64,000 bases of DNA from Trueperaceae bacterium (lineage in GTDB: Bacteria; Deinococcota; Deinococci; Deinococcales; Trueperaceae): NCBI GenBank assembly GCA_965213925.1, contig OZ243927.1, forward strand, positions 1,664,001 to 1,728,000. The letters run 5' to 3'. A program made the translations under genes and the position numbers. Below the pieces are notes generated by a model, which worked only from the letters and a program-made list of their open reading frames with translations, had not been told where the DNA came from and ran no database searches. Below, in pieces: positions 1 to 64,000 of this stretch. Within the stretch, counting starts at the first letter, position 1. Each line of letters begins with the position of its first letter.

Positions 1-1396
1 CTTCGTAGAATCTCAGAGCCTCGTCTCTTTAGACGACTTCGAGAACCGCGAAAAGCTCTTCGTGGGCGTTGACAGCCGCATGAAGTTCTGCCTCCTGGTC
101 CTCACCGCCCCCGGTTCTGGTCCCGAAGAGGCGCAGTTCAGCTTTTTCAACACCAACGTGAAGCACCTCAGCGACCTGAGTCGCCACTTTACCCTCTCCG
201 CCGAAGACTTTAAGCGCATCAATCCCAACACGCTAACCTGCCCGACCTTTCGAACTGGCAGAGACGCCGAGATTACGCTGAAGATGTACAAGCGAGCGGG
301 CGTGTTTATAGACGAGAACGATGAGGAGAACGGCAACCCCTGGGGCGCGTCATTTATGCAAATGTTCAACATGACGAGCGACTCGAGCCTCTTCCGCACC
401 AGGGAGGAACTCGAGGCTGAGGGGCTTACGCTGACAGGCAACAGGTTTGTTCGAGGTGAAGAGGTCTATCTGCCGCTCTACGAAGGCAAGATGGCTCACA
501 TCTATGACCATCACTTTGCCTTTTTCGATTCTTATGAAGGTGAGTACCAGTCTTACGATGAGAAGAATGCTACCGCACCTCTCACCACGCAATTTTACGT
601 CCATCACAACGAGGTAAAAGAGCGTGTATCTCGTCGTAAGTGGGAGCGAAAGTGGTTCTTCGGGGTACGGAGAGTAACGCGCAGTAATGACACCAGAACT
701 GTTATCGGTTCGTTTGTTCCGTATTGTGCAATTACATATGGTCTTTACGTACTTTTTTCGCCCGTATCGTTATTGAACTACATTGCTCTCGTAGCTAACT
801 TAAACTCTATAACATTCGACTACCACGCTCGTAATGCACTTAGTCAGCCTTCGCTAACTTACGGTGTGCTGTATCAGCTACCTAATGTCAAAATTACCAA
901 GTATTCCAAAGAAAACCTCCACTTCATCCTCCCCCGCGTGCTCGAACTCACCTACACCGCCTGGGACATCAAGCCCTTCGCCGACGACCTCTGGCGCGAA
1001 GCGGGCGAGGAGGTGCGGGGACTGTTTCGGGAGGCGTGGCGGGCGAACGCGGCGGCGTCGGGTGGAGGTCATGCGACCCAGCCGCCAGCGTGGGCAGAGG
1101 TTGACGCGGAAGTTGATGCGGCGGGCTGCCCGTTAGCGCCTTTTACCTGGAACGAGGCGAGACGCGCCGAGTTGCGCTCAGAGCTGGACGCGCTTTACGC
1201 GCACCTGTATGGGCTGACACGCGAGGAGCTGGCGTGGATTTTGGACCCGCGCGACATCGACCCGGCAACGCCGTCGGTGTCCTTTCCGGGCTTGCGGCGG
1301 AGCGAGGAGAAGCGGTACGGGGAGTACCGGACGAAGCGGCTGGTGCTTGAGTATTTCGATAGGTTGGCGGAGGCTCGAGAGGGCGTAGAGGTATAA
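1..1396 (+). CDS. C-terminal part of a type IIG/Eco57I-like N6-adenine DNA methyltransferase (DrmMI-like), 5'-truncated by the window edge
   Basis: Frame is open from the window start. Motifs typical of Eco57I-type MTase tails: INPNTLTCPTFR, YLPLYEGKM, RRVTRSNDTRT, NLNSITFDYHAR, RVLELTYT, RAELRSELDALYAHLYGL, GEYRTKRLVL. The catalytic NPPY motif would lie upstream of the window. Confidence 0.85.
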   Translation, partial: FVESQSLVSLDDFENREKLFVGVDSRMKFCLLVLTAPGSGPEEAQFSFFNTNVKHLSDLSRHFTLSAEDFKRINPNTLTCPTFRTGRDAEITLKMYKRAGVFIDENDEENGNPWGASFMQMFNMTSDSSLFRTREELEAEGLTLTGNRFVRGEEVYLPLYEGKMAHIYDHHFAFFDSYEGEYQSYDEKNATAPLTTQFYVHHNEVKERVSRRKWERKWFFGVRRVTRSNDTRTVIGSFVPYCAITYGLYVLFSPVSLLNYIALVANLNSITFDYHARNALSQPSLTYGVLYQLPNVKITKYSKENLHFILPRVLELTYTAWDIKPFADDLWREAGEEVRGLFREAWRANAAASGGGHATQPPAWAEVDAEVDAAGCPLAPFTWNEARRAELRSELDALYAHLYGLTREELAWILDPRDIDPATPSVSFPGLRRSEEKRYGEYRTKRLVLEYFDRLAEAREGVEV

Positions 1397-1476
1397 GCTG
1401 CGGAGCGCGGCTATCCCTAAATTCGCCCTTGATAGAGGCTATAATGGACCAAACGAAGCAAATAAGGAGTCGTGCT

Positions 1477-1644
1477 ATGCCTAAGCGCCCATTAAAACGA
1501 GCGAGTGACCTGACTCGAGAGTTCCTCAAAGACCCCGAGTACGCCGCGCTGTACCGCGAAGCGAATGAGGAGGACGAGGCGGCGCGGCGGGCTGTGTGTG
1601 AGGCTCGAGTGTCCGCTGCATCTGAGACGGAGGACGAGCAGTAG
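1477..1644 (+). pseudogene. Truncated XRE/HigA-type antitoxin-like gene (N-terminal helix only)
   Basis: TATAAT at 1440, AGGAG RBS at about 1465, ATG at 1477. EFLKDPEYAALYREANEE...EAR resembles antitoxin N-termini but stops before an HTH. Confidence 0.45.
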
Positions 1645-1835
1645 ACGCGCTGATCAGATGCGAAATACCTCACTTCTGTGACCTTCTTCTGATGAAGTGC
1701 GTTAGGCTTGACAGAGGTATACAACATGGTTTCTTTATCTATTTCTGAACTCAGACTGGCGCAGCCTGACGTGCGAACGCTAAGCGCGAACCGAGGTGGG
1801 TGTCCGTCAGTATGTCTTACTTGTGAGGGGTTATC

Positions 1836-4800
1836 TTGGTCCGTATAAGGCTTAGTGAGGTTGACTGGAAGACGCCTGCGCACTTTTTTAGCGCCATCCT
1901 CCCCAAACTCGTCACGGGCGACGCGGGTTTGGACTTTACGGGCGTCGAAGCGGTGAAGCGCCCGGAGGTCGAGCCCCTGCTCAATAACCTCGCGGCGATG
2001 GGTTGGTCCGAGGGCGAGCTTCGTGAGCGTCTCGGCGTCGAGACCATGAACCAGAATGTGCAACACGTCATCTTGCCGCTGTTTGGGCTCCAACCGCCCG
2101 AGCGCGAAGCGCCCCCGGAATTCACGAACAACCCGTTCAGCCAGCTCAGCGAGATTCAGCGCACCTACAAGTCTTATGTGGACACGTTCGTCAACATCAA
2201 GAACGAGCACGTTCGCGCCTGGGTCGAGGACAGGGTCCAGCGCGACAACCTCCTCTGGAACGAACCTTTTCTGGAGATACGGCGACGCTTTAGGGCTGGA
2301 CCTGCCCTGGAGGAGTTTATCGGCAAGGGTTGGCTTCCGGCGTCAGCCCGCCCTATCTTCCGCGTCAGCGCCGAGGACAGAGACGACACTCGCCCTATCC
2401 GCCCGCACTACCACCAGGCGAAGGCGTTAGAACTCGCCCACGAGGGCAAGAGCTTTGTCGTGGCGACGGGCACGGGCTCGGGGAAGTCGTTCGCGTTCGG
2501 GCTGCCCGTCATCGCCGACGCCTTGCGCAACCGGGAGAAGCCCGGCATCAAAGCCCTCATCCTCTACCCGATGAACGCCCTGGCGAACTCTCAATACGCG
2601 GACTTCGCGCAGCGGCTCCACGGCAGCGGGCTCAAGGTCGCGCTCTATAACGGCGACACGCCCTATACGAAAGAGGAGGGCGAGCAGTTCAGAAGCCGGG
2701 TGGAGGCGGCGAATCTGCGCTTTATCAGCGACGCGGAGTTGTGGAGCCGCGAGGAGATTCGCCAGACGCTGCCCGACATCCTCATGACGAACTACGCGCA
2801 GTTAGAGTTGCTGCTGACTCGCGGGGAGGACCGGCAGCTCTTCCCGGAAACGCACCGGGGTGCCCTGCGCTACCTGGTGCTCGACGAGGTGCACACCTAC
2901 GCGGGCAAGCGCGGCGCGGAGGTTGCGTGTCTCATTCGCCGCCTCAAACAGCACACGGGCACCACCCGCAGCCTCCAGATGATCGGCACCTCCGCCACGG
3001 TAGAGTCTGATCAAGGGGAGTCCGGCGAGGGGGAGAGCGCCGAGGACGCTATCACCCGCTTTGCCGAGACCCTCTTCGGGCAGAGCGTACAGGGCGTCAT
3101 CTCCGAAACGTATGTCGAAGGGGGCGACACTGCCGACACCCTTTTGCCTGCCGATATCGGGGTCTCGCCGAGCGACATCAGCGCGTTTGACGGGCAGGAC
3201 GAGACGGTCTTCGCCCTCGCTGAAGCTGTGCTAGAGCGTTCGCTCACCCCTTCCGAGAGATCGCCTCAAGCGATTGGGGCGCTGTTTAGAGACTACGCGC
3301 CGCTGCACTTTCTCGAGGCGGCGCTCTACGAGAAACCGCAGCCCATGAGCGCCCTCGTGGAGGGGTACAAGCAGCGTTACCGACCTGAGCACACGCTAGA
3401 GCAAGTCGAGACGGAGCTGCGTGCCGCGCTCTTTCTAGGGCAGTACGGCGAGTTAGAGCGCGAGGGCGTCTTCGAACCCCGCATCGTCCTCAAACTCCAC
3501 AACTTCTACTCACAAGGTCTCGGCGTAAGCGGTACGCTCACCCACCCGCCCGCGCTGTCCATCCGCGGGGAGGCGCAGCTCAAGACCGAGGACGGCTTTA
3601 GCGCCCCCGCCTTCCCGATGGTCTTTTGCCGCGTGTGCGGACAGGAATACTACATCGCCGACCTCAAACACGCCGCGTTGCAGCCGTCAGCGACGATTTA
3701 CGAGCACACCGAAGACACCTTCTACCTGCGCCCCGGTGCCTGGAGCCCGGACGCCGAACCCCTCCCGGATGCGTGGCTGACCGACAAGCTCGGCAAGGTG
3801 CAGGCTCAGTTCGAATCTCACGTGCCCCGAAACTTCCGGGTTGACCCTCTCCACGCGGAGGTCGGCGAGGGCGAGCCGTTCGCGTTCGTCAAAGCGCCTT
3901 TTCTGTTCTGCCCCACCTGCCAGACCAGCTACGACAGACGACGCAGCGAAATCGGCAAGCTCATCCCTTATGGCATGGTCGGGCGCTCGACGGCTACCGA
4001 CATCCTTATCGCCCGGACGCTCGACGTGCTGCCCAAAGACCAACGTAAGGTGATCGGCTTCGTCGATAATCGCCAAGACACCGAGTTTCAGGCGGCTCAC
4101 TTCCGGGACCTCGCCCGCAAGCTCGTCTACCGGCAGACCGTCGTGGACATCCTTAAACACGAGCCCGACCAGCGCACCGAGCTTGACAGCTTGGGTACCG
4201 CTGTGTGGAAAGCCTGGAAGAACGAGGACCACCGGAAGGTCGCCGACACGCTCTACGACGCCAGCAGCAAAGTCGGGCAGGCGTTTCAGGGTCTCCTTCA
4301 AGGGTTTGGGGTCAGCGACGCGAGCCGCAGCCAACAGCCCAACATCCTCAATTTGGAGGAAGCTGGGGTCGTCCGCTACGACTACCGATTTCTGGATGAG
4401 GTTCTAAACCACGACACCTTCTGGCGCGGTCTTGAGGGCAGCGAAGAGGTACGCCACGACTTCTTGCGCGGCTTTCTCGACCTCATGCGCCGCCGAGACG
4501 GGACCTTCGAGAAGTCGATCTTTAGAAATGACGTCTACATCTTCGACATCCAGCAGCCCCTCGACGATAACGTGCGCGGGGAGCGCTTCTGGGAGCCCAC
4601 CTACCCTACGCTCTTCACCTTGAAGTCCGGTCAACCTAATCCTAAGTTCGCGAAGACCTCGGCGCTCACCGGCTCGTCTCGGCGCACGAAGTTCGAGGCG
4701 TGGTTCATGAGCGTGTTCGACCTTGAACGCGACGCTGTTCGGGGCAAGATAGAGACGCTCGTGCAGCTTCTCAAAGACGCGAATATCCTCCATTTAGAGA

Positions 4801-7652
4801 ACCTACCGGGTTACCGCAGAACGTTTACACCAGGCTTTTTGATCAATCCGAACGCCGTCGAGGTCGTGCTCACCGAACAAGACGAAGTCAGGGTGTGCCC
4901 TCGCAGCCGCATGGTCAGCCACAACAAGGTGCTCAACCGCTCGCCAGAATTCCCCAACCTCGACCTGCAAAAGCGAACCACCCACTCGTATTTCAACCAG
5001 CAGTACCGCGACGTCATGCGGCTCGACCTGAGCGACGCGGAGGCGCATAGCGGTCAGGTTGATGGGGACGAGCGGCGCGAGATCGAGACGCGCTTTCGGA
5101 GCGACGACGATAAGCTCAACGTCCTCATCGCCACCCCGACGATGGAGATGGGCATCGATATCGGCTCGCTGTCCGCCGTGTATATGCGCAACGTTCCCCC
5201 GAACCCGGCGAACTACGCGCAGCGCTCCGGGCGTGCGGGTCGCAAGGGTCAGTCGGCGCTCGTCCAGGTTTTCTGCGGCGGTGGGGCGGCTAGAGGACCA
5301 CACGACCAGTACTTTTACCGCTACCCCGAGCGCATGATCAGCGGGCGGGTCTCCGCGCCCAGGTTCCTATTGGACAACGAGCGGCTCATCGCCTCACACA
5401 TCCACGCGCTCATCTTAGAGGTGCTCACCCAGCGCAACCAGCTCGAACTCCCTAAAACCGTACCCGACCTCGTCTCTACCGAAAACCCGACGGGCGTCTA
5501 CACGATGTACGCCGATCTCAAGCAGCGTTTCGAAAGTGGCTTAGCGAAGCACCGAGCCGCTATCATTCAAGCGGTACAAGACGCCTTCTCGAGCGAAATA
5601 GACCGCTTCGGCTGGCTCGACGCGGTCTTTATCGAGACCACCGTGGATCACTTCGTCCAAAACCTCGACGGCGTTTTGGACGAGTGGCGCGACGAGTATA
5701 GGCTCGCCAAAGGCGACTACGATTCGCTGACCATGCGGCTCAAGCATCTGCCTGACAGCCACCGGGACTATCAGGAGATCAGGCGCGAGCACGGGCACGC
5801 CTTTAGCCATGTTCAGTTTCTTAGAGGCGAGGGTAAAAGCAGCCTCGACCTGAGGCGCTACTTGGGCGGTCAGGGGTTCTTGCCTAACTACGCCTTCCCC
5901 CGCCGCGCCGCCCGCGTCGAATTTCGCACCGAGACATTCGACCAGCTCGAACGCCCGCCGCTCCTCGCCCTGCGCGAGATCGCGCCCGGCAATAGCCTCT
6001 ACTACAAGCGGCAGCACTTTCTGGTGTCTAGGGCGTCGATCCCTCAGTCCGGCTTCGACGACCGCCAGGCGAAACGCTGCCCTAGCTGCAAGCGTGTCAC
6101 CCTCCTCCAGGAGGACGCGCAACTCAACCTCTGTCCAGCCTGCGGTCAAGACCTCTCGAATGTCGCCGCCGCGATTGAGGCGGTTCGCTTGCCCGTCATG
6201 CAGGCTGAACCGCGCGCCCGCATCACATCCGACGCAGAGGAGCGTCAGCGGCGCGGCTTCCAGATCAGCTCCGACTACCGCCCCCGCCGCACGACGCGCC
6301 ACCAGGCGGACTTGGGCGGCGACACCTTGACCCTGAGCTACGAACATAACGGCGTCATCACCACGGTCAACGCCGGACCCAGAACGCTGCTTGGTGACGA
6401 GCAGCTCCTCGACGGCTTCGCCTTCTGCCCGCGCTGCAAGCGTTGGCTGTTTAGCGACGAAGCGATCCAGGAACACGTGCAAGAGAGCGGCGGAAAATGT
6501 CCTCAAAACGCGACCGCTGAGGACGTTAAGCGGAACCTCACCCTGTTCGTTGAGCAGCAGAGCGACGTTATCGCCGCCGATGTTCCCTATCCTGTCGACC
6601 TCCACCCTTCGAACGTGGATGCGTTTTACACCTCCCTCCTCTGGGCATTGCAGCGCGGCGCTCTCCTCACGCTGGAGCTTGAAGACGACGAGCTTTCGGG
6701 CTTCCTTCTCAGGCAAAACGACGAGCGCACCCCCTACCGCCTCGTGCTTCACGAGACCTCCGAGGGGGGGTTAGGCGCACTGTCCTCGCTCACCGACCCG
6801 CTGGCGTTTCGGGCGCTCGTCACCCGCACGCTGGAACTCCTCCATGACGCTGACGCTGCTGGCTGCGAACGGGCGTGCTACGAATGCCTCCTCTCCTACG
6901 AAAACCAGTACGAACACCACCACTTAGACCGCAACCTCGTGCTGCCCACTCTCCGGGCGGCGCGGGGGCTCGAGTGGCGTAAGGTTACCAGCGACGATCA
7001 TCTTCAGCACCTTAAAGAGCGCTGCCAGTCGAGCTTAGAGCGGCGCTTCTTAGACGAACTAAGCGAGCGCGGTATCCGCCTACCCGACCGAGCCCAGTCC
7101 CCTTTCGAGGTCATGCCGGGCGTCAATACCGTCGCGGACTTTTACTACCGCCCGGACCTCTATATCTACGTCGACGGACCCCACCACGACACGGACACCC
7201 AGCGAAAAAAGGACGCAGAAATCCGCGACGCGATGCTCATGTTCGGACTGGAACCCTTTGTGATTCGCCACGACGATGTTTGGAATGACAAACTCGAGAC
7301 GCTTCGCAACCGGCTGAGCAACGCCTCGGTTGCCCAGACGCCCCCCTCCGACTGGCGCGACATCATCGACCTTATTGGAGACATGGATGAGCGCTGGGCG
7401 AAACTCGTTGCAGATTTAAGCGAAAAAGGTCTTCCGAAACCCCACATCGACGATGTCTATAGAGACTTGAGCGCCGATGGTCAAACCACGGGCTACAGCG
7501 CACTCGCCATTTGGCGGAAGAACGGACGCGCCCTCGCTCTGGTAGACCAAGATACGCCGGACGCAGACTATAGCCTTTCTCTCCTGCGGGCTACTCCTGA
7601 AAGCCCACCTGACGACATCGCAAAGGCGATTGAGGAGTACCTGAACACGTGA
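1836..7652 (+). CDS. Large SF2 DEAD/DEAH helicase with DUF1998 and C-terminal DUF559/Vsr-like nuclease (fused DrmA/DrmB-like or DruE-like)
   Basis: GTGSGKS, YPMNALANSQ, DEVH, SAT, ATPTMEMGIDIG, YAQRSGRAGR; several CxxC pairs; DUF1998-type CERACYECLLSYENQ; ADFYY...YVDGPHHD nuclease motif; GAGGGG RBS before the TTG start. Confidence 0.9.
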   Translation: MVRIRLSEVDWKTPAHFFSAILPKLVTGDAGLDFTGVEAVKRPEVEPLLNNLAAMGWSEGELRERLGVETMNQNVQHVILPLFGLQPPEREAPPEFTNNPFSQLSEIQRTYKSYVDTFVNIKNEHVRAWVEDRVQRDNLLWNEPFLEIRRRFRAGPALEEFIGKGWLPASARPIFRVSAEDRDDTRPIRPHYHQAKALELAHEGKSFVVATGTGSGKSFAFGLPVIADALRNREKPGIKALILYPMNALANSQYADFAQRLHGSGLKVALYNGDTPYTKEEGEQFRSRVEAANLRFISDAELWSREEIRQTLPDILMTNYAQLELLLTRGEDRQLFPETHRGALRYLVLDEVHTYAGKRGAEVACLIRRLKQHTGTTRSLQMIGTSATVESDQGESGEGESAEDAITRFAETLFGQSVQGVISETYVEGGDTADTLLPADIGVSPSDISAFDGQDETVFALAEAVLERSLTPSERSPQAIGALFRDYAPLHFLEAALYEKPQPMSALVEGYKQRYRPEHTLEQVETELRAALFLGQYGELEREGVFEPRIVLKLHNFYSQGLGVSGTLTHPPALSIRGEAQLKTEDGFSAPAFPMVFCRVCGQEYYIADLKHAALQPSATIYEHTEDTFYLRPGAWSPDAEPLPDAWLTDKLGKVQAQFESHVPRNFRVDPLHAEVGEGEPFAFVKAPFLFCPTCQTSYDRRRSEIGKLIPYGMVGRSTATDILIARTLDVLPKDQRKVIGFVDNRQDTEFQAAHFRDLARKLVYRQTVVDILKHEPDQRTELDSLGTAVWKAWKNEDHRKVADTLYDASSKVGQAFQGLLQGFGVSDASRSQQPNILNLEEAGVVRYDYRFLDEVLNHDTFWRGLEGSEEVRHDFLRGFLDLMRRRDGTFEKSIFRNDVYIFDIQQPLDDNVRGERFWEPTYPTLFTLKSGQPNPKFAKTSALTGSSRRTKFEAWFMSVFDLERDAVRGKIETLVQLLKDANILHLENLPGYRRTFTPGFLINPNAVEVVLTEQDEVRVCPRSRMVSHNKVLNRSPEFPNLDLQKRTTHSYFNQQYRDVMRLDLSDAEAHSGQVDGDERREIETRFRSDDDKLNVLIATPTMEMGIDIGSLSAVYMRNVPPNPANYAQRSGRAGRKGQSALVQVFCGGGAARGPHDQYFYRYPERMISGRVSAPRFLLDNERLIASHIHALILEVLTQRNQLELPKTVPDLVSTENPTGVYTMYADLKQRFESGLAKHRAAIIQAVQDAFSSEIDRFGWLDAVFIETTVDHFVQNLDGVLDEWRDEYRLAKGDYDSLTMRLKHLPDSHRDYQEIRREHGHAFSHVQFLRGEGKSSLDLRRYLGGQGFLPNYAFPRRAARVEFRTETFDQLERPPLLALREIAPGNSLYYKRQHFLVSRASIPQSGFDDRQAKRCPSCKRVTLLQEDAQLNLCPACGQDLSNVAAAIEAVRLPVMQAEPRARITSDAEERQRRGFQISSDYRPRRTTRHQADLGGDTLTLSYEHNGVITTVNAGPRTLLGDEQLLDGFAFCPRCKRWLFSDEAIQEHVQESGGKCPQNATAEDVKRNLTLFVEQQSDVIAADVPYPVDLHPSNVDAFYTSLLWALQRGALLTLELEDDELSGFLLRQNDERTPYRLVLHETSEGGLGALSSLTDPLAFRALVTRTLELLHDADAAGCERACYECLLSYENQYEHHHLDRNLVLPTLRAARGLEWRKVTSDDHLQHLKERCQSSLERRFLDELSERGIRLPDRAQSPFEVMPGVNTVADFYYRPDLYIYVDGPHHDTDTQRKKDAEIRDAMLMFGLEPFVIRHDDVWNDKLETLRNRLSNASVAQTPPSDWRDIIDLIGDMDERWAKLVADLSEKGLPKPHIDDVYRDLSADGQTTGYSALAIWRKNGRALALVDQDTPDADYSLSLLRATPESPPDDIAKAIEEYLNT

Positions 7653-9745
7653 GGTTCATCATCGCCAGCACCTTTACCGATAGCCTCGCTAAGCTGGACC
7701 CGCAGAGCCAGTCTTTAGTCAAACAGTCCGCCTTCGACTTCCAACTCAACCCGGAGAACCCCGGCTTCCAATTTCACCGCGTTACCAAAGCGAAAGAGAA
7801 GCTCTTCTGGTCCTTTCGCGTCAACCGCGACATCCGCATCATCCTCTACAAGAGCGCAGCAGATTTCATCCTCTGTTACACCGACCACCATGACGCCGCT
7901 TATACTTGGGCTGAGCGGCGCAAGATGGACATCCACCCCGAAACGGGCGCTGCGCAGCTCGTCGAGATTCGGGAGCGGACCGAAGAGATCGTCCAGCGCA
8001 TCTATAAGCAGGTCGAGCAGGAGCCTGCCCTTTTCGAGCGCTACGAGCCTGACTATCTTCTCGCCTTGGGTGTTCCTCACGAGTGGCTCGACGCTGTACG
8101 GTACGTCGGCGAGGGTGGCTTCTTCGAACTCATCGGTGTGCTCCCGGAAGAGGCTGGCGAGCATCTCATGCAGCTTGCTCAGGGTCATCCCGTCCCTCGA
8201 CCCGTTCTACTCCGAGAACAAGACCCCTTCACGCACCCCGACGCCAAGCGCCGCTTTAGAGTCGTAGACCAAGATCAGCGGCTTTTAGAGAGCGCCCTCG
8301 CCGCGCCGTGGGAGCAGTGGATCGTCTTCTTGCACCCGGACCAACGCACTGTAGTTGAAAACGACTATAGCGGTCCCGCACGTGTCTCTGGCGGCGCGGG
8401 CACCGGCAAGACTGTTGTGGCGCTCCACCGCGTCGCCCACCTCGCCGAACAAAACCCCGATGCTCGCATTTTACTCACCACCTTTTCCACCACGCTCGCC
8501 AAACGCCTCCAGCACAACCTCGTCCTTCTCATCGGTGAAGAGGTTCAGACCCGCGTCACGGTCTGCAACCTACATAGCCTCGCCAAAGACCTTTGGGAAG
8601 CGCACGCCCAAGTACCCTTCAAACCCCTTACAGGTGACAAGCTCGCCCAGCATCTCCAACGAGCCATGAAAACCGTCGGGCATACTGAATTCTCTATCGA
8701 CTTTCTTAGGAGCGAGTGGCACGCACTCGTCGAAGAGTCGGGCATCGGCAGTTGGAACGCTTACAAGACCGTCCCGCGTACAGGGCGCAGCGTCCCGCTC
8801 GGAGCACGCCAACGGCGTGCGGTCTGGAACGTTTTTGAGGAGGTCAAACGCGCTCTACAAGCAGACAGCCTCACCAGCTTCAGCCAACTCTGCTTCGAAG
8901 CCGCGCACCTGTTCGCGGACGCCCCGAAGCCCTTTGATCATATTGTCGCGGACGAGATTCAGGACTTCGGCACGCCAGAGCTTACCTTCCTGCGCGCCCT
9001 CGTACCTGAAGCGCCGAACGACCTCTTCCTATGCGGTGACATGGGGCAGCGCATCTACAAGCCTCGAACTTCATTCTTAGCCCAAGGGGTTGATATCCGG
9101 GGACGCTCAACTATTCTCAGGCTCAACTATAGAACCACAGAGCAGATTCGCCGCTACGTCGATACCCTCTTGCCAGGCGCAATCGCCGACGGGGACGGCG
9201 AGACAGAAGCCCGCAACGCTGTTTCCGTTCTGAGCGGTCCTGAGCCTGAAGTCGCGTTATTCAGAGACACTTTAGAGGAAGCGGACCATGTCGCCAACTG
9301 GCTTAAAGCGCTTCTAAGCGGAGGCTATGAGGCGAGAGACATCGCCGTTTTCGCCCGCACAAAGGCTGTGCTTCAGGAGCGAGCTGAGCCCGTACTCGCA
9401 CGCTGCGGTATCGAGACCTGCCACCTAACGGACGACACAGCTTCCCTAGTCGAACACGCCGCTCTCGGCACAATGCACCGCGCTAAGGGACTGGAGTTCA
9501 AGGCTGTCCTCGTGGTGGGCTGCGAAAGTGAATTGCTTCCTCTCACTTGGGTGCTCAACTCCCTAGAACCAAGCGAACAAGACAGTTTCGTAGAGCAGGA
9601 GCGTAATTTACTCTATGTTGCGTGCACACGGGCGAGAGAGCGGCTTCTCCTTACCTCCGTCGGTACGCCGTCGCGGTATCTCGCGAATGAGATGTACACG
9701 GTCTCGTCAAAAGGCGGCAAGGTTTCGGGCGGGTGGAACTCGTAG
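7649..9745 (+). CDS. UvrD/SF1 helicase with N-terminal RelE/ParE-superfamily domain (copy 1)
   Basis: N-terminal FWSFRVNRDIRII...YTDHHDAAY; GGAGTGKT, DEIQD, GDMGQRIY, NYR, HRAKGLEF, LYVACTRAR; GTGA overlap with the upstream helicase stop. Confidence 0.88.
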   Translation: MRFIIASTFTDSLAKLDPQSQSLVKQSAFDFQLNPENPGFQFHRVTKAKEKLFWSFRVNRDIRIILYKSAADFILCYTDHHDAAYTWAERRKMDIHPETGAAQLVEIRERTEEIVQRIYKQVEQEPALFERYEPDYLLALGVPHEWLDAVRYVGEGGFFELIGVLPEEAGEHLMQLAQGHPVPRPVLLREQDPFTHPDAKRRFRVVDQDQRLLESALAAPWEQWIVFLHPDQRTVVENDYSGPARVSGGAGTGKTVVALHRVAHLAEQNPDARILLTTFSTTLAKRLQHNLVLLIGEEVQTRVTVCNLHSLAKDLWEAHAQVPFKPLTGDKLAQHLQRAMKTVGHTEFSIDFLRSEWHALVEESGIGSWNAYKTVPRTGRSVPLGARQRRAVWNVFEEVKRALQADSLTSFSQLCFEAAHLFADAPKPFDHIVADEIQDFGTPELTFLRALVPEAPNDLFLCGDMGQRIYKPRTSFLAQGVDIRGRSTILRLNYRTTEQIRRYVDTLLPGAIADGDGETEARNAVSVLSGPEPEVALFRDTLEEADHVANWLKALLSGGYEARDIAVFARTKAVLQERAEPVLARCGIETCHLTDDTASLVEHAALGTMHRAKGLEFKAVLVVGCESELLPLTWVLNSLEPSEQDSFVEQERNLLYVACTRARERLLLTSVGTPSRYLANEMYTVSSKGGKVSGGWNS

Positions 9746-9821
9746 GGCCCGCCTAAAGCATCGCCGATGAGGAGACCGACCAAAACTCCGGTGAGGTGGT
9801 CGGATCATCTAATGAGAATAA

Positions 9822-9971
9822 CACCGCGAGGACATCAAGGCGGCGGTGCGCTCAGCGGTCAAGCGGGTGCTGAGACACCGCAAGGTCAAGCGGGAGGACT
9901 GGGACACGCTGGTGGTGCTTATCATGGACCAGGCGGAGGCGCTGTATAAGGACTGGCCGCAGGCGGCGTAG
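9822..9971 (+). pseudogene. 3' remnant of a type I restriction subunit R (DUF3387-like tail)
   Basis: Reads HREDIKAAVRSAVKRVLRHRKVKREDWDTLVVLIMDQAEALYKDWPQAA*; about 11 mismatches in 150 bp versus 23890-24039 (hand count). Confidence 0.75.
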
Positions 9972-10157
9972 TCGCCAAGTCCTTCACCCTTCACTAAAAT
10001 GGGTCAACCCCACCACAGAACCCGTTGGAGCCCTGCCGCTGTAAGAATTCTGTCAGTGGATGCTCTTTATGCTTGAAGCGATTGCTCGCTCATTAAGAAA
10101 ATATACAAACGGAGGTTTGGACAAGCTGAGCGGGCGTCCGAGGCACGGGAGGACTCT

Positions 10158-12245
10158 ATGATTCGGATGAAGGCATCATTCCTTACGGAACTGCACAGCT
10201 TGCCTGCGGGACCACAAAAAAAGGCGGACAAGGTCATCACGGCTCTCGAGAGACAACGAGGGCGCTACCCGGACGCCATCAAGCTCAAAGGCTACCGCGA
10301 CCTCTACCGCGTCCGCATCGGCAAGTACCGCCTCATCTACGAGAAGAGCCGCAACCAAGTTTTGGCGCACTGCATCAGACCGCGAGCGACCGTATATAAG
10401 AGCTTGGAACTCGTCGAAGAGGAGCAGCTTGACCACTTGGACGCGGAGTTTGACGATGTACTCGACACCTCCCTATCAGCCGAACGAGAGGTTGGTCATG
10501 GCGAAGAAGACTTACCCGAGCGGCTCACCCCTCAGTTCCTGAGCGCGTGGAACATTCCTAAGCCCTACCACAGCGCCCTAGCACATTGCCGCACCGAGAC
10601 GGACCTCTTGGAGACCTGCCTTAAAGGGGTACCCTACCCCGTCTTTTCCAGTCTCATCGCCGCTCTATACCCGTCAAACCTTCAGCAGCTACAAGCGGAC
10701 GCGACCTACCGCCTGCCTAGCGAAGAGGAGCGTAAACGCCTCGCGGCGGGCGAGCTGACTAGCTTTTTGCTGGTTTTAGACGACGAGCAGACCCGCTTGG
10801 CGGAGCTGAGCCTGGATACCGCGCGAGGACCGATCCTCGTCAAGGGCGGACCGGGCAGCGGCAAGAGCACCATCGCCCTACACCGCATCAAAAAGATTCT
10901 GGAGCGGGAACACCAGAAGCTCGCAGACGCCCCCGTGCGCATCCTCTTCGCCACCTATACCAAAGCACTCACCAACGCCAACAAAGAGCTGCTGAATAGC
11001 CTGCTAGGGACGGGCAAGCACACCGTCGAGGTCACTACCGTCGACGCGGTGGCTTATCGAGTCGTGAGAAAGTGTGGGTCGTTACCCGTAGAGCGGTTGA
11101 GCGAGGACCACGCCGCGACCCTGAAGTTTTTTAGAGAGGCCAAGGCGTCTGTAAACCTCCCTAAGTCGCTTCAAGCCTTTCAGGAGGGCTACCTTGTCGA
11201 AGAACTCTTCCAGGTCATCGAAGCTCAGGGGCTCCTGACCGAAGAGGACTACTTGCGCAGCAAGCGACTGGGTCGCAAAGCCAAGCTCCCGAAGGCCGCG
11301 CGGCAGGCGCTCTGGAGCATCTACGAGCGCTTCTTGGAGCGGATGCTCGCGGCGCGGATGCAGACCTGGGACGGGCTCCGCACCGAAGCCTACGGCTACG
11401 TGCGAAACGGCATCTACGGGGAGAAGTACGACTACGTGGTCATCGACGAGGCGCAAGACCTCACCCCCTCCGGGCTGCGCCTGATGGTCGAACTCTGCAA
11501 GCACCCTAACGCCCTCTACCTCACCGCAGACGCCGACCAAGCGCTCTACAAGTCGGGTTTCTCGTGGCGCAAGGTCCACGCCGACCTCAACGTCAGCGGG
11601 CGCACCTACGTGCTCAGGCGCAACTACCGCAATACCCAGGAGATTAGCGCGGCAGTAGACGATATCCAGCAGCAGATGAGCGGCGAGCGCCAAGAAGCCC
11701 ATCAACTAGGCGTGAAACGGGGGCGCAAACCGAAAGTGATTTTGACAACGCCAAACACAGAGGTCGCCCAGCTCAAACAGCACCTCAAGGCGGCGTGCAA
11801 GGACACTAAGCAGCCCCTCACCAACGTCGCGGTGCTCCTCGCCGGCGACCAGAAGTACGCCCACACGCGGGGTCGGCAGCTCGCCCAGGCACTTAAAGAC
11901 ACCGGCTTGCCCGCGAACTACTTCGCCGCCAAAGATTTGAGGCTTGACGCACGCTGCATCAAGGTCATGTCGCTTTACGCGAGCAAAGGGTTGGAGTTCC
12001 CGGTCGTAGTCCTCTGGGATGTCAACGACGGTCTCCTGCCACGTCGGGTGGAGCACCTACCCGAAGCGGAGCAGCGCGAGGAAGCGAGTCGAGACCGGCG
12101 GCTTTTCTACGTCGGGGCGTCGCGGGCCATGCAGAGTCTAGCGGTGTTTGCGGACCGGGACAAAGTCTCGCGGTTTGTTACGGAGCTGTCACCTGATGTC
12201 TGGGAATTGCCCGCTTGGGATGAGGCGGTGTTGAAGGCTGCTTGA
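10158..12245 (+). CDS. UvrD/SF1 helicase with N-terminal RelE-like ribonuclease domain (copy 2)
   Basis: IKLKGYRDLYRVRIGKYRLIYE...IRPRATVY is RelE-like; GGPGSGKS, DEAQD, NYRN, SKGLEF, YVGASRA; GGAGG RBS. Confidence 0.88.
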   Translation: MIRMKASFLTELHSLPAGPQKKADKVITALERQRGRYPDAIKLKGYRDLYRVRIGKYRLIYEKSRNQVLAHCIRPRATVYKSLELVEEEQLDHLDAEFDDVLDTSLSAEREVGHGEEDLPERLTPQFLSAWNIPKPYHSALAHCRTETDLLETCLKGVPYPVFSSLIAALYPSNLQQLQADATYRLPSEEERKRLAAGELTSFLLVLDDEQTRLAELSLDTARGPILVKGGPGSGKSTIALHRIKKILEREHQKLADAPVRILFATYTKALTNANKELLNSLLGTGKHTVEVTTVDAVAYRVVRKCGSLPVERLSEDHAATLKFFREAKASVNLPKSLQAFQEGYLVEELFQVIEAQGLLTEEDYLRSKRLGRKAKLPKAARQALWSIYERFLERMLAARMQTWDGLRTEAYGYVRNGIYGEKYDYVVIDEAQDLTPSGLRLMVELCKHPNALYLTADADQALYKSGFSWRKVHADLNVSGRTYVLRRNYRNTQEISAAVDDIQQQMSGERQEAHQLGVKRGRKPKVILTTPNTEVAQLKQHLKAACKDTKQPLTNVAVLLAGDQKYAHTRGRQLAQALKDTGLPANYFAAKDLRLDARCIKVMSLYASKGLEFPVVVLWDVNDGLLPRRVEHLPEAEQREEASRDRRLFYVGASRAMQSLAVFADRDKVSRFVTELSPDVWELPAWDEAVLKAA

Positions 12246-12417
12246 CGAGTCTAGCGTTCGCCTTCGTGGAGGCAGCTACTGAGGAGCACCGCTGGGTGAA
12301 CGAACGTCGCGACGAAGCCAGTTCTTATGGACACTACCAACCACTGCACACTATCCACCATAGCCACGCACTTTGCACCAACGAAAGGATCAGCAAAACT
12401 ATGACTGCGAGGATTTC

Positions 12418-13119
12418 ATGCTGATAGCCCGACTTTCTCTTCGGATTATCTACCCGCTATGCTTCGCTTTAGCCTCACTTCTCTCTTTCGGCCTCGCCCA
12501 ACCGGGGAGTCCACCTCCACTGGGACTCGTTCTCAAAATCGAAACGGCGCAGCGGCTCAGACAGGGACAACTAGAAAAGCTCGTCTGGATCGAGCGAGCC
12601 ACCGCTAAGCGCGTTGAGGTGTTTACCAGCAGATCAGGTCGGACGCACGTGCGATTTGATTTCGAGGCGAACGGTGAGTGGTTTTCCGCCATCATGTTTG
12701 CCGGTGAATGGACGGAAACCGAGGTCTCACTGCTGCGTTCCCAAGAGGTTAGTCTAATCGGACTCTGGGACAGATACGGCGGCGCGCATTCACTGGTGAC
12801 TAAGTGGGTGACGCTCGCAAACGCTTACGCGGACCCCTACGAAACGGCTCAGGCTGTTGACCGGGAACGAGACATGGTCAGCATAGAGAACGCTCACACC
12901 TATGACATCACTAAGTTTGTAAGCCGATCAACCCGGATGCACGCGCGTTTCAAATTTCGCGTTGCGGGTCGTAGCGACGAGTTTAGCGGCATCGTTTATG
13001 AGGGCGTGTGGAACACCGATCTGCTGGACCGATTACGCTCTGGAACGGCTAATCTGGTGGGCTACTGGGAGGAGTATCAAGGTGAACCCTCGTTTGTACT
13101 CCGCGCTGTGGAGCCCTGA
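12418..13119 (+). CDS. Putative exported protein with two tandem OB-fold-like repeats
   Basis: GAGG RBS then ATG at 12418; signal-peptide-like N-terminus (LCFALASLLSFGLAQ); internal repeat FTSRSGRTHVRFDF...FSAIMF.GEW...LIGLWDRYGGAHSLV versus FVSRSTRMHARFKF...FSGIVYEGVW...LVGYWEEYQGEPSFV. The OB fold is inferred from the beta-strand pattern. Confidence 0.65.
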   Translation: MLIARLSLRIIYPLCFALASLLSFGLAQPGSPPPLGLVLKIETAQRLRQGQLEKLVWIERATAKRVEVFTSRSGRTHVRFDFEANGEWFSAIMFAGEWTETEVSLLRSQEVSLIGLWDRYGGAHSLVTKWVTLANAYADPYETAQAVDRERDMVSIENAHTYDITKFVSRSTRMHARFKFRVAGRSDEFSGIVYEGVWNTDLLDRLRSGTANLVGYWEEYQGEPSFVLRAVEP

Positions 13120-14867
13120 TGCCGTCGATATTCGCTAAACCATCCTTTAGGGCGTCGTCTCTTTCAAACGTGTTCTACGAGTATCTGGAGTCGCTTGGAG
13201 ATGATACCGAGGTGCTGCTGGAGTTTGTGTCACTCGGACCCGATAAGCGTCAGATAGACTGCGCCATTCTCAGCCCCAAAGGTGTTGACCTCATCGAAGT
13301 CAAAAATAAGTGGGGCAAAGTCACGGGCAGAGCGAACTGTGAATGGCAGGTTGAATATCGGGGAAAAGTCGAAGCTATCTATAACGTCAAACGCGGCGTC
13401 CGAGAGAACCCGTTCGGGCAAGCGGACCATTCTGCTCGGGACTTCAAAGAGGGAATTCGCTGGTTCACTCACAAAGACATTCCGGTTTACCCTTTGGTAC
13501 TCATCCCGCAGGGTCACCCCCAATCGTTCTTTGAGCGCCACAACTTCGTTTATCACGCCAACGGCGTTGCCGAGCTGCCTGCCAAGCTGCGAGCACTGCA
13601 TCCAAAGCGTCCTGAGCAGCACTGGGATAGAGCACAACGCCGAGCGCTGATTGAACACCTGGGGTTAAGTGAGGTCGGCTTAGCCAGGGTTGTAGGTGAG
13701 TTGCTCGATCAGCATACTGGGGAGGGCATTGCAGGAGCCAGAGTTCGCTTTGAGAGTGCACCTGCAACCGAGACCGGGCAAGAGCCGAGTACGCTCACCA
13801 ACGACAGGGGAGAGTTCAGCGCTATGCTTCCTGTCGGGCACATGCGCCTCGTAATTCAGCCTCCAGAACCCTACCTGTCACGTAAAGTGCCCAAGGAGGC
13901 GACGCAAGGCTTCAACAAGCTTGACCCTATCCGACTGACCTCTCGAGATCACAGCTCGCCCCCGAACGAGGTATTCGGTAAGACCTTAGAAGAGATTAAA
14001 GTACAGCTTCACCAGCTTAATCAACGCCCGAGAGATAGCTTTCGCGAAGAGTTCAAACAGGAGGTCCAGGACGAGCTTCAAGACCAAGGAGACACGCTCA
14101 GGCTCTTGTCAAGCGAGTTTCGGCGTCTTGAAAACAGATTAGAGCAGCCCGTTGAACCCTCTCGTGAGGACCCCTGCGTAAGAGATGCACGTGACCTCAA
14201 GCAGCAGCTCACTGACCCACGCACACCACTAGATAAGGTAACAGGTACGACAACGCAGTCAAGAGCACAGCAAGCAGTCGAGCATGGGCCCGTGCCGGAG
14301 CGCAAAGTGCAACTCGGTAGCTCGGCCGAGCCAGGGCAAGCACTCCACAACGAGAGCTTGACAGATGTCTCGTCGGAGCCTTCCCGCTCTCAACCTTTTC
14401 GGAAACGCTCACGTCGGCTAGGTCTTTTGTATGTAAGCGCCGCGTTTCTCGTACTGGCAGGCGCTGGCACATGGTTCACAGCACAAGAGAGACCCGAGCA
14501 AGGAATATTAGCGGTCCCTACGGAGAGGCGAGTGGGGCAGACGCCAGCGGCACAGAGCAGCTTTGTGACACGCCTTCAAAACCTCTTTTACCAGCGTTCC
14601 ACCTTGCCTGGACAGCCTGTTCTTCTCGAGACCGAGTCCCAGCGCTTACCTGAGCAAGCCGTTTTAGAGCGCCCCCACGCCGGAGCCTCAGCGATTTCAT
14701 CTCACGCTTGTCCGCAGAGTCATCCTCTTAAAGGCAACGTCAACGCGCAGGGCGTCAAGATTTATCATCGACCAAGTCAGACATACTACGGCGTCACCGT
14801 GCCTGAAGCCTGTTTTGCGTCGTCAGAGGAGGCGCTGAGGGCTGGCTTTCGAGCGAGCAAGAAATAG
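13119..14867 (+). CDS. Membrane-anchored NERD nuclease with carboxypeptidase-regulatory-like beta domain, coiled coil, TM helix and C-terminal Ada-like metal-binding domain
   Basis: NERD motif QIDCAILSPKGVDLIEVKN...ENPFGQA; G..LDQHTGEGIAGARV...TNDRGEF; TM segment LGLLYVSAAFLVLAGAGTWF; C-terminal CPQSHPLKGN...KIYH...CFASSEEALRAGFR; TGATG coupling to the upstream gene. Confidence 0.8.
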   Translation: MPSIFAKPSFRASSLSNVFYEYLESLGDDTEVLLEFVSLGPDKRQIDCAILSPKGVDLIEVKNKWGKVTGRANCEWQVEYRGKVEAIYNVKRGVRENPFGQADHSARDFKEGIRWFTHKDIPVYPLVLIPQGHPQSFFERHNFVYHANGVAELPAKLRALHPKRPEQHWDRAQRRALIEHLGLSEVGLARVVGELLDQHTGEGIAGARVRFESAPATETGQEPSTLTNDRGEFSAMLPVGHMRLVIQPPEPYLSRKVPKEATQGFNKLDPIRLTSRDHSSPPNEVFGKTLEEIKVQLHQLNQRPRDSFREEFKQEVQDELQDQGDTLRLLSSEFRRLENRLEQPVEPSREDPCVRDARDLKQQLTDPRTPLDKVTGTTTQSRAQQAVEHGPVPERKVQLGSSAEPGQALHNESLTDVSSEPSRSQPFRKRSRRLGLLYVSAAFLVLAGAGTWFTAQERPEQGILAVPTERRVGQTPAAQSSFVTRLQNLFYQRSTLPGQPVLLETESQRLPEQAVLERPHAGASAISSHACPQSHPLKGNVNAQGVKIYHRPSQTYYGVTVPEACFASSEEALRAGFRASKK

Positions 14868-14936
14868 CTGCTTGGTTTTTCAGCGGGTCACGTGAACATC
14901 AAAGTGCAACCTTAAATGCCTAATTGTAAATCCCTG

Positions 14937-14960
14937 TTTCCACTTTCCGGAAAGTGGAAA
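14937..14960. promoter_or_regulatory. Perfect 24-bp palindrome, probable autoregulatory operator of the downstream HTH gene
   Basis: TTTCCACTTTCCGGAAAGTGGAAA is its own reverse complement and lies 7 bp upstream of a TAAGCT -10 element (14968-14973). Confidence 0.7.
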
Positions 14961-14979
14961 TCTGTGTTAAGCTGTGCTT

Positions 14980-15492
14980 GTGTTACAGCCTCAAGACGTG
15001 CTGGTCGGCCTTAAATTTGCCGCCAGTCCAACTCAGCCGATCGGCTACGAGCGGCTTGCAGATGAACTCGGCATTGGCTTGTCAAGTGCGCACCGCTCCG
15101 TCCAGCGCCTCACCAAAGCTGGGCTGCTCAGTCCAGAGCGCAAAGTCAACCGAGCGGCGCTCTTGGAGTTCGTCTTACACGGGGTCCGGTACGCCTACTA
15201 CGTCAAACCAGGTGAGCTTACGCGCGGTCTCCCTACCGCCTACGCTGCGCCGCCGCTTGCTGGCATCATCAGGTCGGGTAGTGAGATACCTGTTTGGCCC
15301 GACCCGGAGGGCACGGTGCGGGGCTACGCGGTAACGCCCCTACATAAGTCAGTGCCGGAGGCGGCAAAGCGTGACCCCGACTTGTATGAGCTTCTCGCGC
15401 TCGTGGACGCGGTTCGGATAGGCCGCGTCAGAGAGCAGAAGATCGCATCTGAATTGCTAACGGAGCGCCTGAAGTCAGGCATTAGGCTATGA
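14980..15492 (+). CDS. HTH-containing antitoxin-like protein (AbiEi-like partner)
   Basis: HTH segment YERLADELGIGLSSAHRSVQRLTKAGLL; C-terminal LYELLALVDAVRIGRVRE. Probable leaderless GTG at 14980, 6 nt after TAAGCT. Confidence 0.7.
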   Translation: MLQPQDVLVGLKFAASPTQPIGYERLADELGIGLSSAHRSVQRLTKAGLLSPERKVNRAALLEFVLHGVRYAYYVKPGELTRGLPTAYAAPPLAGIIRSGSEIPVWPDPEGTVRGYAVTPLHKSVPEAAKRDPDLYELLALVDAVRIGRVREQKIASELLTERLKSGIRL

Positions 15493-16178
15493 GTGATCCC
15501 GTTTTAGAGAACATCATGACGGTGGCGCAATGCTTGCAGGAGGTCGGCGTGGAGGACGCCGTCTTTGTCGGGGGTGCGACGGTGGGCTTGCTACTCACGG
15601 ACCCGGCTGCGCCTGAAGCGAGGCCGACGCTGGATGTTGACGTTGTCACGCCCGTCGCGTCCCGCCGCGCTTTCAACATGCTTGAGGCTAAGCTCAGGGA
15701 GGCAGGTTACACGCAGCCGTTAGGAGAGCCTATCTGCCGCTGGGTCATCGCCGGGGTCACAGTGGACCTCATGCCGCCGGACGAGGCCATCCTCGGCTTC
15801 TCGAACCGCTGGTACGGCGACCTTGTCGAGCACGCCGAGCCTAGAGCGCTGCCGAACGGCACTCTTATCCAGTTAGTCAGCACGCCCTACCTAGTCGCCA
15901 CCAAGCTCGAAGCGTTCCGGGGACGGGGGCAAGAGGACTACCGCTTCAGTCATGACCTCGAAGACATCATTATCCTCTTTGACGGACGCGAAGAGGTCGT
16001 GGGCGAGATAGAGCGAGCGCTTGACGACGTTCGCACCTATATCGTCAGCGAGTTCAGGCGGCTGCTGGGCGACACCGAGTTCCTGGAGGCTGTACCCGAG
16101 CACTTAGCTCCAGACGCGGCTAGTCAGGCGAGGGCGTCAGTAATTCTCGAGCGTATGAGGCGTCTGCTTGTGCTCTAA
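15489..16178 (+). CDS. Nucleotidyltransferase, AbiEii/AbiGii-like type IV toxin
   Basis: Pol-beta NTase motif FVGGA...RPTLDVDVV, then KLEAF..RG and HDLEDI; ATGA overlap with the HTH gene. Confidence 0.75.
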   Translation: MSDPVLENIMTVAQCLQEVGVEDAVFVGGATVGLLLTDPAAPEARPTLDVDVVTPVASRRAFNMLEAKLREAGYTQPLGEPICRWVIAGVTVDLMPPDEAILGFSNRWYGDLVEHAEPRALPNGTLIQLVSTPYLVATKLEAFRGRGQEDYRFSHDLEDIIILFDGREEVVGEIERALDDVRTYIVSEFRRLLGDTEFLEAVPEHLAPDAASQARASVILERMRRLLVL

Positions 16179-16237
16179 CAAGAAGGTCAATAGAGGTCGT
16201 GCTGCGCGGTTCTTAACCCATGTCGTCGCTTCAGGCG

Positions 16238-16510
16238 TCAGTTAGCAGGTACGATCACCGGCGCGTCCGCGTCTTCACGCTCGCCCGAGCTATCCGAAGG
16301 CCGGCTCACCAGCTCACCCTGCACGACTATCGCGCTCAACCCGCCGCTATCTGAGTTGATCGCCTCTTGCGCGCGTAGGAACTGCATCACTTCCACCGTC
16401 TCGGGCACGGAGAGTCCCACGCTACGTTCCGGCTACCGACCGTCAGAATCATCAGGGGCAGTGTGCCGTCAGTGGTAATACCCGCCGCCGTACGTGGGTA
16501 GCGCCGCACC
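16238..16510 (-). pseudogene. Degraded phosphodiester glycosidase (NAGPA-like) C-terminal fragment
   Basis: RYPRTAAGITTDGTL, then after a frameshift DGR*PERSVGLSVPE...EAINSDSGG...VSRPSD, matching the family pattern PRTA.G...DGR...A.NLDGGGS. Confidence 0.6.
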
Positions 16511-16710
16511 ACCAGTAACCATTATCAAGCTCACGAGTGTGATCAACTGCCGAACGCGGTGTATTGTGCTCTGCCTATATGTTTACCCCAGACACTGGTA
16601 GAAGCTAGCAGGCAGGCGTCAGCCGCGCGTCGGTATGGACTGATGGCGGTTCTAGGCGCACCATAACGTCTACCCCTCGGGTTAGAAGCAAATTAGTCAC
16701 GACGAGAGCG

Positions 16711-17598
16711 CTAAAGCTCGACTTCAAGAAGGGGTGAGGCTCGCCTATGAATCTCCTTGAGGTCTTCTGTACCCATTGCGGCGTAGCGGTCCGACATGGT
16801 AAGCGTCTTATGCCCCAAGATGCGCTTCAAAGTAAACACATCCCCGCCATTCTTGATGAACTGGACGGAGAACCCCCGCCGGAAGGCGTGCGGCCCCTTG
16901 GGAGCGATCTCAGCCCCTTCACAGAGGTCGTGGAGCATTTTGCGCAGCCCGTAGCGGGTGAGAGGCGTGTCCTCGTCCGAGAGGTAGATATAAGGCAGCG
17001 ACGTAGCGGGCCGCTCCGATTGAATGTAGCGCTTCAGCACCCTGAGCGCTATTCTGGAGATGGGCACGACGCGGTCTTTGCCACCCTTGCCTTTATTGAC
17101 CCACAGCCTGCCGTTCGGCTCCAGGTGGCTGAGCTGGAGAGCCAGCAGTTCGGAAGCGCGGAGCCCCGTGTCGTAGAGAGTGGTCACGATGGACTGGTTG
17201 CGCAGGGGTTTGCGCGTCGCTTTGGCGGCCTGCATCAGCAGCTTATACTCGTGCTGCTCGATGACATCCTGACGCTCCTCGGGAACTTTGGGTAATTTGA
17301 TTTTGAGAAACGGATTCTTGGCGATGACCTCTTCGCGGAGAAGCCAGTTAAAAAAGACCCTGAGCGCTCTGAGCCGGGCATGAACACCCCCGCTGGACAA
17401 CTCCTGCTGCTGGGTCATGTGAGCGATATAGTCGCGTATAAGCGTGCTGGTTACGTCACCTGCCAGGAAAACACCCTGCTCGCCCGCGTACTCGACGAAC
17501 TTCTCCAGAGCCGTCCGGTAGTAGCTGAGCGTGTTCCGTGAGAGCTGGCGTATTTCGCAGTCGCTGATAAATTCCCGTGCCGTCTCGCCGAGTTCCAT
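16711..17598 (-). CDS. Tyrosine recombinase/integrase (XerC/D-like)
   Basis: YDTGLRASE, KGKGGKDR, HAFRR, LGH...MSDRY catalytic residues; N-terminal SAM-like domain; AGGAGG RBS; adjacent to a tRNA fragment. Confidence 0.93.
   Translation of the reverse strand: MELGETAREFISDCEIRQLSRNTLSYYRTALEKFVEYAGEQGVFLAGDVTSTLIRDYIAHMTQQQELSSGGVHARLRALRVFFNWLLREEVIAKNPFLKIKLPKVPEERQDVIEQHEYKLLMQAAKATRKPLRNQSIVTTLYDTGLRASELLALQLSHLEPNGRLWVNKGKGGKDRVVPISRIALRVLKRYIQSERPATSLPYIYLSDEDTPLTRYGLRKMLHDLCEGAEIAPKGPHAFRRGFSVQFIKNGGDVFTLKRILGHKTLTMSDRYAAMGTEDLKEIHRRASPLLEVEL
16727..17206. repeat. About 480-bp direct repeat, copy 1 (integrase 3' half)
   Basis: Matches 38570-39049 at constant offset 21843 with only a few substitutions. 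Confidence 0.9.
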
Positions 17599-17717
17599 GT
17601 CGCCTCCTGCTGGAGGAGGTCACACGACTCGCCGAAAGCGTGCACATGATTCGCCTAATTTTGAGTGGTTTTTGAAGTTCAAAAAATGCGAGTTTTTGCG
17701 TCCTACACGGGATTTAA

Positions 17718-17778
17718 ACTTGAACTCTCGACCTCACGATTATGAGTCGTGCGCTCTAACCAGCTGAGCTACATCGCC
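17718..17778 (-). tRNA. tRNA with CAT anticodon (probably elongator Met), 3'-truncated at the T-loop; probable att junction
   Basis: Minus strand GGCGATGTAGCTCAGCTGGTTAGAGCGCACGACT-CAT-AATCGTGAGGTCGAGAG-TTCAAGT, followed by TTAAATCCC instead of the expected CTCTCCATCGCCA. Confidence 0.88.
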
Positions 17779-17846
17779 GTGCACCACGCGCTTTATCCGT
17801 TTCGTGTAACCACTTGCCCTCACGACTAGCGGGCTCACGATTGTCG

Positions 17847-17876
17847 AGTATAGCCCATAACGCCAGCAGTAGACAA
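17847..17876 (-). promoter_or_regulatory. Sigma70-type promoter of the tRNA
   Basis: TTGTCT-N18-TATACT on the minus strand, about 70 bp upstream of the tRNA 5' end. Confidence 0.55.
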
Positions 17877-18743
17877 GTGGTTTTGCATCATCCACCGCTC
17901 AGCAGGTCAGCGCCCTTGGTTTGTTTGGTTTGTATTTCCAACTGACCCGTTCAAGCCTCACCACCGGGGCACTTGCTCGGCTCCCTGGCGGTCGCTCTGC
18001 ACTGTCCCGGAGTAGGCCCAGGAGGAACCATTTTCTCGGTGTCTACTCCCAGACAGCCTACGCTACTCACCCCTTCGCCTGCGCCAATCTCCGCGCATTC
18101 AAGGACGTCTACTACTCGGAACAAGTACCTCAAAGCCTATGTGTCTCGCACCATGCACGAGCGTCACGCCGAAGCCGCACGTCAGAACAAGACAGCGCCT
18201 TGCTCCAGGACTAGTTGGCGATTATCTAACCCTTATCAGCCCTGCGTAGCGCACCCAGATAGGTCTACCGGACAGCCTCGACGCAGGACGTCGAAAGGAT
18301 TTCGTGAATGACGCGCAAGCGGCTGCAACGCCAAATTCTCGACTTGCGAGACTTGAGTAGGCTGAAAACTACCGTTGACACCCAGAAGTACCGCACCGAG
18401 AGCGACTTCGACCTCAGACACCTGATCAGCAAGCTGCTGAAGCGTAAAGGTGATAGAGCCAACTATCTTTGGCCTCGAGAGGTTAGGGGCATTTTTCAAC
18501 ACTTACCGGACCCTTTGCCCTTCTTCGCCGGAGTTCTGCTCGGCTACAAGCCTGCTTTTCATATTCGACATCGCGCACGCGCCGCCTGAGCTTTGCCTGC
18601 CCGGCGAGATGATACCCCCGCTAGGACTCAAGCCGTGAGAGATGGGCGCACGGCTTCCAAGAACCTTGAGCCCATTCGCCAAAAGAAAAGCTTGAGCAAC
18701 AAGAAGAGTAGGTAGTTTGAGTGTTACCCCCTACGACCCGAGA

Positions 18744-19170
18744 TCACAGGTCATTAGCGATCTGGCGGGCGGATATGCGCGTCCTCATAGTCAAGCGTTT
18801 CGATCCCGTCGTCACGCAGCAGGTGGAGCCGTCCGTTGCTTCTACTAGATTGGAGGGATAGTAGCCAAGCACGGCGAACTTGGCGTCTTGGTAGCGGTAT
18901 CCAAGCCCGAGGCGGCACGTCCCGCGCGGCATAGCTCTGCACCGTCCCGGAGTTTTTCTCGGTGTCCGTAAAGTGGATGAGCTGGTAGTAGTGCATGACG
19001 TTTTTCTTATACGCGAAGTTCTGACATGCGAAGTCGATTTTAGGCGCAGGGACAGGCGGCTTGACGTCCTGCTTGACCTCAGGGTGCTCGAAGAGCCCAG
19101 CCTGTCTAAAGACGCTGCTAACCTGCTTACGCATAGCTTGGCGCGTGATGCGCGGTCTCGCTTCTCTTAG
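18744..19170 (-). pseudogene. Frameshifted C-terminal part of a DUF3037-like protein
   Basis: RITRQAMRKQVSSVFRQAGL...KIDFA...KFAVLGYYP...LLRDDGIETLDY spread over two or more frames; resembles tails of DUF3037 proteins; N-terminal part seen at 39416-39642. Confidence 0.45.
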
Positions 19171-19524
19171 AAATACCCCCTACCCTCACAGCTTGTGGAG
19201 CAGTCAAGGCTCGCCTCCTTGTACTCACGCCTGCTGGCTGCATAACGCTCCTGAAATCCACTTCGTTCCCCTACAAACGTTGCCCCGCAACCTCCTTGTG
19301 CGCAGGAGTGTTGAACCGCCCCCCCTCTTCTAAGGACCGAGTAGCGAACCGTTTTAGAAAGCGAGTTCGTCTAGCCCAATTAGAACAGCCCCCCCGGTCG
19401 CACCCTTGCCTCTATTTCTACAACGAGGCGTGAAGTATTTCATTCTCGCAGTCACTATTACAAGATTTACCCCATGTCCCTGTCTCGTTTAGGTAGAGTT
19501 TGAACAGGGAAGGAGTGCGTTTAC

Positions 19525-22500
19525 TTGCCGTCGTCACACACCACAGAAGCAGAACAAAATGAAGAGATAGACCAAAAGCTCGCTCAATCAGGAGCGGGCG
19601 CACTGACGCGCCTCTCGAGCCAGATACTCGACGCTACGAATGCCGTCTTGACAGTTACCGACCCGACGCGCCCTGACAACCCGCTCATCTACGTCAACGA
19701 GGGCTTCGAGCAGCTAACGGGCTACCGCCGCGAGGAGGTTCTTGGTCGCAACTGCCGCTTTTTGCAGGGTGCGGACCGCGACCAACCCGGCGCTCAAAAG
19801 CTCCGTGAGGCTGTCCAAAAGGGCGAGCATGTCCGGGTCGAGCTGCGTAACTACAAGAAGTCAGGAGAGATGTTCTGGAATGAGCTTTACCTCTCACCCG
19901 TCTACGACGGCGAGGGCAGGCTCGCGCTCTATGTGGGCGTCCAGAACGACATCACCGAGCGTAAGACAGCGTTTCAAGCTAGCGAGGAGCAGTTGCACGC
20001 GGCTTTAGACGCTGCCCAAATGGGCACTTGGGACTATGACTTAAAGCATGACATGGTCCATTGGGATGGGCGCTGCCGCGAGCTTTTCAACCTATCCGAG
20101 CGGGAAACCACGACGTTGGAAGAGCCCCTCGCAAAGATTCACCCTGATGATAGACCCTATGTTGACGTGCAAATTACAGCGGCGCACGACCCTGATAGCG
20201 ATGGGCATTACAGCGCCGAATACCGCGTTATGACGCCTACGGGCAGCCGCTGGATTCGGGCGTCGGGACAAGTCCACTTTGAAGGAAGCGGGGACGCTCG
20301 GCAGGCGGTTCGCTCGGTGGGTGTGGTTATGGACATCACCGAGCGCAAGCAGCAAGAAAACGCACTGCGCGAGATGAGCGAGCAGGTGCGGCTGCTCGTC
20401 GAAGGGGCTCGAGACTACGCCATTATCATGCTAGACCTAGAGAGGCGCGTCACCAAGTGGAACCCCGGAGCCGAGCGCATCACGGGCTACTCCGAAAGGG
20501 AGGTGTTGGGCCGCCGCGTGGATGCGATCTACACACCCGAAGACCGCGAACACGGCGTGCCCGCGCAGGAGGTGCGCCGGGCCAGCGAGCGCGGCGAGGC
20601 TAAGGATGTACGCTGGCATCTGCGCAAAGACGGCACACGCTTCTTCGCAAACGGCACGGTGACGGCCTTGCGCGACGACGAGGGCGAACTGCACGGCTTC
20701 GCCAAAGTCATCCAGGACGCCACGGAGCAAAAGCGAGCGGAGGTGGCGCTGCGCAAGAGCGAAGAGCAGCGGCGCGTCGCCTTAGAGTCTGCCGCGATGG
20801 GCACGTGGGATATCGACATCATAAACGACAGGCTCTACATGGATACGCGCTGCCGCGAGCTGTTCAACGTCCCCGCAGAGGGCGTGGTCAAACTCGAGCA
20901 ACCGCTCGCTCACGTTCACCCGGAAGAGCGGGACTACGTCACCCAGAAGATTGCGGCGGCCACGCAACCAGATGCGAGCGGACGTTACGACCTCGAGTAC
21001 CGCGTCCTCAAACTAGAGGGCGGCGTTCGCTGGGTGAGGGCCACCGGTCAGACGCTTTTTGAGGGCGAAGGCGAAGCGCGCCGCGCGGCGCGCTTCACTG
21101 GCGTGGTGACGGAGACGACCCAACGCAAAGAAACCGAAGCAGCCCTGCGTCAGTCCGAAGCGGAATACCGCACGCTGTTCGAGACTATGACCCAAGCCAT
21201 CGTCTACCAAAATGCCGAGGGCGTGATTATTTCCGCGAACCCCGCCGCCAGAAGGATTTTGGGCTTGTCCGTAGACGAGCTGACGGGGCGCGTTTCGGTG
21301 GACCCCCGCTGGCAAGCCCTGCGCGAGGACGGCTCACCTTATCCGGGCGAAGAGCACCCGCCGATGCAGGCGTTACGCACCGGCGAGGTCGTTGAAGACG
21401 TCGTGATGGCGGTCTACAACTCCGAAGACGACGCCTACCGCTGGCTCTCGGTGGACTCGGTGCCACAGTTTAAGCCGGGTGAAGACAAACCCTATCAGGT
21501 CTACTCGCTCTTCGACGACATCACCGCCCGTAAAGAGGCTGAAGCCGAGCGCGACCAGACCCAGAGGGAGTTAGAGCGTGCCAATGCTCAGCTCTACCAC
21601 GACGCCTTCCACGATACATTGACGGGGCTTCCTAATCGGCAGCTTTTGATCGAGCGCTTGGAGCGGGTGCTGATGCGGCAGCAGCGCTACGAGGACCACA
21701 CCGCCGCCCTCTTATTCATGGACTTCGACCGCTTCAAGCTGGTCAACGACTCGCTAGGTCACGCGGTCGGCGACGCCATGCTCAAAGCCATCGCCGAGCG
21801 CCTCGAAGCGTGCATCCGTCCCTCGGACTCAGTGGCGCGGCTCGGTGGCGACGAGTTTGTCGTCCTCTTGGAGTGTGTCACTCGTACAGTTGAAGTCACG
21901 CGGGTCGCCCGGCGCATCAAAGAGGCGTTCGCCTATCCGCTCAAGGTCGAGGGGCACGAGCTTCACACCTCGGCGAGCATCGGCATCGTCGCCTCGACCA
22001 CGTCCTACAAGGGTGCAGGCGAGGTCTTGCGCGACGCCGACATCGCTATGTACCGCGCCAAGGCGCAGGGGCGAGGCAGCTACCAGCTCTTCAGCGCTGT
22101 GATGCGCAGTCAGGCGGTGACGGCCCTCCAGATAGAGCAGGAGTTGCGCGAGGCGCTCAAGCGGGATGAACTGCGCGTCGCCTATCAACCCATCATGTCC
22201 GCTTCGGAGGCGCTCGTAGGCTTTGAAGCGCTCGTACGCTGGCAACACCCTGAGCGGGGTCTCCTCCAGCCGGGTCAATTTCTACCTTTCGCCGAGGAAG
22301 CCGGGTTGCTCCGCGAGCTTGACTTCTGGGTCTGGCGCGAAGCCTGTACCCAAGTCGGGCAGTGGCAGCGAGATACGCTCCAGCCCCTCACTCTTTCGCT
22401 CAACCTCTCGAGCCAGCAGTTCCTCCACGCCGACCTCGTAGACGACCTAAAAGCGCTTTTACAAGAGACCGGCTTTGACCCCGCGAACCTCGTGCTGGAG

Positions 22501-22893
22501 ATCACCGAAGGGGTGCTCATCGACTCGTCCGAGTTCGTCAAGGCGACCCTAGCGGAGCTTAAAGCGCTGGGACTCAGGCTCTACCTGGACGACTTCGGCA
22601 CGGGTTACTCGTCTCTGGCTTACTTGCAGCGCTTTCCGGTAGACGCCCTAAAGATCGACCGCTCCTTTGTAATGGAGATGCTCGACGACGAGGGCAGCGC
22701 CGAACTGGTGCGCACTATCTTAGCGATGGCCCAAAACTTGGGCTTGGTAGCCGTAGCTGAAGGGGTCGAGCACAGAGCGCAGTTGGCGAGGCTTAAAGAG
22801 CTAGGCTGCGCCTATACTCAGGGTTTTCTCTTCGCGAAGCCGCTGAACCAGACCGAAGTCGTCTCGTTCTTGGCTCAGACCAGCTTGAGTTGA
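19525..22893 (+). CDS. LOV-PAS4-GGDEF-EAL blue-light-responsive diguanylate cyclase/phosphodiesterase
   Basis: LOV signature GRNCRFLQG; four further PAS/PAC domains; RPSD I-site, RLGGDEF, FEALVRW, DDFGTGYSS. Confidence 0.95.
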   Translation: MPSSHTTEAEQNEEIDQKLAQSGAGALTRLSSQILDATNAVLTVTDPTRPDNPLIYVNEGFEQLTGYRREEVLGRNCRFLQGADRDQPGAQKLREAVQKGEHVRVELRNYKKSGEMFWNELYLSPVYDGEGRLALYVGVQNDITERKTAFQASEEQLHAALDAAQMGTWDYDLKHDMVHWDGRCRELFNLSERETTTLEEPLAKIHPDDRPYVDVQITAAHDPDSDGHYSAEYRVMTPTGSRWIRASGQVHFEGSGDARQAVRSVGVVMDITERKQQENALREMSEQVRLLVEGARDYAIIMLDLERRVTKWNPGAERITGYSEREVLGRRVDAIYTPEDREHGVPAQEVRRASERGEAKDVRWHLRKDGTRFFANGTVTALRDDEGELHGFAKVIQDATEQKRAEVALRKSEEQRRVALESAAMGTWDIDIINDRLYMDTRCRELFNVPAEGVVKLEQPLAHVHPEERDYVTQKIAAATQPDASGRYDLEYRVLKLEGGVRWVRATGQTLFEGEGEARRAARFTGVVTETTQRKETEAALRQSEAEYRTLFETMTQAIVYQNAEGVIISANPAARRILGLSVDELTGRVSVDPRWQALREDGSPYPGEEHPPMQALRTGEVVEDVVMAVYNSEDDAYRWLSVDSVPQFKPGEDKPYQVYSLFDDITARKEAEAERDQTQRELERANAQLYHDAFHDTLTGLPNRQLLIERLERVLMRQQRYEDHTAALLFMDFDRFKLVNDSLGHAVGDAMLKAIAERLEACIRPSDSVARLGGDEFVVLLECVTRTVEVTRVARRIKEAFAYPLKVEGHELHTSASIGIVASTTSYKGAGEVLRDADIAMYRAKAQGRGSYQLFSAVMRSQAVTALQIEQELREALKRDELRVAYQPIMSASEALVGFEALVRWQHPERGLLQPGQFLPFAEEAGLLRELDFWVWREACTQVGQWQRDTLQPLTLSLNLSSQQFLHADLVDDLKALLQETGFDPANLVLEITEGVLIDSSEFVKATLAELKALGLRLYLDDFGTGYSSLAYLQRFPVDALKIDRSFVMEMLDDEGSAELVRTILAMAQNLGLVAVAEGVEHRAQLARLKELGCAYTQGFLFAKPLNQTEVVSFLAQTSLS

Positions 22894-22910
22894 GCCAAGA
22901 AGAAGCGGGG

Positions 22911-23186
22911 TTAGTTTGCCTTGCTCTCTTGACGTAGGACCTCGGCTAGCTGCTGCAACACATCCGCCGAACGCGCCAAGCTTGGCGCGGTGCGCACGGC
23001 GTTCTGGCGCTCACTTGAGCTCGGGTCGTAGAGTTCTTCAATTTCACGTACCACATAAGCCGCGAGCGCCTCGGTGAGGCTCAGGGTCTCGAGGTTTTTA
23101 GAGAACTCTGCGTGCTGAAGCGCTAAGAAATCGTCTGGGTAAGCCTTATTCAAGGTCTCAATTAGTTCGTTTAGGTTTTTCGGCAT
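22911..23186 (-). CDS. Small helical hypothetical protein
   Basis: Open frame with AAAGG before ATG (MPKNLNELIE...); amphipathic helices. Confidence 0.45.
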   Translation of the reverse strand: MPKNLNELIETLNKAYPDDFLALQHAEFSKNLETLSLTEALAAYVVREIEELYDPSSSERQNAVRTAPSLARSADVLQQLAEVLRQESKAN

Positions 23187-23607
23187 AACGGTTACCTTTC
23201 CCGAACTCAACATGAGAGAAGTGCTGAGCGTCACCCCATTAAGGAGCTACGGGGACGCTTAACGCATAGGCGCGTATTATAGCTCGAAGCTCGTCATGAC
23301 CCAGACGGCTCATCTCACACCTGGACTACACAAGGGTTTCAGCGATCTGCCAGTTGCTAGGTCGCGCCCGGTCCATCTGCCCGCTCTGCCCTCACAGGAG
23401 AGGGCTTCCACTACCTCCACACGATTACTTGTGGAGGTTTTTATGTTCATCAATCCGTTCCGCCCCGTCCGCTTCCTCTCTTGGTCGCACCACGTACCCA
23501 ACTGGCTCGGTCACAGTAGCTCGTCTTCTCTCACTTACGAGGGCAAATTCAACACGCCCGCCGCGCCTTGTAGCTTACACTCGACCTGGAACATCACCGA
23601 GGCTACG

Positions 23608-24039
23608 ATGCACCAGGAATCTCGCCGCCTAGAGACGACCCTCCAGAGCTACCACAACCGCCTGATCGACGCGGCGGCGGTGATTCAAACGATGATCGCG
23701 ATTAAAGAGGACCTCGCGGCGAGCGAACGGCGGGCGGAAAGCCTTGGGCTCAGCGAAGACGAGCTAGCCTTCTACGACGCCGTGCACAGCACCTACCCGG
23801 ACCTCTACGACGACGCCTTCTTGCGCGACCTCATTCACGAGGTCGTGGCGTCCGTGCGCCGCAACCTCAAGGTGGACTGGACCGAGCCCCACCGCGAGGA
23901 CATCAAGGCGGCGGTACGCTCAGCGGTCAAGCGGATGCTGAGACACCGTAAGGTCAAGCGGGAGGACCTGGACACGCTCGTGGTGCTGATCATGGATCAA
24001 GCGGAGGCGCTGTATAAGGACTGGCCGCAAGCGGCATAG
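23608..24039 (+). pseudogene. 3' fragment of type I restriction subunit R (DUF3387-like)
   Basis: LQSYHNRLIDAAAVIQ...LGLSEDELAFYDAV...VDWT...AAVRSAVKRMLR is typical of HsdR C-termini; the preceding part of the ORF looks unrelated. Confidence 0.8.
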
Positions 24040-24091
24040 CCGGCGAAGTGAACGACTCACCTCTGACTGGCTTTCTCAACGTAAGTTCCGC

Positions 24092-24496
24092 TCACTCCGC
24101 TTCTAACACCGCACGTATAGCCTCTAAGACCTCATCGGGGTCATCCTTGGTGACATAACCTTTAGCCCCTGCACCGATAGCCGCTTGCTGGTAGAGCGGG
24201 TCAACGTGCCCGGTGACGACCAGGCAGCGCAGCGCGGGCTGCTCAAGCTGCAAGCGCTTGATGAGCTGCAAACCGCTCATGCCGGGCAGCGAGAGGTCCA
24301 CCAGGACGAGGTCGGGCGCGAGTTCGGGAAGCTGGATAAGCGCGTCCTCTGCCGTTTCCGCCTCACCGACGAGCATTAGGTCGGGCTCCTCTTCGACTAA
24401 CCGCCGTAACGCCCGCCGCATGACCGGATGGTCTTCGACGAGAAAGAGGCTGTGTGTTTGAGCTATGATGCGTTGACCTTCTACGGTATGGATCAA
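24092..24496 (-). CDS. Stand-alone response regulator receiver (NarL-like, no HTH)
   Basis: LVEDHPVMR, VDLSLPGMSG (phospho-Asp), VTGH, VTK. Confidence 0.88.
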   Translation of the reverse strand: MIHTVEGQRIIAQTHSLFLVEDHPVMRRALRRLVEEEPDLMLVGEAETAEDALIQLPELAPDLVLVDLSLPGMSGLQLIKRLQLEQPALRCLVVTGHVDPLYQQAAIGAGAKGYVTKDDPDEVLEAIRAVLEAE

Positions 24497-24513
24497 TTAC
24501 CCGCCCCTATCCT

Positions 24514-26820
24514 TCAGTTCAGCATAAGGGCGCTCGTAGGCATGAGAATAGTGACCTGTGTACCCTGCCCTCTCATAGAGGCGACGTCCAAGCGGCCCCC
24601 GAAGAGTTGCAAGCGCTTACGTACCCCCGACAAGCCTAAACCAGTGCCGAATCCCTCACGGTCTAACGCTGCGGGGTTGAAACCGCAGCCCAGGTCGCTG
24701 ACGCAGATCGAGAGTCCGTCCCCCTGTTCGGATAACGTGACGGTGGCCGCCTCTACCTCGGCGTGTTTGACCACGTTGAAGAGCAGCTCGCGCACCAGGT
24801 TGAAGAGCAAGACCCGCACCGCCTCATCAGGAACCGTAAGCGCGTCGGCGGTGTCTACCGTGACGGAGAGGCGGTGACGCCGCTTCATATCGCTACTGAG
24901 CCATTTCAGCGCCTCGACCAAGCCCTCTTCCTTGAGGACAGGCGGGCTCAGGTCGGTAGTTGTAATGCGGGCGAGCTGCAACGCCTCTTTGACCAAAGCG
25001 TTGGTCTTGCTGAGCTGCGCTTGCATCTCATCGTTGTCCTTCGCCGCCCGGCGGATGTCGCGCAGGGCGAACTGCACGGCGTAGAGTTGCTGCTGCACAC
25101 CGTCGTGGAGGACTTGGGCGAGCTTAGCGCGCTCTCGCGCCTCAGCTAGGGTGAGCTGACCTGCGAGGTCTTGCACCTGTTTCGTGCGCGCCTCAACCCG
25201 CGCCTCCAGCTCGCGGTTGAGATCGGCTAGGGCGTTTTCAGCCTGCTTGCGCTCGGTGATATCCTTGAACAGGATGCCGACCCTCCGGCTCTTTACGTCG
25301 CCGACCCGGAAGGCGTAGACCTCGAACCAGCGGCCCATCTCCCGTGAGCCGTTCTCGAAGCGGGTCGGCTCGCCTGTCAGAGCGACCTCGCCGTAGAGAT
25401 CGAACCAGTGCTGCTCCAGGTTCGGGACGAGGTCTCGCGCCGTTTTACCGACTGCGTTTTTGAGCCCCGTCTGATCTTCAAATCTAGGATTCGTTTCTAA
25501 AAAGCGGTAGTTTAGCGGCTTATCGTCGGCGTCAAACAACACCTCGATCACGCAAAATCCCTCGTCGGTGGCGTTGAAGAGCGTGCGGTAGCGTACTTCA
25601 CTCTTCTCTTGGGCGTCTTCCGCTCGCCGCTGCTCGGTGATGTCCAGAGCCGCTGTCACAAAGTACTGCCCGCCCCCGAGCGGCAGCGGCTCCGAGCCAT
25701 AGACGCGCCAGGTTCGCGTCTCGCCTGAGGCCGTATAAATGGTCAGCTCATTAGGTGGCGGGGTATCTCGCTGCTCCAATTGGGCGTGCCAGCTCGCTAT
25801 GTCTTCTTCTGGCACGTGCAACCCCCTGCGGAGCCAACTCGCGCTGTCGGGCAGGTCCTCCTTGCGGTAGCCCGTCAGCTCGGTGAAGGCGCGGCTGAGC
25901 TGGAGAATCTCCCCCGTGGCGGTGTGGACGATCATCGGGATGGGCGCGTGCTGCACAGTGGCGCGAAAGAGGGTTTCGCTCTCGCGCAGCGTGACCTCGT
26001 CTCGGCGGCGCTCGGTCACGTCCACGCCCGAAGGGATGAGATAGGTGACCTCTTTCGCTTCGTTGAAGATAGGCACGAGCATAAAATCCACAGTCATAAA
26101 GCGGTCCTCGCTGGCGTGAGTGCCGACACGAGGACCTAAGTGGATTACAGTGTCGAAGCGCGACGCTTCGCCCTCACGGGCGCGCGCAACGGCATCACGT
26201 ATCTCAGCTTTAGCCTCATCCGAGTAGGTCCAATAGGGCAGGTCGTAGAGGGGTTTGTCGATGACGTCTGCGAACGTGAGGGAGGTGGCCTTGACTACGG
26301 GACGGTTGACCTCTAAAAGCACACCGTCCGGGGTGGTGAGACCGACGAAGGTGGGCATATGGTCGATCAAGTCGCGCAGGTACTGTTTGCTCGTTTCCAG
26401 CGTCAGCATCGCCGACCGCTCGTCGGTGGCGTCGCGCAGCACCTTAGCGTAGCCGAGCAGTTGACCGTCCTCGTCCCTCAGGGCGCTCAAGATACCGTGT
26501 GCGAAGAAGGTGCTGCCGTCGGCGCGGACGTGCCAGCGCTCATCTGCCGCGTAGCCCACCTCCCCGGCGGTCGCCATCTCCTGTTCAGGTACGCCAGCGA
26601 CCCGGTCGTCTTCGGTGAAGAGGAGGCGGAAGTCCTGACCGACGAAGGTCTCGTAGGTGTAGCCGAGCAGGGCCTCGACGCCTGGGTTACAGCTCATGAC
26701 TTTGCCGCTTAGATCGGTGGCGAAAACCGCATATTCGCTCAGGTTCGCTAGGATCAAGTCGGCGAGTTGTGCGGACCGAGTCGGAGCGCGTTTCGCACCG
26801 ACCTCTTCGGGCTGAGACAT
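24514..26820 (-). CDS. Multi-PAS sensor histidine kinase (HisKA_3 type)
   Basis: Four PAS domains; LHDGVQQQL H-box; ELLFNVVKHA, DLGCGF, GLGL; leaderless ATG at 26820 preceded by TATGAT-N6. Confidence 0.92.
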   Translation of the reverse strand: MSQPEEVGAKRAPTRSAQLADLILANLSEYAVFATDLSGKVMSCNPGVEALLGYTYETFVGQDFRLLFTEDDRVAGVPEQEMATAGEVGYAADERWHVRADGSTFFAHGILSALRDEDGQLLGYAKVLRDATDERSAMLTLETSKQYLRDLIDHMPTFVGLTTPDGVLLEVNRPVVKATSLTFADVIDKPLYDLPYWTYSDEAKAEIRDAVARAREGEASRFDTVIHLGPRVGTHASEDRFMTVDFMLVPIFNEAKEVTYLIPSGVDVTERRRDEVTLRESETLFRATVQHAPIPMIVHTATGEILQLSRAFTELTGYRKEDLPDSASWLRRGLHVPEEDIASWHAQLEQRDTPPPNELTIYTASGETRTWRVYGSEPLPLGGGQYFVTAALDITEQRRAEDAQEKSEVRYRTLFNATDEGFCVIEVLFDADDKPLNYRFLETNPRFEDQTGLKNAVGKTARDLVPNLEQHWFDLYGEVALTGEPTRFENGSREMGRWFEVYAFRVGDVKSRRVGILFKDITERKQAENALADLNRELEARVEARTKQVQDLAGQLTLAEARERAKLAQVLHDGVQQQLYAVQFALRDIRRAAKDNDEMQAQLSKTNALVKEALQLARITTTDLSPPVLKEEGLVEALKWLSSDMKRRHRLSVTVDTADALTVPDEAVRVLLFNLVRELLFNVVKHAEVEAATVTLSEQGDGLSICVSDLGCGFNPAALDREGFGTGLGLSGVRKRLQLFGGRLDVASMRGQGTQVTILMPTSALMLN

Positions 26821-27143
26821 ATGTCTATCATAAGGTGCGGTATTAACCGGAAGCAACGGACACAAAAAGACCGCCCGACCTTCGGGTTCAGGCGGCTCCC
26901 CCGGCGATGCTGTCCTGCAGGACAGCATTTAGCTGAGTTAAAAGCGGTGGCTCGCGCTAGGTCTATATGTACCGAGAAAAAGGGTACAAAGTACTCAAAT
27001 AAGCCTCGGGCGGAGCCGAGTTAGGGGCAGCGGCGGCTCGGCTCGAAGATGGTCTAGCTTAGCCCAGCTCTATCTAAGCAGCCGGGAAGTCTCACGCATG
27101 AGGTCGTAGAGCGCGGAGAAGTCTCTTGTTCCCGCAACTTACC

Positions 27144-29537
27144 CTACCGCCACCCCTCAACCTCCGGCAGGTCTTCGCCGTGCTCAGTGATGTAGCGGTG
27201 GTGCTCTTCTAACTTCGCCTCGTACTTTTCTCTAAGCGCCGCTTTCTGCCCCTTTAGGTCGTCCCGGTGCTCAGTATGACGCAGCACCGACAGGGCAAGC
27301 TGAAAGCGGCTCATCCGGTTGAAGACCAGCATATCGAAAGGGGTTGTTGTGCTGCCCTCTTCGATGTAGCCGTGCACGTGGAAGCGGCTGGGGTTGGGGC
27401 GGCGGTGGATGAGTTCGTGAATAACCCTGGGGTAACCGTGGAAGCCGAAGGTCACGTCCATGTCATCTGTGAAAAGGTCTGTAAAGGTGTCCGCGTCTAG
27501 ACCGTCCGGGTGCTCGGGGTCCAACGCTAAGAGGTTGGCGACGTTCACTACGCGCACATTCAACTCGGGCAGATCGCGGCGTAAGAGCATGGCAGCTGCG
27601 ACTGTTTCTATAGTCGGCACGTCACCTGCGCAGGCGAGCACGATATCGGGTTTCTCTTTTTGTGCCTCACCCTCTCCAGCATGACCCGCCCAGTCCCACA
27701 CCGACGCGCCCCGTGCTAGGTGCGCCTGCGCCTCCTCCAGGGTCAACCACTGCGGCATCTCCTGTTTCGAGGCGACGATCAGGTTGATCTGGGCGCGGCT
27801 CTTTAAGCAGCGCTCGGTCACCGCGAGCAGGCTGTTCGCGTCGGGCGGCAGATAGATACGCACGATCTCGTTCTTCTTGGTGAGTAAGGTATTGATGAAA
27901 CCCGGTCCCTGATGGCTGTAGCCGTTGTGGTCTTGCCGCCAGGAGTGCGACGTTAAGAGGTAGTTTAGAGAAGCGATAGGCTTGCGCCAGGGGGTATCTC
28001 TCGCTGACTTGAGCCACTTGGCGTACTGGTTCGCCATCGAGTCGATGATGGTGATGAAGGCTTCGTAGCAGGCGAAGAGCCCGTGCCGTCCGGTGGTGAG
28101 GTAGCCCTCTAGCCAGCCTTCGCAGGTGTGTTCCGAGAGGACTTCCATGACGCGGCCCTCCTTGGAGACGTGCGCGTCGGTCTCCTCCAAGGGCCAGGTG
28201 AAGACGCGCTCGGTCACATCGAAGACAGCGTCCAGCTTGTTCGAGTCGATCTCGTCGGGGCAGAGCAGGCGGAAGTTCTTCTCTTCATCGTTCTCCTTGA
28301 AGAGGTCGCGCAAATAAGCGCCGACTGTTTTCGTGGCGCTCGCCTCGACGTTGCCCGGCTCGTCTACCTCTACCGCGTAGTCGGAGAGGTCCGGCAACTT
28401 CAGCGGGACCAAAAGCTCGCCGCCGTTCGCGTGCGGGTTGCGGCCTAACCTCTTGCCGGGTTCGGGCAAGAGGGACTGCACCGCCTCATTCGGCTCGCCA
28501 GCTTCATCGAAGAGAGATGTAGGGTCGTAGCTCTCTAGCCAAGCCTTCAACGTTTCGAACTCCTCGTCGTCGTTCTTAGGGTCGGAAAGCGGCGTACCGT
28601 GGGCGCGGAAGGTCCCCTCGACGGGCTTGCCCTCCAAGCTCCCCGGTCCGGTCCAGCCTTTTGGGGTTCGCAGCACGATCATCGGCAGGGCGGGCTTGGT
28701 GAAGCTCGGGTTCTCCCTGGCTTCCTCTTGCAGGTCGCGAATCTCTCCGTAAGCCCGGTCCAGCGTCTCCCACAGCGCTTCGTGGACGGCCCTCGGCTCG
28801 TCGCCCGCCACGAAGTGCACGCGGTAGCCGTAGCCCTCGAAGAGCTTCTGGAGTTCGTCGTCGCCCATACGCCCGAGGAGGGTCAGGCCGCCTATCTTAT
28901 ATTCGTTGAGGTGCAGTATCGGTAGAACGGCACCGTCCCTAGCTGGGTTCAAGAACTTGTTCGAGTGCCACGCTGCCGCCAAAGGTCCCGTCTCCGCCTC
29001 GCCGTCGCCGACTACACAGGCGACGATCAGCTCAGGGTTGTCGAAGGCCGCCCCATACGCATGAGAGAGGCTGTAGCCGAGTTCGCCCCCCTCTTGAATC
29101 TGACCGGGCGTGAAGGGGCGCAGGTGGCTGGGCAGTCCTTCGGGCCAGGAGAAGAGCTTGCAGAGGTTCGCCATGCCCTCCTTGCCGACACGGAATCTGT
29201 CGTCAATTTCGCCTAACGTTTCCTCGAGGTACAAATTCGCCAAAATCGCAGGCGCACCGTGTCCCGGTCCGGTCACGAGCAGCACGTCCGCGTCTGTATC
29301 CTGAACGAGCCTGTTGAGGTGCGCGTAGATGAGGTTCAGACCCGGCTGCGTGCCCCAGTGTCCCAGGATGCGCGTCTTGACGTGCTCCCGCGCTAGAGGT
29401 TCGCGCAGGAGCGCATTCTCCTTGAGGTGAAGCTGCGCTGCGCCTAAGTAGTTGACCGCTCGCCAGTAGGCGTGAAGCTGCTCCAACCTCTCCTGAGCGA
29501 CCTCTTGACTGTCCGTATAACTCACTGTGCTGCTCAT
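27144..29537 (-). CDS. xfp: Phosphoketolase (xylulose-5-P/fructose-6-P)
   Basis: GHWGTQPG, GPGHGAPA, EGGELGYSL, GDGEAETGP, LSEHTCEGWLEGY, QDHNGYSHQGPG. Confidence 0.96.
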   Translation of the reverse strand: MSSTVSYTDSQEVAQERLEQLHAYWRAVNYLGAAQLHLKENALLREPLAREHVKTRILGHWGTQPGLNLIYAHLNRLVQDTDADVLLVTGPGHGAPAILANLYLEETLGEIDDRFRVGKEGMANLCKLFSWPEGLPSHLRPFTPGQIQEGGELGYSLSHAYGAAFDNPELIVACVVGDGEAETGPLAAAWHSNKFLNPARDGAVLPILHLNEYKIGGLTLLGRMGDDELQKLFEGYGYRVHFVAGDEPRAVHEALWETLDRAYGEIRDLQEEARENPSFTKPALPMIVLRTPKGWTGPGSLEGKPVEGTFRAHGTPLSDPKNDDEEFETLKAWLESYDPTSLFDEAGEPNEAVQSLLPEPGKRLGRNPHANGGELLVPLKLPDLSDYAVEVDEPGNVEASATKTVGAYLRDLFKENDEEKNFRLLCPDEIDSNKLDAVFDVTERVFTWPLEETDAHVSKEGRVMEVLSEHTCEGWLEGYLTTGRHGLFACYEAFITIIDSMANQYAKWLKSARDTPWRKPIASLNYLLTSHSWRQDHNGYSHQGPGFINTLLTKKNEIVRIYLPPDANSLLAVTERCLKSRAQINLIVASKQEMPQWLTLEEAQAHLARGASVWDWAGHAGEGEAQKEKPDIVLACAGDVPTIETVAAAMLLRRDLPELNVRVVNVANLLALDPEHPDGLDADTFTDLFTDDMDVTFGFHGYPRVIHELIHRRPNPSRFHVHGYIEEGSTTTPFDMLVFNRMSRFQLALSVLRHTEHRDDLKGQKAALREKYEAKLEEHHRYITEHGEDLPEVEGWR

Positions 29538-29591
29538 ATGATCCCCTTCCGCTCGATCCTTACACCTTAGCGTGACCTCTTAACGGGCGTG

Positions 29592-31262
29592 TCAGCGTCT
29601 GGCCCAACGTTGCGCCGCGAGTGCGCCCAGCGCCAACGCGCCAGCCCCCACTGCGCCGCCCGCGAGCGCCTTGCGCCTGCGTCCCTGGGACAAGAGCGCT
29701 TGCGCCGCTAGATAGCCAGAAGTCGCGTTCGTACCGCCGCCCGGCCAGGTCGCCGCGCCGACCATCCAGAGGTTCGTTAGGGGCATCTTGTAGTTCGACC
29801 AGCCCTGGATGGGCCGGAAGAAGTAGTTCTGCTTCAGGTGATGGCTCCCCCCGACGCTGTCACCGCCGACGAGGTTGGGGTTGTGGCGCTCTAAGTCGGC
29901 GGGCGAATAGACGACGCGCTCCAAGATGAGGTCGCGAATGCCCGGTGCGTACGCCTCCAGCTTGTCCAAGACACGCTCCGCGACGGGTTCTTTGGCCTCG
30001 TCCCAGGTGCGGGTCTCAATCTGACCCAAGGCGTCACCCCGGATAGTGCTGGGGAGCGTGCGCACCTGAAGCCAGAGGATGTGCTGGCCGTCGGGGGCTC
30101 TCGAAGGATCGAATACAGTGGGCTGCCCGACGATGAGCAGCGGGCTCGCGGGCAGGGTGCCGTTCAGGGCGTCCGTGTAAGTGCGGGCCAAGTCTTCGAC
30201 GTAGGGTGCGATGTGGACATAGGCGAAGTCACCTATCTCTTCGCCCGCTGCCCACTGCGGCTTACCTCGGAGCGCCAGGTGCACCATCATGGTGGCGGGG
30301 CCGTACTCGTAGCGCTTGACCTCGCGGCGAAACCCTTTGGGTAGCGGCGCGTCACGCAGCAGCCGCTCGAAGAGCACCGTCGGGGTGAGGTTGGCGACGA
30401 CGGCGCGTTTCGCGCTCAGCCGCTCGCCGCTCGCCAATTCGACGCCGGTGGCACGTCCATTCTGCATGGTAATGCGCGTGACCTCGGCTTCCGTGCGCAC
30501 CTCGCCGCCGTACTCGCGGAGGAGGCCCACCAAGGCTTGCGGCATCTTCGACGCGCCGCCCTTAGGAATCGCCATGCCCTCCTCCATGTCCGCGAAGGTC
30601 TCTAGGAGCGGGAACTGCGCCCCGCCCGAGACGTCCGGCCCGAAGTCGAGGTGCATCCCCCAGGTGGCGATGACGGCCTGCATCTCTTGAGTCGCAAAGA
30701 AGCTCTCACCGAGTTCGCGGGTGGAATTCAGCAGCAAGCGGGTGAGTTCCAAGACCTCGCCCGCGCCTACCTTGCGTACGGCGTCTGCGACGGCCACGCC
30801 CATCTGTACCGACGGGAGCGGCGAGCCGTAGAGGGGCAAGAACGCCTCTTGCAGTTTGTGGTAGTGCCCGTAGAGCTGCTGCCAACCTTCGGCGTCTTTG
30901 GAGTTGCGGTCTCGGATGAGCCCCAGCGTCTTGTCCGTGTCGCCGTAGACGCGCACGCTCTCGCCGCCCGGAAAGAGGTTGCAGTAGGGCTTGTCCGAAA
31001 CGGTGTATTGGAGCCCGTGCCGCTCTAAATCTTCGCTGAGTTCTCCGTAGACGCTCGAGGCGAGAAAGAGGTTCTGGTTCATCGAATAGAGGTCGTGGAC
31101 GAAGCCGGGGCGGGTGATTTCAGCGCTCTGCACCGCGCCGCCCACCCTCTCGTTGCGCTCCACAACGAGCGTCTTCCAACCCGCTTTGGCGAGGTAAAGC
31201 GCCGTCACGAGACCGTTGTGACCTGCGCCGACGACGATAGCGTCATACGTACCGTTATTCAT
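29592..31262 (-). CDS. Phytoene-desaturase-family FAD-dependent oxidoreductase
   Basis: GAGHNGL dinucleotide-binding motif, ERNERVGGA, PKGGA, GAATWPGGG; C-terminal hydrophobic tail. Confidence 0.88.
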   Translation of the reverse strand: MNNGTYDAIVVGAGHNGLVTALYLAKAGWKTLVVERNERVGGAVQSAEITRPGFVHDLYSMNQNLFLASSVYGELSEDLERHGLQYTVSDKPYCNLFPGGESVRVYGDTDKTLGLIRDRNSKDAEGWQQLYGHYHKLQEAFLPLYGSPLPSVQMGVAVADAVRKVGAGEVLELTRLLLNSTRELGESFFATQEMQAVIATWGMHLDFGPDVSGGAQFPLLETFADMEEGMAIPKGGASKMPQALVGLLREYGGEVRTEAEVTRITMQNGRATGVELASGERLSAKRAVVANLTPTVLFERLLRDAPLPKGFRREVKRYEYGPATMMVHLALRGKPQWAAGEEIGDFAYVHIAPYVEDLARTYTDALNGTLPASPLLIVGQPTVFDPSRAPDGQHILWLQVRTLPSTIRGDALGQIETRTWDEAKEPVAERVLDKLEAYAPGIRDLILERVVYSPADLERHNPNLVGGDSVGGSHHLKQNYFFRPIQGWSNYKMPLTNLWMVGAATWPGGGTNATSGYLAAQALLSQGRRRKALAGGAVGAGALALGALAAQRWARR

Positions 31263-31272
31263 AAGCCCCCCC

Positions 31273-31340
31273 GAGACCCTGCAAAAAATGAGACCCTACA
31301 AAAAACAAGACTCTGCGAAAAACAAGACTTTGCAAAAAAC
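31273..31340. repeat. Four tandem imperfect 17-bp repeats
   Basis: GAGACCCTGCAAAAAAT / GAGACCCTACAAAAAAC / AAGACTCTGCGAAAAAC / AAGACTTTGCAAAAAAC. Confidence 0.85.
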
Positions 31341-31522
31341 GCGAACCTTGCGTGCCGCTACACCCACTCTAAACCCAGCCGAGACTAGGAAAGTGCGACG
31401 CCGCGCAAGGTCTTATAGTGAGCCGCTATTATAAAAACTTGTGCAGAAACCCGTGCAGAGACTGTAGGCGCGAATCATAACGGTTCTTCCCGGAAGGTCT
31501 ACGTTGGCGTCGGAGGGGTAGC

Positions 31523-32005
31523 ATGAGCGAATTTGAACACACCACCAATGTAGAGGCGTCACCGGACAGGGTTTGGGACTTCGTCGCGGACGTGCGCAAC
31601 CTGCCCAAGTACCTGCCGACGACCCACAGCGCCGAGCCCGCGCAAGGCGAGCGCGTCGAGGTCAAAGGCGAAGCCCAAGGGCACGAGTACGACTCGGAGG
31701 GTTACTTCCGGGAGGACCGGGAGAACTACCGGCTCGAGTGGGGCGCGGACGAGGGGTACTACTCGGGCTGGCTGGAGATCGCGGAGAACGGGAACGGCTC
31801 GGACGTGACGGTGCACCTGACCTTTACGGGCGCGCCCCCGCACGGGGAGGGCGACCCGCCGGGGGACAACACCTCCGAACAAGCGCCCGACCGCGACGAC
31901 GTGCAAGAGGGGCTGGTCTCAGCGCTGGAGTCCATCAAGAACTTCGTGGAGGGGGACCGGCCCGACACCAAAGACGAGTCGAGAGCGGCGACCTACGACG
32001 AGTAG
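31523..32005 (+). CDS. SRPBCC/polyketide-cyclase family protein
   Basis: VEASPDRVWDFVADVRNLPKYLP motif; GGAGG RBS. Confidence 0.85.
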   Translation: MSEFEHTTNVEASPDRVWDFVADVRNLPKYLPTTHSAEPAQGERVEVKGEAQGHEYDSEGYFREDRENYRLEWGADEGYYSGWLEIAENGNGSDVTVHLTFTGAPPHGEGDPPGDNTSEQAPDRDDVQEGLVSALESIKNFVEGDRPDTKDESRAATYDE

Positions 32006-32061
32006 CCATCTGTACCGAACCGTGATAGGTAGCGTTCCGTAGTCCGCACTGCTGATGCCTT

Positions 32062-32088
32062 GCGCCCCGAACTCAGAGTTCGGGGCGC
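32062..32088. terminator. Hairpin between convergent genes, probable intrinsic terminator
   Basis: GCGCCCCGAACTC-A-GAGTTCGGGGCGC perfect inverted repeat followed by TTTACTTATT. Confidence 0.75.
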
Positions 32089-32107
32089 TTTACTTATTCG
32101 CGCCTGC

Positions 32108-32485
32108 TCAACCTTCGCTGTACGCCACCGTGGTGAGCAGGGCGTTCTCGGCCTGACGCGAGTCGAGGCGGCTGTGCTGCACCACGATGGGCACGTCCGA
32201 CTCTAAAACGCTCGCGTAGTCCGTATCTCTCGGCACGGGCTCGGGGTCGCTCAGTTCGTTGAAGCGCAGGTGCAAGGTGCGTCTCGGCGGCACGGTGACG
32301 CGGTACGGGCCGACGGGCTCGCGCTCCGCGAAGTAGAGGGTGATCTCGACGTGGGCCTCCTCGTCCGAGGCGTTGAGTAAACACGCGGTCTCGTGGCTCG
32401 CTAGCTCCGGCTCCGGGCCGTGGCTCCAGCTCGGGATGTAGCCCTCAGCTATGGCCCAGCGTTTATGTCCCAACGGTTTCGTCAT
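32108..32485 (-). CDS. Sensory rhodopsin transducer (ASRT) family protein
   Basis: WAIAEGYIP, SHETACLLN, RRTLHLRFNEL, SDVPIVVQHSRLDSRQAENAL. Confidence 0.9.
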   Translation of the reverse strand: MTKPLGHKRWAIAEGYIPSWSHGPEPELASHETACLLNASDEEAHVEITLYFAEREPVGPYRVTVPPRRTLHLRFNELSDPEPVPRDTDYASVLESDVPIVVQHSRLDSRQAENALLTTVAYSEG

Positions 32486-32516
32486 CTTTGCCCCCTCTCA
32501 GGTTTCTGGATACGTA

Positions 32517-33755
32517 CTAAACTCGCCGCACCTCGCGGATGACGAAGCGGCTCTTCGGCGCGGCGGGCAATCTCGACAGGCTGACGCTCAAGTCTTGCTC
32601 CGGCACCTTGTAGCGCAACGACCCGGTCAAAAAGTTTAGTGCCCCTTTCATAAGGGCAATCGTGATCCATTCACCGGCGCAGCGGTGGTTCTGGAAGTGA
32701 TCGCCGCCCCCTTGCGGGATGAAGTTGTAGGCGCTCCCGTCCCACGTGCGGAAGCGTTCAGGTCGGAACGCTTCAGGCTCCACCCAAATACGTTCGTCGT
32801 GGTTCGTACCGTAGAGGTCAAGCAGCACCTTGCGCCCTGCGGGGAAGGGGTAGCCCCGCCACTCGAAGTCGCGCTTTACCTGCGCGGCGACAAAGGGGAA
32901 AAAGGGGTAGACGCGGCGCACTTCCTGGACGAATTCGAGGCCGTCCGCCTCAGCCCCTAGCCCCGCCCAGCTCTCCGGGTGTTCAAAGAGCGCCAGCGCC
33001 GTGAACGCGATGTAGCGGTCCACCGCGACGACGGGCCGCAGCACGTTGATGAGTTCAACCGCTGCCACGCGCCCCTCTAGCAGCGCCCCGCTCAGGTCGC
33101 GGTGCCAACTGACGACGGCGAGGGCGCTGCCTTCGGGGGGTTCAAGTCTGCGAGCACGCACCTCGGCGATAACAGCTTCTATCCACCAATTCGCCCTCTG
33201 CCGCGCCCGCCTGCCGCGCCAGTGCCGAGGTCCAGCCCCGCCCGCGCCGTCGATCATCGCGCCGAAGTCGTCCGTTCTTCTCTTCACTTCGGATTCTAGG
33301 AGGGGGACACCGGCCCAGGTGCACACCGCGCGGCACAGGAGTTCGCGCACTTCGTAGAAGAGCACGACCTCGTCCTGCCGCTCCCACCGCGCCGCCGCCT
33401 CGCGCCACGCTCCCTCGGTAATCTGCACGAGCCGCTGAATCTTCTCCCGCGTCATCAGCGACATGAACATCGCCTTGCGGCGCTTGTGGACCTCGCCGTC
33501 TAAGCCCTGCACGCCGCCCTGTCCGAAGAGCGTCTTCTGCACCCGCCCTGGTGCGACGCCTGAACGCCTAAAGCGCGAGGTGTCGTAGAAGAGCCTAGCG
33601 GCCTCCTCGCCGCGCATACAGGTGAAAGGCTGCAAAAGCAAGCGGGTTTCGAACACGTCGCTGTGGTGGCGCTGACACTCCTCGGAGATAAAGGTGTAGG
33701 GGCGTCTCGCGATAGCTAGGGTGCTGTCCGGGCGGCTGTCTCTGGGAAGCGTCAT
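32517..33755 (-). CDS. cypC: Cytochrome P450, CYP152 fatty-acid peroxygenase
   Basis: NVLRP acid-binding Arg-Pro, QEVRRVYPFFP, HRCAGEWIT heme Cys, GVQGLDG. Confidence 0.9.
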   Translation of the reverse strand: MTLPRDSRPDSTLAIARRPYTFISEECQRHHSDVFETRLLLQPFTCMRGEEAARLFYDTSRFRRSGVAPGRVQKTLFGQGGVQGLDGEVHKRRKAMFMSLMTREKIQRLVQITEGAWREAAARWERQDEVVLFYEVRELLCRAVCTWAGVPLLESEVKRRTDDFGAMIDGAGGAGPRHWRGRRARQRANWWIEAVIAEVRARRLEPPEGSALAVVSWHRDLSGALLEGRVAAVELINVLRPVVAVDRYIAFTALALFEHPESWAGLGAEADGLEFVQEVRRVYPFFPFVAAQVKRDFEWRGYPFPAGRKVLLDLYGTNHDERIWVEPEAFRPERFRTWDGSAYNFIPQGGGDHFQNHRCAGEWITIALMKGALNFLTGSLRYKVPEQDLSVSLSRLPAAPKSRFVIREVRRV

Positions 33756-33758
33756 CCG

Positions 33759-34955
33759 TTATCTGAGCTGCACGGGCGCGGCGTCTACGTCCGTGCGAAA
33801 GAGTACGTAGGGCGGACGGCGCAAGTCCTCGCCGTTCTGATAGCTGGGCTGGCGGTTGAGCTGGTTGATGGTGAGGTATAAGGCCCCATTCACGAGGTCC
33901 AAAGTGTCCGGCCAGATGATCTGGTTCGTGTAGAGAATCGTCTCCCACCGCTCGGCTAGGGGCGCGTCCGGGGTGAAGCGGTGCACCGCGCCGTTCTCGT
34001 AATCGGTGAGGTAGATGCGGCCTGCGTCGTCGGACTCTAAGCCGTCCGAGGCGAAGCCTAAGTCGCCGTAGTCCGTGACCATGCTCGCCAACCCTTGTGG
34101 GTCTATGTCCCGGTTAGCGAGCGCGTCCAGCGGCACGCTGTAGAGGTGGCGACCTGCTAAGGATCGGTAGAAGAGCCTATCCGGGGTGATGGCGACGCCG
34201 TCCGCCCCGGTGTTGAGGTAGTTCGCGGGCGCGTCGCCCGGGTTGCTGAGGAGCGCCCGCCCCTCGACGATGGGTAAGAAGTCGGGCTCGGCCTGGGCGG
34301 AAGGGTGGCCTTCTAGCTGCCGCCACGCCTCACCGCTTGCCAAGTCCACCACAATGATCGCGTTCGGACCAGAGCCCGAAGAATCGGTGATAAACGCCAA
34401 ACCCGCCTCGCCTTTGCGCAGGTCGAAGCGCACGTCGTTGAGGTAGGTCGTGTTTAGGACAGCAGGACTCTCGGCAAGGGAGACCGTTTGGACAACTTCG
34501 TTCGTCTCCAGGTCTATCGCGACCAGCTTAGGACCTAAAGGCGGCGTCTGAAAGAGGGGGCGTCCGGTGTCGAGCACCCAAAGTCGCCCCTCTGGACCGA
34601 TGACCACGCTTTGGACCGAGATGAAGTGCTCTAAAGGTGCACCCTCATCCAGTTGATTCGTCTCCGCGTCGGGGTAGGGCCGGGGCTCACCGTCTACAAT
34701 CTCCGCAACGGTAAAAGGCACGTCCTCCTCCCAACGCGGGAAGTTGACGAACACGCGCCCGTCTTCGGACGCTGTGACGCCCGTAGGCATTAGGTCGGGG
34801 AAGGTGGCGACGACTTCAGGCTCGCCGGTAGGGCGGCGGTCGGGCAGATTGCCTAAGGGCAGTGCGCCCCCAGTTGCACCACCTGATGTACCACCTGTCT
34901 GAGCACAAGCTCCCATCAGCAGCAACGCTGTAGTAAGTGTAAATAATCGCTTCAC
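33759..34955 (-). CDS. Major royal jelly protein/yellow-like beta-propeller lipoprotein
   Basis: Lipobox LMGAC; FVNFPRW, SVQSV, LWVLDTG, LNDVRFD, WPDT. Confidence 0.85.
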   Translation of the reverse strand: MKRLFTLTTALLLMGACAQTGGTSGGATGGALPLGNLPDRRPTGEPEVVATFPDLMPTGVTASEDGRVFVNFPRWEEDVPFTVAEIVDGEPRPYPDAETNQLDEGAPLEHFISVQSVVIGPEGRLWVLDTGRPLFQTPPLGPKLVAIDLETNEVVQTVSLAESPAVLNTTYLNDVRFDLRKGEAGLAFITDSSGSGPNAIIVVDLASGEAWRQLEGHPSAQAEPDFLPIVEGRALLSNPGDAPANYLNTGADGVAITPDRLFYRSLAGRHLYSVPLDALANRDIDPQGLASMVTDYGDLGFASDGLESDDAGRIYLTDYENGAVHRFTPDAPLAERWETILYTNQIIWPDTLDLVNGALYLTINQLNRQPSYQNGEDLRRPPYVLFRTDVDAAPVQLR

Positions 34956-34975
34956 ATAACCTCCTGAACTCTCTA

Positions 34976-35641
34976 TTACTTCGCCGAAGACCAGGTGGCA
35001 GCCTCATCCAAGAGCGCCTTTACCTCGCCATCGGTGACTTGCGGGAAGTGCGCGTACCACCTGCCGACCCCGTAGAAGGGCTCGGGCGTCTCGAGGCAGA
35101 CGACCTCGTCAACCTCACGCGCGAGCCGGGCGCAGGTGTCCGGGGAGCCTAGCGGCACGGCGACGGCGAGATGCTTAGGCTTTAGCGCCCGGCAAGCGGC
35201 GGCAGCGGCTCTCATGGTTGCGCCCGTGGCTAGGCCGTCATCGACGAGGATGACCGAGCGACCCTTGAGGTCGAGGGGAGTTCGCTCGCCTCGGTAGAGG
35301 TCTTCGCGCCGCGCCAGCTCGCGCCGCTCCCGCTCGACCACCACTTCGATCTCCGCTTCGGTCAGACCCAGCCCTGCGATGAGGTCTTCGTTGCGTGTTT
35401 GCACGCCGCCTGTAGCAATCGCGCCTAGTGCCAGCTCCTCGCGACCTGGCACCCCCAGTTTACGCACAGCGAATACATCGAGGGGTGCGCCGAGCGCTTT
35501 AGCGACCTCGAAAGCGACAGGCACGCCGCCTCGCGGCAGCGCTAGAACTAGCGTGTCGGCGCTGTAGTCTTCGAGCGCTGCCGCCAGCTCGCGCCCCGCT
35601 CCGTGTCGGTCTTCAAACACCTTAGACCAGCGCCGCGCCAC
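34976..35641 (-). CDS. Phosphoribosyltransferase family protein
   Basis: LALPRGGVPV, VRKLGVPG.EELA.GA, VDDGLATGAT PRPP-binding loop. Confidence 0.9.
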   Translation of the reverse strand: MARRWSKVFEDRHGAGRELAAALEDYSADTLVLALPRGGVPVAFEVAKALGAPLDVFAVRKLGVPGREELALGAIATGGVQTRNEDLIAGLGLTEAEIEVVVERERRELARREDLYRGERTPLDLKGRSVILVDDGLATGATMRAAAAACRALKPKHLAVAVPLGSPDTCARLAREVDEVVCLETPEPFYGVGRWYAHFPQVTDGEVKALLDEAATWSSAK

Positions 35642-35678
35642 TTACGTCAACCCTCTCTGAGCCGGTAGTTAAAATAGG

Positions 35679-35705
35679 GGAGGATGTCATAAGTTGACAT
35701 CCTCC
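35679..35705 (-). terminator. Intrinsic terminator after dodecin
   Basis: GGAGGATGTCA-N5-TGACATCCTCC 11-bp stem, followed on the minus strand by CCTATTTT. Confidence 0.6.
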
Positions 35706-35717
35706 GCTCGCTCAAGA

Positions 35718-35924
35718 TCAAGCCTCGCCCACCGCGAACGAGACCTTAGCGTTGACGCGGTACATCGTGATCTGGTCGTTCTCGACAACCGCTTGCATCT
35801 CCTTGACGTAGATGTTCTGGATGCCCTGCACCGACTTAGACGCCTCTTTGAGCGCCTCTTTAACTGCGTCGTCGAAACTGTTGGGGGACTGAGCGAGCAC
35901 TTCGATTACCTTGATGATAGCCAT
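35718..35924 (-). CDS. Dodecin family flavin-binding protein
   Basis: KVIEVLAQSPNSFDDAV...YRVNAKVSF; AAAGGA RBS. Confidence 0.9.
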   Translation of the reverse strand: MAIIKVIEVLAQSPNSFDDAVKEALKEASKSVQGIQNIYVKEMQAVVENDQITMYRVNAKVSFAVGEA

Positions 35925-36020
35925 GCGTTTTCCTTTCGCGTGATGAACGGATGGTTGAACGTTGTTTTGACTCGGGCGACATTGACATGGGCGTTGACGT
36001 GGGGGGCGTTTACATCGGCA

Positions 36021-36557
36021 TCACTCCCCGCCCTCCTCGCCCCGCACCAGTACCACCGGGACGTCGACCCGTCTGAGCACCGTCTCGGTCACGCTGCCTT
36101 GAAAAAGGCGACCTAACCCCTGACGCCCGCGCGTCATCATGGCGATCACGTCTACCCCTTCTGCCAAAGCGAAGTCGATGATGTCTTGAGCAGGCTCACC
36201 GAAATGCACGGTCACCTCGGCGTCAAAACCCGCCTCTCCTAGCTGCTCGACTTCGGCTCTGAGTTCGCCTTCAAGCGACGCGCGGTAGTGGTCGTAAGCC
36301 TCGTTTATTTGTGTGCGGAAGAGATCGTCGCTACTGCTCTGCGCAGCCTGAGCGCTATCTATGCGGTAGGCGTAGAAGCCCGTGTCTGGACCCCAGGCGG
36401 CCGGCTGGTAGGTCGGCGCGGCGGGCGCGGGTGGGGTGGCGACGTGCAAGAGGTGTACCCGGACATCCTCCGGGCGAAAGAGCTGCTCTAGGTGCGGGAC
36501 GATATGCTGGCTAAAGTCGGTGCCGTCCAAAGGGACGAGGATTTTCAAGGGTGCCAT
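36021..36557 (-). CDS. Universal stress protein
   Basis: ILVPLDG, GEPAQDI, MMTRGRQGL...GSVTETVLR. Confidence 0.9.
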   Translation of the reverse strand: MAPLKILVPLDGTDFSQHIVPHLEQLFRPEDVRVHLLHVATPPAPAAPTYQPAAWGPDTGFYAYRIDSAQAAQSSSDDLFRTQINEAYDHYRASLEGELRAEVEQLGEAGFDAEVTVHFGEPAQDIIDFALAEGVDVIAMMTRGRQGLGRLFQGSVTETVLRRVDVPVVLVRGEEGGE

Positions 36558-36589
36558 GAGGTCCTTTTCTGTAATTAGGGGTGACTGCT

Positions 36590-36765
36590 CCGCTCACCAC
36601 CACGCCGGTCAGCGCCACCGTGCCCTCTCTTACGCTTACGTCGATGCTGCTAGCGTCGATATGTGGATCGCTGATGAGCGCCCACAAGAGCTGCTCCCTG
36701 ATCGTCTCGTCGATGCCCGGCAGTTCGAGGTCGCCGTCCACCTCACGCTCTGTGCGCCCTCTCAT
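36590..36765 (-). pseudogene. BON-domain fragment
   Basis: DETIREQLLWALISDPHIDASSIDVSVREGTVALTGVV, then the similarity ends. Confidence 0.6.
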
Positions 36766-37790
36766 CGCGGCTCCCCCTCGACCTGCCTGCTCGCGTCTAT
36801 ACCTCTTCTATCCGCACGGCTCTCCGCCCGCTTCGCTCGGTACATCGCCGCGTGCGCTAGCAGCGCCGTAACGTTTTCCCCGTCCTCGGGGTAGTGCGCT
36901 AAGCCGAAGCTGCCCGTCAGGTAGACCCGCCCTCCCTTCACGCCGAAAGGCGCGGAGAGATTCGTTTTGTAACGTGCCAGCGCCTTCTGCCCCTCCTCGC
37001 GCGAGACGTGCCGTAAGAGCACCGCGAACTCGTCGCCCGAGAGCCGCGTCAAGAGGTCGCCCTTGCGCGTTAGCGCCTCGAGCCGCAAACTTACCTCGTG
37101 CAGCAGCGCGTCGCCGCTCGCGTGACCGTAGCGGTCGTTGACCCTTTTGAAGCGGTCTAAGTCCAAGTAGAGCACCGCCGAGCCCGCGCCCTCGCGCCGC
37201 ACCCGTGACCTCGCCAGGGCTCGCTCCGCTTCCTGGAAAGAGAAGCGCCGGTTGAAAGGCCCCGTCAAGGGGTCGCGGTTAGCTTGGTCTTCGATCAGGC
37301 GCTCGTAGCGTCGCTGCTCAGTCACCTCTAAAAAGGAAATAACCGCACCCGCGACCTTATCCGCCGAGTCCGACAGCGCGGTAACAGTCACCGTGAAGCA
37401 GCGCCCTGGATAGGTCAACTCGAGCACGCAACGCCTCAGCCGGTTAGACAAGACCGCGATGAGCCCGGCGTAGAGTTCGGCGGTGTCCTCTTTTCGCCTC
37501 TCATCCGCTCCCTCATCCACCTCTTCGCCCGTGGCGGCATCCTGCAAGCACACCTCCGCGAAGGGCCTGCCGATGAGCACGTCGGTAGGATGACCTAGCT
37601 CGCGGCGCATACGTCGCCACGCACCGTTCACGCTCTGGACCGCGCCCTGCTTGCCCACCACGACGAGGGGCTGCTCCAACGCTTCAAACGCCGCGACCTG
37701 CGAGAGCACGGCTCTATCTAGGATGGTAGTGAGATCATCACCGAGTCCTCCGAGTTGCGTATACGATACATTCAACAGCGTCACCTCCAA
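36762..37790 (-). CDS. PAS-GGDEF protein, degenerate (possibly decaying)
   Basis: DLDRFKRVND, RLSGDEF; atypical DPLTGPFNRR and LLAHAAMY (the usual AD before AMY is missing). Confidence 0.7.
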   Translation of the reverse strand: MEVTLLNVSYTQLGGLGDDLTTILDRAVLSQVAAFEALEQPLVVVGKQGAVQSVNGAWRRMRRELGHPTDVLIGRPFAEVCLQDAATGEEVDEGADERRKEDTAELYAGLIAVLSNRLRRCVLELTYPGRCFTVTVTALSDSADKVAGAVISFLEVTEQRRYERLIEDQANRDPLTGPFNRRFSFQEAERALARSRVRREGAGSAVLYLDLDRFKRVNDRYGHASGDALLHEVSLRLEALTRKGDLLTRLSGDEFAVLLRHVSREEGQKALARYKTNLSAPFGVKGGRVYLTGSFGLAHYPEDGENVTALLAHAAMYRAKRAESRADRRGIDASRQVEGEPR

Positions 37791-37978
37791 AACTGAGACG
37801 TGCTGTTCGCTTTAGGATAGGTGAGCAGAAGGGCGGGCGCTGAATTTGCCTCGCGCCCGCTTCACTCTCCCCCCGGTGGCGGACGAACGTAACGTCCTTA
37901 TCAATTAAACCGCTAACATCTTCATGAAGATAGATACGAGTGTACTTATTTACCTAGTACGTTCACGTCAAGCTCAGC

Positions 37979-38335
37979 TCACAGCTCGTTCTCGGCGGCT
38001 AGGCGCAGCACGGCGGCGCGGGTCTCCTCTTTGAACGCGGCCCAGTCCGGGCTGCCGTCCGTGTCAGTCAACTTGTGGTGCGCCTCGAAGTCCTCTTCTA
38101 GGAGGTGCAGCGCGGCTCCCAGTGCCGCCTCCTCCGAGTGCCCCTTGAGCCGCGCTACTTCAAAGCGCAGGTAGACGAGTTGTACCAAGGTCTCGCGGAA
38201 GAACTCGCCGTAGCGCACGTTCATAAACGTCACGCCGCTCCGGACGTCATAACGCCACGTGCCCAGGTTCGCCGCCTCTACCGCTAAGCGGAGCACTGTT
38301 TCGTCGCCCAAGCTATTCGCATATTCCTTATCCAT
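37979..38335 (-). pseudogene. Chimeric remnant: start of a PAS sensor joined to an unrelated helical segment
   Basis: LRLAVEAANLGTWRYDVRSG is a PAS N-terminus and is truncated after about 35 aa. Confidence 0.4.
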
Positions 38336-38553
38336 ACCGAAGTCCCTCCGTCCCTTCCGCACACATCCTTGATCCGCAAACGTGAGCACAAGGAGACGCT
38401 GAGCGACTTCACCCTATAGGGGAAGAGAAGAGCGGTACTACAGATGTGCTAGGAATAGTGTAGCTCGAGAGGGGTAGGCAGCGCACTGTTGTTGTCGGTC
38501 AGCGCGGCATAAACGCTCCATACTGGCGCAACAAGGTTCCCGCCACAAAAACG

Positions 38554-39049
38554 TTAGGGCTTGCAACCGAGAAGGGGCGACGCCCGCCTATGAATCTCTT
38601 TGAGGTCTTCTGTACCCATTGCGGCGTAGCGGTCCGACATGGTAAGCGTCTTATGCCCCAAGATGCGCTTCAAAGTAAAGACATCCCCGCCATTCTTGAT
38701 GAACTGGACGGAGAACCCCCGCCGGAAGGCGTGCGGCCCCTTGGGAGCGATCTCAGCCCCTTCACAGAGGTCGTGGAGCATTTTGCGCAGCCCGTAGCGG
38801 GTGAGAGGCGTGTCCTCGTCCGAGAGGTAGATATAAGGCAGCGACGTAGCGGGCCGCTCCGATTGAATGTAGCGCTTCAGCACCCTGAGCGCTATTCTGG
38901 AGATGGGCACGACGCGGTCTTTGCCACCCTTGCCTTTATTGACCCACAGCCTGCCGTTCGGCTCTAGGTGACCGAGCTGGAGAGCCAGCAGTTCGGAAGC
39001 GCGGAGCCCCGTGTCGTAGAGAGTGGTCACGATGGACTGGTTGCGCAGG
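38554..39049 (-). pseudogene. 5'-truncated copy of the tyrosine integrase (catalytic half only)
   Basis: Near-identical to 16727-17206; lacks the N-terminal about 130 aa and has a different last few codons. Confidence 0.88.
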
Positions 39050-39302
39050 CGTTCTACTTGGCGCTACCGTCATGGGCTTGCTCTTTTTTGTCTTCAACGC
39101 CGCTGAGCGTGCTGCCTAAGCTGGTCTGGCACTATCAAAAAGAAAGCCCGCTAGGTAAAGCGGACTCCTATCTCTTATCTCCACATGGCGCTGCCAACCC
39201 CGGTGGATAGGTCTATCGTAGTGCAGCGTTCTCGCCTTAACTAGACCTGTTTGTACCTCTTCGAGTAGTGCTTGAATACGCATTGTCTGTTCCTAGGACA
39301 AT

Positions 39303-39363
39303 AAAAAAAGCTCGGGGACCTCCACCGGGGGGGCAGCGGGTGTGGAGGTTCAACCCTGAGCTG
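39303..39363 (-). ncRNA. Putative small structured RNA or attenuator leader
   Basis: TTGCGC-N17-TATACT promoter (39397-39369), then AGCTCAGGG-TTGA-ACCTCCAC-loop-GTGGAGGT-CCCCGAGCT and a T run. Confidence 0.5.
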
Positions 39364-39415
39364 TAGAAAGTATACTACTTGGCAATACGGAGCGCAAGTC
39401 CAAGAGCAACAAGAG

Positions 39416-39642
39416 TCGAACGCGTATCTGAGTTTTGTCAGCGCGTGTCTTTCGAAATGCCCGTCCCAGTTGCTGAGCGCCTTAGCCCTGCTGTCATCGC
39501 CGAAGCTCGGCAGGTAACGCAACCCTTGGAACCCCGTCTTGGGGCACACGAGGATGACCCCCACGTTGACGAACTCTTCGCGGAGCATGTTCGGTATATA
39601 GCGGATTACCGCGTATAGTGCCCTCATCCTCTTCACAGCCAC
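39416..39642 (-). pseudogene. N-terminal fragment of a DUF3037 protein
   Basis: YAVIRYIPNMLREEFVNVGVILVCP is the DUF3037 signature; protein-like character is lost after about 75 aa. Confidence 0.75.
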
Positions 39643-39855
39643 TATCTTACCTTTGGATGTCCTTTTGCAACCTCTTCGCTAGGTAGTCAGGCGGTGCCCT
39701 GACCCTCTGAGACAGGTAGTTTGGCAGAGCTTCGCGCTCTGCGCGGTTATGGCGCTAGGGCTTATCAAAGTTGTGCCTGTATAGGTCGGGTTAAATCTAT
39801 TTCTCATTATAACGCCCTGGCTGTCATCTCACTGGCACACGCGAGGTGGCTGTGC

Positions 39856-41136
39856 CTAAACACCTCGCTGAGCTGCGCACACGCTTTCCTGCGCCTTTTG
39901 ACGTGCCACAGCCTGCTCTCGCATCGCCAGAAGCCACGCTATCTCCATCTGCTTGACCCCCGTGTCTCGCTCTTTGCGAAGATACGCTAGTGCCCGGTCA
40001 GCCTGCTTGACGGCTTCAGGATACTTTTGCTCAGCGAGCAAGAGCGCCACACGCGCCCGGAACTGCTCGCCCTTATCGCCGCTCAGCTCCGCCCCGTCGT
40101 CGAAGTGCGCCTGTGCGGTCTCGTAGTCGCCAAGGTGGAAGGCGTACAAGCAAGCGGCTTCGAAGTGCAGCAAGGGAACGAGTTCCGGCGCAGATGCTTG
40201 AGCGGCGTCTAGCGCTTGCGCTAAGGCGGTCTCTGCACTCTGGCTATCGCCATGCTCTAAAGCGTGATAGTAGCGCGACGTAAACCTGTACAGCGGACCC
40301 ATGAAACTTTCCGCTAGGTCAGGCTGATCGAATACGCTCATATCCCAATCTCTTGGACGCTCAGGTCCGAAGTGAAGCCAGGCGTAGCGGTAGTCCCGGC
40401 GCAACTCGTCAGTAAAGGCAGGGTGGCGGAGTTTGAGAAGCTGAAGACCATCCGACTGGTAATACCCGTAAGCTATCGGGTACACGCAGAGCATAAACTG
40501 CCACGCCGCAACCGTGCCGATGACGACTAAGGAGGGCGCGGCGTATAGCTCCCACAAAAACAGGTCTTCGGAGTAATAGAAAGCTAACCCGAGCGATAGA
40601 TAGGTGGCAAATGCTGCCGCCGACAAAAGGAGCGAGGCGAGGAGCCCTGCCAAGACAGCTAGGGCGTGTTTAGAGCGCAGGCGAGGGTGTTCAGGGTCGT
40701 CGCTGTAAAAGTACGCCGCGCCGCCCTGCTTCGTGACCCAGCTATATCTCACCCGGAGTCCGCGCTTGAGCGGTTCGAAGATGACGGGTCCGACGCGGAC
40801 GCGCCACACCTTGAGCCCGAGTAGCTGCGCAGTCAGCGCGTGCCCTAGTTCGTGGACGAGCGTTGCGCTCCAAGCGAGTACAGGTATCCCGACGAAGAGA
40901 CCGAACAGAAACTCGCCTTGCTCTAGGTAAAATAGGTGCTGCCAGAAAGACGAGAGGACGTCGCCAGGGTCGAGCCTGTAGATCATCACGCCTAGCAGCA
41001 AAACGCCGACATAGTAAGTCCAATACCCTAAGTTGCGCCAGGCTGTGCCTGCTGGCTGGGCTTCCGGTGAGAGCTTGTCGTCAGCTTGTTGCGAGACGGG
41101 CGGTTCGGTAGGTTGTGGTTCACGAGGCTGGTCCAT
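39856..41136 (-). CDS. M50 family (site-2) membrane metalloprotease with TPR-like C-terminus
   Basis: HELGH in a hydrophobic segment, AVLAG, SDG; multiple TM helices; Ala-rich helical repeats. Confidence 0.85.
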   Translation of the reverse strand: MDQPREPQPTEPPVSQQADDKLSPEAQPAGTAWRNLGYWTYYVGVLLLGVMIYRLDPGDVLSSFWQHLFYLEQGEFLFGLFVGIPVLAWSATLVHELGHALTAQLLGLKVWRVRVGPVIFEPLKRGLRVRYSWVTKQGGAAYFYSDDPEHPRLRSKHALAVLAGLLASLLLSAAAFATYLSLGLAFYYSEDLFLWELYAAPSLVVIGTVAAWQFMLCVYPIAYGYYQSDGLQLLKLRHPAFTDELRRDYRYAWLHFGPERPRDWDMSVFDQPDLAESFMGPLYRFTSRYYHALEHGDSQSAETALAQALDAAQASAPELVPLLHFEAACLYAFHLGDYETAQAHFDDGAELSGDKGEQFRARVALLLAEQKYPEAVKQADRALAYLRKERDTGVKQMEIAWLLAMREQAVARQKAQESVCAAQRGV

Positions 41137-41189
41137 AAAAGCTCAACGCTAACTTTAGGGCAGGCGGGGCGCTTCTATGGGTGAAATGG

Positions 41190-43619
41190 TCACGTCAACT
41201 TGCTTTGGGGTACGGGTCTGAACCGACAAGCGAGCAGCCCGCCCGCCGATGACGCACCCTCGTCCTGCGTCTCCGAAGAGGTCAGGATGAGGTAGTCTCT
41301 AGCCCTCGTCAACGCGACGTAGAGAAGCCGCTTCTCTTCCGCTACCTCTCGTTTATGCTTAGCGCCCTGCAACGCCTCATAAACCACGGGATTGCGCTTG
41401 TCGGGGGTCTTCTTATCCAGCTTTAAGCCTAAACCTATGCTCCCGAAGAGCAGCGGGTCTGTACGTTTGCGAAAGGGGTTGCTTAGGTCGGCGACGATGA
41501 CGACGGGCCACTCCAAACCTTTCGCCTTGTGGATGTTCAGGAGCGTCACCGCGTCCGCCGCTGCTAGAGGCGGTCTCGCCAAACTCACCTCGTGCTTGAG
41601 TAAGTCTTTCAGCTCGCGCCAGACGCTAAAGGCACTGTGCGTGTCCGCCTCGGAACGCCTGACGAGGGCGACGAACGCCGCGTAGTCTACGAGCCGCCTA
41701 TCGCCCCCCGCGAGGTTGGCGATCACCGCGCGGTAGCCCGTGCGCTTCTCGGCTAGGTCAAAGAGTTCGGTAGGAAGGCGTTTACGCCGCTCAGTCAGCT
41801 CGAGGAGAGTAGCTTTGGCATCTTCTAGGTAGGGCGATTCGCTCGCCTGGACGAGCGCCCACCAGCTCTGCTCGTCGGTCTTGTCTGCGGCTATCGTCTG
41901 TAAATCCCTGTCGCTAAGGGCGAAGAAGGGGCTTCTCAGCAGGGTGAGTAGGGCGAGGTCGTCCTCGGGGTCAGCTAAAAAGCGCAACAGTGCGGTGCCA
42001 TCTTGCGCCTCTCGCGTTGCCAGCAGGTCGTCGGTGTCGCCCTGCAAGAAGGGGACGCCCGCTTCTGCTAGCGCCTCGGCGTACACGCTGAGGGGCGCTT
42101 TATGCCTGGCGAGCACGGCGATGTCTTTGGGCTCTACAGGGCGTTCGACCTCGCCGTCGTGGACCAATACCTGCCTGTCTAGCAGCGCCCTCACGCGCAG
42201 GGCGATGAGCCGCGCCTCCTGCTCCAAGCGCTCGGAACGCAACCGGGACGGCTCCTCTAGGGTATATGCCTCGAGATAGGGACCGCGACCCGGCGCACAT
42301 TGCCTGGAGGCGCTGAGTGGTCCGTGGAGGTCGCCTAAGAACGCAGTCAGGTCGTTGAGCGGGGTGAGCAGTGCGTCGTGGGTTCTAAACGAGGTGTCCA
42401 GCGCGATGACCTCACCGCCGTCATACTGTATGCGCTCGCGGAAGCGGAAAAAGACCTCTACGTCTGCCCGGCGGAAGCCGTAAATGCTCTGTTTGGGGTC
42501 GCCGACGACGGTGAGAAGGCTGTCCTGGGCTAAGAGGTCCAAAAAGCGCTCTTGTACCGGGTTAGTGTCTTGCAACTCGTCAATTAGAAACGCCTTCCAG
42601 CGGGCTCGGTAGTGCGCCCTGACGTGTGCGTGCTCTAGGGCACTCAGGGCGTGAACCTCGAGATTCGCGAAATCCACACAACGCGCCTCTTTGCGCCGTT
42701 CGCTCATAAACTGCTTGACGTGTTCAAAGGCGGTTCGGAGCGCCGGTAGGCGTGAGGCGAGTTGGGCGTCAGCGTCGCTCAAGTCCAGCGCGAGCTGCTT
42801 TTGGTTTCGTTTGACGCCCTCTCTGAGCGCTGAAATCGCGATGCCTACCTCTTTGAAGGCGTCCTCCCCCCACGCCTTACGGCTGCCGCCTCGTAAGCTA
42901 ACCGTTAGCGCCTCTTCGTATGCGCTCTGACACGCCTCGGCGTCACCTGGTTCGATGGTTTCCAAGCACCTCAGCGCGAGCTTTCTGGCGTCTTCGCGGG
43001 CGTCGCCCTCAGGTCCGGGTATACAGAGCGTAGCCTTGTGCGGCGCTAAAGCGGCGAGGAGGTCGCGGCGGGCGCTCTCCCTGGTCACCTCGGCGAGCGT
43101 AGCCCAATCCTCTTGCCCCTTGCTTAGCGCAACGTTCGCCGTGAGTGGGTCGAAGAGCAGTTCTTCTACGAACGCTCTAAGCTCCGTATAGGGGACCTGC
43201 TCGAAGCACCAGGGCGGCACGCTCGCCATCGCTTCGCCAAATATCCCAAGCCGGAAGAGCTTTTCCTCGTTCTCGTCCATGACCCTAAAATTGGCGGGAA
43301 GACCTGTTTCTAAGGGGAAGTCGCGGCAGACGCGCGCAGCTAGAGCGTCAATCGTGCTGATCTGGGCTGCTTCGAGTTCGGCGAGATGCTCCGGGCTGAC
43401 GTGCCCTAAACTGCTCATGCGCGTGCGGATGCGGCTTCTAAGCTCCGCCGCCGCCTTGCGCGTGAAGGTCGTGGCGACCACCTCTAAAGGCGACAGACCG
43501 CCCTCTACCAAAAAAAGATAGCGCTCGGTGAGTAGAAAGGTCTTGCCGCTCCCCGCTCCGGCGGTAACGGCGACGCTGCCTTCGGCGTGGACAGCCCGCC
43601 TCTGCTCAGGGGTCAGCAC
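41190..43619 (-). CDS. AddA-like UvrD helicase without a C-terminal nuclease domain
   Basis: AGAGSGKT, TFTRKAAAEL, DELQDTN, VGDPKQSIYGFRRAD, HKAKGLEW, LLYVALTRARD; ends shortly after motif VI. Confidence 0.88.
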   Translation of the reverse strand: MLTPEQRRAVHAEGSVAVTAGAGSGKTFLLTERYLFLVEGGLSPLEVVATTFTRKAAAELRSRIRTRMSSLGHVSPEHLAELEAAQISTIDALAARVCRDFPLETGLPANFRVMDENEEKLFRLGIFGEAMASVPPWCFEQVPYTELRAFVEELLFDPLTANVALSKGQEDWATLAEVTRESARRDLLAALAPHKATLCIPGPEGDAREDARKLALRCLETIEPGDAEACQSAYEEALTVSLRGGSRKAWGEDAFKEVGIAISALREGVKRNQKQLALDLSDADAQLASRLPALRTAFEHVKQFMSERRKEARCVDFANLEVHALSALEHAHVRAHYRARWKAFLIDELQDTNPVQERFLDLLAQDSLLTVVGDPKQSIYGFRRADVEVFFRFRERIQYDGGEVIALDTSFRTHDALLTPLNDLTAFLGDLHGPLSASRQCAPGRGPYLEAYTLEEPSRLRSERLEQEARLIALRVRALLDRQVLVHDGEVERPVEPKDIAVLARHKAPLSVYAEALAEAGVPFLQGDTDDLLATREAQDGTALLRFLADPEDDLALLTLLRSPFFALSDRDLQTIAADKTDEQSWWALVQASESPYLEDAKATLLELTERRKRLPTELFDLAEKRTGYRAVIANLAGGDRRLVDYAAFVALVRRSEADTHSAFSVWRELKDLLKHEVSLARPPLAAADAVTLLNIHKAKGLEWPVVIVADLSNPFRKRTDPLLFGSIGLGLKLDKKTPDKRNPVVYEALQGAKHKREVAEEKRLLYVALTRARDYLILTSSETQDEGASSAGGLLACRFRPVPQSKLT

Positions 43620-46101
43620 GGGATTCTCTTTCTAGGTGTTCTGCCTGTAGGTGTTTACCCTTGAGGCGCGGTCCCTTGCGACACAGGAGGTCGAAGTCGC
43701 AGTACGCGCAGTTGTCGCTGCTCGGGGCAGGCGGGAAGGTGCCCGACGCTAGCGCCTTTTTCGCCGCTGCTAAACGTTCTTCTAGGTCGTCCGGGGCGCG
43801 GCTCGTAATGACCTCCGCGTGCTTTAAGGAGAAGTAGCGGGCGCGGACGGGCTTATCCGGGTGGCGCTCCCTGACGGCAGTTTCGTAGATGCTGAGCTGC
43901 ACGTCGGGCTTAGAAACATAGCGCGAGGTCTTGTAGTCGGTGATTTCATACCCATCCGGGGTGCGGTCCAGCCGGTCGAGGCGTCCTCTGACCTTGAAGC
44001 CCTGCCAGGTTGACACGAAATGCTGTTCGGTCTCTTTGACAAAGGCGTCCTCGGCGATGAAGCCCGGCGAGGCGATAGCGGAGCGCAGAGTCGCGATGAG
44101 TTCTAGGCGCTTGCCGGACCAAGCCGGGAGGTCGGGCATCCCCTCTAATGCTTCAGCGTCAGCGAACGCTGCCTCGACGCCCTCTAGCATTGCATCTCTA
44201 ACATCAGCCGTGCCCTGCGTACGCTCGGCGAGCAGCTGGAGCGTTTTATGATAGAGGTTCCCCGTAAAGAGCGCGTCCTCTTCGAACTCGGCGGGTGGTC
44301 CCGCCTCCAGCACATACGCCGCGAACCACTTGAAGGGGCAACTCAGCAGATGTGTCAGTTGGGTCGCGCTGAATACGTGGTCGGAAACGTCCACCGCGAC
44401 GCCGGTGACGCCGTCGAACTCATTGAACGTCCCCGCCGCCTCACGCGAACGCTCCACCTTTAATGCCTGTGCGCCTACCCCTCCTTTTGCACGCTCTTCA
44501 TCCCGTAAGCTGGCTCGCTGCCGCTCCTGCTCGCTCACGAGATAGACCTCACGGCTCACCTCGGGCGTCAGCCCTAAAACGCGGAAGTAGTGACTGGCTT
44601 CGGCAGGTTGCCCGTCCAAATGCTGCGGGTAAGAAAGCGTCAGGCTCGCCTTAGCGTGCGCCACGAGCGAGTGGAAGCTGAGCTGTTCGCGCCACGCGGC
44701 GTAGGGTGCGGTCTCGACGTTTACTCCGGCAGAGCGCAAGGTTTTACGCTCGAAGAAGTCCAGCGCGGCGTCGTCTCTGAGCGGCGCGGGAAAGGTTCCT
44801 TCGGCGAGACCTAGCACGAACACGTGGGACAACTCTGCGCCCAGCACCGCCAGCGGCGTATGCACCGAGACGCCCCGCCCCGGCTTAACGGGTACGGTGA
44901 GCGCGTGCAGGGTGTCGTCTAGCTCTGCGAGGAAGGCGTCGCGGGACAGCGTAGTTTCGCCGTCCAAAGATTCGAGCGCAGCCCTTAACGATGCAAGCGC
45001 AGCCTGCTCGCGCGGCAGACGCAACTCGAAAGCGTTCCAGAACTCAGCGAGCACGGCACTGAACGAGGTGCGCGTGGCGAAAGAGGGTAGGGTGGGGAGG
45101 TCTATCCCTAACGCGCCCCAAGCCGCGAGGCGCTGAGGATGCGCCTCGCGTATCTGCGCCCAGAGTGCTGAGTCGAGCCTGTCGGTCAGCGGGTGCGCCA
45201 AGAACCTCGTTGTCGCCTCGTAAGCGTACGCACCCCTGATCATGGCGGTGAACGCTCCCACAAAGCTGCCCACGCGGGTGTTCTTGAGCGGCACGGCGTA
45301 GTAAGCGGCGACCTCCAAACCGTATTCGCGTGCGACCGCGAGGATCAGCGGACCGTAAAGCGCTTCGTCACGCACGACGAGCGCGATGTCGCTAGGTCGT
45401 ACCCCTTCATCCAGATAGGCGTTGACCCGCCCCAGCACGCCGCGCACCTCAGCCTCTTGGTTGGCGAAGGCGAGGGCGTGAGTAGGAGCGTACGTTGTCC
45501 AAGTCTGCGCCGCCGGTTCGCGCACGCTAGACCAACCTCTCACCTCTAAAAAAGCCGCCGCGTCACTGTTCTCGGTGAAGAGCGCGTCCTCGGCGAAGGG
45601 CAGGGCGAGCTGCGAGCCGTCTCCTGCCAGCGCGTCTAAAAAGGTCAGCTCGCCCAAGCCCAGACGCGGGTAGCCCGTGACCGTGACCTGCACCCGCTGG
45701 ACGGTTCGTGCCGCCTCGAAAAAGACCTGAGAGGCGTCGATTAGTCCCTTTTCGGCGAGCAGATGCTTGAACGATTTCGTCACCTCGGCGAGTTTGACAG
45801 AGCGACCGCCGCAGGAGGCGACGACGTCAAGGTCAGCGTCCAACCGGAGTAGCTCTCGCACCGCCGGGGCGAAGAAGCGGGCGAAGCCGAGCGCGTCGCA
45901 CTCACCTAACACCTCTCGCACAGCGCCCATAAGGAGCTGCCGGGACCGGACCGAAGAGGCAACTTCTAACGTGACAGCTTGGCGGGCGAGGGACTCTAGC
46001 GTTATCCCAGTTACGCCCAGAGAGCTGGCGGCGGACCTGTTCGGCGTGACGACTAAGCCGCGAAGGTCCGGCAGCGCTCCCAAATAAACGGTGCGGCTCA
46101 A
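43606..46101 (-). CDS. AddB-like protein: inactive helicase scaffold plus PD-(D/E)XK nuclease with Fe-S cysteines
   Basis: SCPFKWF, RGRLDRLD...ITDYKT, QLSIY, CAYCDFDLLC; overlaps the helicase start. Confidence 0.88.
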   Translation of the reverse strand: MSRTVYLGALPDLRGLVVTPNRSAASSLGVTGITLESLARQAVTLEVASSVRSRQLLMGAVREVLGECDALGFARFFAPAVRELLRLDADLDVVASCGGRSVKLAEVTKSFKHLLAEKGLIDASQVFFEAARTVQRVQVTVTGYPRLGLGELTFLDALAGDGSQLALPFAEDALFTENSDAAAFLEVRGWSSVREPAAQTWTTYAPTHALAFANQEAEVRGVLGRVNAYLDEGVRPSDIALVVRDEALYGPLILAVAREYGLEVAAYYAVPLKNTRVGSFVGAFTAMIRGAYAYEATTRFLAHPLTDRLDSALWAQIREAHPQRLAAWGALGIDLPTLPSFATRTSFSAVLAEFWNAFELRLPREQAALASLRAALESLDGETTLSRDAFLAELDDTLHALTVPVKPGRGVSVHTPLAVLGAELSHVFVLGLAEGTFPAPLRDDAALDFFERKTLRSAGVNVETAPYAAWREQLSFHSLVAHAKASLTLSYPQHLDGQPAEASHYFRVLGLTPEVSREVYLVSEQERQRASLRDEERAKGGVGAQALKVERSREAAGTFNEFDGVTGVAVDVSDHVFSATQLTHLLSCPFKWFAAYVLEAGPPAEFEEDALFTGNLYHKTLQLLAERTQGTADVRDAMLEGVEAAFADAEALEGMPDLPAWSGKRLELIATLRSAIASPGFIAEDAFVKETEQHFVSTWQGFKVRGRLDRLDRTPDGYEITDYKTSRYVSKPDVQLSIYETAVRERHPDKPVRARYFSLKHAEVITSRAPDDLEERLAAAKKALASGTFPPAPSSDNCAYCDFDLLCRKGPRLKGKHLQAEHLERESRADP

Positions 46102-46222
46102 CGCGCCCTCAAAGTGTTGAGGTGCGCGTTGCGTGGATGAGCGCAGAAGCTACTTGCGGATAAAGACTGCCGGATCAAATTGGCACACACAATCCGCATC
46201 TTACCGCCTCACGCGCATCAGC

Positions 46223-48169
46223 CTAAGCTGCCGCTTCACTGAGCGCCAGGATTTCGCGCTCGACGTAGGCTTTGAATTCGCCCTCGGACGTGAAGAACCT
46301 GTAGCCCGCACGGTTTGCCGCTTCTTCGGTCTCGCTCGGCTCGTCGAGCAGCAGGGCGACAGGCTGCGTTAAACCCTCTTGCAAGCCATTAGGCCAGGCT
46401 AAGTCTAAGATAGCTTGCGCCTCGCCCGCCGCGTTCACCAGCTCGAACATGAACTCGCCCTCTGGCAAGCCCTGCTCGCTCACCCACGTGTTGGTGTCGA
46501 TCAGGAACTGCTCCTCTTCCTGGCTGTCCACGCTGCCGGGAATGACCCGCGCGACCTCATCTGGTGAAGACATAACTTCGCGTTCAGGCATCTGCCCGTG
46601 ATAGAGGCTGTCCAAAAAGGTGTTGGCGGCGTCGGCTAAAAGCTCACGGCGAGCGGTTAGGAAGTCGGGATAGTTCTCTATCCTCCACAAGTCCCGGTCC
46701 AAGGGTATCCAGTGCGATGCCAGCACACCGGGGTGCTTCTCGGCGTACTCGGCTAGGTATGCCTCGGGCAGCCGGTCGGAGACCTTGAGGTTGGTGTCTT
46801 GGGTCAGGAAGGTGAAGTTCGCGAGCGCGTTCACTTCGGCTTTGTCGTAGTCGTACTTGTAGAGCTGCGCTTTGGGAAAGATGTGGTGCACCTGCAAAGC
46901 GCTCAGCTTGCCGAGCAGGTGGTTGGTGAGTTCGACACCGGTCTCCCAGTCGCGGGTGTGCCCCACGCGGGTCATCATGTAGAGCATCGGGTAAAAGCGT
47001 GCGCCCCTGCCCCACCCGGCGAAGTCATTCGCAGCCAGCCGGAGGTCGCCTCGGTTCTGGCGCAGACCGTCGATCAGCCGCTCTAGTGCGCCCTCGTCCT
47101 CTTCGATAAGCCCTAAGTCTTTGTTCAAAACGCTTTCGGTCGAGCCCGCGTAGCGACCCCATAAGAAAGTGTGGACGTACCAGTAGAGCAGGCGGTCACG
47201 CTCGGCAGCGTCGCTCAGATCGCCGCCTTTCTGCTGCCAGTAGCGCACCAAGAGCGGGAAGGCGTAGCGGTTGCCCAGCACGCGGTCGTGGTCGAGCCCG
47301 AGCCGTGAGGCGATGAGGTTCAAGAAGGTGTCAATCCCTGTCTCCGCGCGCTCCACACCCTCTTTGAAGGTCGGCGTGTCTACATCTTTAAGCGCGTTGA
47401 AGAGCGCCTCGCCTGTGAGTAGCGTGTTGACGCTCCGCAAGAACCAGTCGAGCTTGAAGCTGTAGCCTGCGTGTTCCCACTTCTCCAACTTCGCCTTCAT
47501 CGTGTCCCTCGCCTCGGGCCACTCGGCGCAGATTTTGGCGAGCGCCAGGTCGCCCTTGGAGAGCTTAGTGCCGCCGGAGTTGACGACGTTGAAGATGTCC
47601 ACGACCACGTCGATGGTTTTGTCCTCGCCGGTGACCTTCTCGATATGGACATTGATGTTTTCGATGCCGTGGACCTGGTTGATGCGGTCGATGTAAGTGG
47701 TGAGGTTGTCCTGCATCGCCGGGTCGGTGACTAAGCGCTTCATGAACTCGCCCGAGCCTTTTTGCATGAGTTCGGTAACGTCGACCCAAAGGGGATTGTC
47801 CTTCATCTTGAGCGGCGCGTAGAACTCGAAGGTCTCGTCGTCTAGGTTGAAGTGCAGCCCGGTGAACGCCTGGGCGTTGCCGTCGAAGAACTTGGGCGGA
47901 CGACCGCGCATGAGCCCGTACAAGCTGGTCATGCGTTGCTGACCGTCGAGGATCAGCTCGACGCTTCCGGGGGTAAGCGTTCCGTCGCCGCGCGAGGGTG
48001 CGCCCTCGGTTTTGGTCACCCAGACAAGCAGACTGCCCACCGGATAGCGGCGGTAGAGTGAGTGCATGAGGCGGCGCACCTGCTCGCGGTTCCAAACGTA
48101 GCCGCGTTGGAATTCGGGCAGGGCCATTGCCCCGTTGTCGATTTGGTCAAGGACGGTGCTGATGTTCAC
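46223..48169 (-). CDS. GmrSD-family type IV (modification-dependent) restriction endonuclease
   Basis: DUF262 motifs PEFQRGYVW, LDGQQR, FNVVNSGG; HNH-like VHHIFPK...N...N; extra C-terminal domain. Confidence 0.88.
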   Translation of the reverse strand: MNISTVLDQIDNGAMALPEFQRGYVWNREQVRRLMHSLYRRYPVGSLLVWVTKTEGAPSRGDGTLTPGSVELILDGQQRMTSLYGLMRGRPPKFFDGNAQAFTGLHFNLDDETFEFYAPLKMKDNPLWVDVTELMQKGSGEFMKRLVTDPAMQDNLTTYIDRINQVHGIENINVHIEKVTGEDKTIDVVVDIFNVVNSGGTKLSKGDLALAKICAEWPEARDTMKAKLEKWEHAGYSFKLDWFLRSVNTLLTGEALFNALKDVDTPTFKEGVERAETGIDTFLNLIASRLGLDHDRVLGNRYAFPLLVRYWQQKGGDLSDAAERDRLLYWYVHTFLWGRYAGSTESVLNKDLGLIEEDEGALERLIDGLRQNRGDLRLAANDFAGWGRGARFYPMLYMMTRVGHTRDWETGVELTNHLLGKLSALQVHHIFPKAQLYKYDYDKAEVNALANFTFLTQDTNLKVSDRLPEAYLAEYAEKHPGVLASHWIPLDRDLWRIENYPDFLTARRELLADAANTFLDSLYHGQMPEREVMSSPDEVARVIPGSVDSQEEEQFLIDTNTWVSEQGLPEGEFMFELVNAAGEAQAILDLAWPNGLQEGLTQPVALLLDEPSETEEAANRAGYRFFTSEGEFKAYVEREILALSEAAA

Positions 48170-48281
48170 GAACTGCTCCTCGGCTTATATGCCCACACCA
48201 TATCTTTCAGAGCGGGTTGCGCGTTGTGCAGCCTGTCACTTTGAACTGGGGGCGTGACGTTCGCTAGTTCTCTAATAGACT

Positions 48282-49223
48282 TCAAGCGGCGTCCAATAGT
48301 CCGCGCAAAAGAGGTTCATACAGCTCTCTCTCCCGCAGCCCCTCACGCCACCTCTCGGGTATGCCCGCTATCCCAAAGCGCAAGCCCGCAATCCCACCCG
48401 CCACACACGCCGTCGTGTCGGTGTCGTTGCCCAAGAGAACCGCCCGCTTCACCACCGCCTCAAAGTTGGGCTCTCTTTGCACTTCATAGGCGGAGTGCAA
48501 GCAGTCCACTACATAGCCTGTTCCCTTGCAGGTGTAGGTGTCGAGCGGGCGCACTGAGAATTCTAATTCCGCTAGGTACGCCGCTTCGTCTTGATATGCC
48601 GCTGAGAGGGTCTCTACCGCTCTTGTCCAGGCGTCGTTGTAGGGCTGGTTCTCGAGCACGTATCGCGCCCACAAGCAGTACAACGCGCAGCAAACCTGAC
48701 TCCTCACGTGCCGGTGGGTGGCACAGGACTGCAAGTGAGCATCGCGGATAAGCGCGTCGTCTGACCCTTGGTGCCACAAGGCTAAAGGCAACACCCGCAT
48801 CAAGGAGCCGTTGCCGTTCGACTGTTCATGGTCTGCGCCTGCTTCGGTTGCCTTCACGCCGCTTCTCAGCTTGCGGAGAGCTTCACCCGTGGTGATGCCA
48901 ATGTCGAAGACGCGGTTGTCCACTGCCATATAGCCGTGCTTATACCAGTTGAGAAGTTTGCGCCCTAAGTCTTCGGGGTCGAGCTTACCTTTATGAAGTA
49001 GGCTTGCCAGCAAGCAAAGGGCTTGTGCGCCGTCATCAGACCAGGTGCCTGGGGGAGTGCCCTTGTGAGCCCGCTGGAAGTCGTCGGGTGGGGTGTACTC
49101 GATCTCGTCAAAAGGCGGCAGAGCTTCGGGTGAGTGGAACTCGTAGGGCACGCCCAAAGCGTCGCCGACGAGGAGGCTGACCAAAGCTCCGGTGAGGCGG
49201 TCGGTGCGGCTAGGTGAAGTCAT
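48282..49223 (-). CDS. ADP-ribosylglycohydrolase (DraG/ARH family)
   Basis: GDALGVPYEF, WSDD, GNGSLMR, GNDTDTTACVAGG; leaderless TAGTCT-N6-ATG. Confidence 0.93.
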   Translation of the reverse strand: MTSPSRTDRLTGALVSLLVGDALGVPYEFHSPEALPPFDEIEYTPPDDFQRAHKGTPPGTWSDDGAQALCLLASLLHKGKLDPEDLGRKLLNWYKHGYMAVDNRVFDIGITTGEALRKLRSGVKATEAGADHEQSNGNGSLMRVLPLALWHQGSDDALIRDAHLQSCATHRHVRSQVCCALYCLWARYVLENQPYNDAWTRAVETLSAAYQDEAAYLAELEFSVRPLDTYTCKGTGYVVDCLHSAYEVQREPNFEAVVKRAVLLGNDTDTTACVAGGIAGLRFGIAGIPERWREGLRERELYEPLLRGLLDAA

Positions 49224-49373
49224 CGGACAAGACTAACACCGTGAGGACGGCACACGAGTGCAGTATTTAGCCCAGCAGAAGCACGCAATGTCAACCGGGA
49301 TAGAGCGCTCGCAGCCGGGCGGAGCAAAGTAGCGATGTAAGTCACTCTTCCTTAGCTCGTGTAAACTAAAGGG

Positions 49374-49721
49374 GTGACCCGCGCCCTTCAAGAAGTCGAA
49401 AAACTCCTCGCCGAGATGAGCCGCGCCGAGAAAGCCCAGCTCTTACAGTGGGTCGTGAGCGACTTGGGCGACGCCTTCCCCGGCATTGAGAGCACCCCTG
49501 GCATCGTTGGCGGCGTGCCGCGCATCGTGCGCACCCGCATCCCGGTATGGGTCTTAGAGCAGGCGCGGCGCTTGGGAGTAAGCGAAGCCGACCTGCTGCG
49601 AGCTTATCCCACTTTGCAGGCAGAAGACCTCACCCACGCCTGGGCATATGTGCGGGCGCACCGCGCAGAGATCAACGAGCAGATCGAAGCGAACGAAAGA
49701 GACGTAGAGGACGCGCTCTGA
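49374..49721 (+). CDS. DUF433 antitoxin-like protein
   Basis: PGIVGGVPRIVRTRIPVW...LLRAYPTL; TAAACT-N6-GTG. Confidence 0.88.
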   Translation: MTRALQEVEKLLAEMSRAEKAQLLQWVVSDLGDAFPGIESTPGIVGGVPRIVRTRIPVWVLEQARRLGVSEADLLRAYPTLQAEDLTHAWAYVRAHRAEINEQIEANERDVEDAL

Positions 49722-50060
49722 GTGGCTCGCTTTTACGCCGACGAGAACTTCCCCTTTCCCGTCGCCAAAGCCTTGCGTGACCTCGGGCACGACGTCCTCA
49801 CAGTCTTAGAGGCAGACCAGGCGGAGCAGGCTATCCCAGATAATGAGGTGTTGGCGTTTGCCGCAGGTGAAGCGCGGGCGGTCCTCACCTTGAACCGCAA
49901 AGATTTCATCGGGTTGCACCGCGAGAGCGCTGACCATACAGGTATCGTCGCCTGCACCTTCGACCCGGACTTTCTAGGTCAAGCGAGGCGCATTCATGAG
50001 GCGGTAAGCGGGCAGTTCGATCTCGTAGGGCAACTCCTACGGGTCAACCGCGAGCCGTAA
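49722..50060 (+). CDS. DUF5615 PIN-domain toxin-like protein
   Basis: FYADENFP, LGHDV, IPDNEVL, LTLNRKDF; directly follows DUF433. Confidence 0.88.
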   Translation: MARFYADENFPFPVAKALRDLGHDVLTVLEADQAEQAIPDNEVLAFAAGEARAVLTLNRKDFIGLHRESADHTGIVACTFDPDFLGQARRIHEAVSGQFDLVGQLLRVNREP

Positions 50061-50163
50061 AACGTCATGTAAGTACGTGAAGCCGCATAGAACTGGACGA
50101 TCATTCTCAGTTGAGTTTGTTCTAGCCGCGCACCGCTCAACGCTGGGTAAGCGTTGATGAACC

Positions 50164-50220
50164 TGCGCCCTAAGTCTTCGAAGTCAAGCTTACCTCTATG
50201 GAGCAAGCTCGCCAGCAAGC
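50164..50220 (-). pseudogene. 57-bp relic of an ADP-ribosylglycohydrolase allele
   Basis: 49 of 57 bases match 48959-49015 (hand count); encodes LLASLLHRGKLDFEDLGR. Confidence 0.75.
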
Positions 50221-50232
50221 TAGCCGCATCAT

Positions 50233-50457
50233 CTACTCAAGTTCAGCTAACATCTTTCGCAGCAGTGCCGCCGTTTCGTTCTTGACTCTGCGCCGCGCGT
50301 CGATCAAAGCGCCGAGTTGCTCCGTGTCGGGCGGCAGGTCGAAGCTAGCCGCCTCTTGGATACGCCCTTCGAGTTCCGCGATCCGTTCGCCCAGCACTCG
50401 GTGGCGCTCATTGAGACCTTCAAGTCGGTCCAACACCTCGGGGTCGAAGAGTTGCAT
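50233..50457 (-). CDS. Small coiled-coil hypothetical protein
   Basis: Heptad pattern; TAACCT-N6-ATG leaderless signal. Confidence 0.5.
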   Translation of the reverse strand: MQLFDPEVLDRLEGLNERHRVLGERIAELEGRIQEAASFDLPPDTEQLGALIDARRRVKNETAALLRKMLAELE

Positions 50458-50743
50458 TCCTACAGGTTAATCGGTTTCAGCAGGTCCGCGCTATTCTCCC
50501 TCACCCTGCCGACTCTTATAGAAAGGCTAATATCTTGATGCCGCTAAAGAAGAATGACGTAAAGAAAGATTCGCATCCTTTGCTTTCTTTTCGTAATTCA
50601 CTAAGAAAGTTTCTTTCCTTATTAGCTCGCCAAGAGGTTTGCTGTAGGGCATTTGAGGTAATGGTTGACGGCTAATTCTTTCCTCAAACTTTACACAAAC
50701 TCTGAATTCAGAGTTCACAACTCATCATGACGAATTTTTCAGA

Positions 50744-51088
50744 GTGTGGTGTTTCTTCTTGCAGAGCGTTTTCGACATAGCGCAGTGGGCGTTCAGGACA
50801 GCGCAGCAGCTCATCGCGCTTTTCGAGCAAGACCGAGGACGGGCGGGCACGTTGCGGCGTGGGGCGGGCTCTGCTTTGCAGGTGTTGCAGTACGCGCAGC
50901 GCAAGATGGTCTTCTCGGTACCCGAAGCGGACGAGGCGCTTGGCATCTCGCCGCCGACGATTCGCAAAGCGGTGGAGGGGCTCGAGACACTTGGCATCTT
51001 GGACGAGGTGACGGGCAAGGGGCGCAACCGGGTGTGGGTGTACCGGGAGTACCTGCGTATTTTGGGGGAGGGAACGGAGCCTCTATAG
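50744..51088 (+). pseudogene. C-terminal wHTH remnant of a Fic family protein
   Basis: W.FFLQSV...ISPPTIRKAV..LETLGILDEVTGKGRNRVWVY.EYL.IL resembles Fic C-termini; no HPFxDGNGR motif present. Confidence 0.7.
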
Positions 51089-51273
51089 AAACACTCGACT
51101 AAACAGCTCATAAAAGGCTAGCAAATGCAACACAAACCTTCTCTCTCTTGCGAGTTTTTTCATGGCATGCCCCCAACCATGCTGGGTTATCATGCAAAAC
51201 TCATGATACGAAAAATTTCGCTTCGACTCGTCTTCACTAATAGTGGAACGAATGGTCAGTGGTAGGAGACTCT

Positions 51274-54200
51274 GTGGAAGAATCATCAGTCCAGGACAAA
51301 GCGCTGCGGCTCGTCCAGTTCTTGCGCGAATATGTCCAGCTCAGAACGTCGATTACGCGCGACGTGCGCGACTACGCCTCAGCCACGGACGGCGGCGTTT
51401 TTTGGCTCAAAGACTTACCCGAGCACGACCACTGCAAAGCGGTCTTCGCGCAAGACCGCTTGCCGGAAGATGTCTGGCTGAGCGTTCAAAAACCAGACTT
51501 AGAAGACCCGCCAGAGCCGAAGCTGGGCTTGAAGCCCTGGGTCAATAACGCTGCTCGGCTACAGGAGCCCGCCCTTCGAGATAAAGTCTTTCTCCCTAAT
51601 CCCGCCTTTGTCGAGGGTGAGGACAGTGCAGCCGAGTTGGAGCACGCCCTCGAAGACAACCCCGAGGTCCAGGAGATGTGGGAGGAATATCTCCAGGAGT
51701 GGCGTCGTTGGCGCTACCAAAATCAACGAGAACTCGCTGTCCAGAACGCCTACAACACGCTCTACAGCCTCTACAGAACATTCAACCAGAACCGCGAAGC
51801 TTCAGAACTTGTCGTCGGTTTAGGGTTAGCAACTTGGAAACCAGAAATTGACGCGCCCGTTCGTAGACACATCATGGTGGCGAAAACGGAACTGGCATTC
51901 GACCGCGTTCGCGGGATCATCACCCTCCGCTGCCCTTCACCGCCAGAAGGGGCGTCGCTCTCGCTCGAGGACGAGTTCTTGCCGGTCAAGCCGGACCTAG
52001 CGGAGCGGGCCAGGATCAACGACTTCATCGAGGAAGTCGGCAACGACATTTGGGATGAAGCCAAGCTGAGACCCGCGTTTCGGGCACTCGCCAATACGGT
52101 AGACGCAAGAAATGACTTGAGCTTCGAGCTAGAGCCGCAGACTACTCAGGGTCCGCACCTAAATATCGCGTTTGCGCCCGCCCTTATCTTACGTAAACGC
52201 GGGCTCTCCGGCATTCTCAAGGTTTACGATGACATCGGTCAGCAAATCTCTTCTCAGGGTTATGTTCCATTGGGACTGACGCGGCTAGTCGAGACGCAAG
52301 ATGACGCTTTACCTAAAGGTCAAAGTACCCACGAAGATACGGCGTCAAGATTATCGCCTAACGAAACCCTCTACTTCCCTCTGCCCACGAATAGCGAGCA
52401 GGAACGCATCGCAAAAAGCCTCATGCAGCGGCAAGGGGTCCTCGTCCAGGGACCGCCCGGTACAGGCAAAAGCCACACTATCGCGAACCTCGTCAGCCAC
52501 CTGCTCGCCCAAGGCAAGCGCGTTTTGGTGACGAGCGAGACGGCGCGGGCTTTGGAAGTTCTTCAAGATAAAATCCCGGAGCCTGTCCAGGCACTCTGCG
52601 TGAGCCTTTTAGGAGCCAGCAGCCAATCGTTCTCGGAGTTGAATAAATGTATCAACGACATGACCCAGCGGCACGCCCACTACAATGCGTCCGCTTACGC
52701 CGCCAAAATCGAACGCCTAGAGCAGAAGTTGTCAGAGGCGAAGGCGCAGCGAGCAGAGGTCAACAAGGAGTTGATGACGCTTCGAGGGGCAGAAACGCGC
52801 TCGGGTCAAATCAATAGCCGGTATAGGGGTACCGCTTCAAGTATAGCGAGGCAAGTGCAAAGAGATAAACCCCGCTACGGGTGGTTCAGGGCTAAAGACC
52901 GCGACGAGGCTCCCCTCACCACCTTAGAAGCCCTTGAACTCCTCGAGGGCTTGAGGCGGTTCACTCCTGAACATCGGCAGACACTGAACTTGCAAACGCC
53001 TAGTCGCGAAGATTTACCTTTACCTACAGGAGACGAGTTCGCGGAGCTTGTCGAACACGAAAACTGGGCTAGGGACGGGCGCACCGGCTTCGACGCGGTT
53101 AAGGGTCAGGAAACTTTTCGCGAGATTCAGAGGCTGGAGACCTCTTCTCGAGCAGAACTCTCACAACTAGCGGGTGAGTTTTTGGGTGCGCTCAGCTCTC
53201 TGCGGCAAAGACGAGAGCCCTGGGTTGACGAAGTTGTCAGTGATGTCTTAGCGGGACGCGCGAGCCGCTGGCAGGTTCTCTACGACAACACAGACCCCCT
53301 ATTCAAAAAGGAAAACCTGCGAGAGGGAGCGAGGCTCGCAGACACCACAAGGACACAACTGCCCGAAGGCGCTGACTCTCAACAGGTTCTCGCAGACGCC
53401 CGCGTCATGCGCGACCACCTAGAGAGCGGTAAGGGCTGGGGCTTTCTCGGCATCCCGTCCGGTCCGGCAAAGGGCAAGACGTATCTGCGCAAGGTGAACG
53501 TTGACGGTAAGTCGGCGGAGACATACGAAGTGCTGCGGCAGCTCACCTTCATCCTCTCGTTTAAGGAAAACCTGGCGCGGGTGTGGCAGTACTGGGCGGA
53601 CAAAGTCACGCGCCCAGACCTCTACGAACTCCAGGTCGTCGAGCTGGAAGAGCAGTCGAGCACGCTCCAGAGTGTGCTGGACCTTCAAAAAGTCGCGCAA
53701 CGACTCAGGAACACACTTGCCGAGTGCAACTTACACCTCACTGTAGAGGTCTCGCCCAAAGGCGTCGAGCAGCTCTCGCGACTCTTAAAGGCGGCGGACG
53801 CAGAAGCCTCCTTCGAGCTGAGCGCCGAGCCCCTCGAAGCCCTTCACGAAGAGTTGCGCTACCTAGCGCAAGGCGAAGCGGTCCACCCAATAACGCAGCG
53901 CTTTCTCGACGCGCTGCGTGAACGCGACAAGCGTGAGTGGGCGGCTACTTATAATCAATTCGGCGACATCGAGAGCGAACGTACCGAGATGCGCCGAGTT
54001 GATGAGCTGCTGGCGAGGCTGGAGCAAGTAGCGCCAGAGGTCGCCGCTTCTCTGACCAGCGACCCTGCTCACAGAACTTGGGACGAGCGTATAGGGCACT
54101 TTGAAGAGGCGTTCGCGTGGTCGCACGCCCAGCACTGGCTGAATAAGCTCAACGACGCGAATTATCACCGCGAATTGGAGCGCAACTACGACTTGTTGAG

Positions 54201-55773
54201 CAAAAAGATCAACGACATCACAGCAGAACTCGCCGCAGAGAAGGCTTGGCACCACTTCCTGAGCCGACTCACACCTAAACAGAGCGCGAGTCTTCAGGCT
54301 TGGCAGCAAGCCATCAAAAGAGTTGGTAGAGGCACGGGACGACACGCCGCCAGATACCGCCGCGTCGCTCAGGAACATATGGCAGAGTGCATTCCCGCCA
54401 TTCCCGCCTGGGTCATGCCGCGCTTCCGCCTTCCTGAAACGATGTCTATAAAACAGGGGATGTTCGATGTGGTCATCGTAGACGAGGCGAGCCAGACAGG
54501 TATTGACGGGCTCTTCCTCAATTACATCGCTAAACAAGTCGTCGTTGTAGGGGACGACCAGCAGATCAGCCCCTCGAACGTGGGCATATCTGAAGAGAAA
54601 GTAACTGAGTTGCAAGGCAGATACCTAGACGGTATTCATCTCGGCTCGCTCATGGGTCCCGCTGTGAGCTTCTACGACATGGCTAAGATTCTCTTCCAAA
54701 GCCAGAGCAAGATCGTCTTGCAAGAGCACTTCAGGTGTATGCCCGAGATTATCCGCTTCTCGGACACCCTTTGTTACGCGGCGAGCGGGACACCCCTCAT
54801 CCCCTTGCGCAATTATCCGCCGGATCGACTGAAGCCCTTGCAGAGCGTGTACATTTCTGAGGGCTACCAAGAGGGCACGTCGAGCAACGCCGTCAACAAG
54901 CCAGAAGCGCGAGCCGTCGTGAACACCATCCTGACATGCGTCAACAGCCCTGAATACGAGGGGAAGACGATGGGCGTCATCTCTCTTCTAGGCAAAAGGC
55001 AAGCCGACGCCATCGGCAATATGCTCATCGAGGAGCTGGGCGCGGAAGAGGTCGAAGCCCGCAACCTCGTGTGGGGTGACGCCTACAGCTTCCAGGGCGA
55101 CGAGCGGAACGTGATGTTCTTGAGTTTAGTTTCAGCGCCAGGAGAGCGTGCGGTCTCGGCGCTAACCTCGGAGTCGGCTAAGCAGCGCTTTAACGTCGCG
55201 GCGAGCCGAGCTAAGGACCAGATGTGGCTCTTCCGCAGCGCCAAGTTAGAGCACATGAGCCCCAACCTGAACTGCGTGCGGCGCAAGCTGGTCGAGTTCT
55301 TCACCCAGCACAACCACGCTGTCCTGAACGAACACGGTATTGAAGATATTGCTCAGCTTGAAGTTGAAGCGCGTCGAAGAGGTGAGCAGAGCGTCGCCCC
55401 GTCGCCCTTCGACAGTTGGTTTGAGGTGGACGTGTTTCTCGACCTCCACCGCCGAGGCTATAGGGTCACTCCGCAGTTCCCGGTGGCGCAGTACCGGATT
55501 GATCTCGTTGTCGAGAGCCGAAGGGGGCGACTCGCTATAGAGTGTGACGGCGACTTCTGGCACGGACCTGAACAGTACGCCCACGACATGGAGAGGCAAC
55601 GGCAGTTAGAGCGCTCCGGCTGGGAGTTCTACCGGATACGGGGTAGCCACTACTACACGGACCCGCAAAAAGCGCTGGAGCCGCTCTGGGAGGAGCTGGA
55701 GCGCCGCGAAATCTATCCAGCGCGTGTTGAATCCTTAGACGAAGATACGCTGCCAAAGGTGGCTCACCTATAG
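51274..55773 (+). CDS. Large SF1 (Upf1/DNA2-like) helicase with C-terminal Vsr/DUF559-like endonuclease
   Basis: QGPPGTGKSHT, DEASQ, VGDDQQ, EHFRC, FQGDE, FNVAASRA; FDSWFE...YRIDLVV...AIECDGDFWH; AGGAG RBS before GTG 51274 (the ORF extends to 51259). Confidence 0.9.
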   Translation: MEESSVQDKALRLVQFLREYVQLRTSITRDVRDYASATDGGVFWLKDLPEHDHCKAVFAQDRLPEDVWLSVQKPDLEDPPEPKLGLKPWVNNAARLQEPALRDKVFLPNPAFVEGEDSAAELEHALEDNPEVQEMWEEYLQEWRRWRYQNQRELAVQNAYNTLYSLYRTFNQNREASELVVGLGLATWKPEIDAPVRRHIMVAKTELAFDRVRGIITLRCPSPPEGASLSLEDEFLPVKPDLAERARINDFIEEVGNDIWDEAKLRPAFRALANTVDARNDLSFELEPQTTQGPHLNIAFAPALILRKRGLSGILKVYDDIGQQISSQGYVPLGLTRLVETQDDALPKGQSTHEDTASRLSPNETLYFPLPTNSEQERIAKSLMQRQGVLVQGPPGTGKSHTIANLVSHLLAQGKRVLVTSETARALEVLQDKIPEPVQALCVSLLGASSQSFSELNKCINDMTQRHAHYNASAYAAKIERLEQKLSEAKAQRAEVNKELMTLRGAETRSGQINSRYRGTASSIARQVQRDKPRYGWFRAKDRDEAPLTTLEALELLEGLRRFTPEHRQTLNLQTPSREDLPLPTGDEFAELVEHENWARDGRTGFDAVKGQETFREIQRLETSSRAELSQLAGEFLGALSSLRQRREPWVDEVVSDVLAGRASRWQVLYDNTDPLFKKENLREGARLADTTRTQLPEGADSQQVLADARVMRDHLESGKGWGFLGIPSGPAKGKTYLRKVNVDGKSAETYEVLRQLTFILSFKENLARVWQYWADKVTRPDLYELQVVELEEQSSTLQSVLDLQKVAQRLRNTLAECNLHLTVEVSPKGVEQLSRLLKAADAEASFELSAEPLEALHEELRYLAQGEAVHPITQRFLDALRERDKREWAATYNQFGDIESERTEMRRVDELLARLEQVAPEVAASLTSDPAHRTWDERIGHFEEAFAWSHAQHWLNKLNDANYHRELERNYDLLSKKINDITAELAAEKAWHHFLSRLTPKQSASLQAWQQAIKRVGRGTGRHAARYRRVAQEHMAECIPAIPAWVMPRFRLPETMSIKQGMFDVVIVDEASQTGIDGLFLNYIAKQVVVVGDDQQISPSNVGISEEKVTELQGRYLDGIHLGSLMGPAVSFYDMAKILFQSQSKIVLQEHFRCMPEIIRFSDTLCYAASGTPLIPLRNYPPDRLKPLQSVYISEGYQEGTSSNAVNKPEARAVVNTILTCVNSPEYEGKTMGVISLLGKRQADAIGNMLIEELGAEEVEARNLVWGDAYSFQGDERNVMFLSLVSAPGERAVSALTSESAKQRFNVAASRAKDQMWLFRSAKLEHMSPNLNCVRRKLVEFFTQHNHAVLNEHGIEDIAQLEVEARRRGEQSVAPSPFDSWFEVDVFLDLHRRGYRVTPQFPVAQYRIDLVVESRRGRLAIECDGDFWHGPEQYAHDMERQRQLERSGWEFYRIRGSHYYTDPQKALEPLWEELERREIYPARVESLDEDTLPKVAHL

Positions 55774-56168
55774 ACTCATTCGAGTACTAACGGACAGCCG
55801 CCCGAAACCCTTGTCACGTTAGGGAGTAACAGTCTACCGAGAACCACACCAAACGCCTTACTCGAATAGGCGAGGAACAACCTTCTCATCCTGTTAGACA
55901 CAGGAATCTCCGTGTCGGAGACCGTCGGGAAGTTGCAGAACGCCGAAGCTCTCGAGCTAACACGGCTTTACGAGACGGCTCTCTCGAGGGGGTTCGAGCC
56001 GCCCGTCAGCAATTAAGGAGTCCCCAGGGGTTCTTTGAGAAAGGTACTACTGCCAGCAGTTTCTCGACATACTGAAACAATTGAGCGCAGGTATCATCCC
56101 TTAAAGTGTGTGGTAAGCATCGTTTTGCAAAGTGAGAGTGTCTCTGACCAGATGATACCTGCTATGCC

Positions 56169-58262
56169 TTATGCGCCCAAGTCGTTCACAAATTCAGACG
56201 CTGGCTCCACCCCCGACACGAACAAGAAGTCCCGCGCCCGCGTACACGCCACATAGAGCAAATGCCGTTCCGTGTTGTAGACCTCTTCTAACTCAGCGTC
56301 GTCCGTAACGGTTTCTATCCTCTCTTGCAGCGGCAAGACCTCGTCGTCGCAAGCCATCACCACGACAGCGCGAAATTCGAGCCCCTTGGCGTAGTGCATG
56401 GTGCTCACAGCGGTGTGACCTTCTGGTAACTGATAGTTCTTGCTCAGTACGTGAAAAGGAAGCTCGATCCTTTCCACCGCGCCCTTAGCCCGCTCTAGCT
56501 GCTCATCCGAGCGGACGAACACGCCTATTTCTTCGGGCTTCACCCCTTTGCTTTTCTGCTCTGCAAGCCACGCGCTCACAGCCTGCACCTCATCCCCTGG
56601 CGTGTCGAAGGTCTGAATGACCGGAGCAGGTCCGTTAAAGACCGAGATGGTCCCCTTACGTTGCTCCTTGATACCGTCCACATCGGCGAGTTCAGGCGCG
56701 AGCAAGAGGTCCGCTTGCATCCTGATCTGGTGCGAAGTGCGGTAGTTGATGTGCAGCGTGTGGGAACGTCCGCGTACGTCTACACCTAAAGCCTTCCACG
56801 AGAAGGGCGGCTGGAAGATGCGCTGACCCAAGTCGCCCGAGAAGAAAAGCCCATTAGGTTTATCGCCCACCAGCGCCGCTAAGAACCTCAGTTGCGCGAC
56901 GCTGACATCTTGCGCCTCATCAAGAACGACGTAGTCGAAGGGCGAGGGCTTCTCAGCGTATGAAGCGGTGAGTTCCTGGTACATGCTCGAGACCGTCAAC
57001 AACCCACGCGCCTTGAGTCCAGCGCGAACGTGCTCGAAGAGCGACCATAAGACTTCACGCTGCTTCTCAGGCAAGCGCCGCCGCCTGCCCAAGCGCGGTA
57101 CGTCTCGGTAGCTCTCCCAATTATCCAGTTGCCATGCGTCCACAATCTGCTCCCACTCAGCGAGCAGGAATTGCGGGCTAAATGATGCACCTTCAGCCTT
57201 CGCAGCCGCTTCATCTAACAGCGCGGCGACATCGGCGCGTGTTGCAAATATGGGTTGCTTGCCGCTCAGTTTGTAGAGGCGCTTAGCAACGGCGTCTAGG
57301 GAGTAAACATCTATTCTCTCCTTGAGACGCGGCTGATTGCTCACTAGTGCTCGCAGCTTCACATCTAGCGCGTTCGCGAGCGAATTAGAGAAGGTCGTGA
57401 GTAAAACTCTCGCTTCATCATCCTCACGCGCTAAAAAGACCGCTCGGTGCAGCGCCACCACCGTCTTGCCCGTACCCGCTGAGCCCGCCACCCTAGCAGG
57501 TCCACCATAATCACGCTCTACCAGCTCACGCTGGGCAGGGTGCAAGAAGACCGTCCACTTCTCCCAGGGGAATTCGAGCGCCCGCTCTAATGTCTCCACG
57601 TCATTCATCACCCTGAAGCGCCGCTGCGCGTCAGGATGGGCGAAGGGGTCCGCGTCCTCGGGGAGCGGCTGCGCGACCTGTGGCGTTACCCCGACAGCGA
57701 GGTCTAGTAGCGCCTCAGCCGCCTCTTGGGGCAGGTGGTCCGCCAAGTTTAGCAGTGTCTCCTCAGTTGCTTTTTGCACATCTTCCAACCACTCAGGCGG
57801 CACGCCGTAAGCGAGTAAATCCTCTTCGGACATGTCGGCGAAAAGTGGCGAAAGTTCGGTCTTTACCTCTTTCTGAGGCTCGGACTGCGGCACTTCGGCT
57901 TCGATATAGCTAGGAATCACGATCTCTTTGACCGTCTCTCGCACCTCCACAAGCTGCGCTGCGCCCGTTTTAGGATGCCGCTCCAGCTTGCGCCGCTCCC
58001 CCCAGCGGTACGCCTCGTCATGATGCGCCACGTAGCAGAGCAGCAGGCTCCGCTCAGACCTGTGCACGATGAGCCGCACATCGAGGTTCACCCGCGCTGA
58101 CCAGAAGCCGTCGTCTTTGGCGCGTTCCAGGCGGTGCAACTGCATACTCGGATGCGCTGGGTTGAGTTGCAAATCGAACGCTGTCGTCTTCACCGCCCGC
58201 TGCTCGTCGGCTGTGAGCTTCGCTAAACTATCCGTGAAGGTATCGGCAATCAAGAAATCCAC
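56169..58262 (-). CDS. UvrD/SF1 helicase with N-terminal RelE/ParE-superfamily domain (copy 3)
   Basis: FWSARVNLDVRLIV...YVAHHDEAY; GSAGTGKT, DEAQD, HYAKGLEF, LYVACTRAR; GTG overlaps the mod stop (TAGTG). Confidence 0.9.
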   Translation of the reverse strand: MDFLIADTFTDSLAKLTADEQRAVKTTAFDLQLNPAHPSMQLHRLERAKDDGFWSARVNLDVRLIVHRSERSLLLCYVAHHDEAYRWGERRKLERHPKTGAAQLVEVRETVKEIVIPSYIEAEVPQSEPQKEVKTELSPLFADMSEEDLLAYGVPPEWLEDVQKATEETLLNLADHLPQEAAEALLDLAVGVTPQVAQPLPEDADPFAHPDAQRRFRVMNDVETLERALEFPWEKWTVFLHPAQRELVERDYGGPARVAGSAGTGKTVVALHRAVFLAREDDEARVLLTTFSNSLANALDVKLRALVSNQPRLKERIDVYSLDAVAKRLYKLSGKQPIFATRADVAALLDEAAAKAEGASFSPQFLLAEWEQIVDAWQLDNWESYRDVPRLGRRRRLPEKQREVLWSLFEHVRAGLKARGLLTVSSMYQELTASYAEKPSPFDYVVLDEAQDVSVAQLRFLAALVGDKPNGLFFSGDLGQRIFQPPFSWKALGVDVRGRSHTLHINYRTSHQIRMQADLLLAPELADVDGIKEQRKGTISVFNGPAPVIQTFDTPGDEVQAVSAWLAEQKSKGVKPEEIGVFVRSDEQLERAKGAVERIELPFHVLSKNYQLPEGHTAVSTMHYAKGLEFRAVVVMACDDEVLPLQERIETVTDDAELEEVYNTERHLLYVACTRARDFLFVSGVEPASEFVNDLGA

Positions 58263-61060
58263 TAGGCAACCCTGTAAACCTTCATGACTTCATCGCCTAA
58301 GTGGTTGATAACCTTGACGGCGATGCGCCCGGACGAGGGGGCGGGGAAAGGTCGCGAGGTATCGCTGTTTAGGGTCTCCCACGCCTCCTCGTTGATCTCC
58401 GCCTTGAGGGTCGTCTTGAGCGCCTTGTACGGGTCGTTCGCGCCTAAGAAATACGCCTGCCGCACGAAGAAGCTCTCCTCGTTGTAGTCCGTGTCGATGA
58501 ACCAGCAGGCGATGCCGTCGGCGCTGTCGCTGCGCACCTCGCCCGAAGATGGGTCAAAGACATCTACGCCGTTGATGCGCACCTGAAGCCGGTCATCTTC
58601 GACCTCTTTGATGTCCACATCCGGCTCGCCAAAGATTACGAACAGGTTCGCCTTGTCGGTCTTGCTCAGGTCGTCCGCCATATGCAGGTCAGCGTTCATC
58701 CGCGCCTTCAAAACCGAGAGCCGCCCCAGCTTGCTGAATTCGGAGGCGTGTGCGTCGTAGTTAAAGGCGCAAGCGATGAGTACGTCGAAGCCCGCGTCCG
58801 CCGCCTCCCTCGCCGCCTGCACCAGGTCAGGGCGCGAGACCGTGCCGAACTCAGGACCGATGAAGATAGCCGCCCGCTTTTCCTCGCCCGACTCCCCATT
58901 TGATTCAGAGGTATACCGCCCCTCGGCGCATACCAGCTCGCCAGGCCACGGCTTCAGTGACGAGAACGCTATCCTGTCCGCCTTGTGCGCCTGCTGCACC
59001 CCCGCCGTCTTCAAGTTCTCCAAGATGACGTTCACGAAGTCCGGCTCGTCCCCCGCATGAGCGCCAGTCTGCTTAGACGCTTTCACCAACTCCAGCGGGT
59101 CGATAAGCTCATCATCCGCGCCCACCGCCATGATTCGGTGCGGCGAGCTGCTCTCCACCGTGAAGGGTCCCGCCACGCGCACCTTACGCTTGTCCTCATA
59201 AGGTTTATCGTACAGATATTCGAAGTCTGCCTTTGTTGCGATGGAGGCGTCAATCTCCTTCTGCCGCGCAATCCGCTTCTCCCACCACTGCGCGTGCAGC
59301 TTCTTCGCCTTCTCAGACCAGCTCTCCTCAGCCTCCCGAGGAATCTCCCACTCCTCCCACGCCTCGCCGAGTTCTTTGTTCAAGCTCTCACGCAGAGGCT
59401 CCAACGCCTCCTGAAACTGCTCATAAATCACGTCAATTTCTGCGTTGTTCGCGATGTCTTTGAGCATGATATGGGGCACACGCTCGTACACAAAACCCTG
59501 CCGAACATCTCCGAAGGTGGATGAGCTAGACGGCTCCGTGCGGGTTATCTCCGCCTCTTTAGCTTGTCCCTCTTCACTGTCCGCCAAGAGGTAAAAGGGA
59601 TACCTAGCACCCATGATGCGAGAACGCGCCAGAGCAAGCGCAACACGAGAGGTATCAACCGTAATCCAGCGCCGCCCCCACTGCTCAGCTACATAAGCGG
59701 TTGTGCCAGAGCCGCAAGTGGGGTCAAGAACGAGGTCGCTGGGGTCAGTCGCCATGAGAATACAACGCTGGGCAATCTGCGGACTTGTTTCTACAATGTA
59801 TTGTTTATCCAAAGCTCCACCGACATCGCTCCAAATATTTGTTCTTCCAAATACCGAAAAATCGTTAAAATACCTCACGTAACGAAGCACTGTTCCAGTT
59901 TTTATTACACGGTTGGCTTTGATTAGTCGTGAAAATCCCTCCTCTCCAGTTTTCCAATAGTTTGTACGAGGTGTTATTATCGCATTCTCAAACTGAACAG
60001 GAAAAGACCCCGGTGGTCTCTGACTTGTAAGATCACTCGAAGTGAATGGCTTACTTCCGTTTGGAAAAACTTTCAGATCAAGGTGCTTTTTAGGCAAGGA
60101 AGTTCTTGTGCCATCAGGAAATTCGATTTTTGAATATGCAACTCCACCTTCACCCCCTAGTTGCTTTTCAATGAATAATTGGCGATATTTTACAGATGCA
60201 AAATCTTTGGCAAACCACAAAATAAAATCTGAAACTCCTGGTAGTAGAGCTGAGGTTGCACTTGAAGTTTTTGAAACAGTGATCAGGCTAACAAAATTCT
60301 CCTCCCCAAACACCTCATCCATCAACGCCCTTACCCTGTGCACGTTCTCATCCCCAATCTGCACAAAGATAGAGCCGGACTCGGTCAAGAGGTCGCGGGC
60401 GACGGTCAGCCGATCGCGCAAATAGGTGAGGTAGGAGTGGATGCCGTCGCGCCAGGTGTCACGGAAGGCTTTGACCTGCTCGGGCTCGCGGGTAATGTGC
60501 TCCGCCTTGCCGTCCTTCACGTCGCGGGAGGTCGTGGACCACTGGAAGTTGGAGTTGAACTTGATGCCGTAGGGCGGGTCGAGGTAGATGCACTGGACCT
60601 TGCCGCGTAAGCCTTCGCGCTCGGCGAGGCTCGCCATCACCTGGAGGCTGTCGCCTAAAATCATGCGGTTCGTCCAGTTGGCGTCGTGCTGGTAGAACTC
60701 GGTCTCTGCGCCCGACTTGCTCACGCCGTTAAAGTCGGCGAAGAGGTCGGGCTGCGGGGCGTTCTCCCGCTCGGCGTCCTCGGTGCGCTTTTTCAGGTCG
60801 TCGATGAGGACTTTGGGGTGGACCTTCTCTTGGATGTAGAGGGGCGGCGCGTTGACGATAAACTCGGAGTAGTCGCGGATGTCCTTGCCGCGCCAGACGA
60901 GCTGGGGGTCTAAGTCTTCGTTACGGCGCTCGAAGGAGGCGAGGACGGGGTTTAGGTCTTTCTCGAGCAGGAAACTCCGCTGCTCCTCAGTGGCTATGAG
61001 CTTGCGCTTCTCGTCATGCTTTAAGGTTTCTACCTGTAGGTTGTTGGGGGCTTTTACCAT
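58262..61060 (-). CDS. mod: Type III restriction-modification methyltransferase subunit
   Basis: GDSLQVM, YLDPPYG (motif IV), VLDPTCGSGTT (motif I), KVINHLGDE tail. Confidence 0.92.
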   Translation of the reverse strand: MVKAPNNLQVETLKHDEKRKLIATEEQRSFLLEKDLNPVLASFERRNEDLDPQLVWRGKDIRDYSEFIVNAPPLYIQEKVHPKVLIDDLKKRTEDAERENAPQPDLFADFNGVSKSGAETEFYQHDANWTNRMILGDSLQVMASLAEREGLRGKVQCIYLDPPYGIKFNSNFQWSTTSRDVKDGKAEHITREPEQVKAFRDTWRDGIHSYLTYLRDRLTVARDLLTESGSIFVQIGDENVHRVRALMDEVFGEENFVSLITVSKTSSATSALLPGVSDFILWFAKDFASVKYRQLFIEKQLGGEGGVAYSKIEFPDGTRTSLPKKHLDLKVFPNGSKPFTSSDLTSQRPPGSFPVQFENAIITPRTNYWKTGEEGFSRLIKANRVIKTGTVLRYVRYFNDFSVFGRTNIWSDVGGALDKQYIVETSPQIAQRCILMATDPSDLVLDPTCGSGTTAYVAEQWGRRWITVDTSRVALALARSRIMGARYPFYLLADSEEGQAKEAEITRTEPSSSSTFGDVRQGFVYERVPHIMLKDIANNAEIDVIYEQFQEALEPLRESLNKELGEAWEEWEIPREAEESWSEKAKKLHAQWWEKRIARQKEIDASIATKADFEYLYDKPYEDKRKVRVAGPFTVESSSPHRIMAVGADDELIDPLELVKASKQTGAHAGDEPDFVNVILENLKTAGVQQAHKADRIAFSSLKPWPGELVCAEGRYTSESNGESGEEKRAAIFIGPEFGTVSRPDLVQAAREAADAGFDVLIACAFNYDAHASEFSKLGRLSVLKARMNADLHMADDLSKTDKANLFVIFGEPDVDIKEVEDDRLQVRINGVDVFDPSSGEVRSDSADGIACWFIDTDYNEESFFVRQAYFLGANDPYKALKTTLKAEINEEAWETLNSDTSRPFPAPSSGRIAVKVINHLGDEVMKVYRVA

Positions 61061-61066
61061 AGTCGA

Positions 61067-61135
61067 GAAGTGTGAAGTTTGAAGGGTGAAGTGTGAAAGA
61101 AAAGCTCTATTTTCACTCTTCTCACTTCACCCTTC
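61067..61135. repeat. Inverted pair of 7-nt-period repeat arrays (GAAGNNT / TTCNCNC) downstream of the four-helix-bundle gene
   Basis: GAAGTGT GAAGTTT GAAGGGT GAAGTGT GAA (61067-61097) faces TTCACTC TTCTCAC TTCACCC TTC (61112-61135). Confidence 0.8.
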
Positions 61136-61526
61136 CTCCTTTCTTTGTTTTTACTACGATGCTCGTCAAAATCGCGACAAGCTGATCTGCCTCATCAATC
61201 AAGGGATGGAGTTTTTCTTCTGGAATGATGTTTGTGGCAACAAGGAGTCTCAGCCAGTAGTGTGTCTCTCGCGCTTCTTTGCAAGCAATAGAGTATTTGT
61301 GATTAAAGTCAGCGCGACTCTGAGCCGCCTGCCCTTCTTCAACGTTCGCCCCAACAGACGTACCGGAGCGTAAAAGCTGATTCGCCAGCATCCGACTCAC
61401 CCCAGGCGTCCCGTCCAGCACCTGACACACCCCGACCACCCGCCGCGCAAACAAAAACGTCCTCTCCGGCAAATCCCCCTTCCCCCTTCCCACTTCTTCC
61501 TTCACCCTTCCCACTTCACTCTTCAC
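61122..61526 (-). CDS. Four-helix-bundle protein (23S rRNA IVS protein/bAvd-like family)
   Basis: QLLRSGTSVGANVEEG...DF..K..IA.KEARETHYWLRLL. Confidence 0.9.
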   Translation of the reverse strand: MKSEVGRVKEEVGRGKGDLPERTFLFARRVVGVCQVLDGTPGVSRMLANQLLRSGTSVGANVEEGQAAQSRADFNHKYSIACKEARETHYWLRLLVATNIIPEEKLHPLIDEADQLVAILTSIVVKTKKGGRVK

Positions 61527-61531
61527 CCTTC
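61480..61531. repeat. Seven tandem heptamers at the 5' end of the four-helix-bundle gene
   Basis: TTCCCCC TTCCCAC TTCTTCC TTCACCC TTCCCAC TTCACTC TTCACCC TTC, abutting the res stop codon. Confidence 0.8.
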
Positions 61532-64000
61532 CTAAGCCGCTCGAGCCATGACGGACATGATGGTTTCGTCGAACAGGGCTTCGAACTCACGCTCGATCAT
61601 GTACACGTCTCTGAACTCCGCGAACGCCCAGCGTCCATACGATTTCAAGTTGTTGACGCCAGGTATCCAGTAGCTATCCACCGCGTTCTTCTTGTCCTTG
61701 GCGTCTTCGCCCCGGTAGCCTTTGATCTCTACGATGAGGTTCAAGGGGTCGGGGTAGCCGTCGTCTACCTGCACGATGAAGTCGGGAAGGTAGGTTCTCA
61801 TACCGCTACCGTAGCGGTAGGGAACCTCCAATCCGAGGTTGTAGTTCTTGACGTAGCTCCTCACGCGCGGATGGCTCTCGGCGACACGGCAGAATTCGGC
61901 TTCCCAGTCACTGTCGCAGACGATCCAGTTGAGATGACACTTGCGCGGGTCGGTCTGCCAGCGGGTCGCCTTCGAGGTGTTGAAGTTGACATGCAGCGTC
62001 GAGCCTATGGGGTTGTAGGGGTCTAAAACAGCTTTGACGGGTTTGCTGCCGATGTAGCTTTTCGTGATCGCGGCGGTGATGCGCTCGCAAGCCATGTCTG
62101 CGAGTTCTTGGTACATGAGCTGGGCTGGATAGGTATCGCCCTTGCAAACGAGGTAGCCGTTCAGCCACTCCCGGACGATGCGCTTGAGCTGCCCGAAGAG
62201 GTAGAGCCTGGGCGCTTCGCCGGGGTCGCGCCACTTCTCGTAGAGGAGGCGTTTGGTGAGGTGCATGATGAGCGTCGAGGTCCGCACGTCGCCTAAGTGC
62301 TTTAGGTCGAGGTCGTCCTCTTTGCCGATAATGCCCTGCACCCTAGTGATGGAGGGACCGACTAAGTGGGGTGACAGCTCGAGAACGGAGTCGTCCGTGA
62401 AGGTCGCGCTGAGCCGCTCCTCGGGAAGTTCGACGCGGTAGCCCTCTACGCGAGGAAACTGAATCTCTAGGTGGTCGCGCTCAGGTCGCACTGCTTTTAC
62501 GTTGACGGTCTCGCGCGGCTTCTGAGGCGGCGCGATGACGGGTTCGGCAGCAAAGTCGAAGGGAATACCTAGCACGTCGGCGTACTCGACGTTGAAGTAC
62601 CCTTCTTCGTTCAGATCGTAGGATTGACGGCGTAGCGCACGCCCGATCACCTGTTCGCAAAGCAGTTGCGTGCCGAACGCCCGCACGCCTAAAACGTGCG
62701 TGACCGTATTCGCGTCCCAGCCTTCGGTGAGCATAGAGACTGACACAACACAGCGCACGCTCTCACCCAATCGCCCCTCTTTTCCTACCGTATTCATGAC
62801 CTCACGCAGCAAATCTTGCTCGCTGATATTGTCCGCCGTTTTCCACTGTCCGCGCTCTCTAAGTTCGCGGCGGAAGCGCTCAATCTCGTCACTCGCCATC
62901 TCATGGAACTTCTTGTCCAGGGCGTCGCCCGATTCAAGCTGTTCGCTATCAATAAGGAGCGTGTTCGGGCGGGCGAGCGGATTGCCGAAGTTGTCGTAGT
63001 TTCTGAAGAGGGCGAGGCGTCCGTTTTCGAAGCTGCTGCTCCCATCTTCGCTCACCCGGCGGAACCCTGAGATGAAGTCATAGATGAGCTTGGATGTGGA
63101 GGTGTTATTGCAAACGATGATGAAGCAGGGCGGCACGCGGATGCCCTCTCGCTGCCACAGCTCGAAGGTCTTCTCGTAGTGACCGTAGAGGGCTTCTAAA
63201 GCAGTTTGCAATTCCACAGGCAGGCTCAGCGGATCGAGGTCTTTCGCTTTGCCCCGCCCCTTCTTGGGCATACGGCTGCGGATGTTCTCCCAAAGGTTGC
63301 GAAAGGTGGGCATATTGTCCTTGCCGCCGGGGATGTTGTCCGCGATGGGCACGCGCGGCAGCTTCACGATGCCGCACTCAATCGCGTCCATGAGCGAGAA
63401 GTCACTCATCGTCCAGGGGAAGAGCGTACCCTCGGCGTAGCCGGAGCCGCGCAGGAAGAAGGGGGTGGCGGACAGGTCGATGACCCGGCTGATACCGAGT
63501 TTGCGGTTGACCGCTTCGAGTCCTGAAATCCAGAGCCGCGCCGCCTCGGTGTTCTTCTCCGCCTCTCTCTTATCGTCCCCCTTGAGCTTTTCCTCGTCGG
63601 CATCACCAGGTTTCTCGCGGTAGCAGTGATGCGCTTCATCGTTGAGCGCGATGATGCCCTTTATGCCCATGAGTTCCGGCATAACACGCTGCAACATCTG
63701 CCCCTCTGTTTCCAGGGTGCATAGTTCATCACCGCGCCCTTGCAAGAGGGCGCGGTTTCCTTTCGGGAGGTCGAGTTTTTCGCGGCGTTTGAAAGCGTGG
63801 TAGTTCGTGATGACGATGCGAGCACGCTCTAAATCTTTGAGCATGTCGTTTGGCACGAGTTCGCGGCTGGCGTAGTAGCTGTCGGGGTCGTTGGGTTGGA
63901 GCACTCGTAAGCGGTCACGAATGGTGAGACCGGCGTGACGACGAGGAAACCTCTTGTGTATCTTTTACTGGTAGGTCGGCGCACCGCGTTGACGGTCTGC
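61532..64000 (-). CDS. res: Type III restriction endonuclease subunit, 5'-truncated by the window edge, with an apparent frameshift near 63930
   Basis: NDEAHHCY, DLSATP, SVSMLTEGWDA, EQVIGRALRR, YLPDFIV...IVEIKG; upstream frame QTVNAVRRP...GFLVVTP joins GLTIRDRLRVL only if one base is added. Confidence 0.9.

Follow-up and report, generated by a model that had tools for sequence, protein, structure and literature searches.

Three open reading frames in the stretch of Trueperaceae DNA analyzed here (64,000 nucleotides; the window) encode members of one old family of SF1A (UvrD/GajB-like) helicases that begin with a RelE/YoeB-fold domain and share a conserved helical linker. One protein architecture serves three contexts within a single genome. 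The reading preferred here, with a probability of roughly 60%, is that this one family appears as ArmD, as the third gene of a res-mod operon, and as a stranded sister member, and that its RelE-like domain is an RNase triggered by the helicase motor.

The helicase core and the RelE-like domain

The first-pass annotation described three RelE-UvrD reading frames of about 695 aa. These are copy 1 (7649-9745, plus strand, 698 aa), copy 2 (10158-12245, plus strand, 695 aa), and copy 3 (56169-58262, minus strand, 697 aa), and they are the sole members of their kind in the 4.75-Mb genome. UvrD-helicase and UvrD_C domains were identified in all three using a domain search. The Walker A, DExQD, and motif VI residues are complete in each copy, which indicates that the SF1 helicase cores are intact. 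In copy 1, the RelE/YoeB/YafQ-fold domain occupies approximately residues 1-86 (7649-7906), the conserved helical linker approximately residues 130-225, and the UvrD-type core residues 229-669 (8333-9655). The RelE-type domain of copy 2 spans approximately residues 1-81 (10158-10400), with a linker and a UvrD-type core behind it, and the RelE-fold domain of copy 3 spans approximately residues 1-88 (57999-58262). Full-length identity between copies 1 and 3 is 45%, and copies 1 and 2 share 25% identity over the helicase part only. When the family of copy 1 (family 1) was compared with the sister family of copy 2 (family 2) using hhalign, the N-terminal 218 columns aligned with a probability of 97.7%.

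The AlphaFold model for residues 1-230 of copy 1 has a mean pLDDT of 88.2. The best Foldseek matches to this model are YoeB, RelE, YafQ, HP0894, and HigB, with TM-scores (by target) of 0.63-0.75. A second fold search, independent of Foldseek, was conducted against 48,161 chains. Chains of the RelE/ParE superfamily fill ranks 1-24 with Z values of 5.6-8.9; the value of 8.9 is for YafQ (2.2 Å over 85 residues), and the next unrelated fold appears only at Z 4.0. The N-terminus of copy 2 matches archaeal RelE by sequence (3bpq_B, E 8e-4; 1wmi_A, E 8.3e-4). The RelE/ParE fold (beta-alpha-alpha-beta-beta-beta) is found for copy 1 by model and for copy 2 by sequence, and the fold of copy 3 is taken from its 51% identity to copy 1 across the N-terminal 230 aa rather than from a separate model. 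The fold proposed earlier for the N-terminal domains is supported. Of 38 family-1 N-termini, 23 touch the Pfam HigB-like_toxin model, with every match below the model cut-off.

The N-terminus of copy 2 reaches the Pfam ParE_toxin cut-off (23.1 bits against 23), and ParE structures appear among the fold matches at Z 5.9-6.7. It is nevertheless very improbable that the domain is ParE-like and poisons DNA gyrase/topoisomerase instead of cutting RNA. YafQ, RelE, and YoeB rank best among the fold matches, the basic residues are retained when copy 2 is aligned with archaeal and E. coli RelE, and Pfam family PF05016 includes RelE-like proteins too.

In 38 family-1 sequences that are only 27-54% identical to copy 1, residues R63, H81, A84, Y85, and W87 never change and R57, H80, and D82 almost never do. 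The family-1 residues S55/R57/R63/H81/Y85 align with R51/R53/R58/R76/Y80 of family 2, and R51/R53/R58 of family 2 align with K52/K54/R61 of E. coli RelE, which we take to be the catalytic residues of that enzyme. Judged from sequence and profile alignments, as distinct from a structural superposition, the conserved polar residues of both families appear to occupy the RelE active-site columns.

The residue of family 1 at the RelE Lys52 column is a serine. This substitution would suit a RelE-like domain that is a non-catalytic adaptor for RNA, the ribosome, or a partner protein, in a protein that works as a DNA motor or end sensor like GajB. Such a role is also consistent with the best PADLOC matches of the helicase core, which are the GajB and NERD+UvrD models (GajB E 2.4e-31 for copy 1), and with the report that ARMADA is non-abortive. 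Sequence searches of solved structures give no RelE for family 1; with the profile of the family-1 N-terminus, PDB sequences gave no match at E up to 10, and the first 95 aa of copy 1 returned only chance Spt6 matches. An adaptor role is considered unlikely, given that the eight residues listed above are invariant or nearly so at columns that align with the RelE active-site residues.

An antitoxin family was not found among the seven small reading frames flanking copies 1-3 (Pfam, E up to 0.05), in keeping with the earlier statement that no antitoxin is adjacent. The immediate neighbors are ArmC for copy 1, an hsdR relic and a 248-aa protein for copy 2, and Mod for copy 3; no cognate antitoxin gene adjoins, and copies 1 and 3 are each overlapped by the gene upstream. 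A search for short proteins related to the N-terminal domain gave 178 with E up to 0.001 out of 191 candidates. The matches listed are 111-379 aa in length with 57-75% identity, and some include the start of the helicase domain. They resemble truncated or degenerating helicase genes more than free-standing toxins.

Gene neighborhoods of the three copies

Copy 1 is ArmD and closes a complete ARMADA type II cluster in which ArmA (975 aa), ArmB (1427 aa), ArmC (1938 aa), and ArmD (698 aa) follow one another on the plus strand. The armA gene lies upstream, outside the window, and encodes an SNF2/BrxHII-like protein with SNF2-rel_dom and Helicase_C domains (DrmD, 2.9e-109). ArmB is a PglX/DrmMI-like N6 methylase with Eco57I, MmeI_Mtase, and N6_Mtase matches (DrmMI, 1.1e-92); its gene starts upstream of the window, and the 3' part (464 aa) occupies positions 2-1396. 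The reading frames are L201:6186-9113 for armA and L201:9113-13396 for armB, and the latter ends at window position 1396. The armC gene (1836-7652, plus strand) encodes a YprA-like DEAD/DEAH helicase with DEAD, Helicase_C, and MZB (DUF1998) domains. The GTG start of copy 1 is located inside the GTGA that ends armC, an overlap of 4 nt, and the previously noted overlap with the stop of a DUF1998-helicase gene is therefore correct. PADLOC models for DruE match ArmC with E values down to 2.9e-109, and ArmC reads as DruE because PADLOC-DB 2.0 contains no ARMADA model. The assignment of copy 1 as a Druantia neighbor was dropped once the published ARMADA and the upstream armA-armB genes were compared.

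The four-gene synteny of the copy 1 cluster is also present at three other loci (L208, L217, and L220). An Escherichia relative (L074) aligns over residues 2-678 with 35% identity and shares 99% identity with loci found in 533 of 5,426 E. coli genomes. A single E. coli locus was inspected (H3), and its layout is helicase-ArmA-ArmB-ArmC-ArmD. From this layout and the strain descriptions, we infer that these E. coli loci are the published armABCD. In the tree, the copy 1 lineage is far from the E. coli ArmD clade.

ARMADA was published in 2025-26 using E. coli strains NCTC 12900, ATCC 8739, and EDL933, and ArmD was described there as a RelE-like N-terminus joined to a GajB-like UvrD helicase (bioRxiv 10.1101/2025.09.15.676423; mBio PMC13463889). 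For these E. coli systems, the same reports state that anti-phage activity requires all four genes, that deletion of armD or mutation of its Walker A motif abolishes defense, and that ARMADA II is direct and non-abortive. The ArmD mutants reported are those of Walker A and Walker B only (bioRxiv 10.1101/2025.09.15.676423). The RelE-helicase fusion pointed out by the first-pass annotation is real and had already been published as ArmD. The suggestion that each copy follows a different class of R-M system does not hold for copies 1 and 2, since only copy 3 follows R-M in the usual sense and copy 1 follows the ArmC of a methylase-containing system that is not classical R-M.

It had further been proposed that the helicase is a second-line guard, which senses inhibition of R-M and releases a translation-blocking RNase for abortive infection like PrrC or RloC. 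The RelE fold, the conserved polar residues, the absent antitoxin, and the place at the end of R-M-type operons are compatible with this proposal, as is a family-1 relative (L218) located directly behind an intact type I hsdM-hsdS-PDC-S14-hsdR. The concept was put forward for HEPN domains in R-M systems (PMC3710099). The guard function is judged quite improbable, because the ArmD data, as far as reported, partly contradict it. Loss of armD or of its Walker A motif removes the primary defense itself, and a gene that is needed for defense in a non-abortive system argues for a core subunit rather than a back-up in the style of PrrC/RloC. The non-abortive behavior also limits any global RNase role. 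In addition, an anti-restriction sensor is not evident, and the RM-linked helicases group in a single clade whose members remain in the MOD context, which is what one would predict for a subunit and not for an accessory gene.

At copy 3, the helicase gene is the conserved third member of a res-mod-helicase operon, and a three-gene restriction operon is the commonest context among the closest relatives sampled. The GTG start of copy 3 shares one base with the TAG stop of mod (TAGTG). The mod gene (58262-61060, minus strand) encodes a 932-aa N6_N4 DNA methylase (N6_N4_Mtase, 8e-30; PADLOC MTase_III PDLC03632, 1383 bits), a methylase of the class found in type III R-M. The res gene is split by a one-base frameshift. 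Its 3' reading frame (61532-63904, minus strand, 790 aa) belongs to the BPTD_3080 family of restriction endonucleases (NF046055, 1041 bits, model positions 209-968 of 970). The 5' reading frame (243 aa, minus strand) ends within the window at 63829-64000, runs beyond it, and shares 66% identity with the N-terminal 215 aa of an unbroken homologue. On the model, the two pieces cover positions 1-198 and 199-968. Because res is frameshifted in this genome, the system of copy 3 may not restrict. The earlier placement of copy 3 behind a type III mod stands with respect to the methylase and the TAG/GTG overlap, but the order is atypical, with res before mod and a conserved third gene in place of the classical two-gene mod-then-res operon.

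Gene calls at the related loci were the longest reading frames, chosen greedily; this procedure did not work for 7 of 80 loci and broke some mod genes into pieces. Locus counts were therefore taken from tblastn coordinates. Homologues of mod (64-68% identical) are present in 47 of the 80 loci and homologues of res (67-76% identical) in 35. Among the 50 related loci whose flank reaches 6 kb or more, 37 have MOD upstream of the helicase. In 42 MOD-linked loci the helicase is strictly terminal and co-directional, RES is upstream of MOD in 32, and 0.5-8.5 kb of exchangeable defense cargo lies between mod and the helicase in 33. The cargo includes DarTG, Lamassu, SIR2-HerA, Iet, and others, with a HEC-01 cassette at L015 and L047, and the mod-helicase gap is thus a slot for other defense genes. 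Copy 3 is placed in the RM-linked clade with an SH-aLRT of 100. Within the phylum of the window, the helicase is found in 14 of 18 RES-positive genomes and in 58 of 345 RES-negative genomes, so that R-M linkage across homologues is borne out in numbers; the four RES-positive genomes that lack the helicase count against the preferred reading. A published description of the operon was not found in a literature search, and it is widespread and apparently undescribed.

Copy 2 is a member of the sister family that is an orphan here, stranded beside an hsdR relic with its partner system absent from the window. The relic (9822-9971, plus strand) holds the 3'-terminal 49 codons of a type I hsdR and is 92% identical in DNA to 23890-24042; 47 of the 49 aa are identical to the end of the reading frame at 23296-24039. 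It matches Pfam T1RH-like_C at positions 286-328 of 329 with 30.0 bits (cut-off 26.8), and its end is 187 bp from the start of copy 2. The remnant and its distance of about 190 bp had been described correctly. The conclusion that copy 2 follows a type I system has to be withdrawn: the 49-aa tail is all that adjoins in place of intact hsdM, hsdS, and hsdR, and type I genes were not seen in 21 family-2 loci (E up to 1e-12). Family-2 members elsewhere adjoin DISARM (DISARM I) or DruE-like helicases. A second relic, the 5' end of an ADP-ribosylglycohydrolase (ARH) gene, is located at 9613-9804 on the minus strand (repeat D3; 85% DNA identity to 49089-49204) and overlaps the final ~19 codons of copy 1. 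It matches ADP_ribosyl_GH positions 1-25 with 24.2 bits, slightly below the cut-off of 26.2.

Other relatives are found behind type I R-M, behind AddAB/SbcC-like genes, or alone. At least five kinds of partner occur, and the family is therefore modular, in line with the earlier idea of a plug-in module. Among 20 further loci, 5-6 are solitary among housekeeping genes, which indicates that a partner system is not obligatory. The tree with the 80 closest loci suggested a single context switch. After the addition of 20 loci from the phylum of the window, the context changes number at least eight, and strict co-inheritance outside the RM clade was rejected.

The solitary loci, the context changes, and the lack of a partner for copy 2 in the window would be expected if the helicase were an autonomous single-gene nuclease-helicase defense that merely accumulates in defense islands and at operon ends, with neighbors that are not functional partners. 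This explanation has a low probability. It does not fit the start/stop overlaps of copies 1 and 3 with the upstream gene, the strict terminal and co-directional place in the MOD-linked loci, the cargo bracketed by mod and the helicase, or the published need for all four ARMADA genes.

Proposed mechanism and significance

In the preferred reading of a motor-triggered RNase, the helicase would be a required core subunit whose ATPase is needed, as reported for E. coli ArmD. The partner machine (Res/Mod, ArmABC, HsdMSR, or an AddAB-like machine) would mark or cut unmodified DNA, and the motor would then load on the resulting ssDNA or ends. Engagement of the motor would free the RelE-like domain, which may otherwise be restrained in cis. 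The freed domain would cut RNA, and its most likely substrate, by analogy with Cami1, would be mRNA on the ribosome. The outcome would be a local shut-off of invader expression and not the killing of the cell.

A broader form of this reading is doubtful. It holds that a portable third subunit ties BPTD_3080 res-mod, type I R-M, ARMADA, DISARM, and AddAB/SbcC-like machines to ribosome-dependent cleavage of invader mRNA at the site of DNA attack, and that the bracket formed by mod and the helicase is also a dedicated slot for cassette exchange. If true, DNA restriction and translation would be linked directly. The recently published ARMADA defense against phages depends on ArmD, and the RelE-like domain is part of ArmD. 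Should this domain be a working RNase, a connection to translation would be built into restriction-type systems, and the mod-helicase gap would be a new place to search for defense genes through guilt by embedding.

Comparison with known systems

The closest known system is ARMADA II of E. coli, in which ArmD is described with the same RelE-like N-terminus and GajB-like UvrD helicase as copies 1-3 and the genes have the order ArmA-ArmB-ArmC-ArmD found at copy 1. In contrast, copy 3 serves a res-mod operon without a YprA helicase, and copy 2, from a sister family, lacks a partner here. The operon of copy 3 resembles the classical type III R-M systems EcoP1I and EcoP15I in having an N6_N4 Mod and a large helicase-nuclease Res. 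It differs from them in the order of res before mod, the conserved third gene, the internal cargo slot, and the type of Mod (~930 aa) and Res (~1,014-1,020 aa, BPTD_3080 family); Res has only weak REase_III matches (E 3e-5). Published nested cassettes are likewise co-directional defense cassettes between the genes of a host system, and HEC-01 recurs here. The host in the present case is the res-mod-helicase operon, which does not appear to be among the hosts named in that work.

GajB of Gabija has a small SF1A core and provides the closest helicase models in PADLOC, but it has no RelE-like domain, and the OLD-type ATPase-TOPRIM nuclease GajA was not found beside copies 1-3. The anticodon nucleases PrrC and RloC, RNases within or beside type I R-M operons, are precedents for a second line of defense. 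Their fold and target differ, and they are dispensable for restriction, whereas ArmD is reported to be required for primary defense. Cami1, a CARF-RelE accessory protein of type III CRISPR, also has a RelE fold fused to a sensor domain within a defense system and appears among the fold matches of copy 1 (8phj_X in Foldseek; 8phb_A, Z 7.4), a likeness of fold rather than a demonstrated sequence relationship. In Cami1 the sensing part is a cA4-binding CARF domain and not a helicase, and the protein demonstrates that access to the ribosome is possible for a RelE domain within a fusion.

The three fusion genes and their N-terminal domain

Open reading frames of 698, 695, and 697 aa were located at 7649–9745 (+; copy 1), 10158–12245 (+; copy 2), and 56169–58262 (−; copy 3), respectively, in agreement with the three RelE–UvrD fusions of about 695 aa proposed in the first-pass annotation. 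The gene calls throughout are crude ORF calls of our own. All three proteins contain UvrD-helicase and UvrD_C domains and retain Walker A, the DExQD box, and motif VI. A whole-genome search identified them as the sole family members in the 4.75-Mb genome, the next-best helicase match being an ordinary UvrD/Rep-type gene. Their description as diverged paralogues holds: copies 1 and 3 share 45% identity from end to end, and copy 2 is 25% identical to copy 1 over the helicase part only. Copies 1 and 3 with their relatives are denoted family 1, and the sister family of copy 2 is denoted family 2. In a profile–profile comparison, the two families align over their first 218 columns with a probability of 97.7% (E 2.4e-12), and the RelE-like domain, helical linker, and motor thus represent one inherited architecture. 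Two longer homologues, P0055 (952 aa) and P0192 (881 aa), carry an extra protein kinase domain and an extra PF04326 domain, respectively, and the RelE–helicase frame therefore accepts additional fused domains.

Residues 1–230 of copy 1 were modeled with AlphaFold from a 38-sequence alignment (mean pLDDT of 88.2). Comparison of the model with the PDB using Foldseek returned YoeB, RelE, YafQ, HP0894, and HigB with target-normalised TM-scores of 0.63–0.75 over 82–88 columns. In a second fold search, independent of Foldseek, the model was aligned to 48,161 chains. Ranks 1–24 are occupied by RelE/ParE-superfamily toxins only (Z of 5.6–8.9), as the N-terminal RelE fold claimed in the first-pass annotation would predict, and the best unrelated fold has a Z of 4.0. 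The match to YafQ (Z of 8.9, 2.2 Å) covers 85 of 90 residues within model range 1–86. Nothing above a Z of 3.1 was obtained for the helical linker (~130–186) in this search.

Judged from the sequences, the RelE relationship appears clearer for copy 2 and weak for family 1. The N-terminus of copy 2 scores 23.1 bits against a cut-off of 23 for ParE_toxin. It can be aligned with RelE structures from archaea (E 8e-4) and, less strongly, with E. coli RelE. Family 2 is widespread, a precomputed ParE_toxin match is present in many of its members, and the JGI name for these is "superfamily I helicase/RelE". The Pfam model HigB-like_toxin is touched by 23 of 38 family-1 N-termini, all under the cut-off (best E 6.1e-5), and no match was found between the family-1 N-terminus and PDB sequences. 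Two chained alignments place S55, R57, R63, H81, and Y85 of family 1 in the same columns as R51, R53, R58, R76, and Y80 of family 2. Three of these shared columns are K52, K54, and R61 of E. coli RelE, which together with R81 and Y87 form the active site of that enzyme. Across 38 sequences that are 27–54% identical to copy 1, no variation occurs at R63, H81, A84, Y85, and W87 and almost none at R57, H80, and D82. The conserved polar residues would be compatible with an active site, short of proof. A ParE-like gyrase poison, to which the ParE_toxin match of copy 2 might point, is highly improbable, as YafQ, RelE, and YoeB are the best fold matches and copy 2 aligns to RelE with the basic residues conserved.

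Copies 1 and 2 and the defence islands

The gene upstream of copy 1 encodes a DEAD/Helicase_C/MZB (DUF1998) protein of 1938 aa with the PADLOC label DruE. Farther upstream are an Eco57I/PglX/DrmMI-like methylase of 1427 aa, the last 464 codons of which occupy positions 2–1396, and, upstream of the window, an SNF2/BrxHII-like helicase of 975 aa. This is the gene order by which the anti-phage system ARMADA type II (ArmA-ArmB-ArmC-ArmD) is defined (Bell et al., bioRxiv 10.1101/2025.09.15.676423), and copy 1 is therefore ArmD. The available text of the preprint reports that protection is abolished when any one of the four genes is deleted and by the K266A mutation of ArmD, that D454N weakens it, and that the mechanism is termed direct and non-abortive. 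armD is likewise required in an E. coli O157 background, according to the accessible part of a second account (mBio, PMC13463889). The need for the gene and its ATPase in defence was demonstrated in the preprint for E. coli ArmD only, and the available portions of both accounts describe no RelE-domain mutants of ArmD. That the RelE-like domain is a non-catalytic adaptor would accord with the non-abortive mechanism and sits less easily with the conserved polar residues; it is an unlikely reading, but the most probable of the alternatives considered here. Loci with at least 95% identity to an Escherichia relative (L074) occur in 533 of 5,426 complete E. coli genomes. One such locus was inspected; a large helicase is followed there by consecutive genes with the sizes expected for ArmA, ArmB, ArmC, and ArmD.

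On the opposite strand, the last armD codons are overlapped by a 5′-end relic of an ADP-ribosylglycohydrolase gene (9688–9803, 85% DNA identity to 49089–49204), which explains the odd C-terminal tail of this ArmD. The relic is situated between copy 1 and an hsdR relic, and its intact counterpart at 48282–49223 points to recombination between both defence islands. The hsdR relic (9822–9974), 187 bp upstream of copy 2, is genuine. It is 92% identical in DNA (47/49 aa) to 23890–24042, where another hsdR fragment (23296–24039; a 247-aa C-terminal piece) ends, and a scan of window ORFs with 150 aa or more found no intact hsd gene. The two relics identify the copy 1/copy 2 junction as a recombination scar and not an operon.

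Family 2 was represented by 21 full-length loci; 11 come from metagenomes, and 9 of 401 cyanobacterial genomes supplied the other 10. Neighbours were called using PADLOC (E up to 1e-12). Type I R-M genes were found beside the helicase in 0 of the 21 loci. The type I hsdR 3′ remnant that the first-pass annotation placed ahead of copy 2 stands, and the proposed link to an R-M system does not. DISARM class I genes (DrmMI, DrmA, DrmB, DrmC) are neighbours at five loci, a DruE-like helicase is directly downstream at two, and a PD-T4-6-like kinase is downstream at two; none of these partners is beside copy 2 in the window. Downstream of copy 2 (12373–16178, +) are genes for a 248-aa protein, then a 582-aa NERD protein with a terminal "sunset" domain, and a PDC-M21A/B pair (AbiEii-like), followed by an integrase gene.

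Defence genes occupy ~1–17.6 kb and 41–64 kb, and signalling and metabolic genes fill the stretch between them; the window is more than one island. A 300-nt direct repeat (94%) of a tyrosine integrase 3′-end occurs at 16702–17001, in an intact gene (16711–17598), and at 38545–38844, in a 158-aa fragment (38554–39030), and flanks 21.8 kb of signalling and metabolic genes. A GmrSD/HEC-05-like type IV restriction gene (648 aa) adjoins the intact ADP-ribosylglycohydrolase gene (313 aa) at 46223–49223 (−). Convergent with copy 3, at 51259–55773 (+), is a 1504-aa SF1 (AAA_11/AAA_12) helicase with a C-terminal MTES_1575/DUF559 nuclease; its best match is PADLOC PDC-S37, and NCBIfam ProA and Hhe fall far under cut-offs.

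The restriction operon of copy 3

Copy 3 is the last of three genes in a restriction operon. The upstream gene, mod, encodes a 932-aa N6_N4 methylase (PADLOC MTase_III PDLC03632, 1383 bits), and the gene before it, res, encodes a BPTD_3080-family restriction endonuclease (NCBIfam NF046055, 1041 bits). A one-base frameshift just past the Walker A region divides the res gene into 243-aa and 790-aa ORFs (63829–63904 and beyond the window end, L202:829–1560); homologues are ~1,014–1,020 aa. The frameshift could reflect either genuine inactivation or a sequencing/assembly error.

With one genome scanned per species, at least 561 helicase relatives were obtained. Context was read from the best 80 of these, which are closest to copy 1 and hence biased to its lineage. 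Clustering of all ORFs gave three recurrent neighbours only: the methylase, the endonuclease, and a DruE/ArmC-like helicase. Using tblastn, the 50 of the best 80 loci with at least 6 kb upstream were divided into 37 with mod, 7 with an ArmC-like gene, and 6 with neither. At any flank length, mod is present in 42 of the best 80 and res is upstream of it in 32 of the 42. The helicase is invariably last and co-directional in the mod-linked loci. At one locus (L209, G745:C1) a ~157-aa mod piece (~6871–7341), 81% identical to the window mod, lies ~1.3 kb upstream of an RM-clade helicase in what appears to be a decayed three-gene operon.

In the phylum of the window, 363 genomes were surveyed (one unpublished genome left out) and res was detected in 18. 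The helicase (E up to 1e-60) is present in 14 of these, not seen in 4, and present in 58 of 345 res-negative genomes, counts that are descriptive and not a test as kin are not independent. Both genes are on one contig in seven genomes, co-directional in 7/7, with the helicase 2.9–6.2 kb after res.

The helicase abuts mod (gap of up to 120 nt) in 9 of the 42 mod-linked loci, and likewise in the window. The gap is 0.47–8.5 kb in the other 33 and exceeds 1 kb in 25. The inserted ORFs were compared with Pfam (77 ORFs) and with PADLOC (a subset of 57 from 26 loci that omitted ORFs on the opposite strand and most small ones). In 16 of the 26 loci, one or more catalogued defence proteins (E up to 1e-15) are encoded in the gap, which thus acts as a cargo slot. 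The cargo includes PD-Lambda-5 with SoFic (L006), IetA/IetS (L013; IetS in L021 too), HEC-01 (L015, L047), SIR2-HerA (L017), AbiL with PDC-S02 (L032), Lamassu LmuA/LmuB (L048), and DarT-DarG (L051). Nesting of this kind is known for Hma, BREX, DISARM, and type I R-M, and the available text names no res–mod–helicase operon among the hosts (Payne et al., bioRxiv 10.1101/2024.01.29.577857).

No description of the res–mod–helicase operon was found in a literature search that left most subscription journals and the supplementary tables of the ARMADA preprint outside, and its absence from print is therefore provisional. The term "BPTD_3080" did not occur in the literature searched (most subscription journals likewise outside). 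Literature on RelE-like domains, helicases, and restriction-modification comprised the ARMADA preprint and unrelated work only; both the fusion and its occurrence in ARMADA are already published.

Further contexts, descent, and proposed function

From the phylum search, 20 further family-1 loci were picked non-randomly for long contigs and no res link. Full or partial ARMADA II synteny is found at five. The helicase is behind SbcC-like, AddB-like, and AddA-like genes at three (with a fourth, decayed version), divergent from an AddAB-like pair at three, behind type I R-M at one, downstream of a mod relic at one, and among housekeeping genes at five to six. The type I locus (L218, G637:C34, ~3500–12800) contains intact hsdM-hsdS-[PDC-S14]-hsdR with a family-1 RelE–helicase ~150 nt on, and the hsdR–helicase arrangement thus exists in nature. 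At a basal family-1 locus (L063), DrmD and DrmMI come after the helicase. An AddB-like PD-(D/E)XK protein (831 aa) and an AddA-like UvrD protein (809 aa) are also encoded as a pair in the window (41190–46101, −). Homologues with 36–43% identity are directly upstream of family-1 RelE–helicases in L204, L206, and L210, where an SbcC-like ATPase precedes them; the pair may be a further partner system.

A maximum-likelihood tree was constructed from 95 helicases by quick searches without bootstraps. The RM-linked helicases form one clade (SH-aLRT of 100), in which 38 of 38 members with readable context are mod-linked. The L218 helicase is nested among the ArmDs, and the remainder of the tree requires at least eight context changes. 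The three window copies are thus not recent duplicates; each arrived with, or lost, its own system. A role as guard of the adjacent R-M system would suit the terminal position in R-M-type operons and is improbable: armD is needed for primary defence, ARMADA II is described as direct and non-abortive, and the constant mod context of the RM clade is what a subunit, not an add-on, would show. An autonomous defence gene is about equally improbable: it would suit the helicases among housekeeping genes, and the requirement for all four ARMADA II genes weighs against it.

The preferred reading is that of a motor with a RelE-like domain working with a partner system. The RelE fold and the conserved polar residues occur with no antitoxin family found in seven small flanking ORFs, and the helicase has a recurrent terminal position and is translationally coupled to the upstream gene. 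The motor would act on DNA intermediates that the partner machine generates, and the RelE-like domain would be an RNase restrained in cis. Wholesale destruction of mRNA is hard to reconcile with the non-abortive phenotype of ARMADA, which favours, with modest confidence, a local or limited action of the RelE-like domain. The fold matches of the copy 1 domain include Cami1, a CARF–RelE fusion solved on the ribosome, and this example indicates that a fused RelE domain can function within a defence system.
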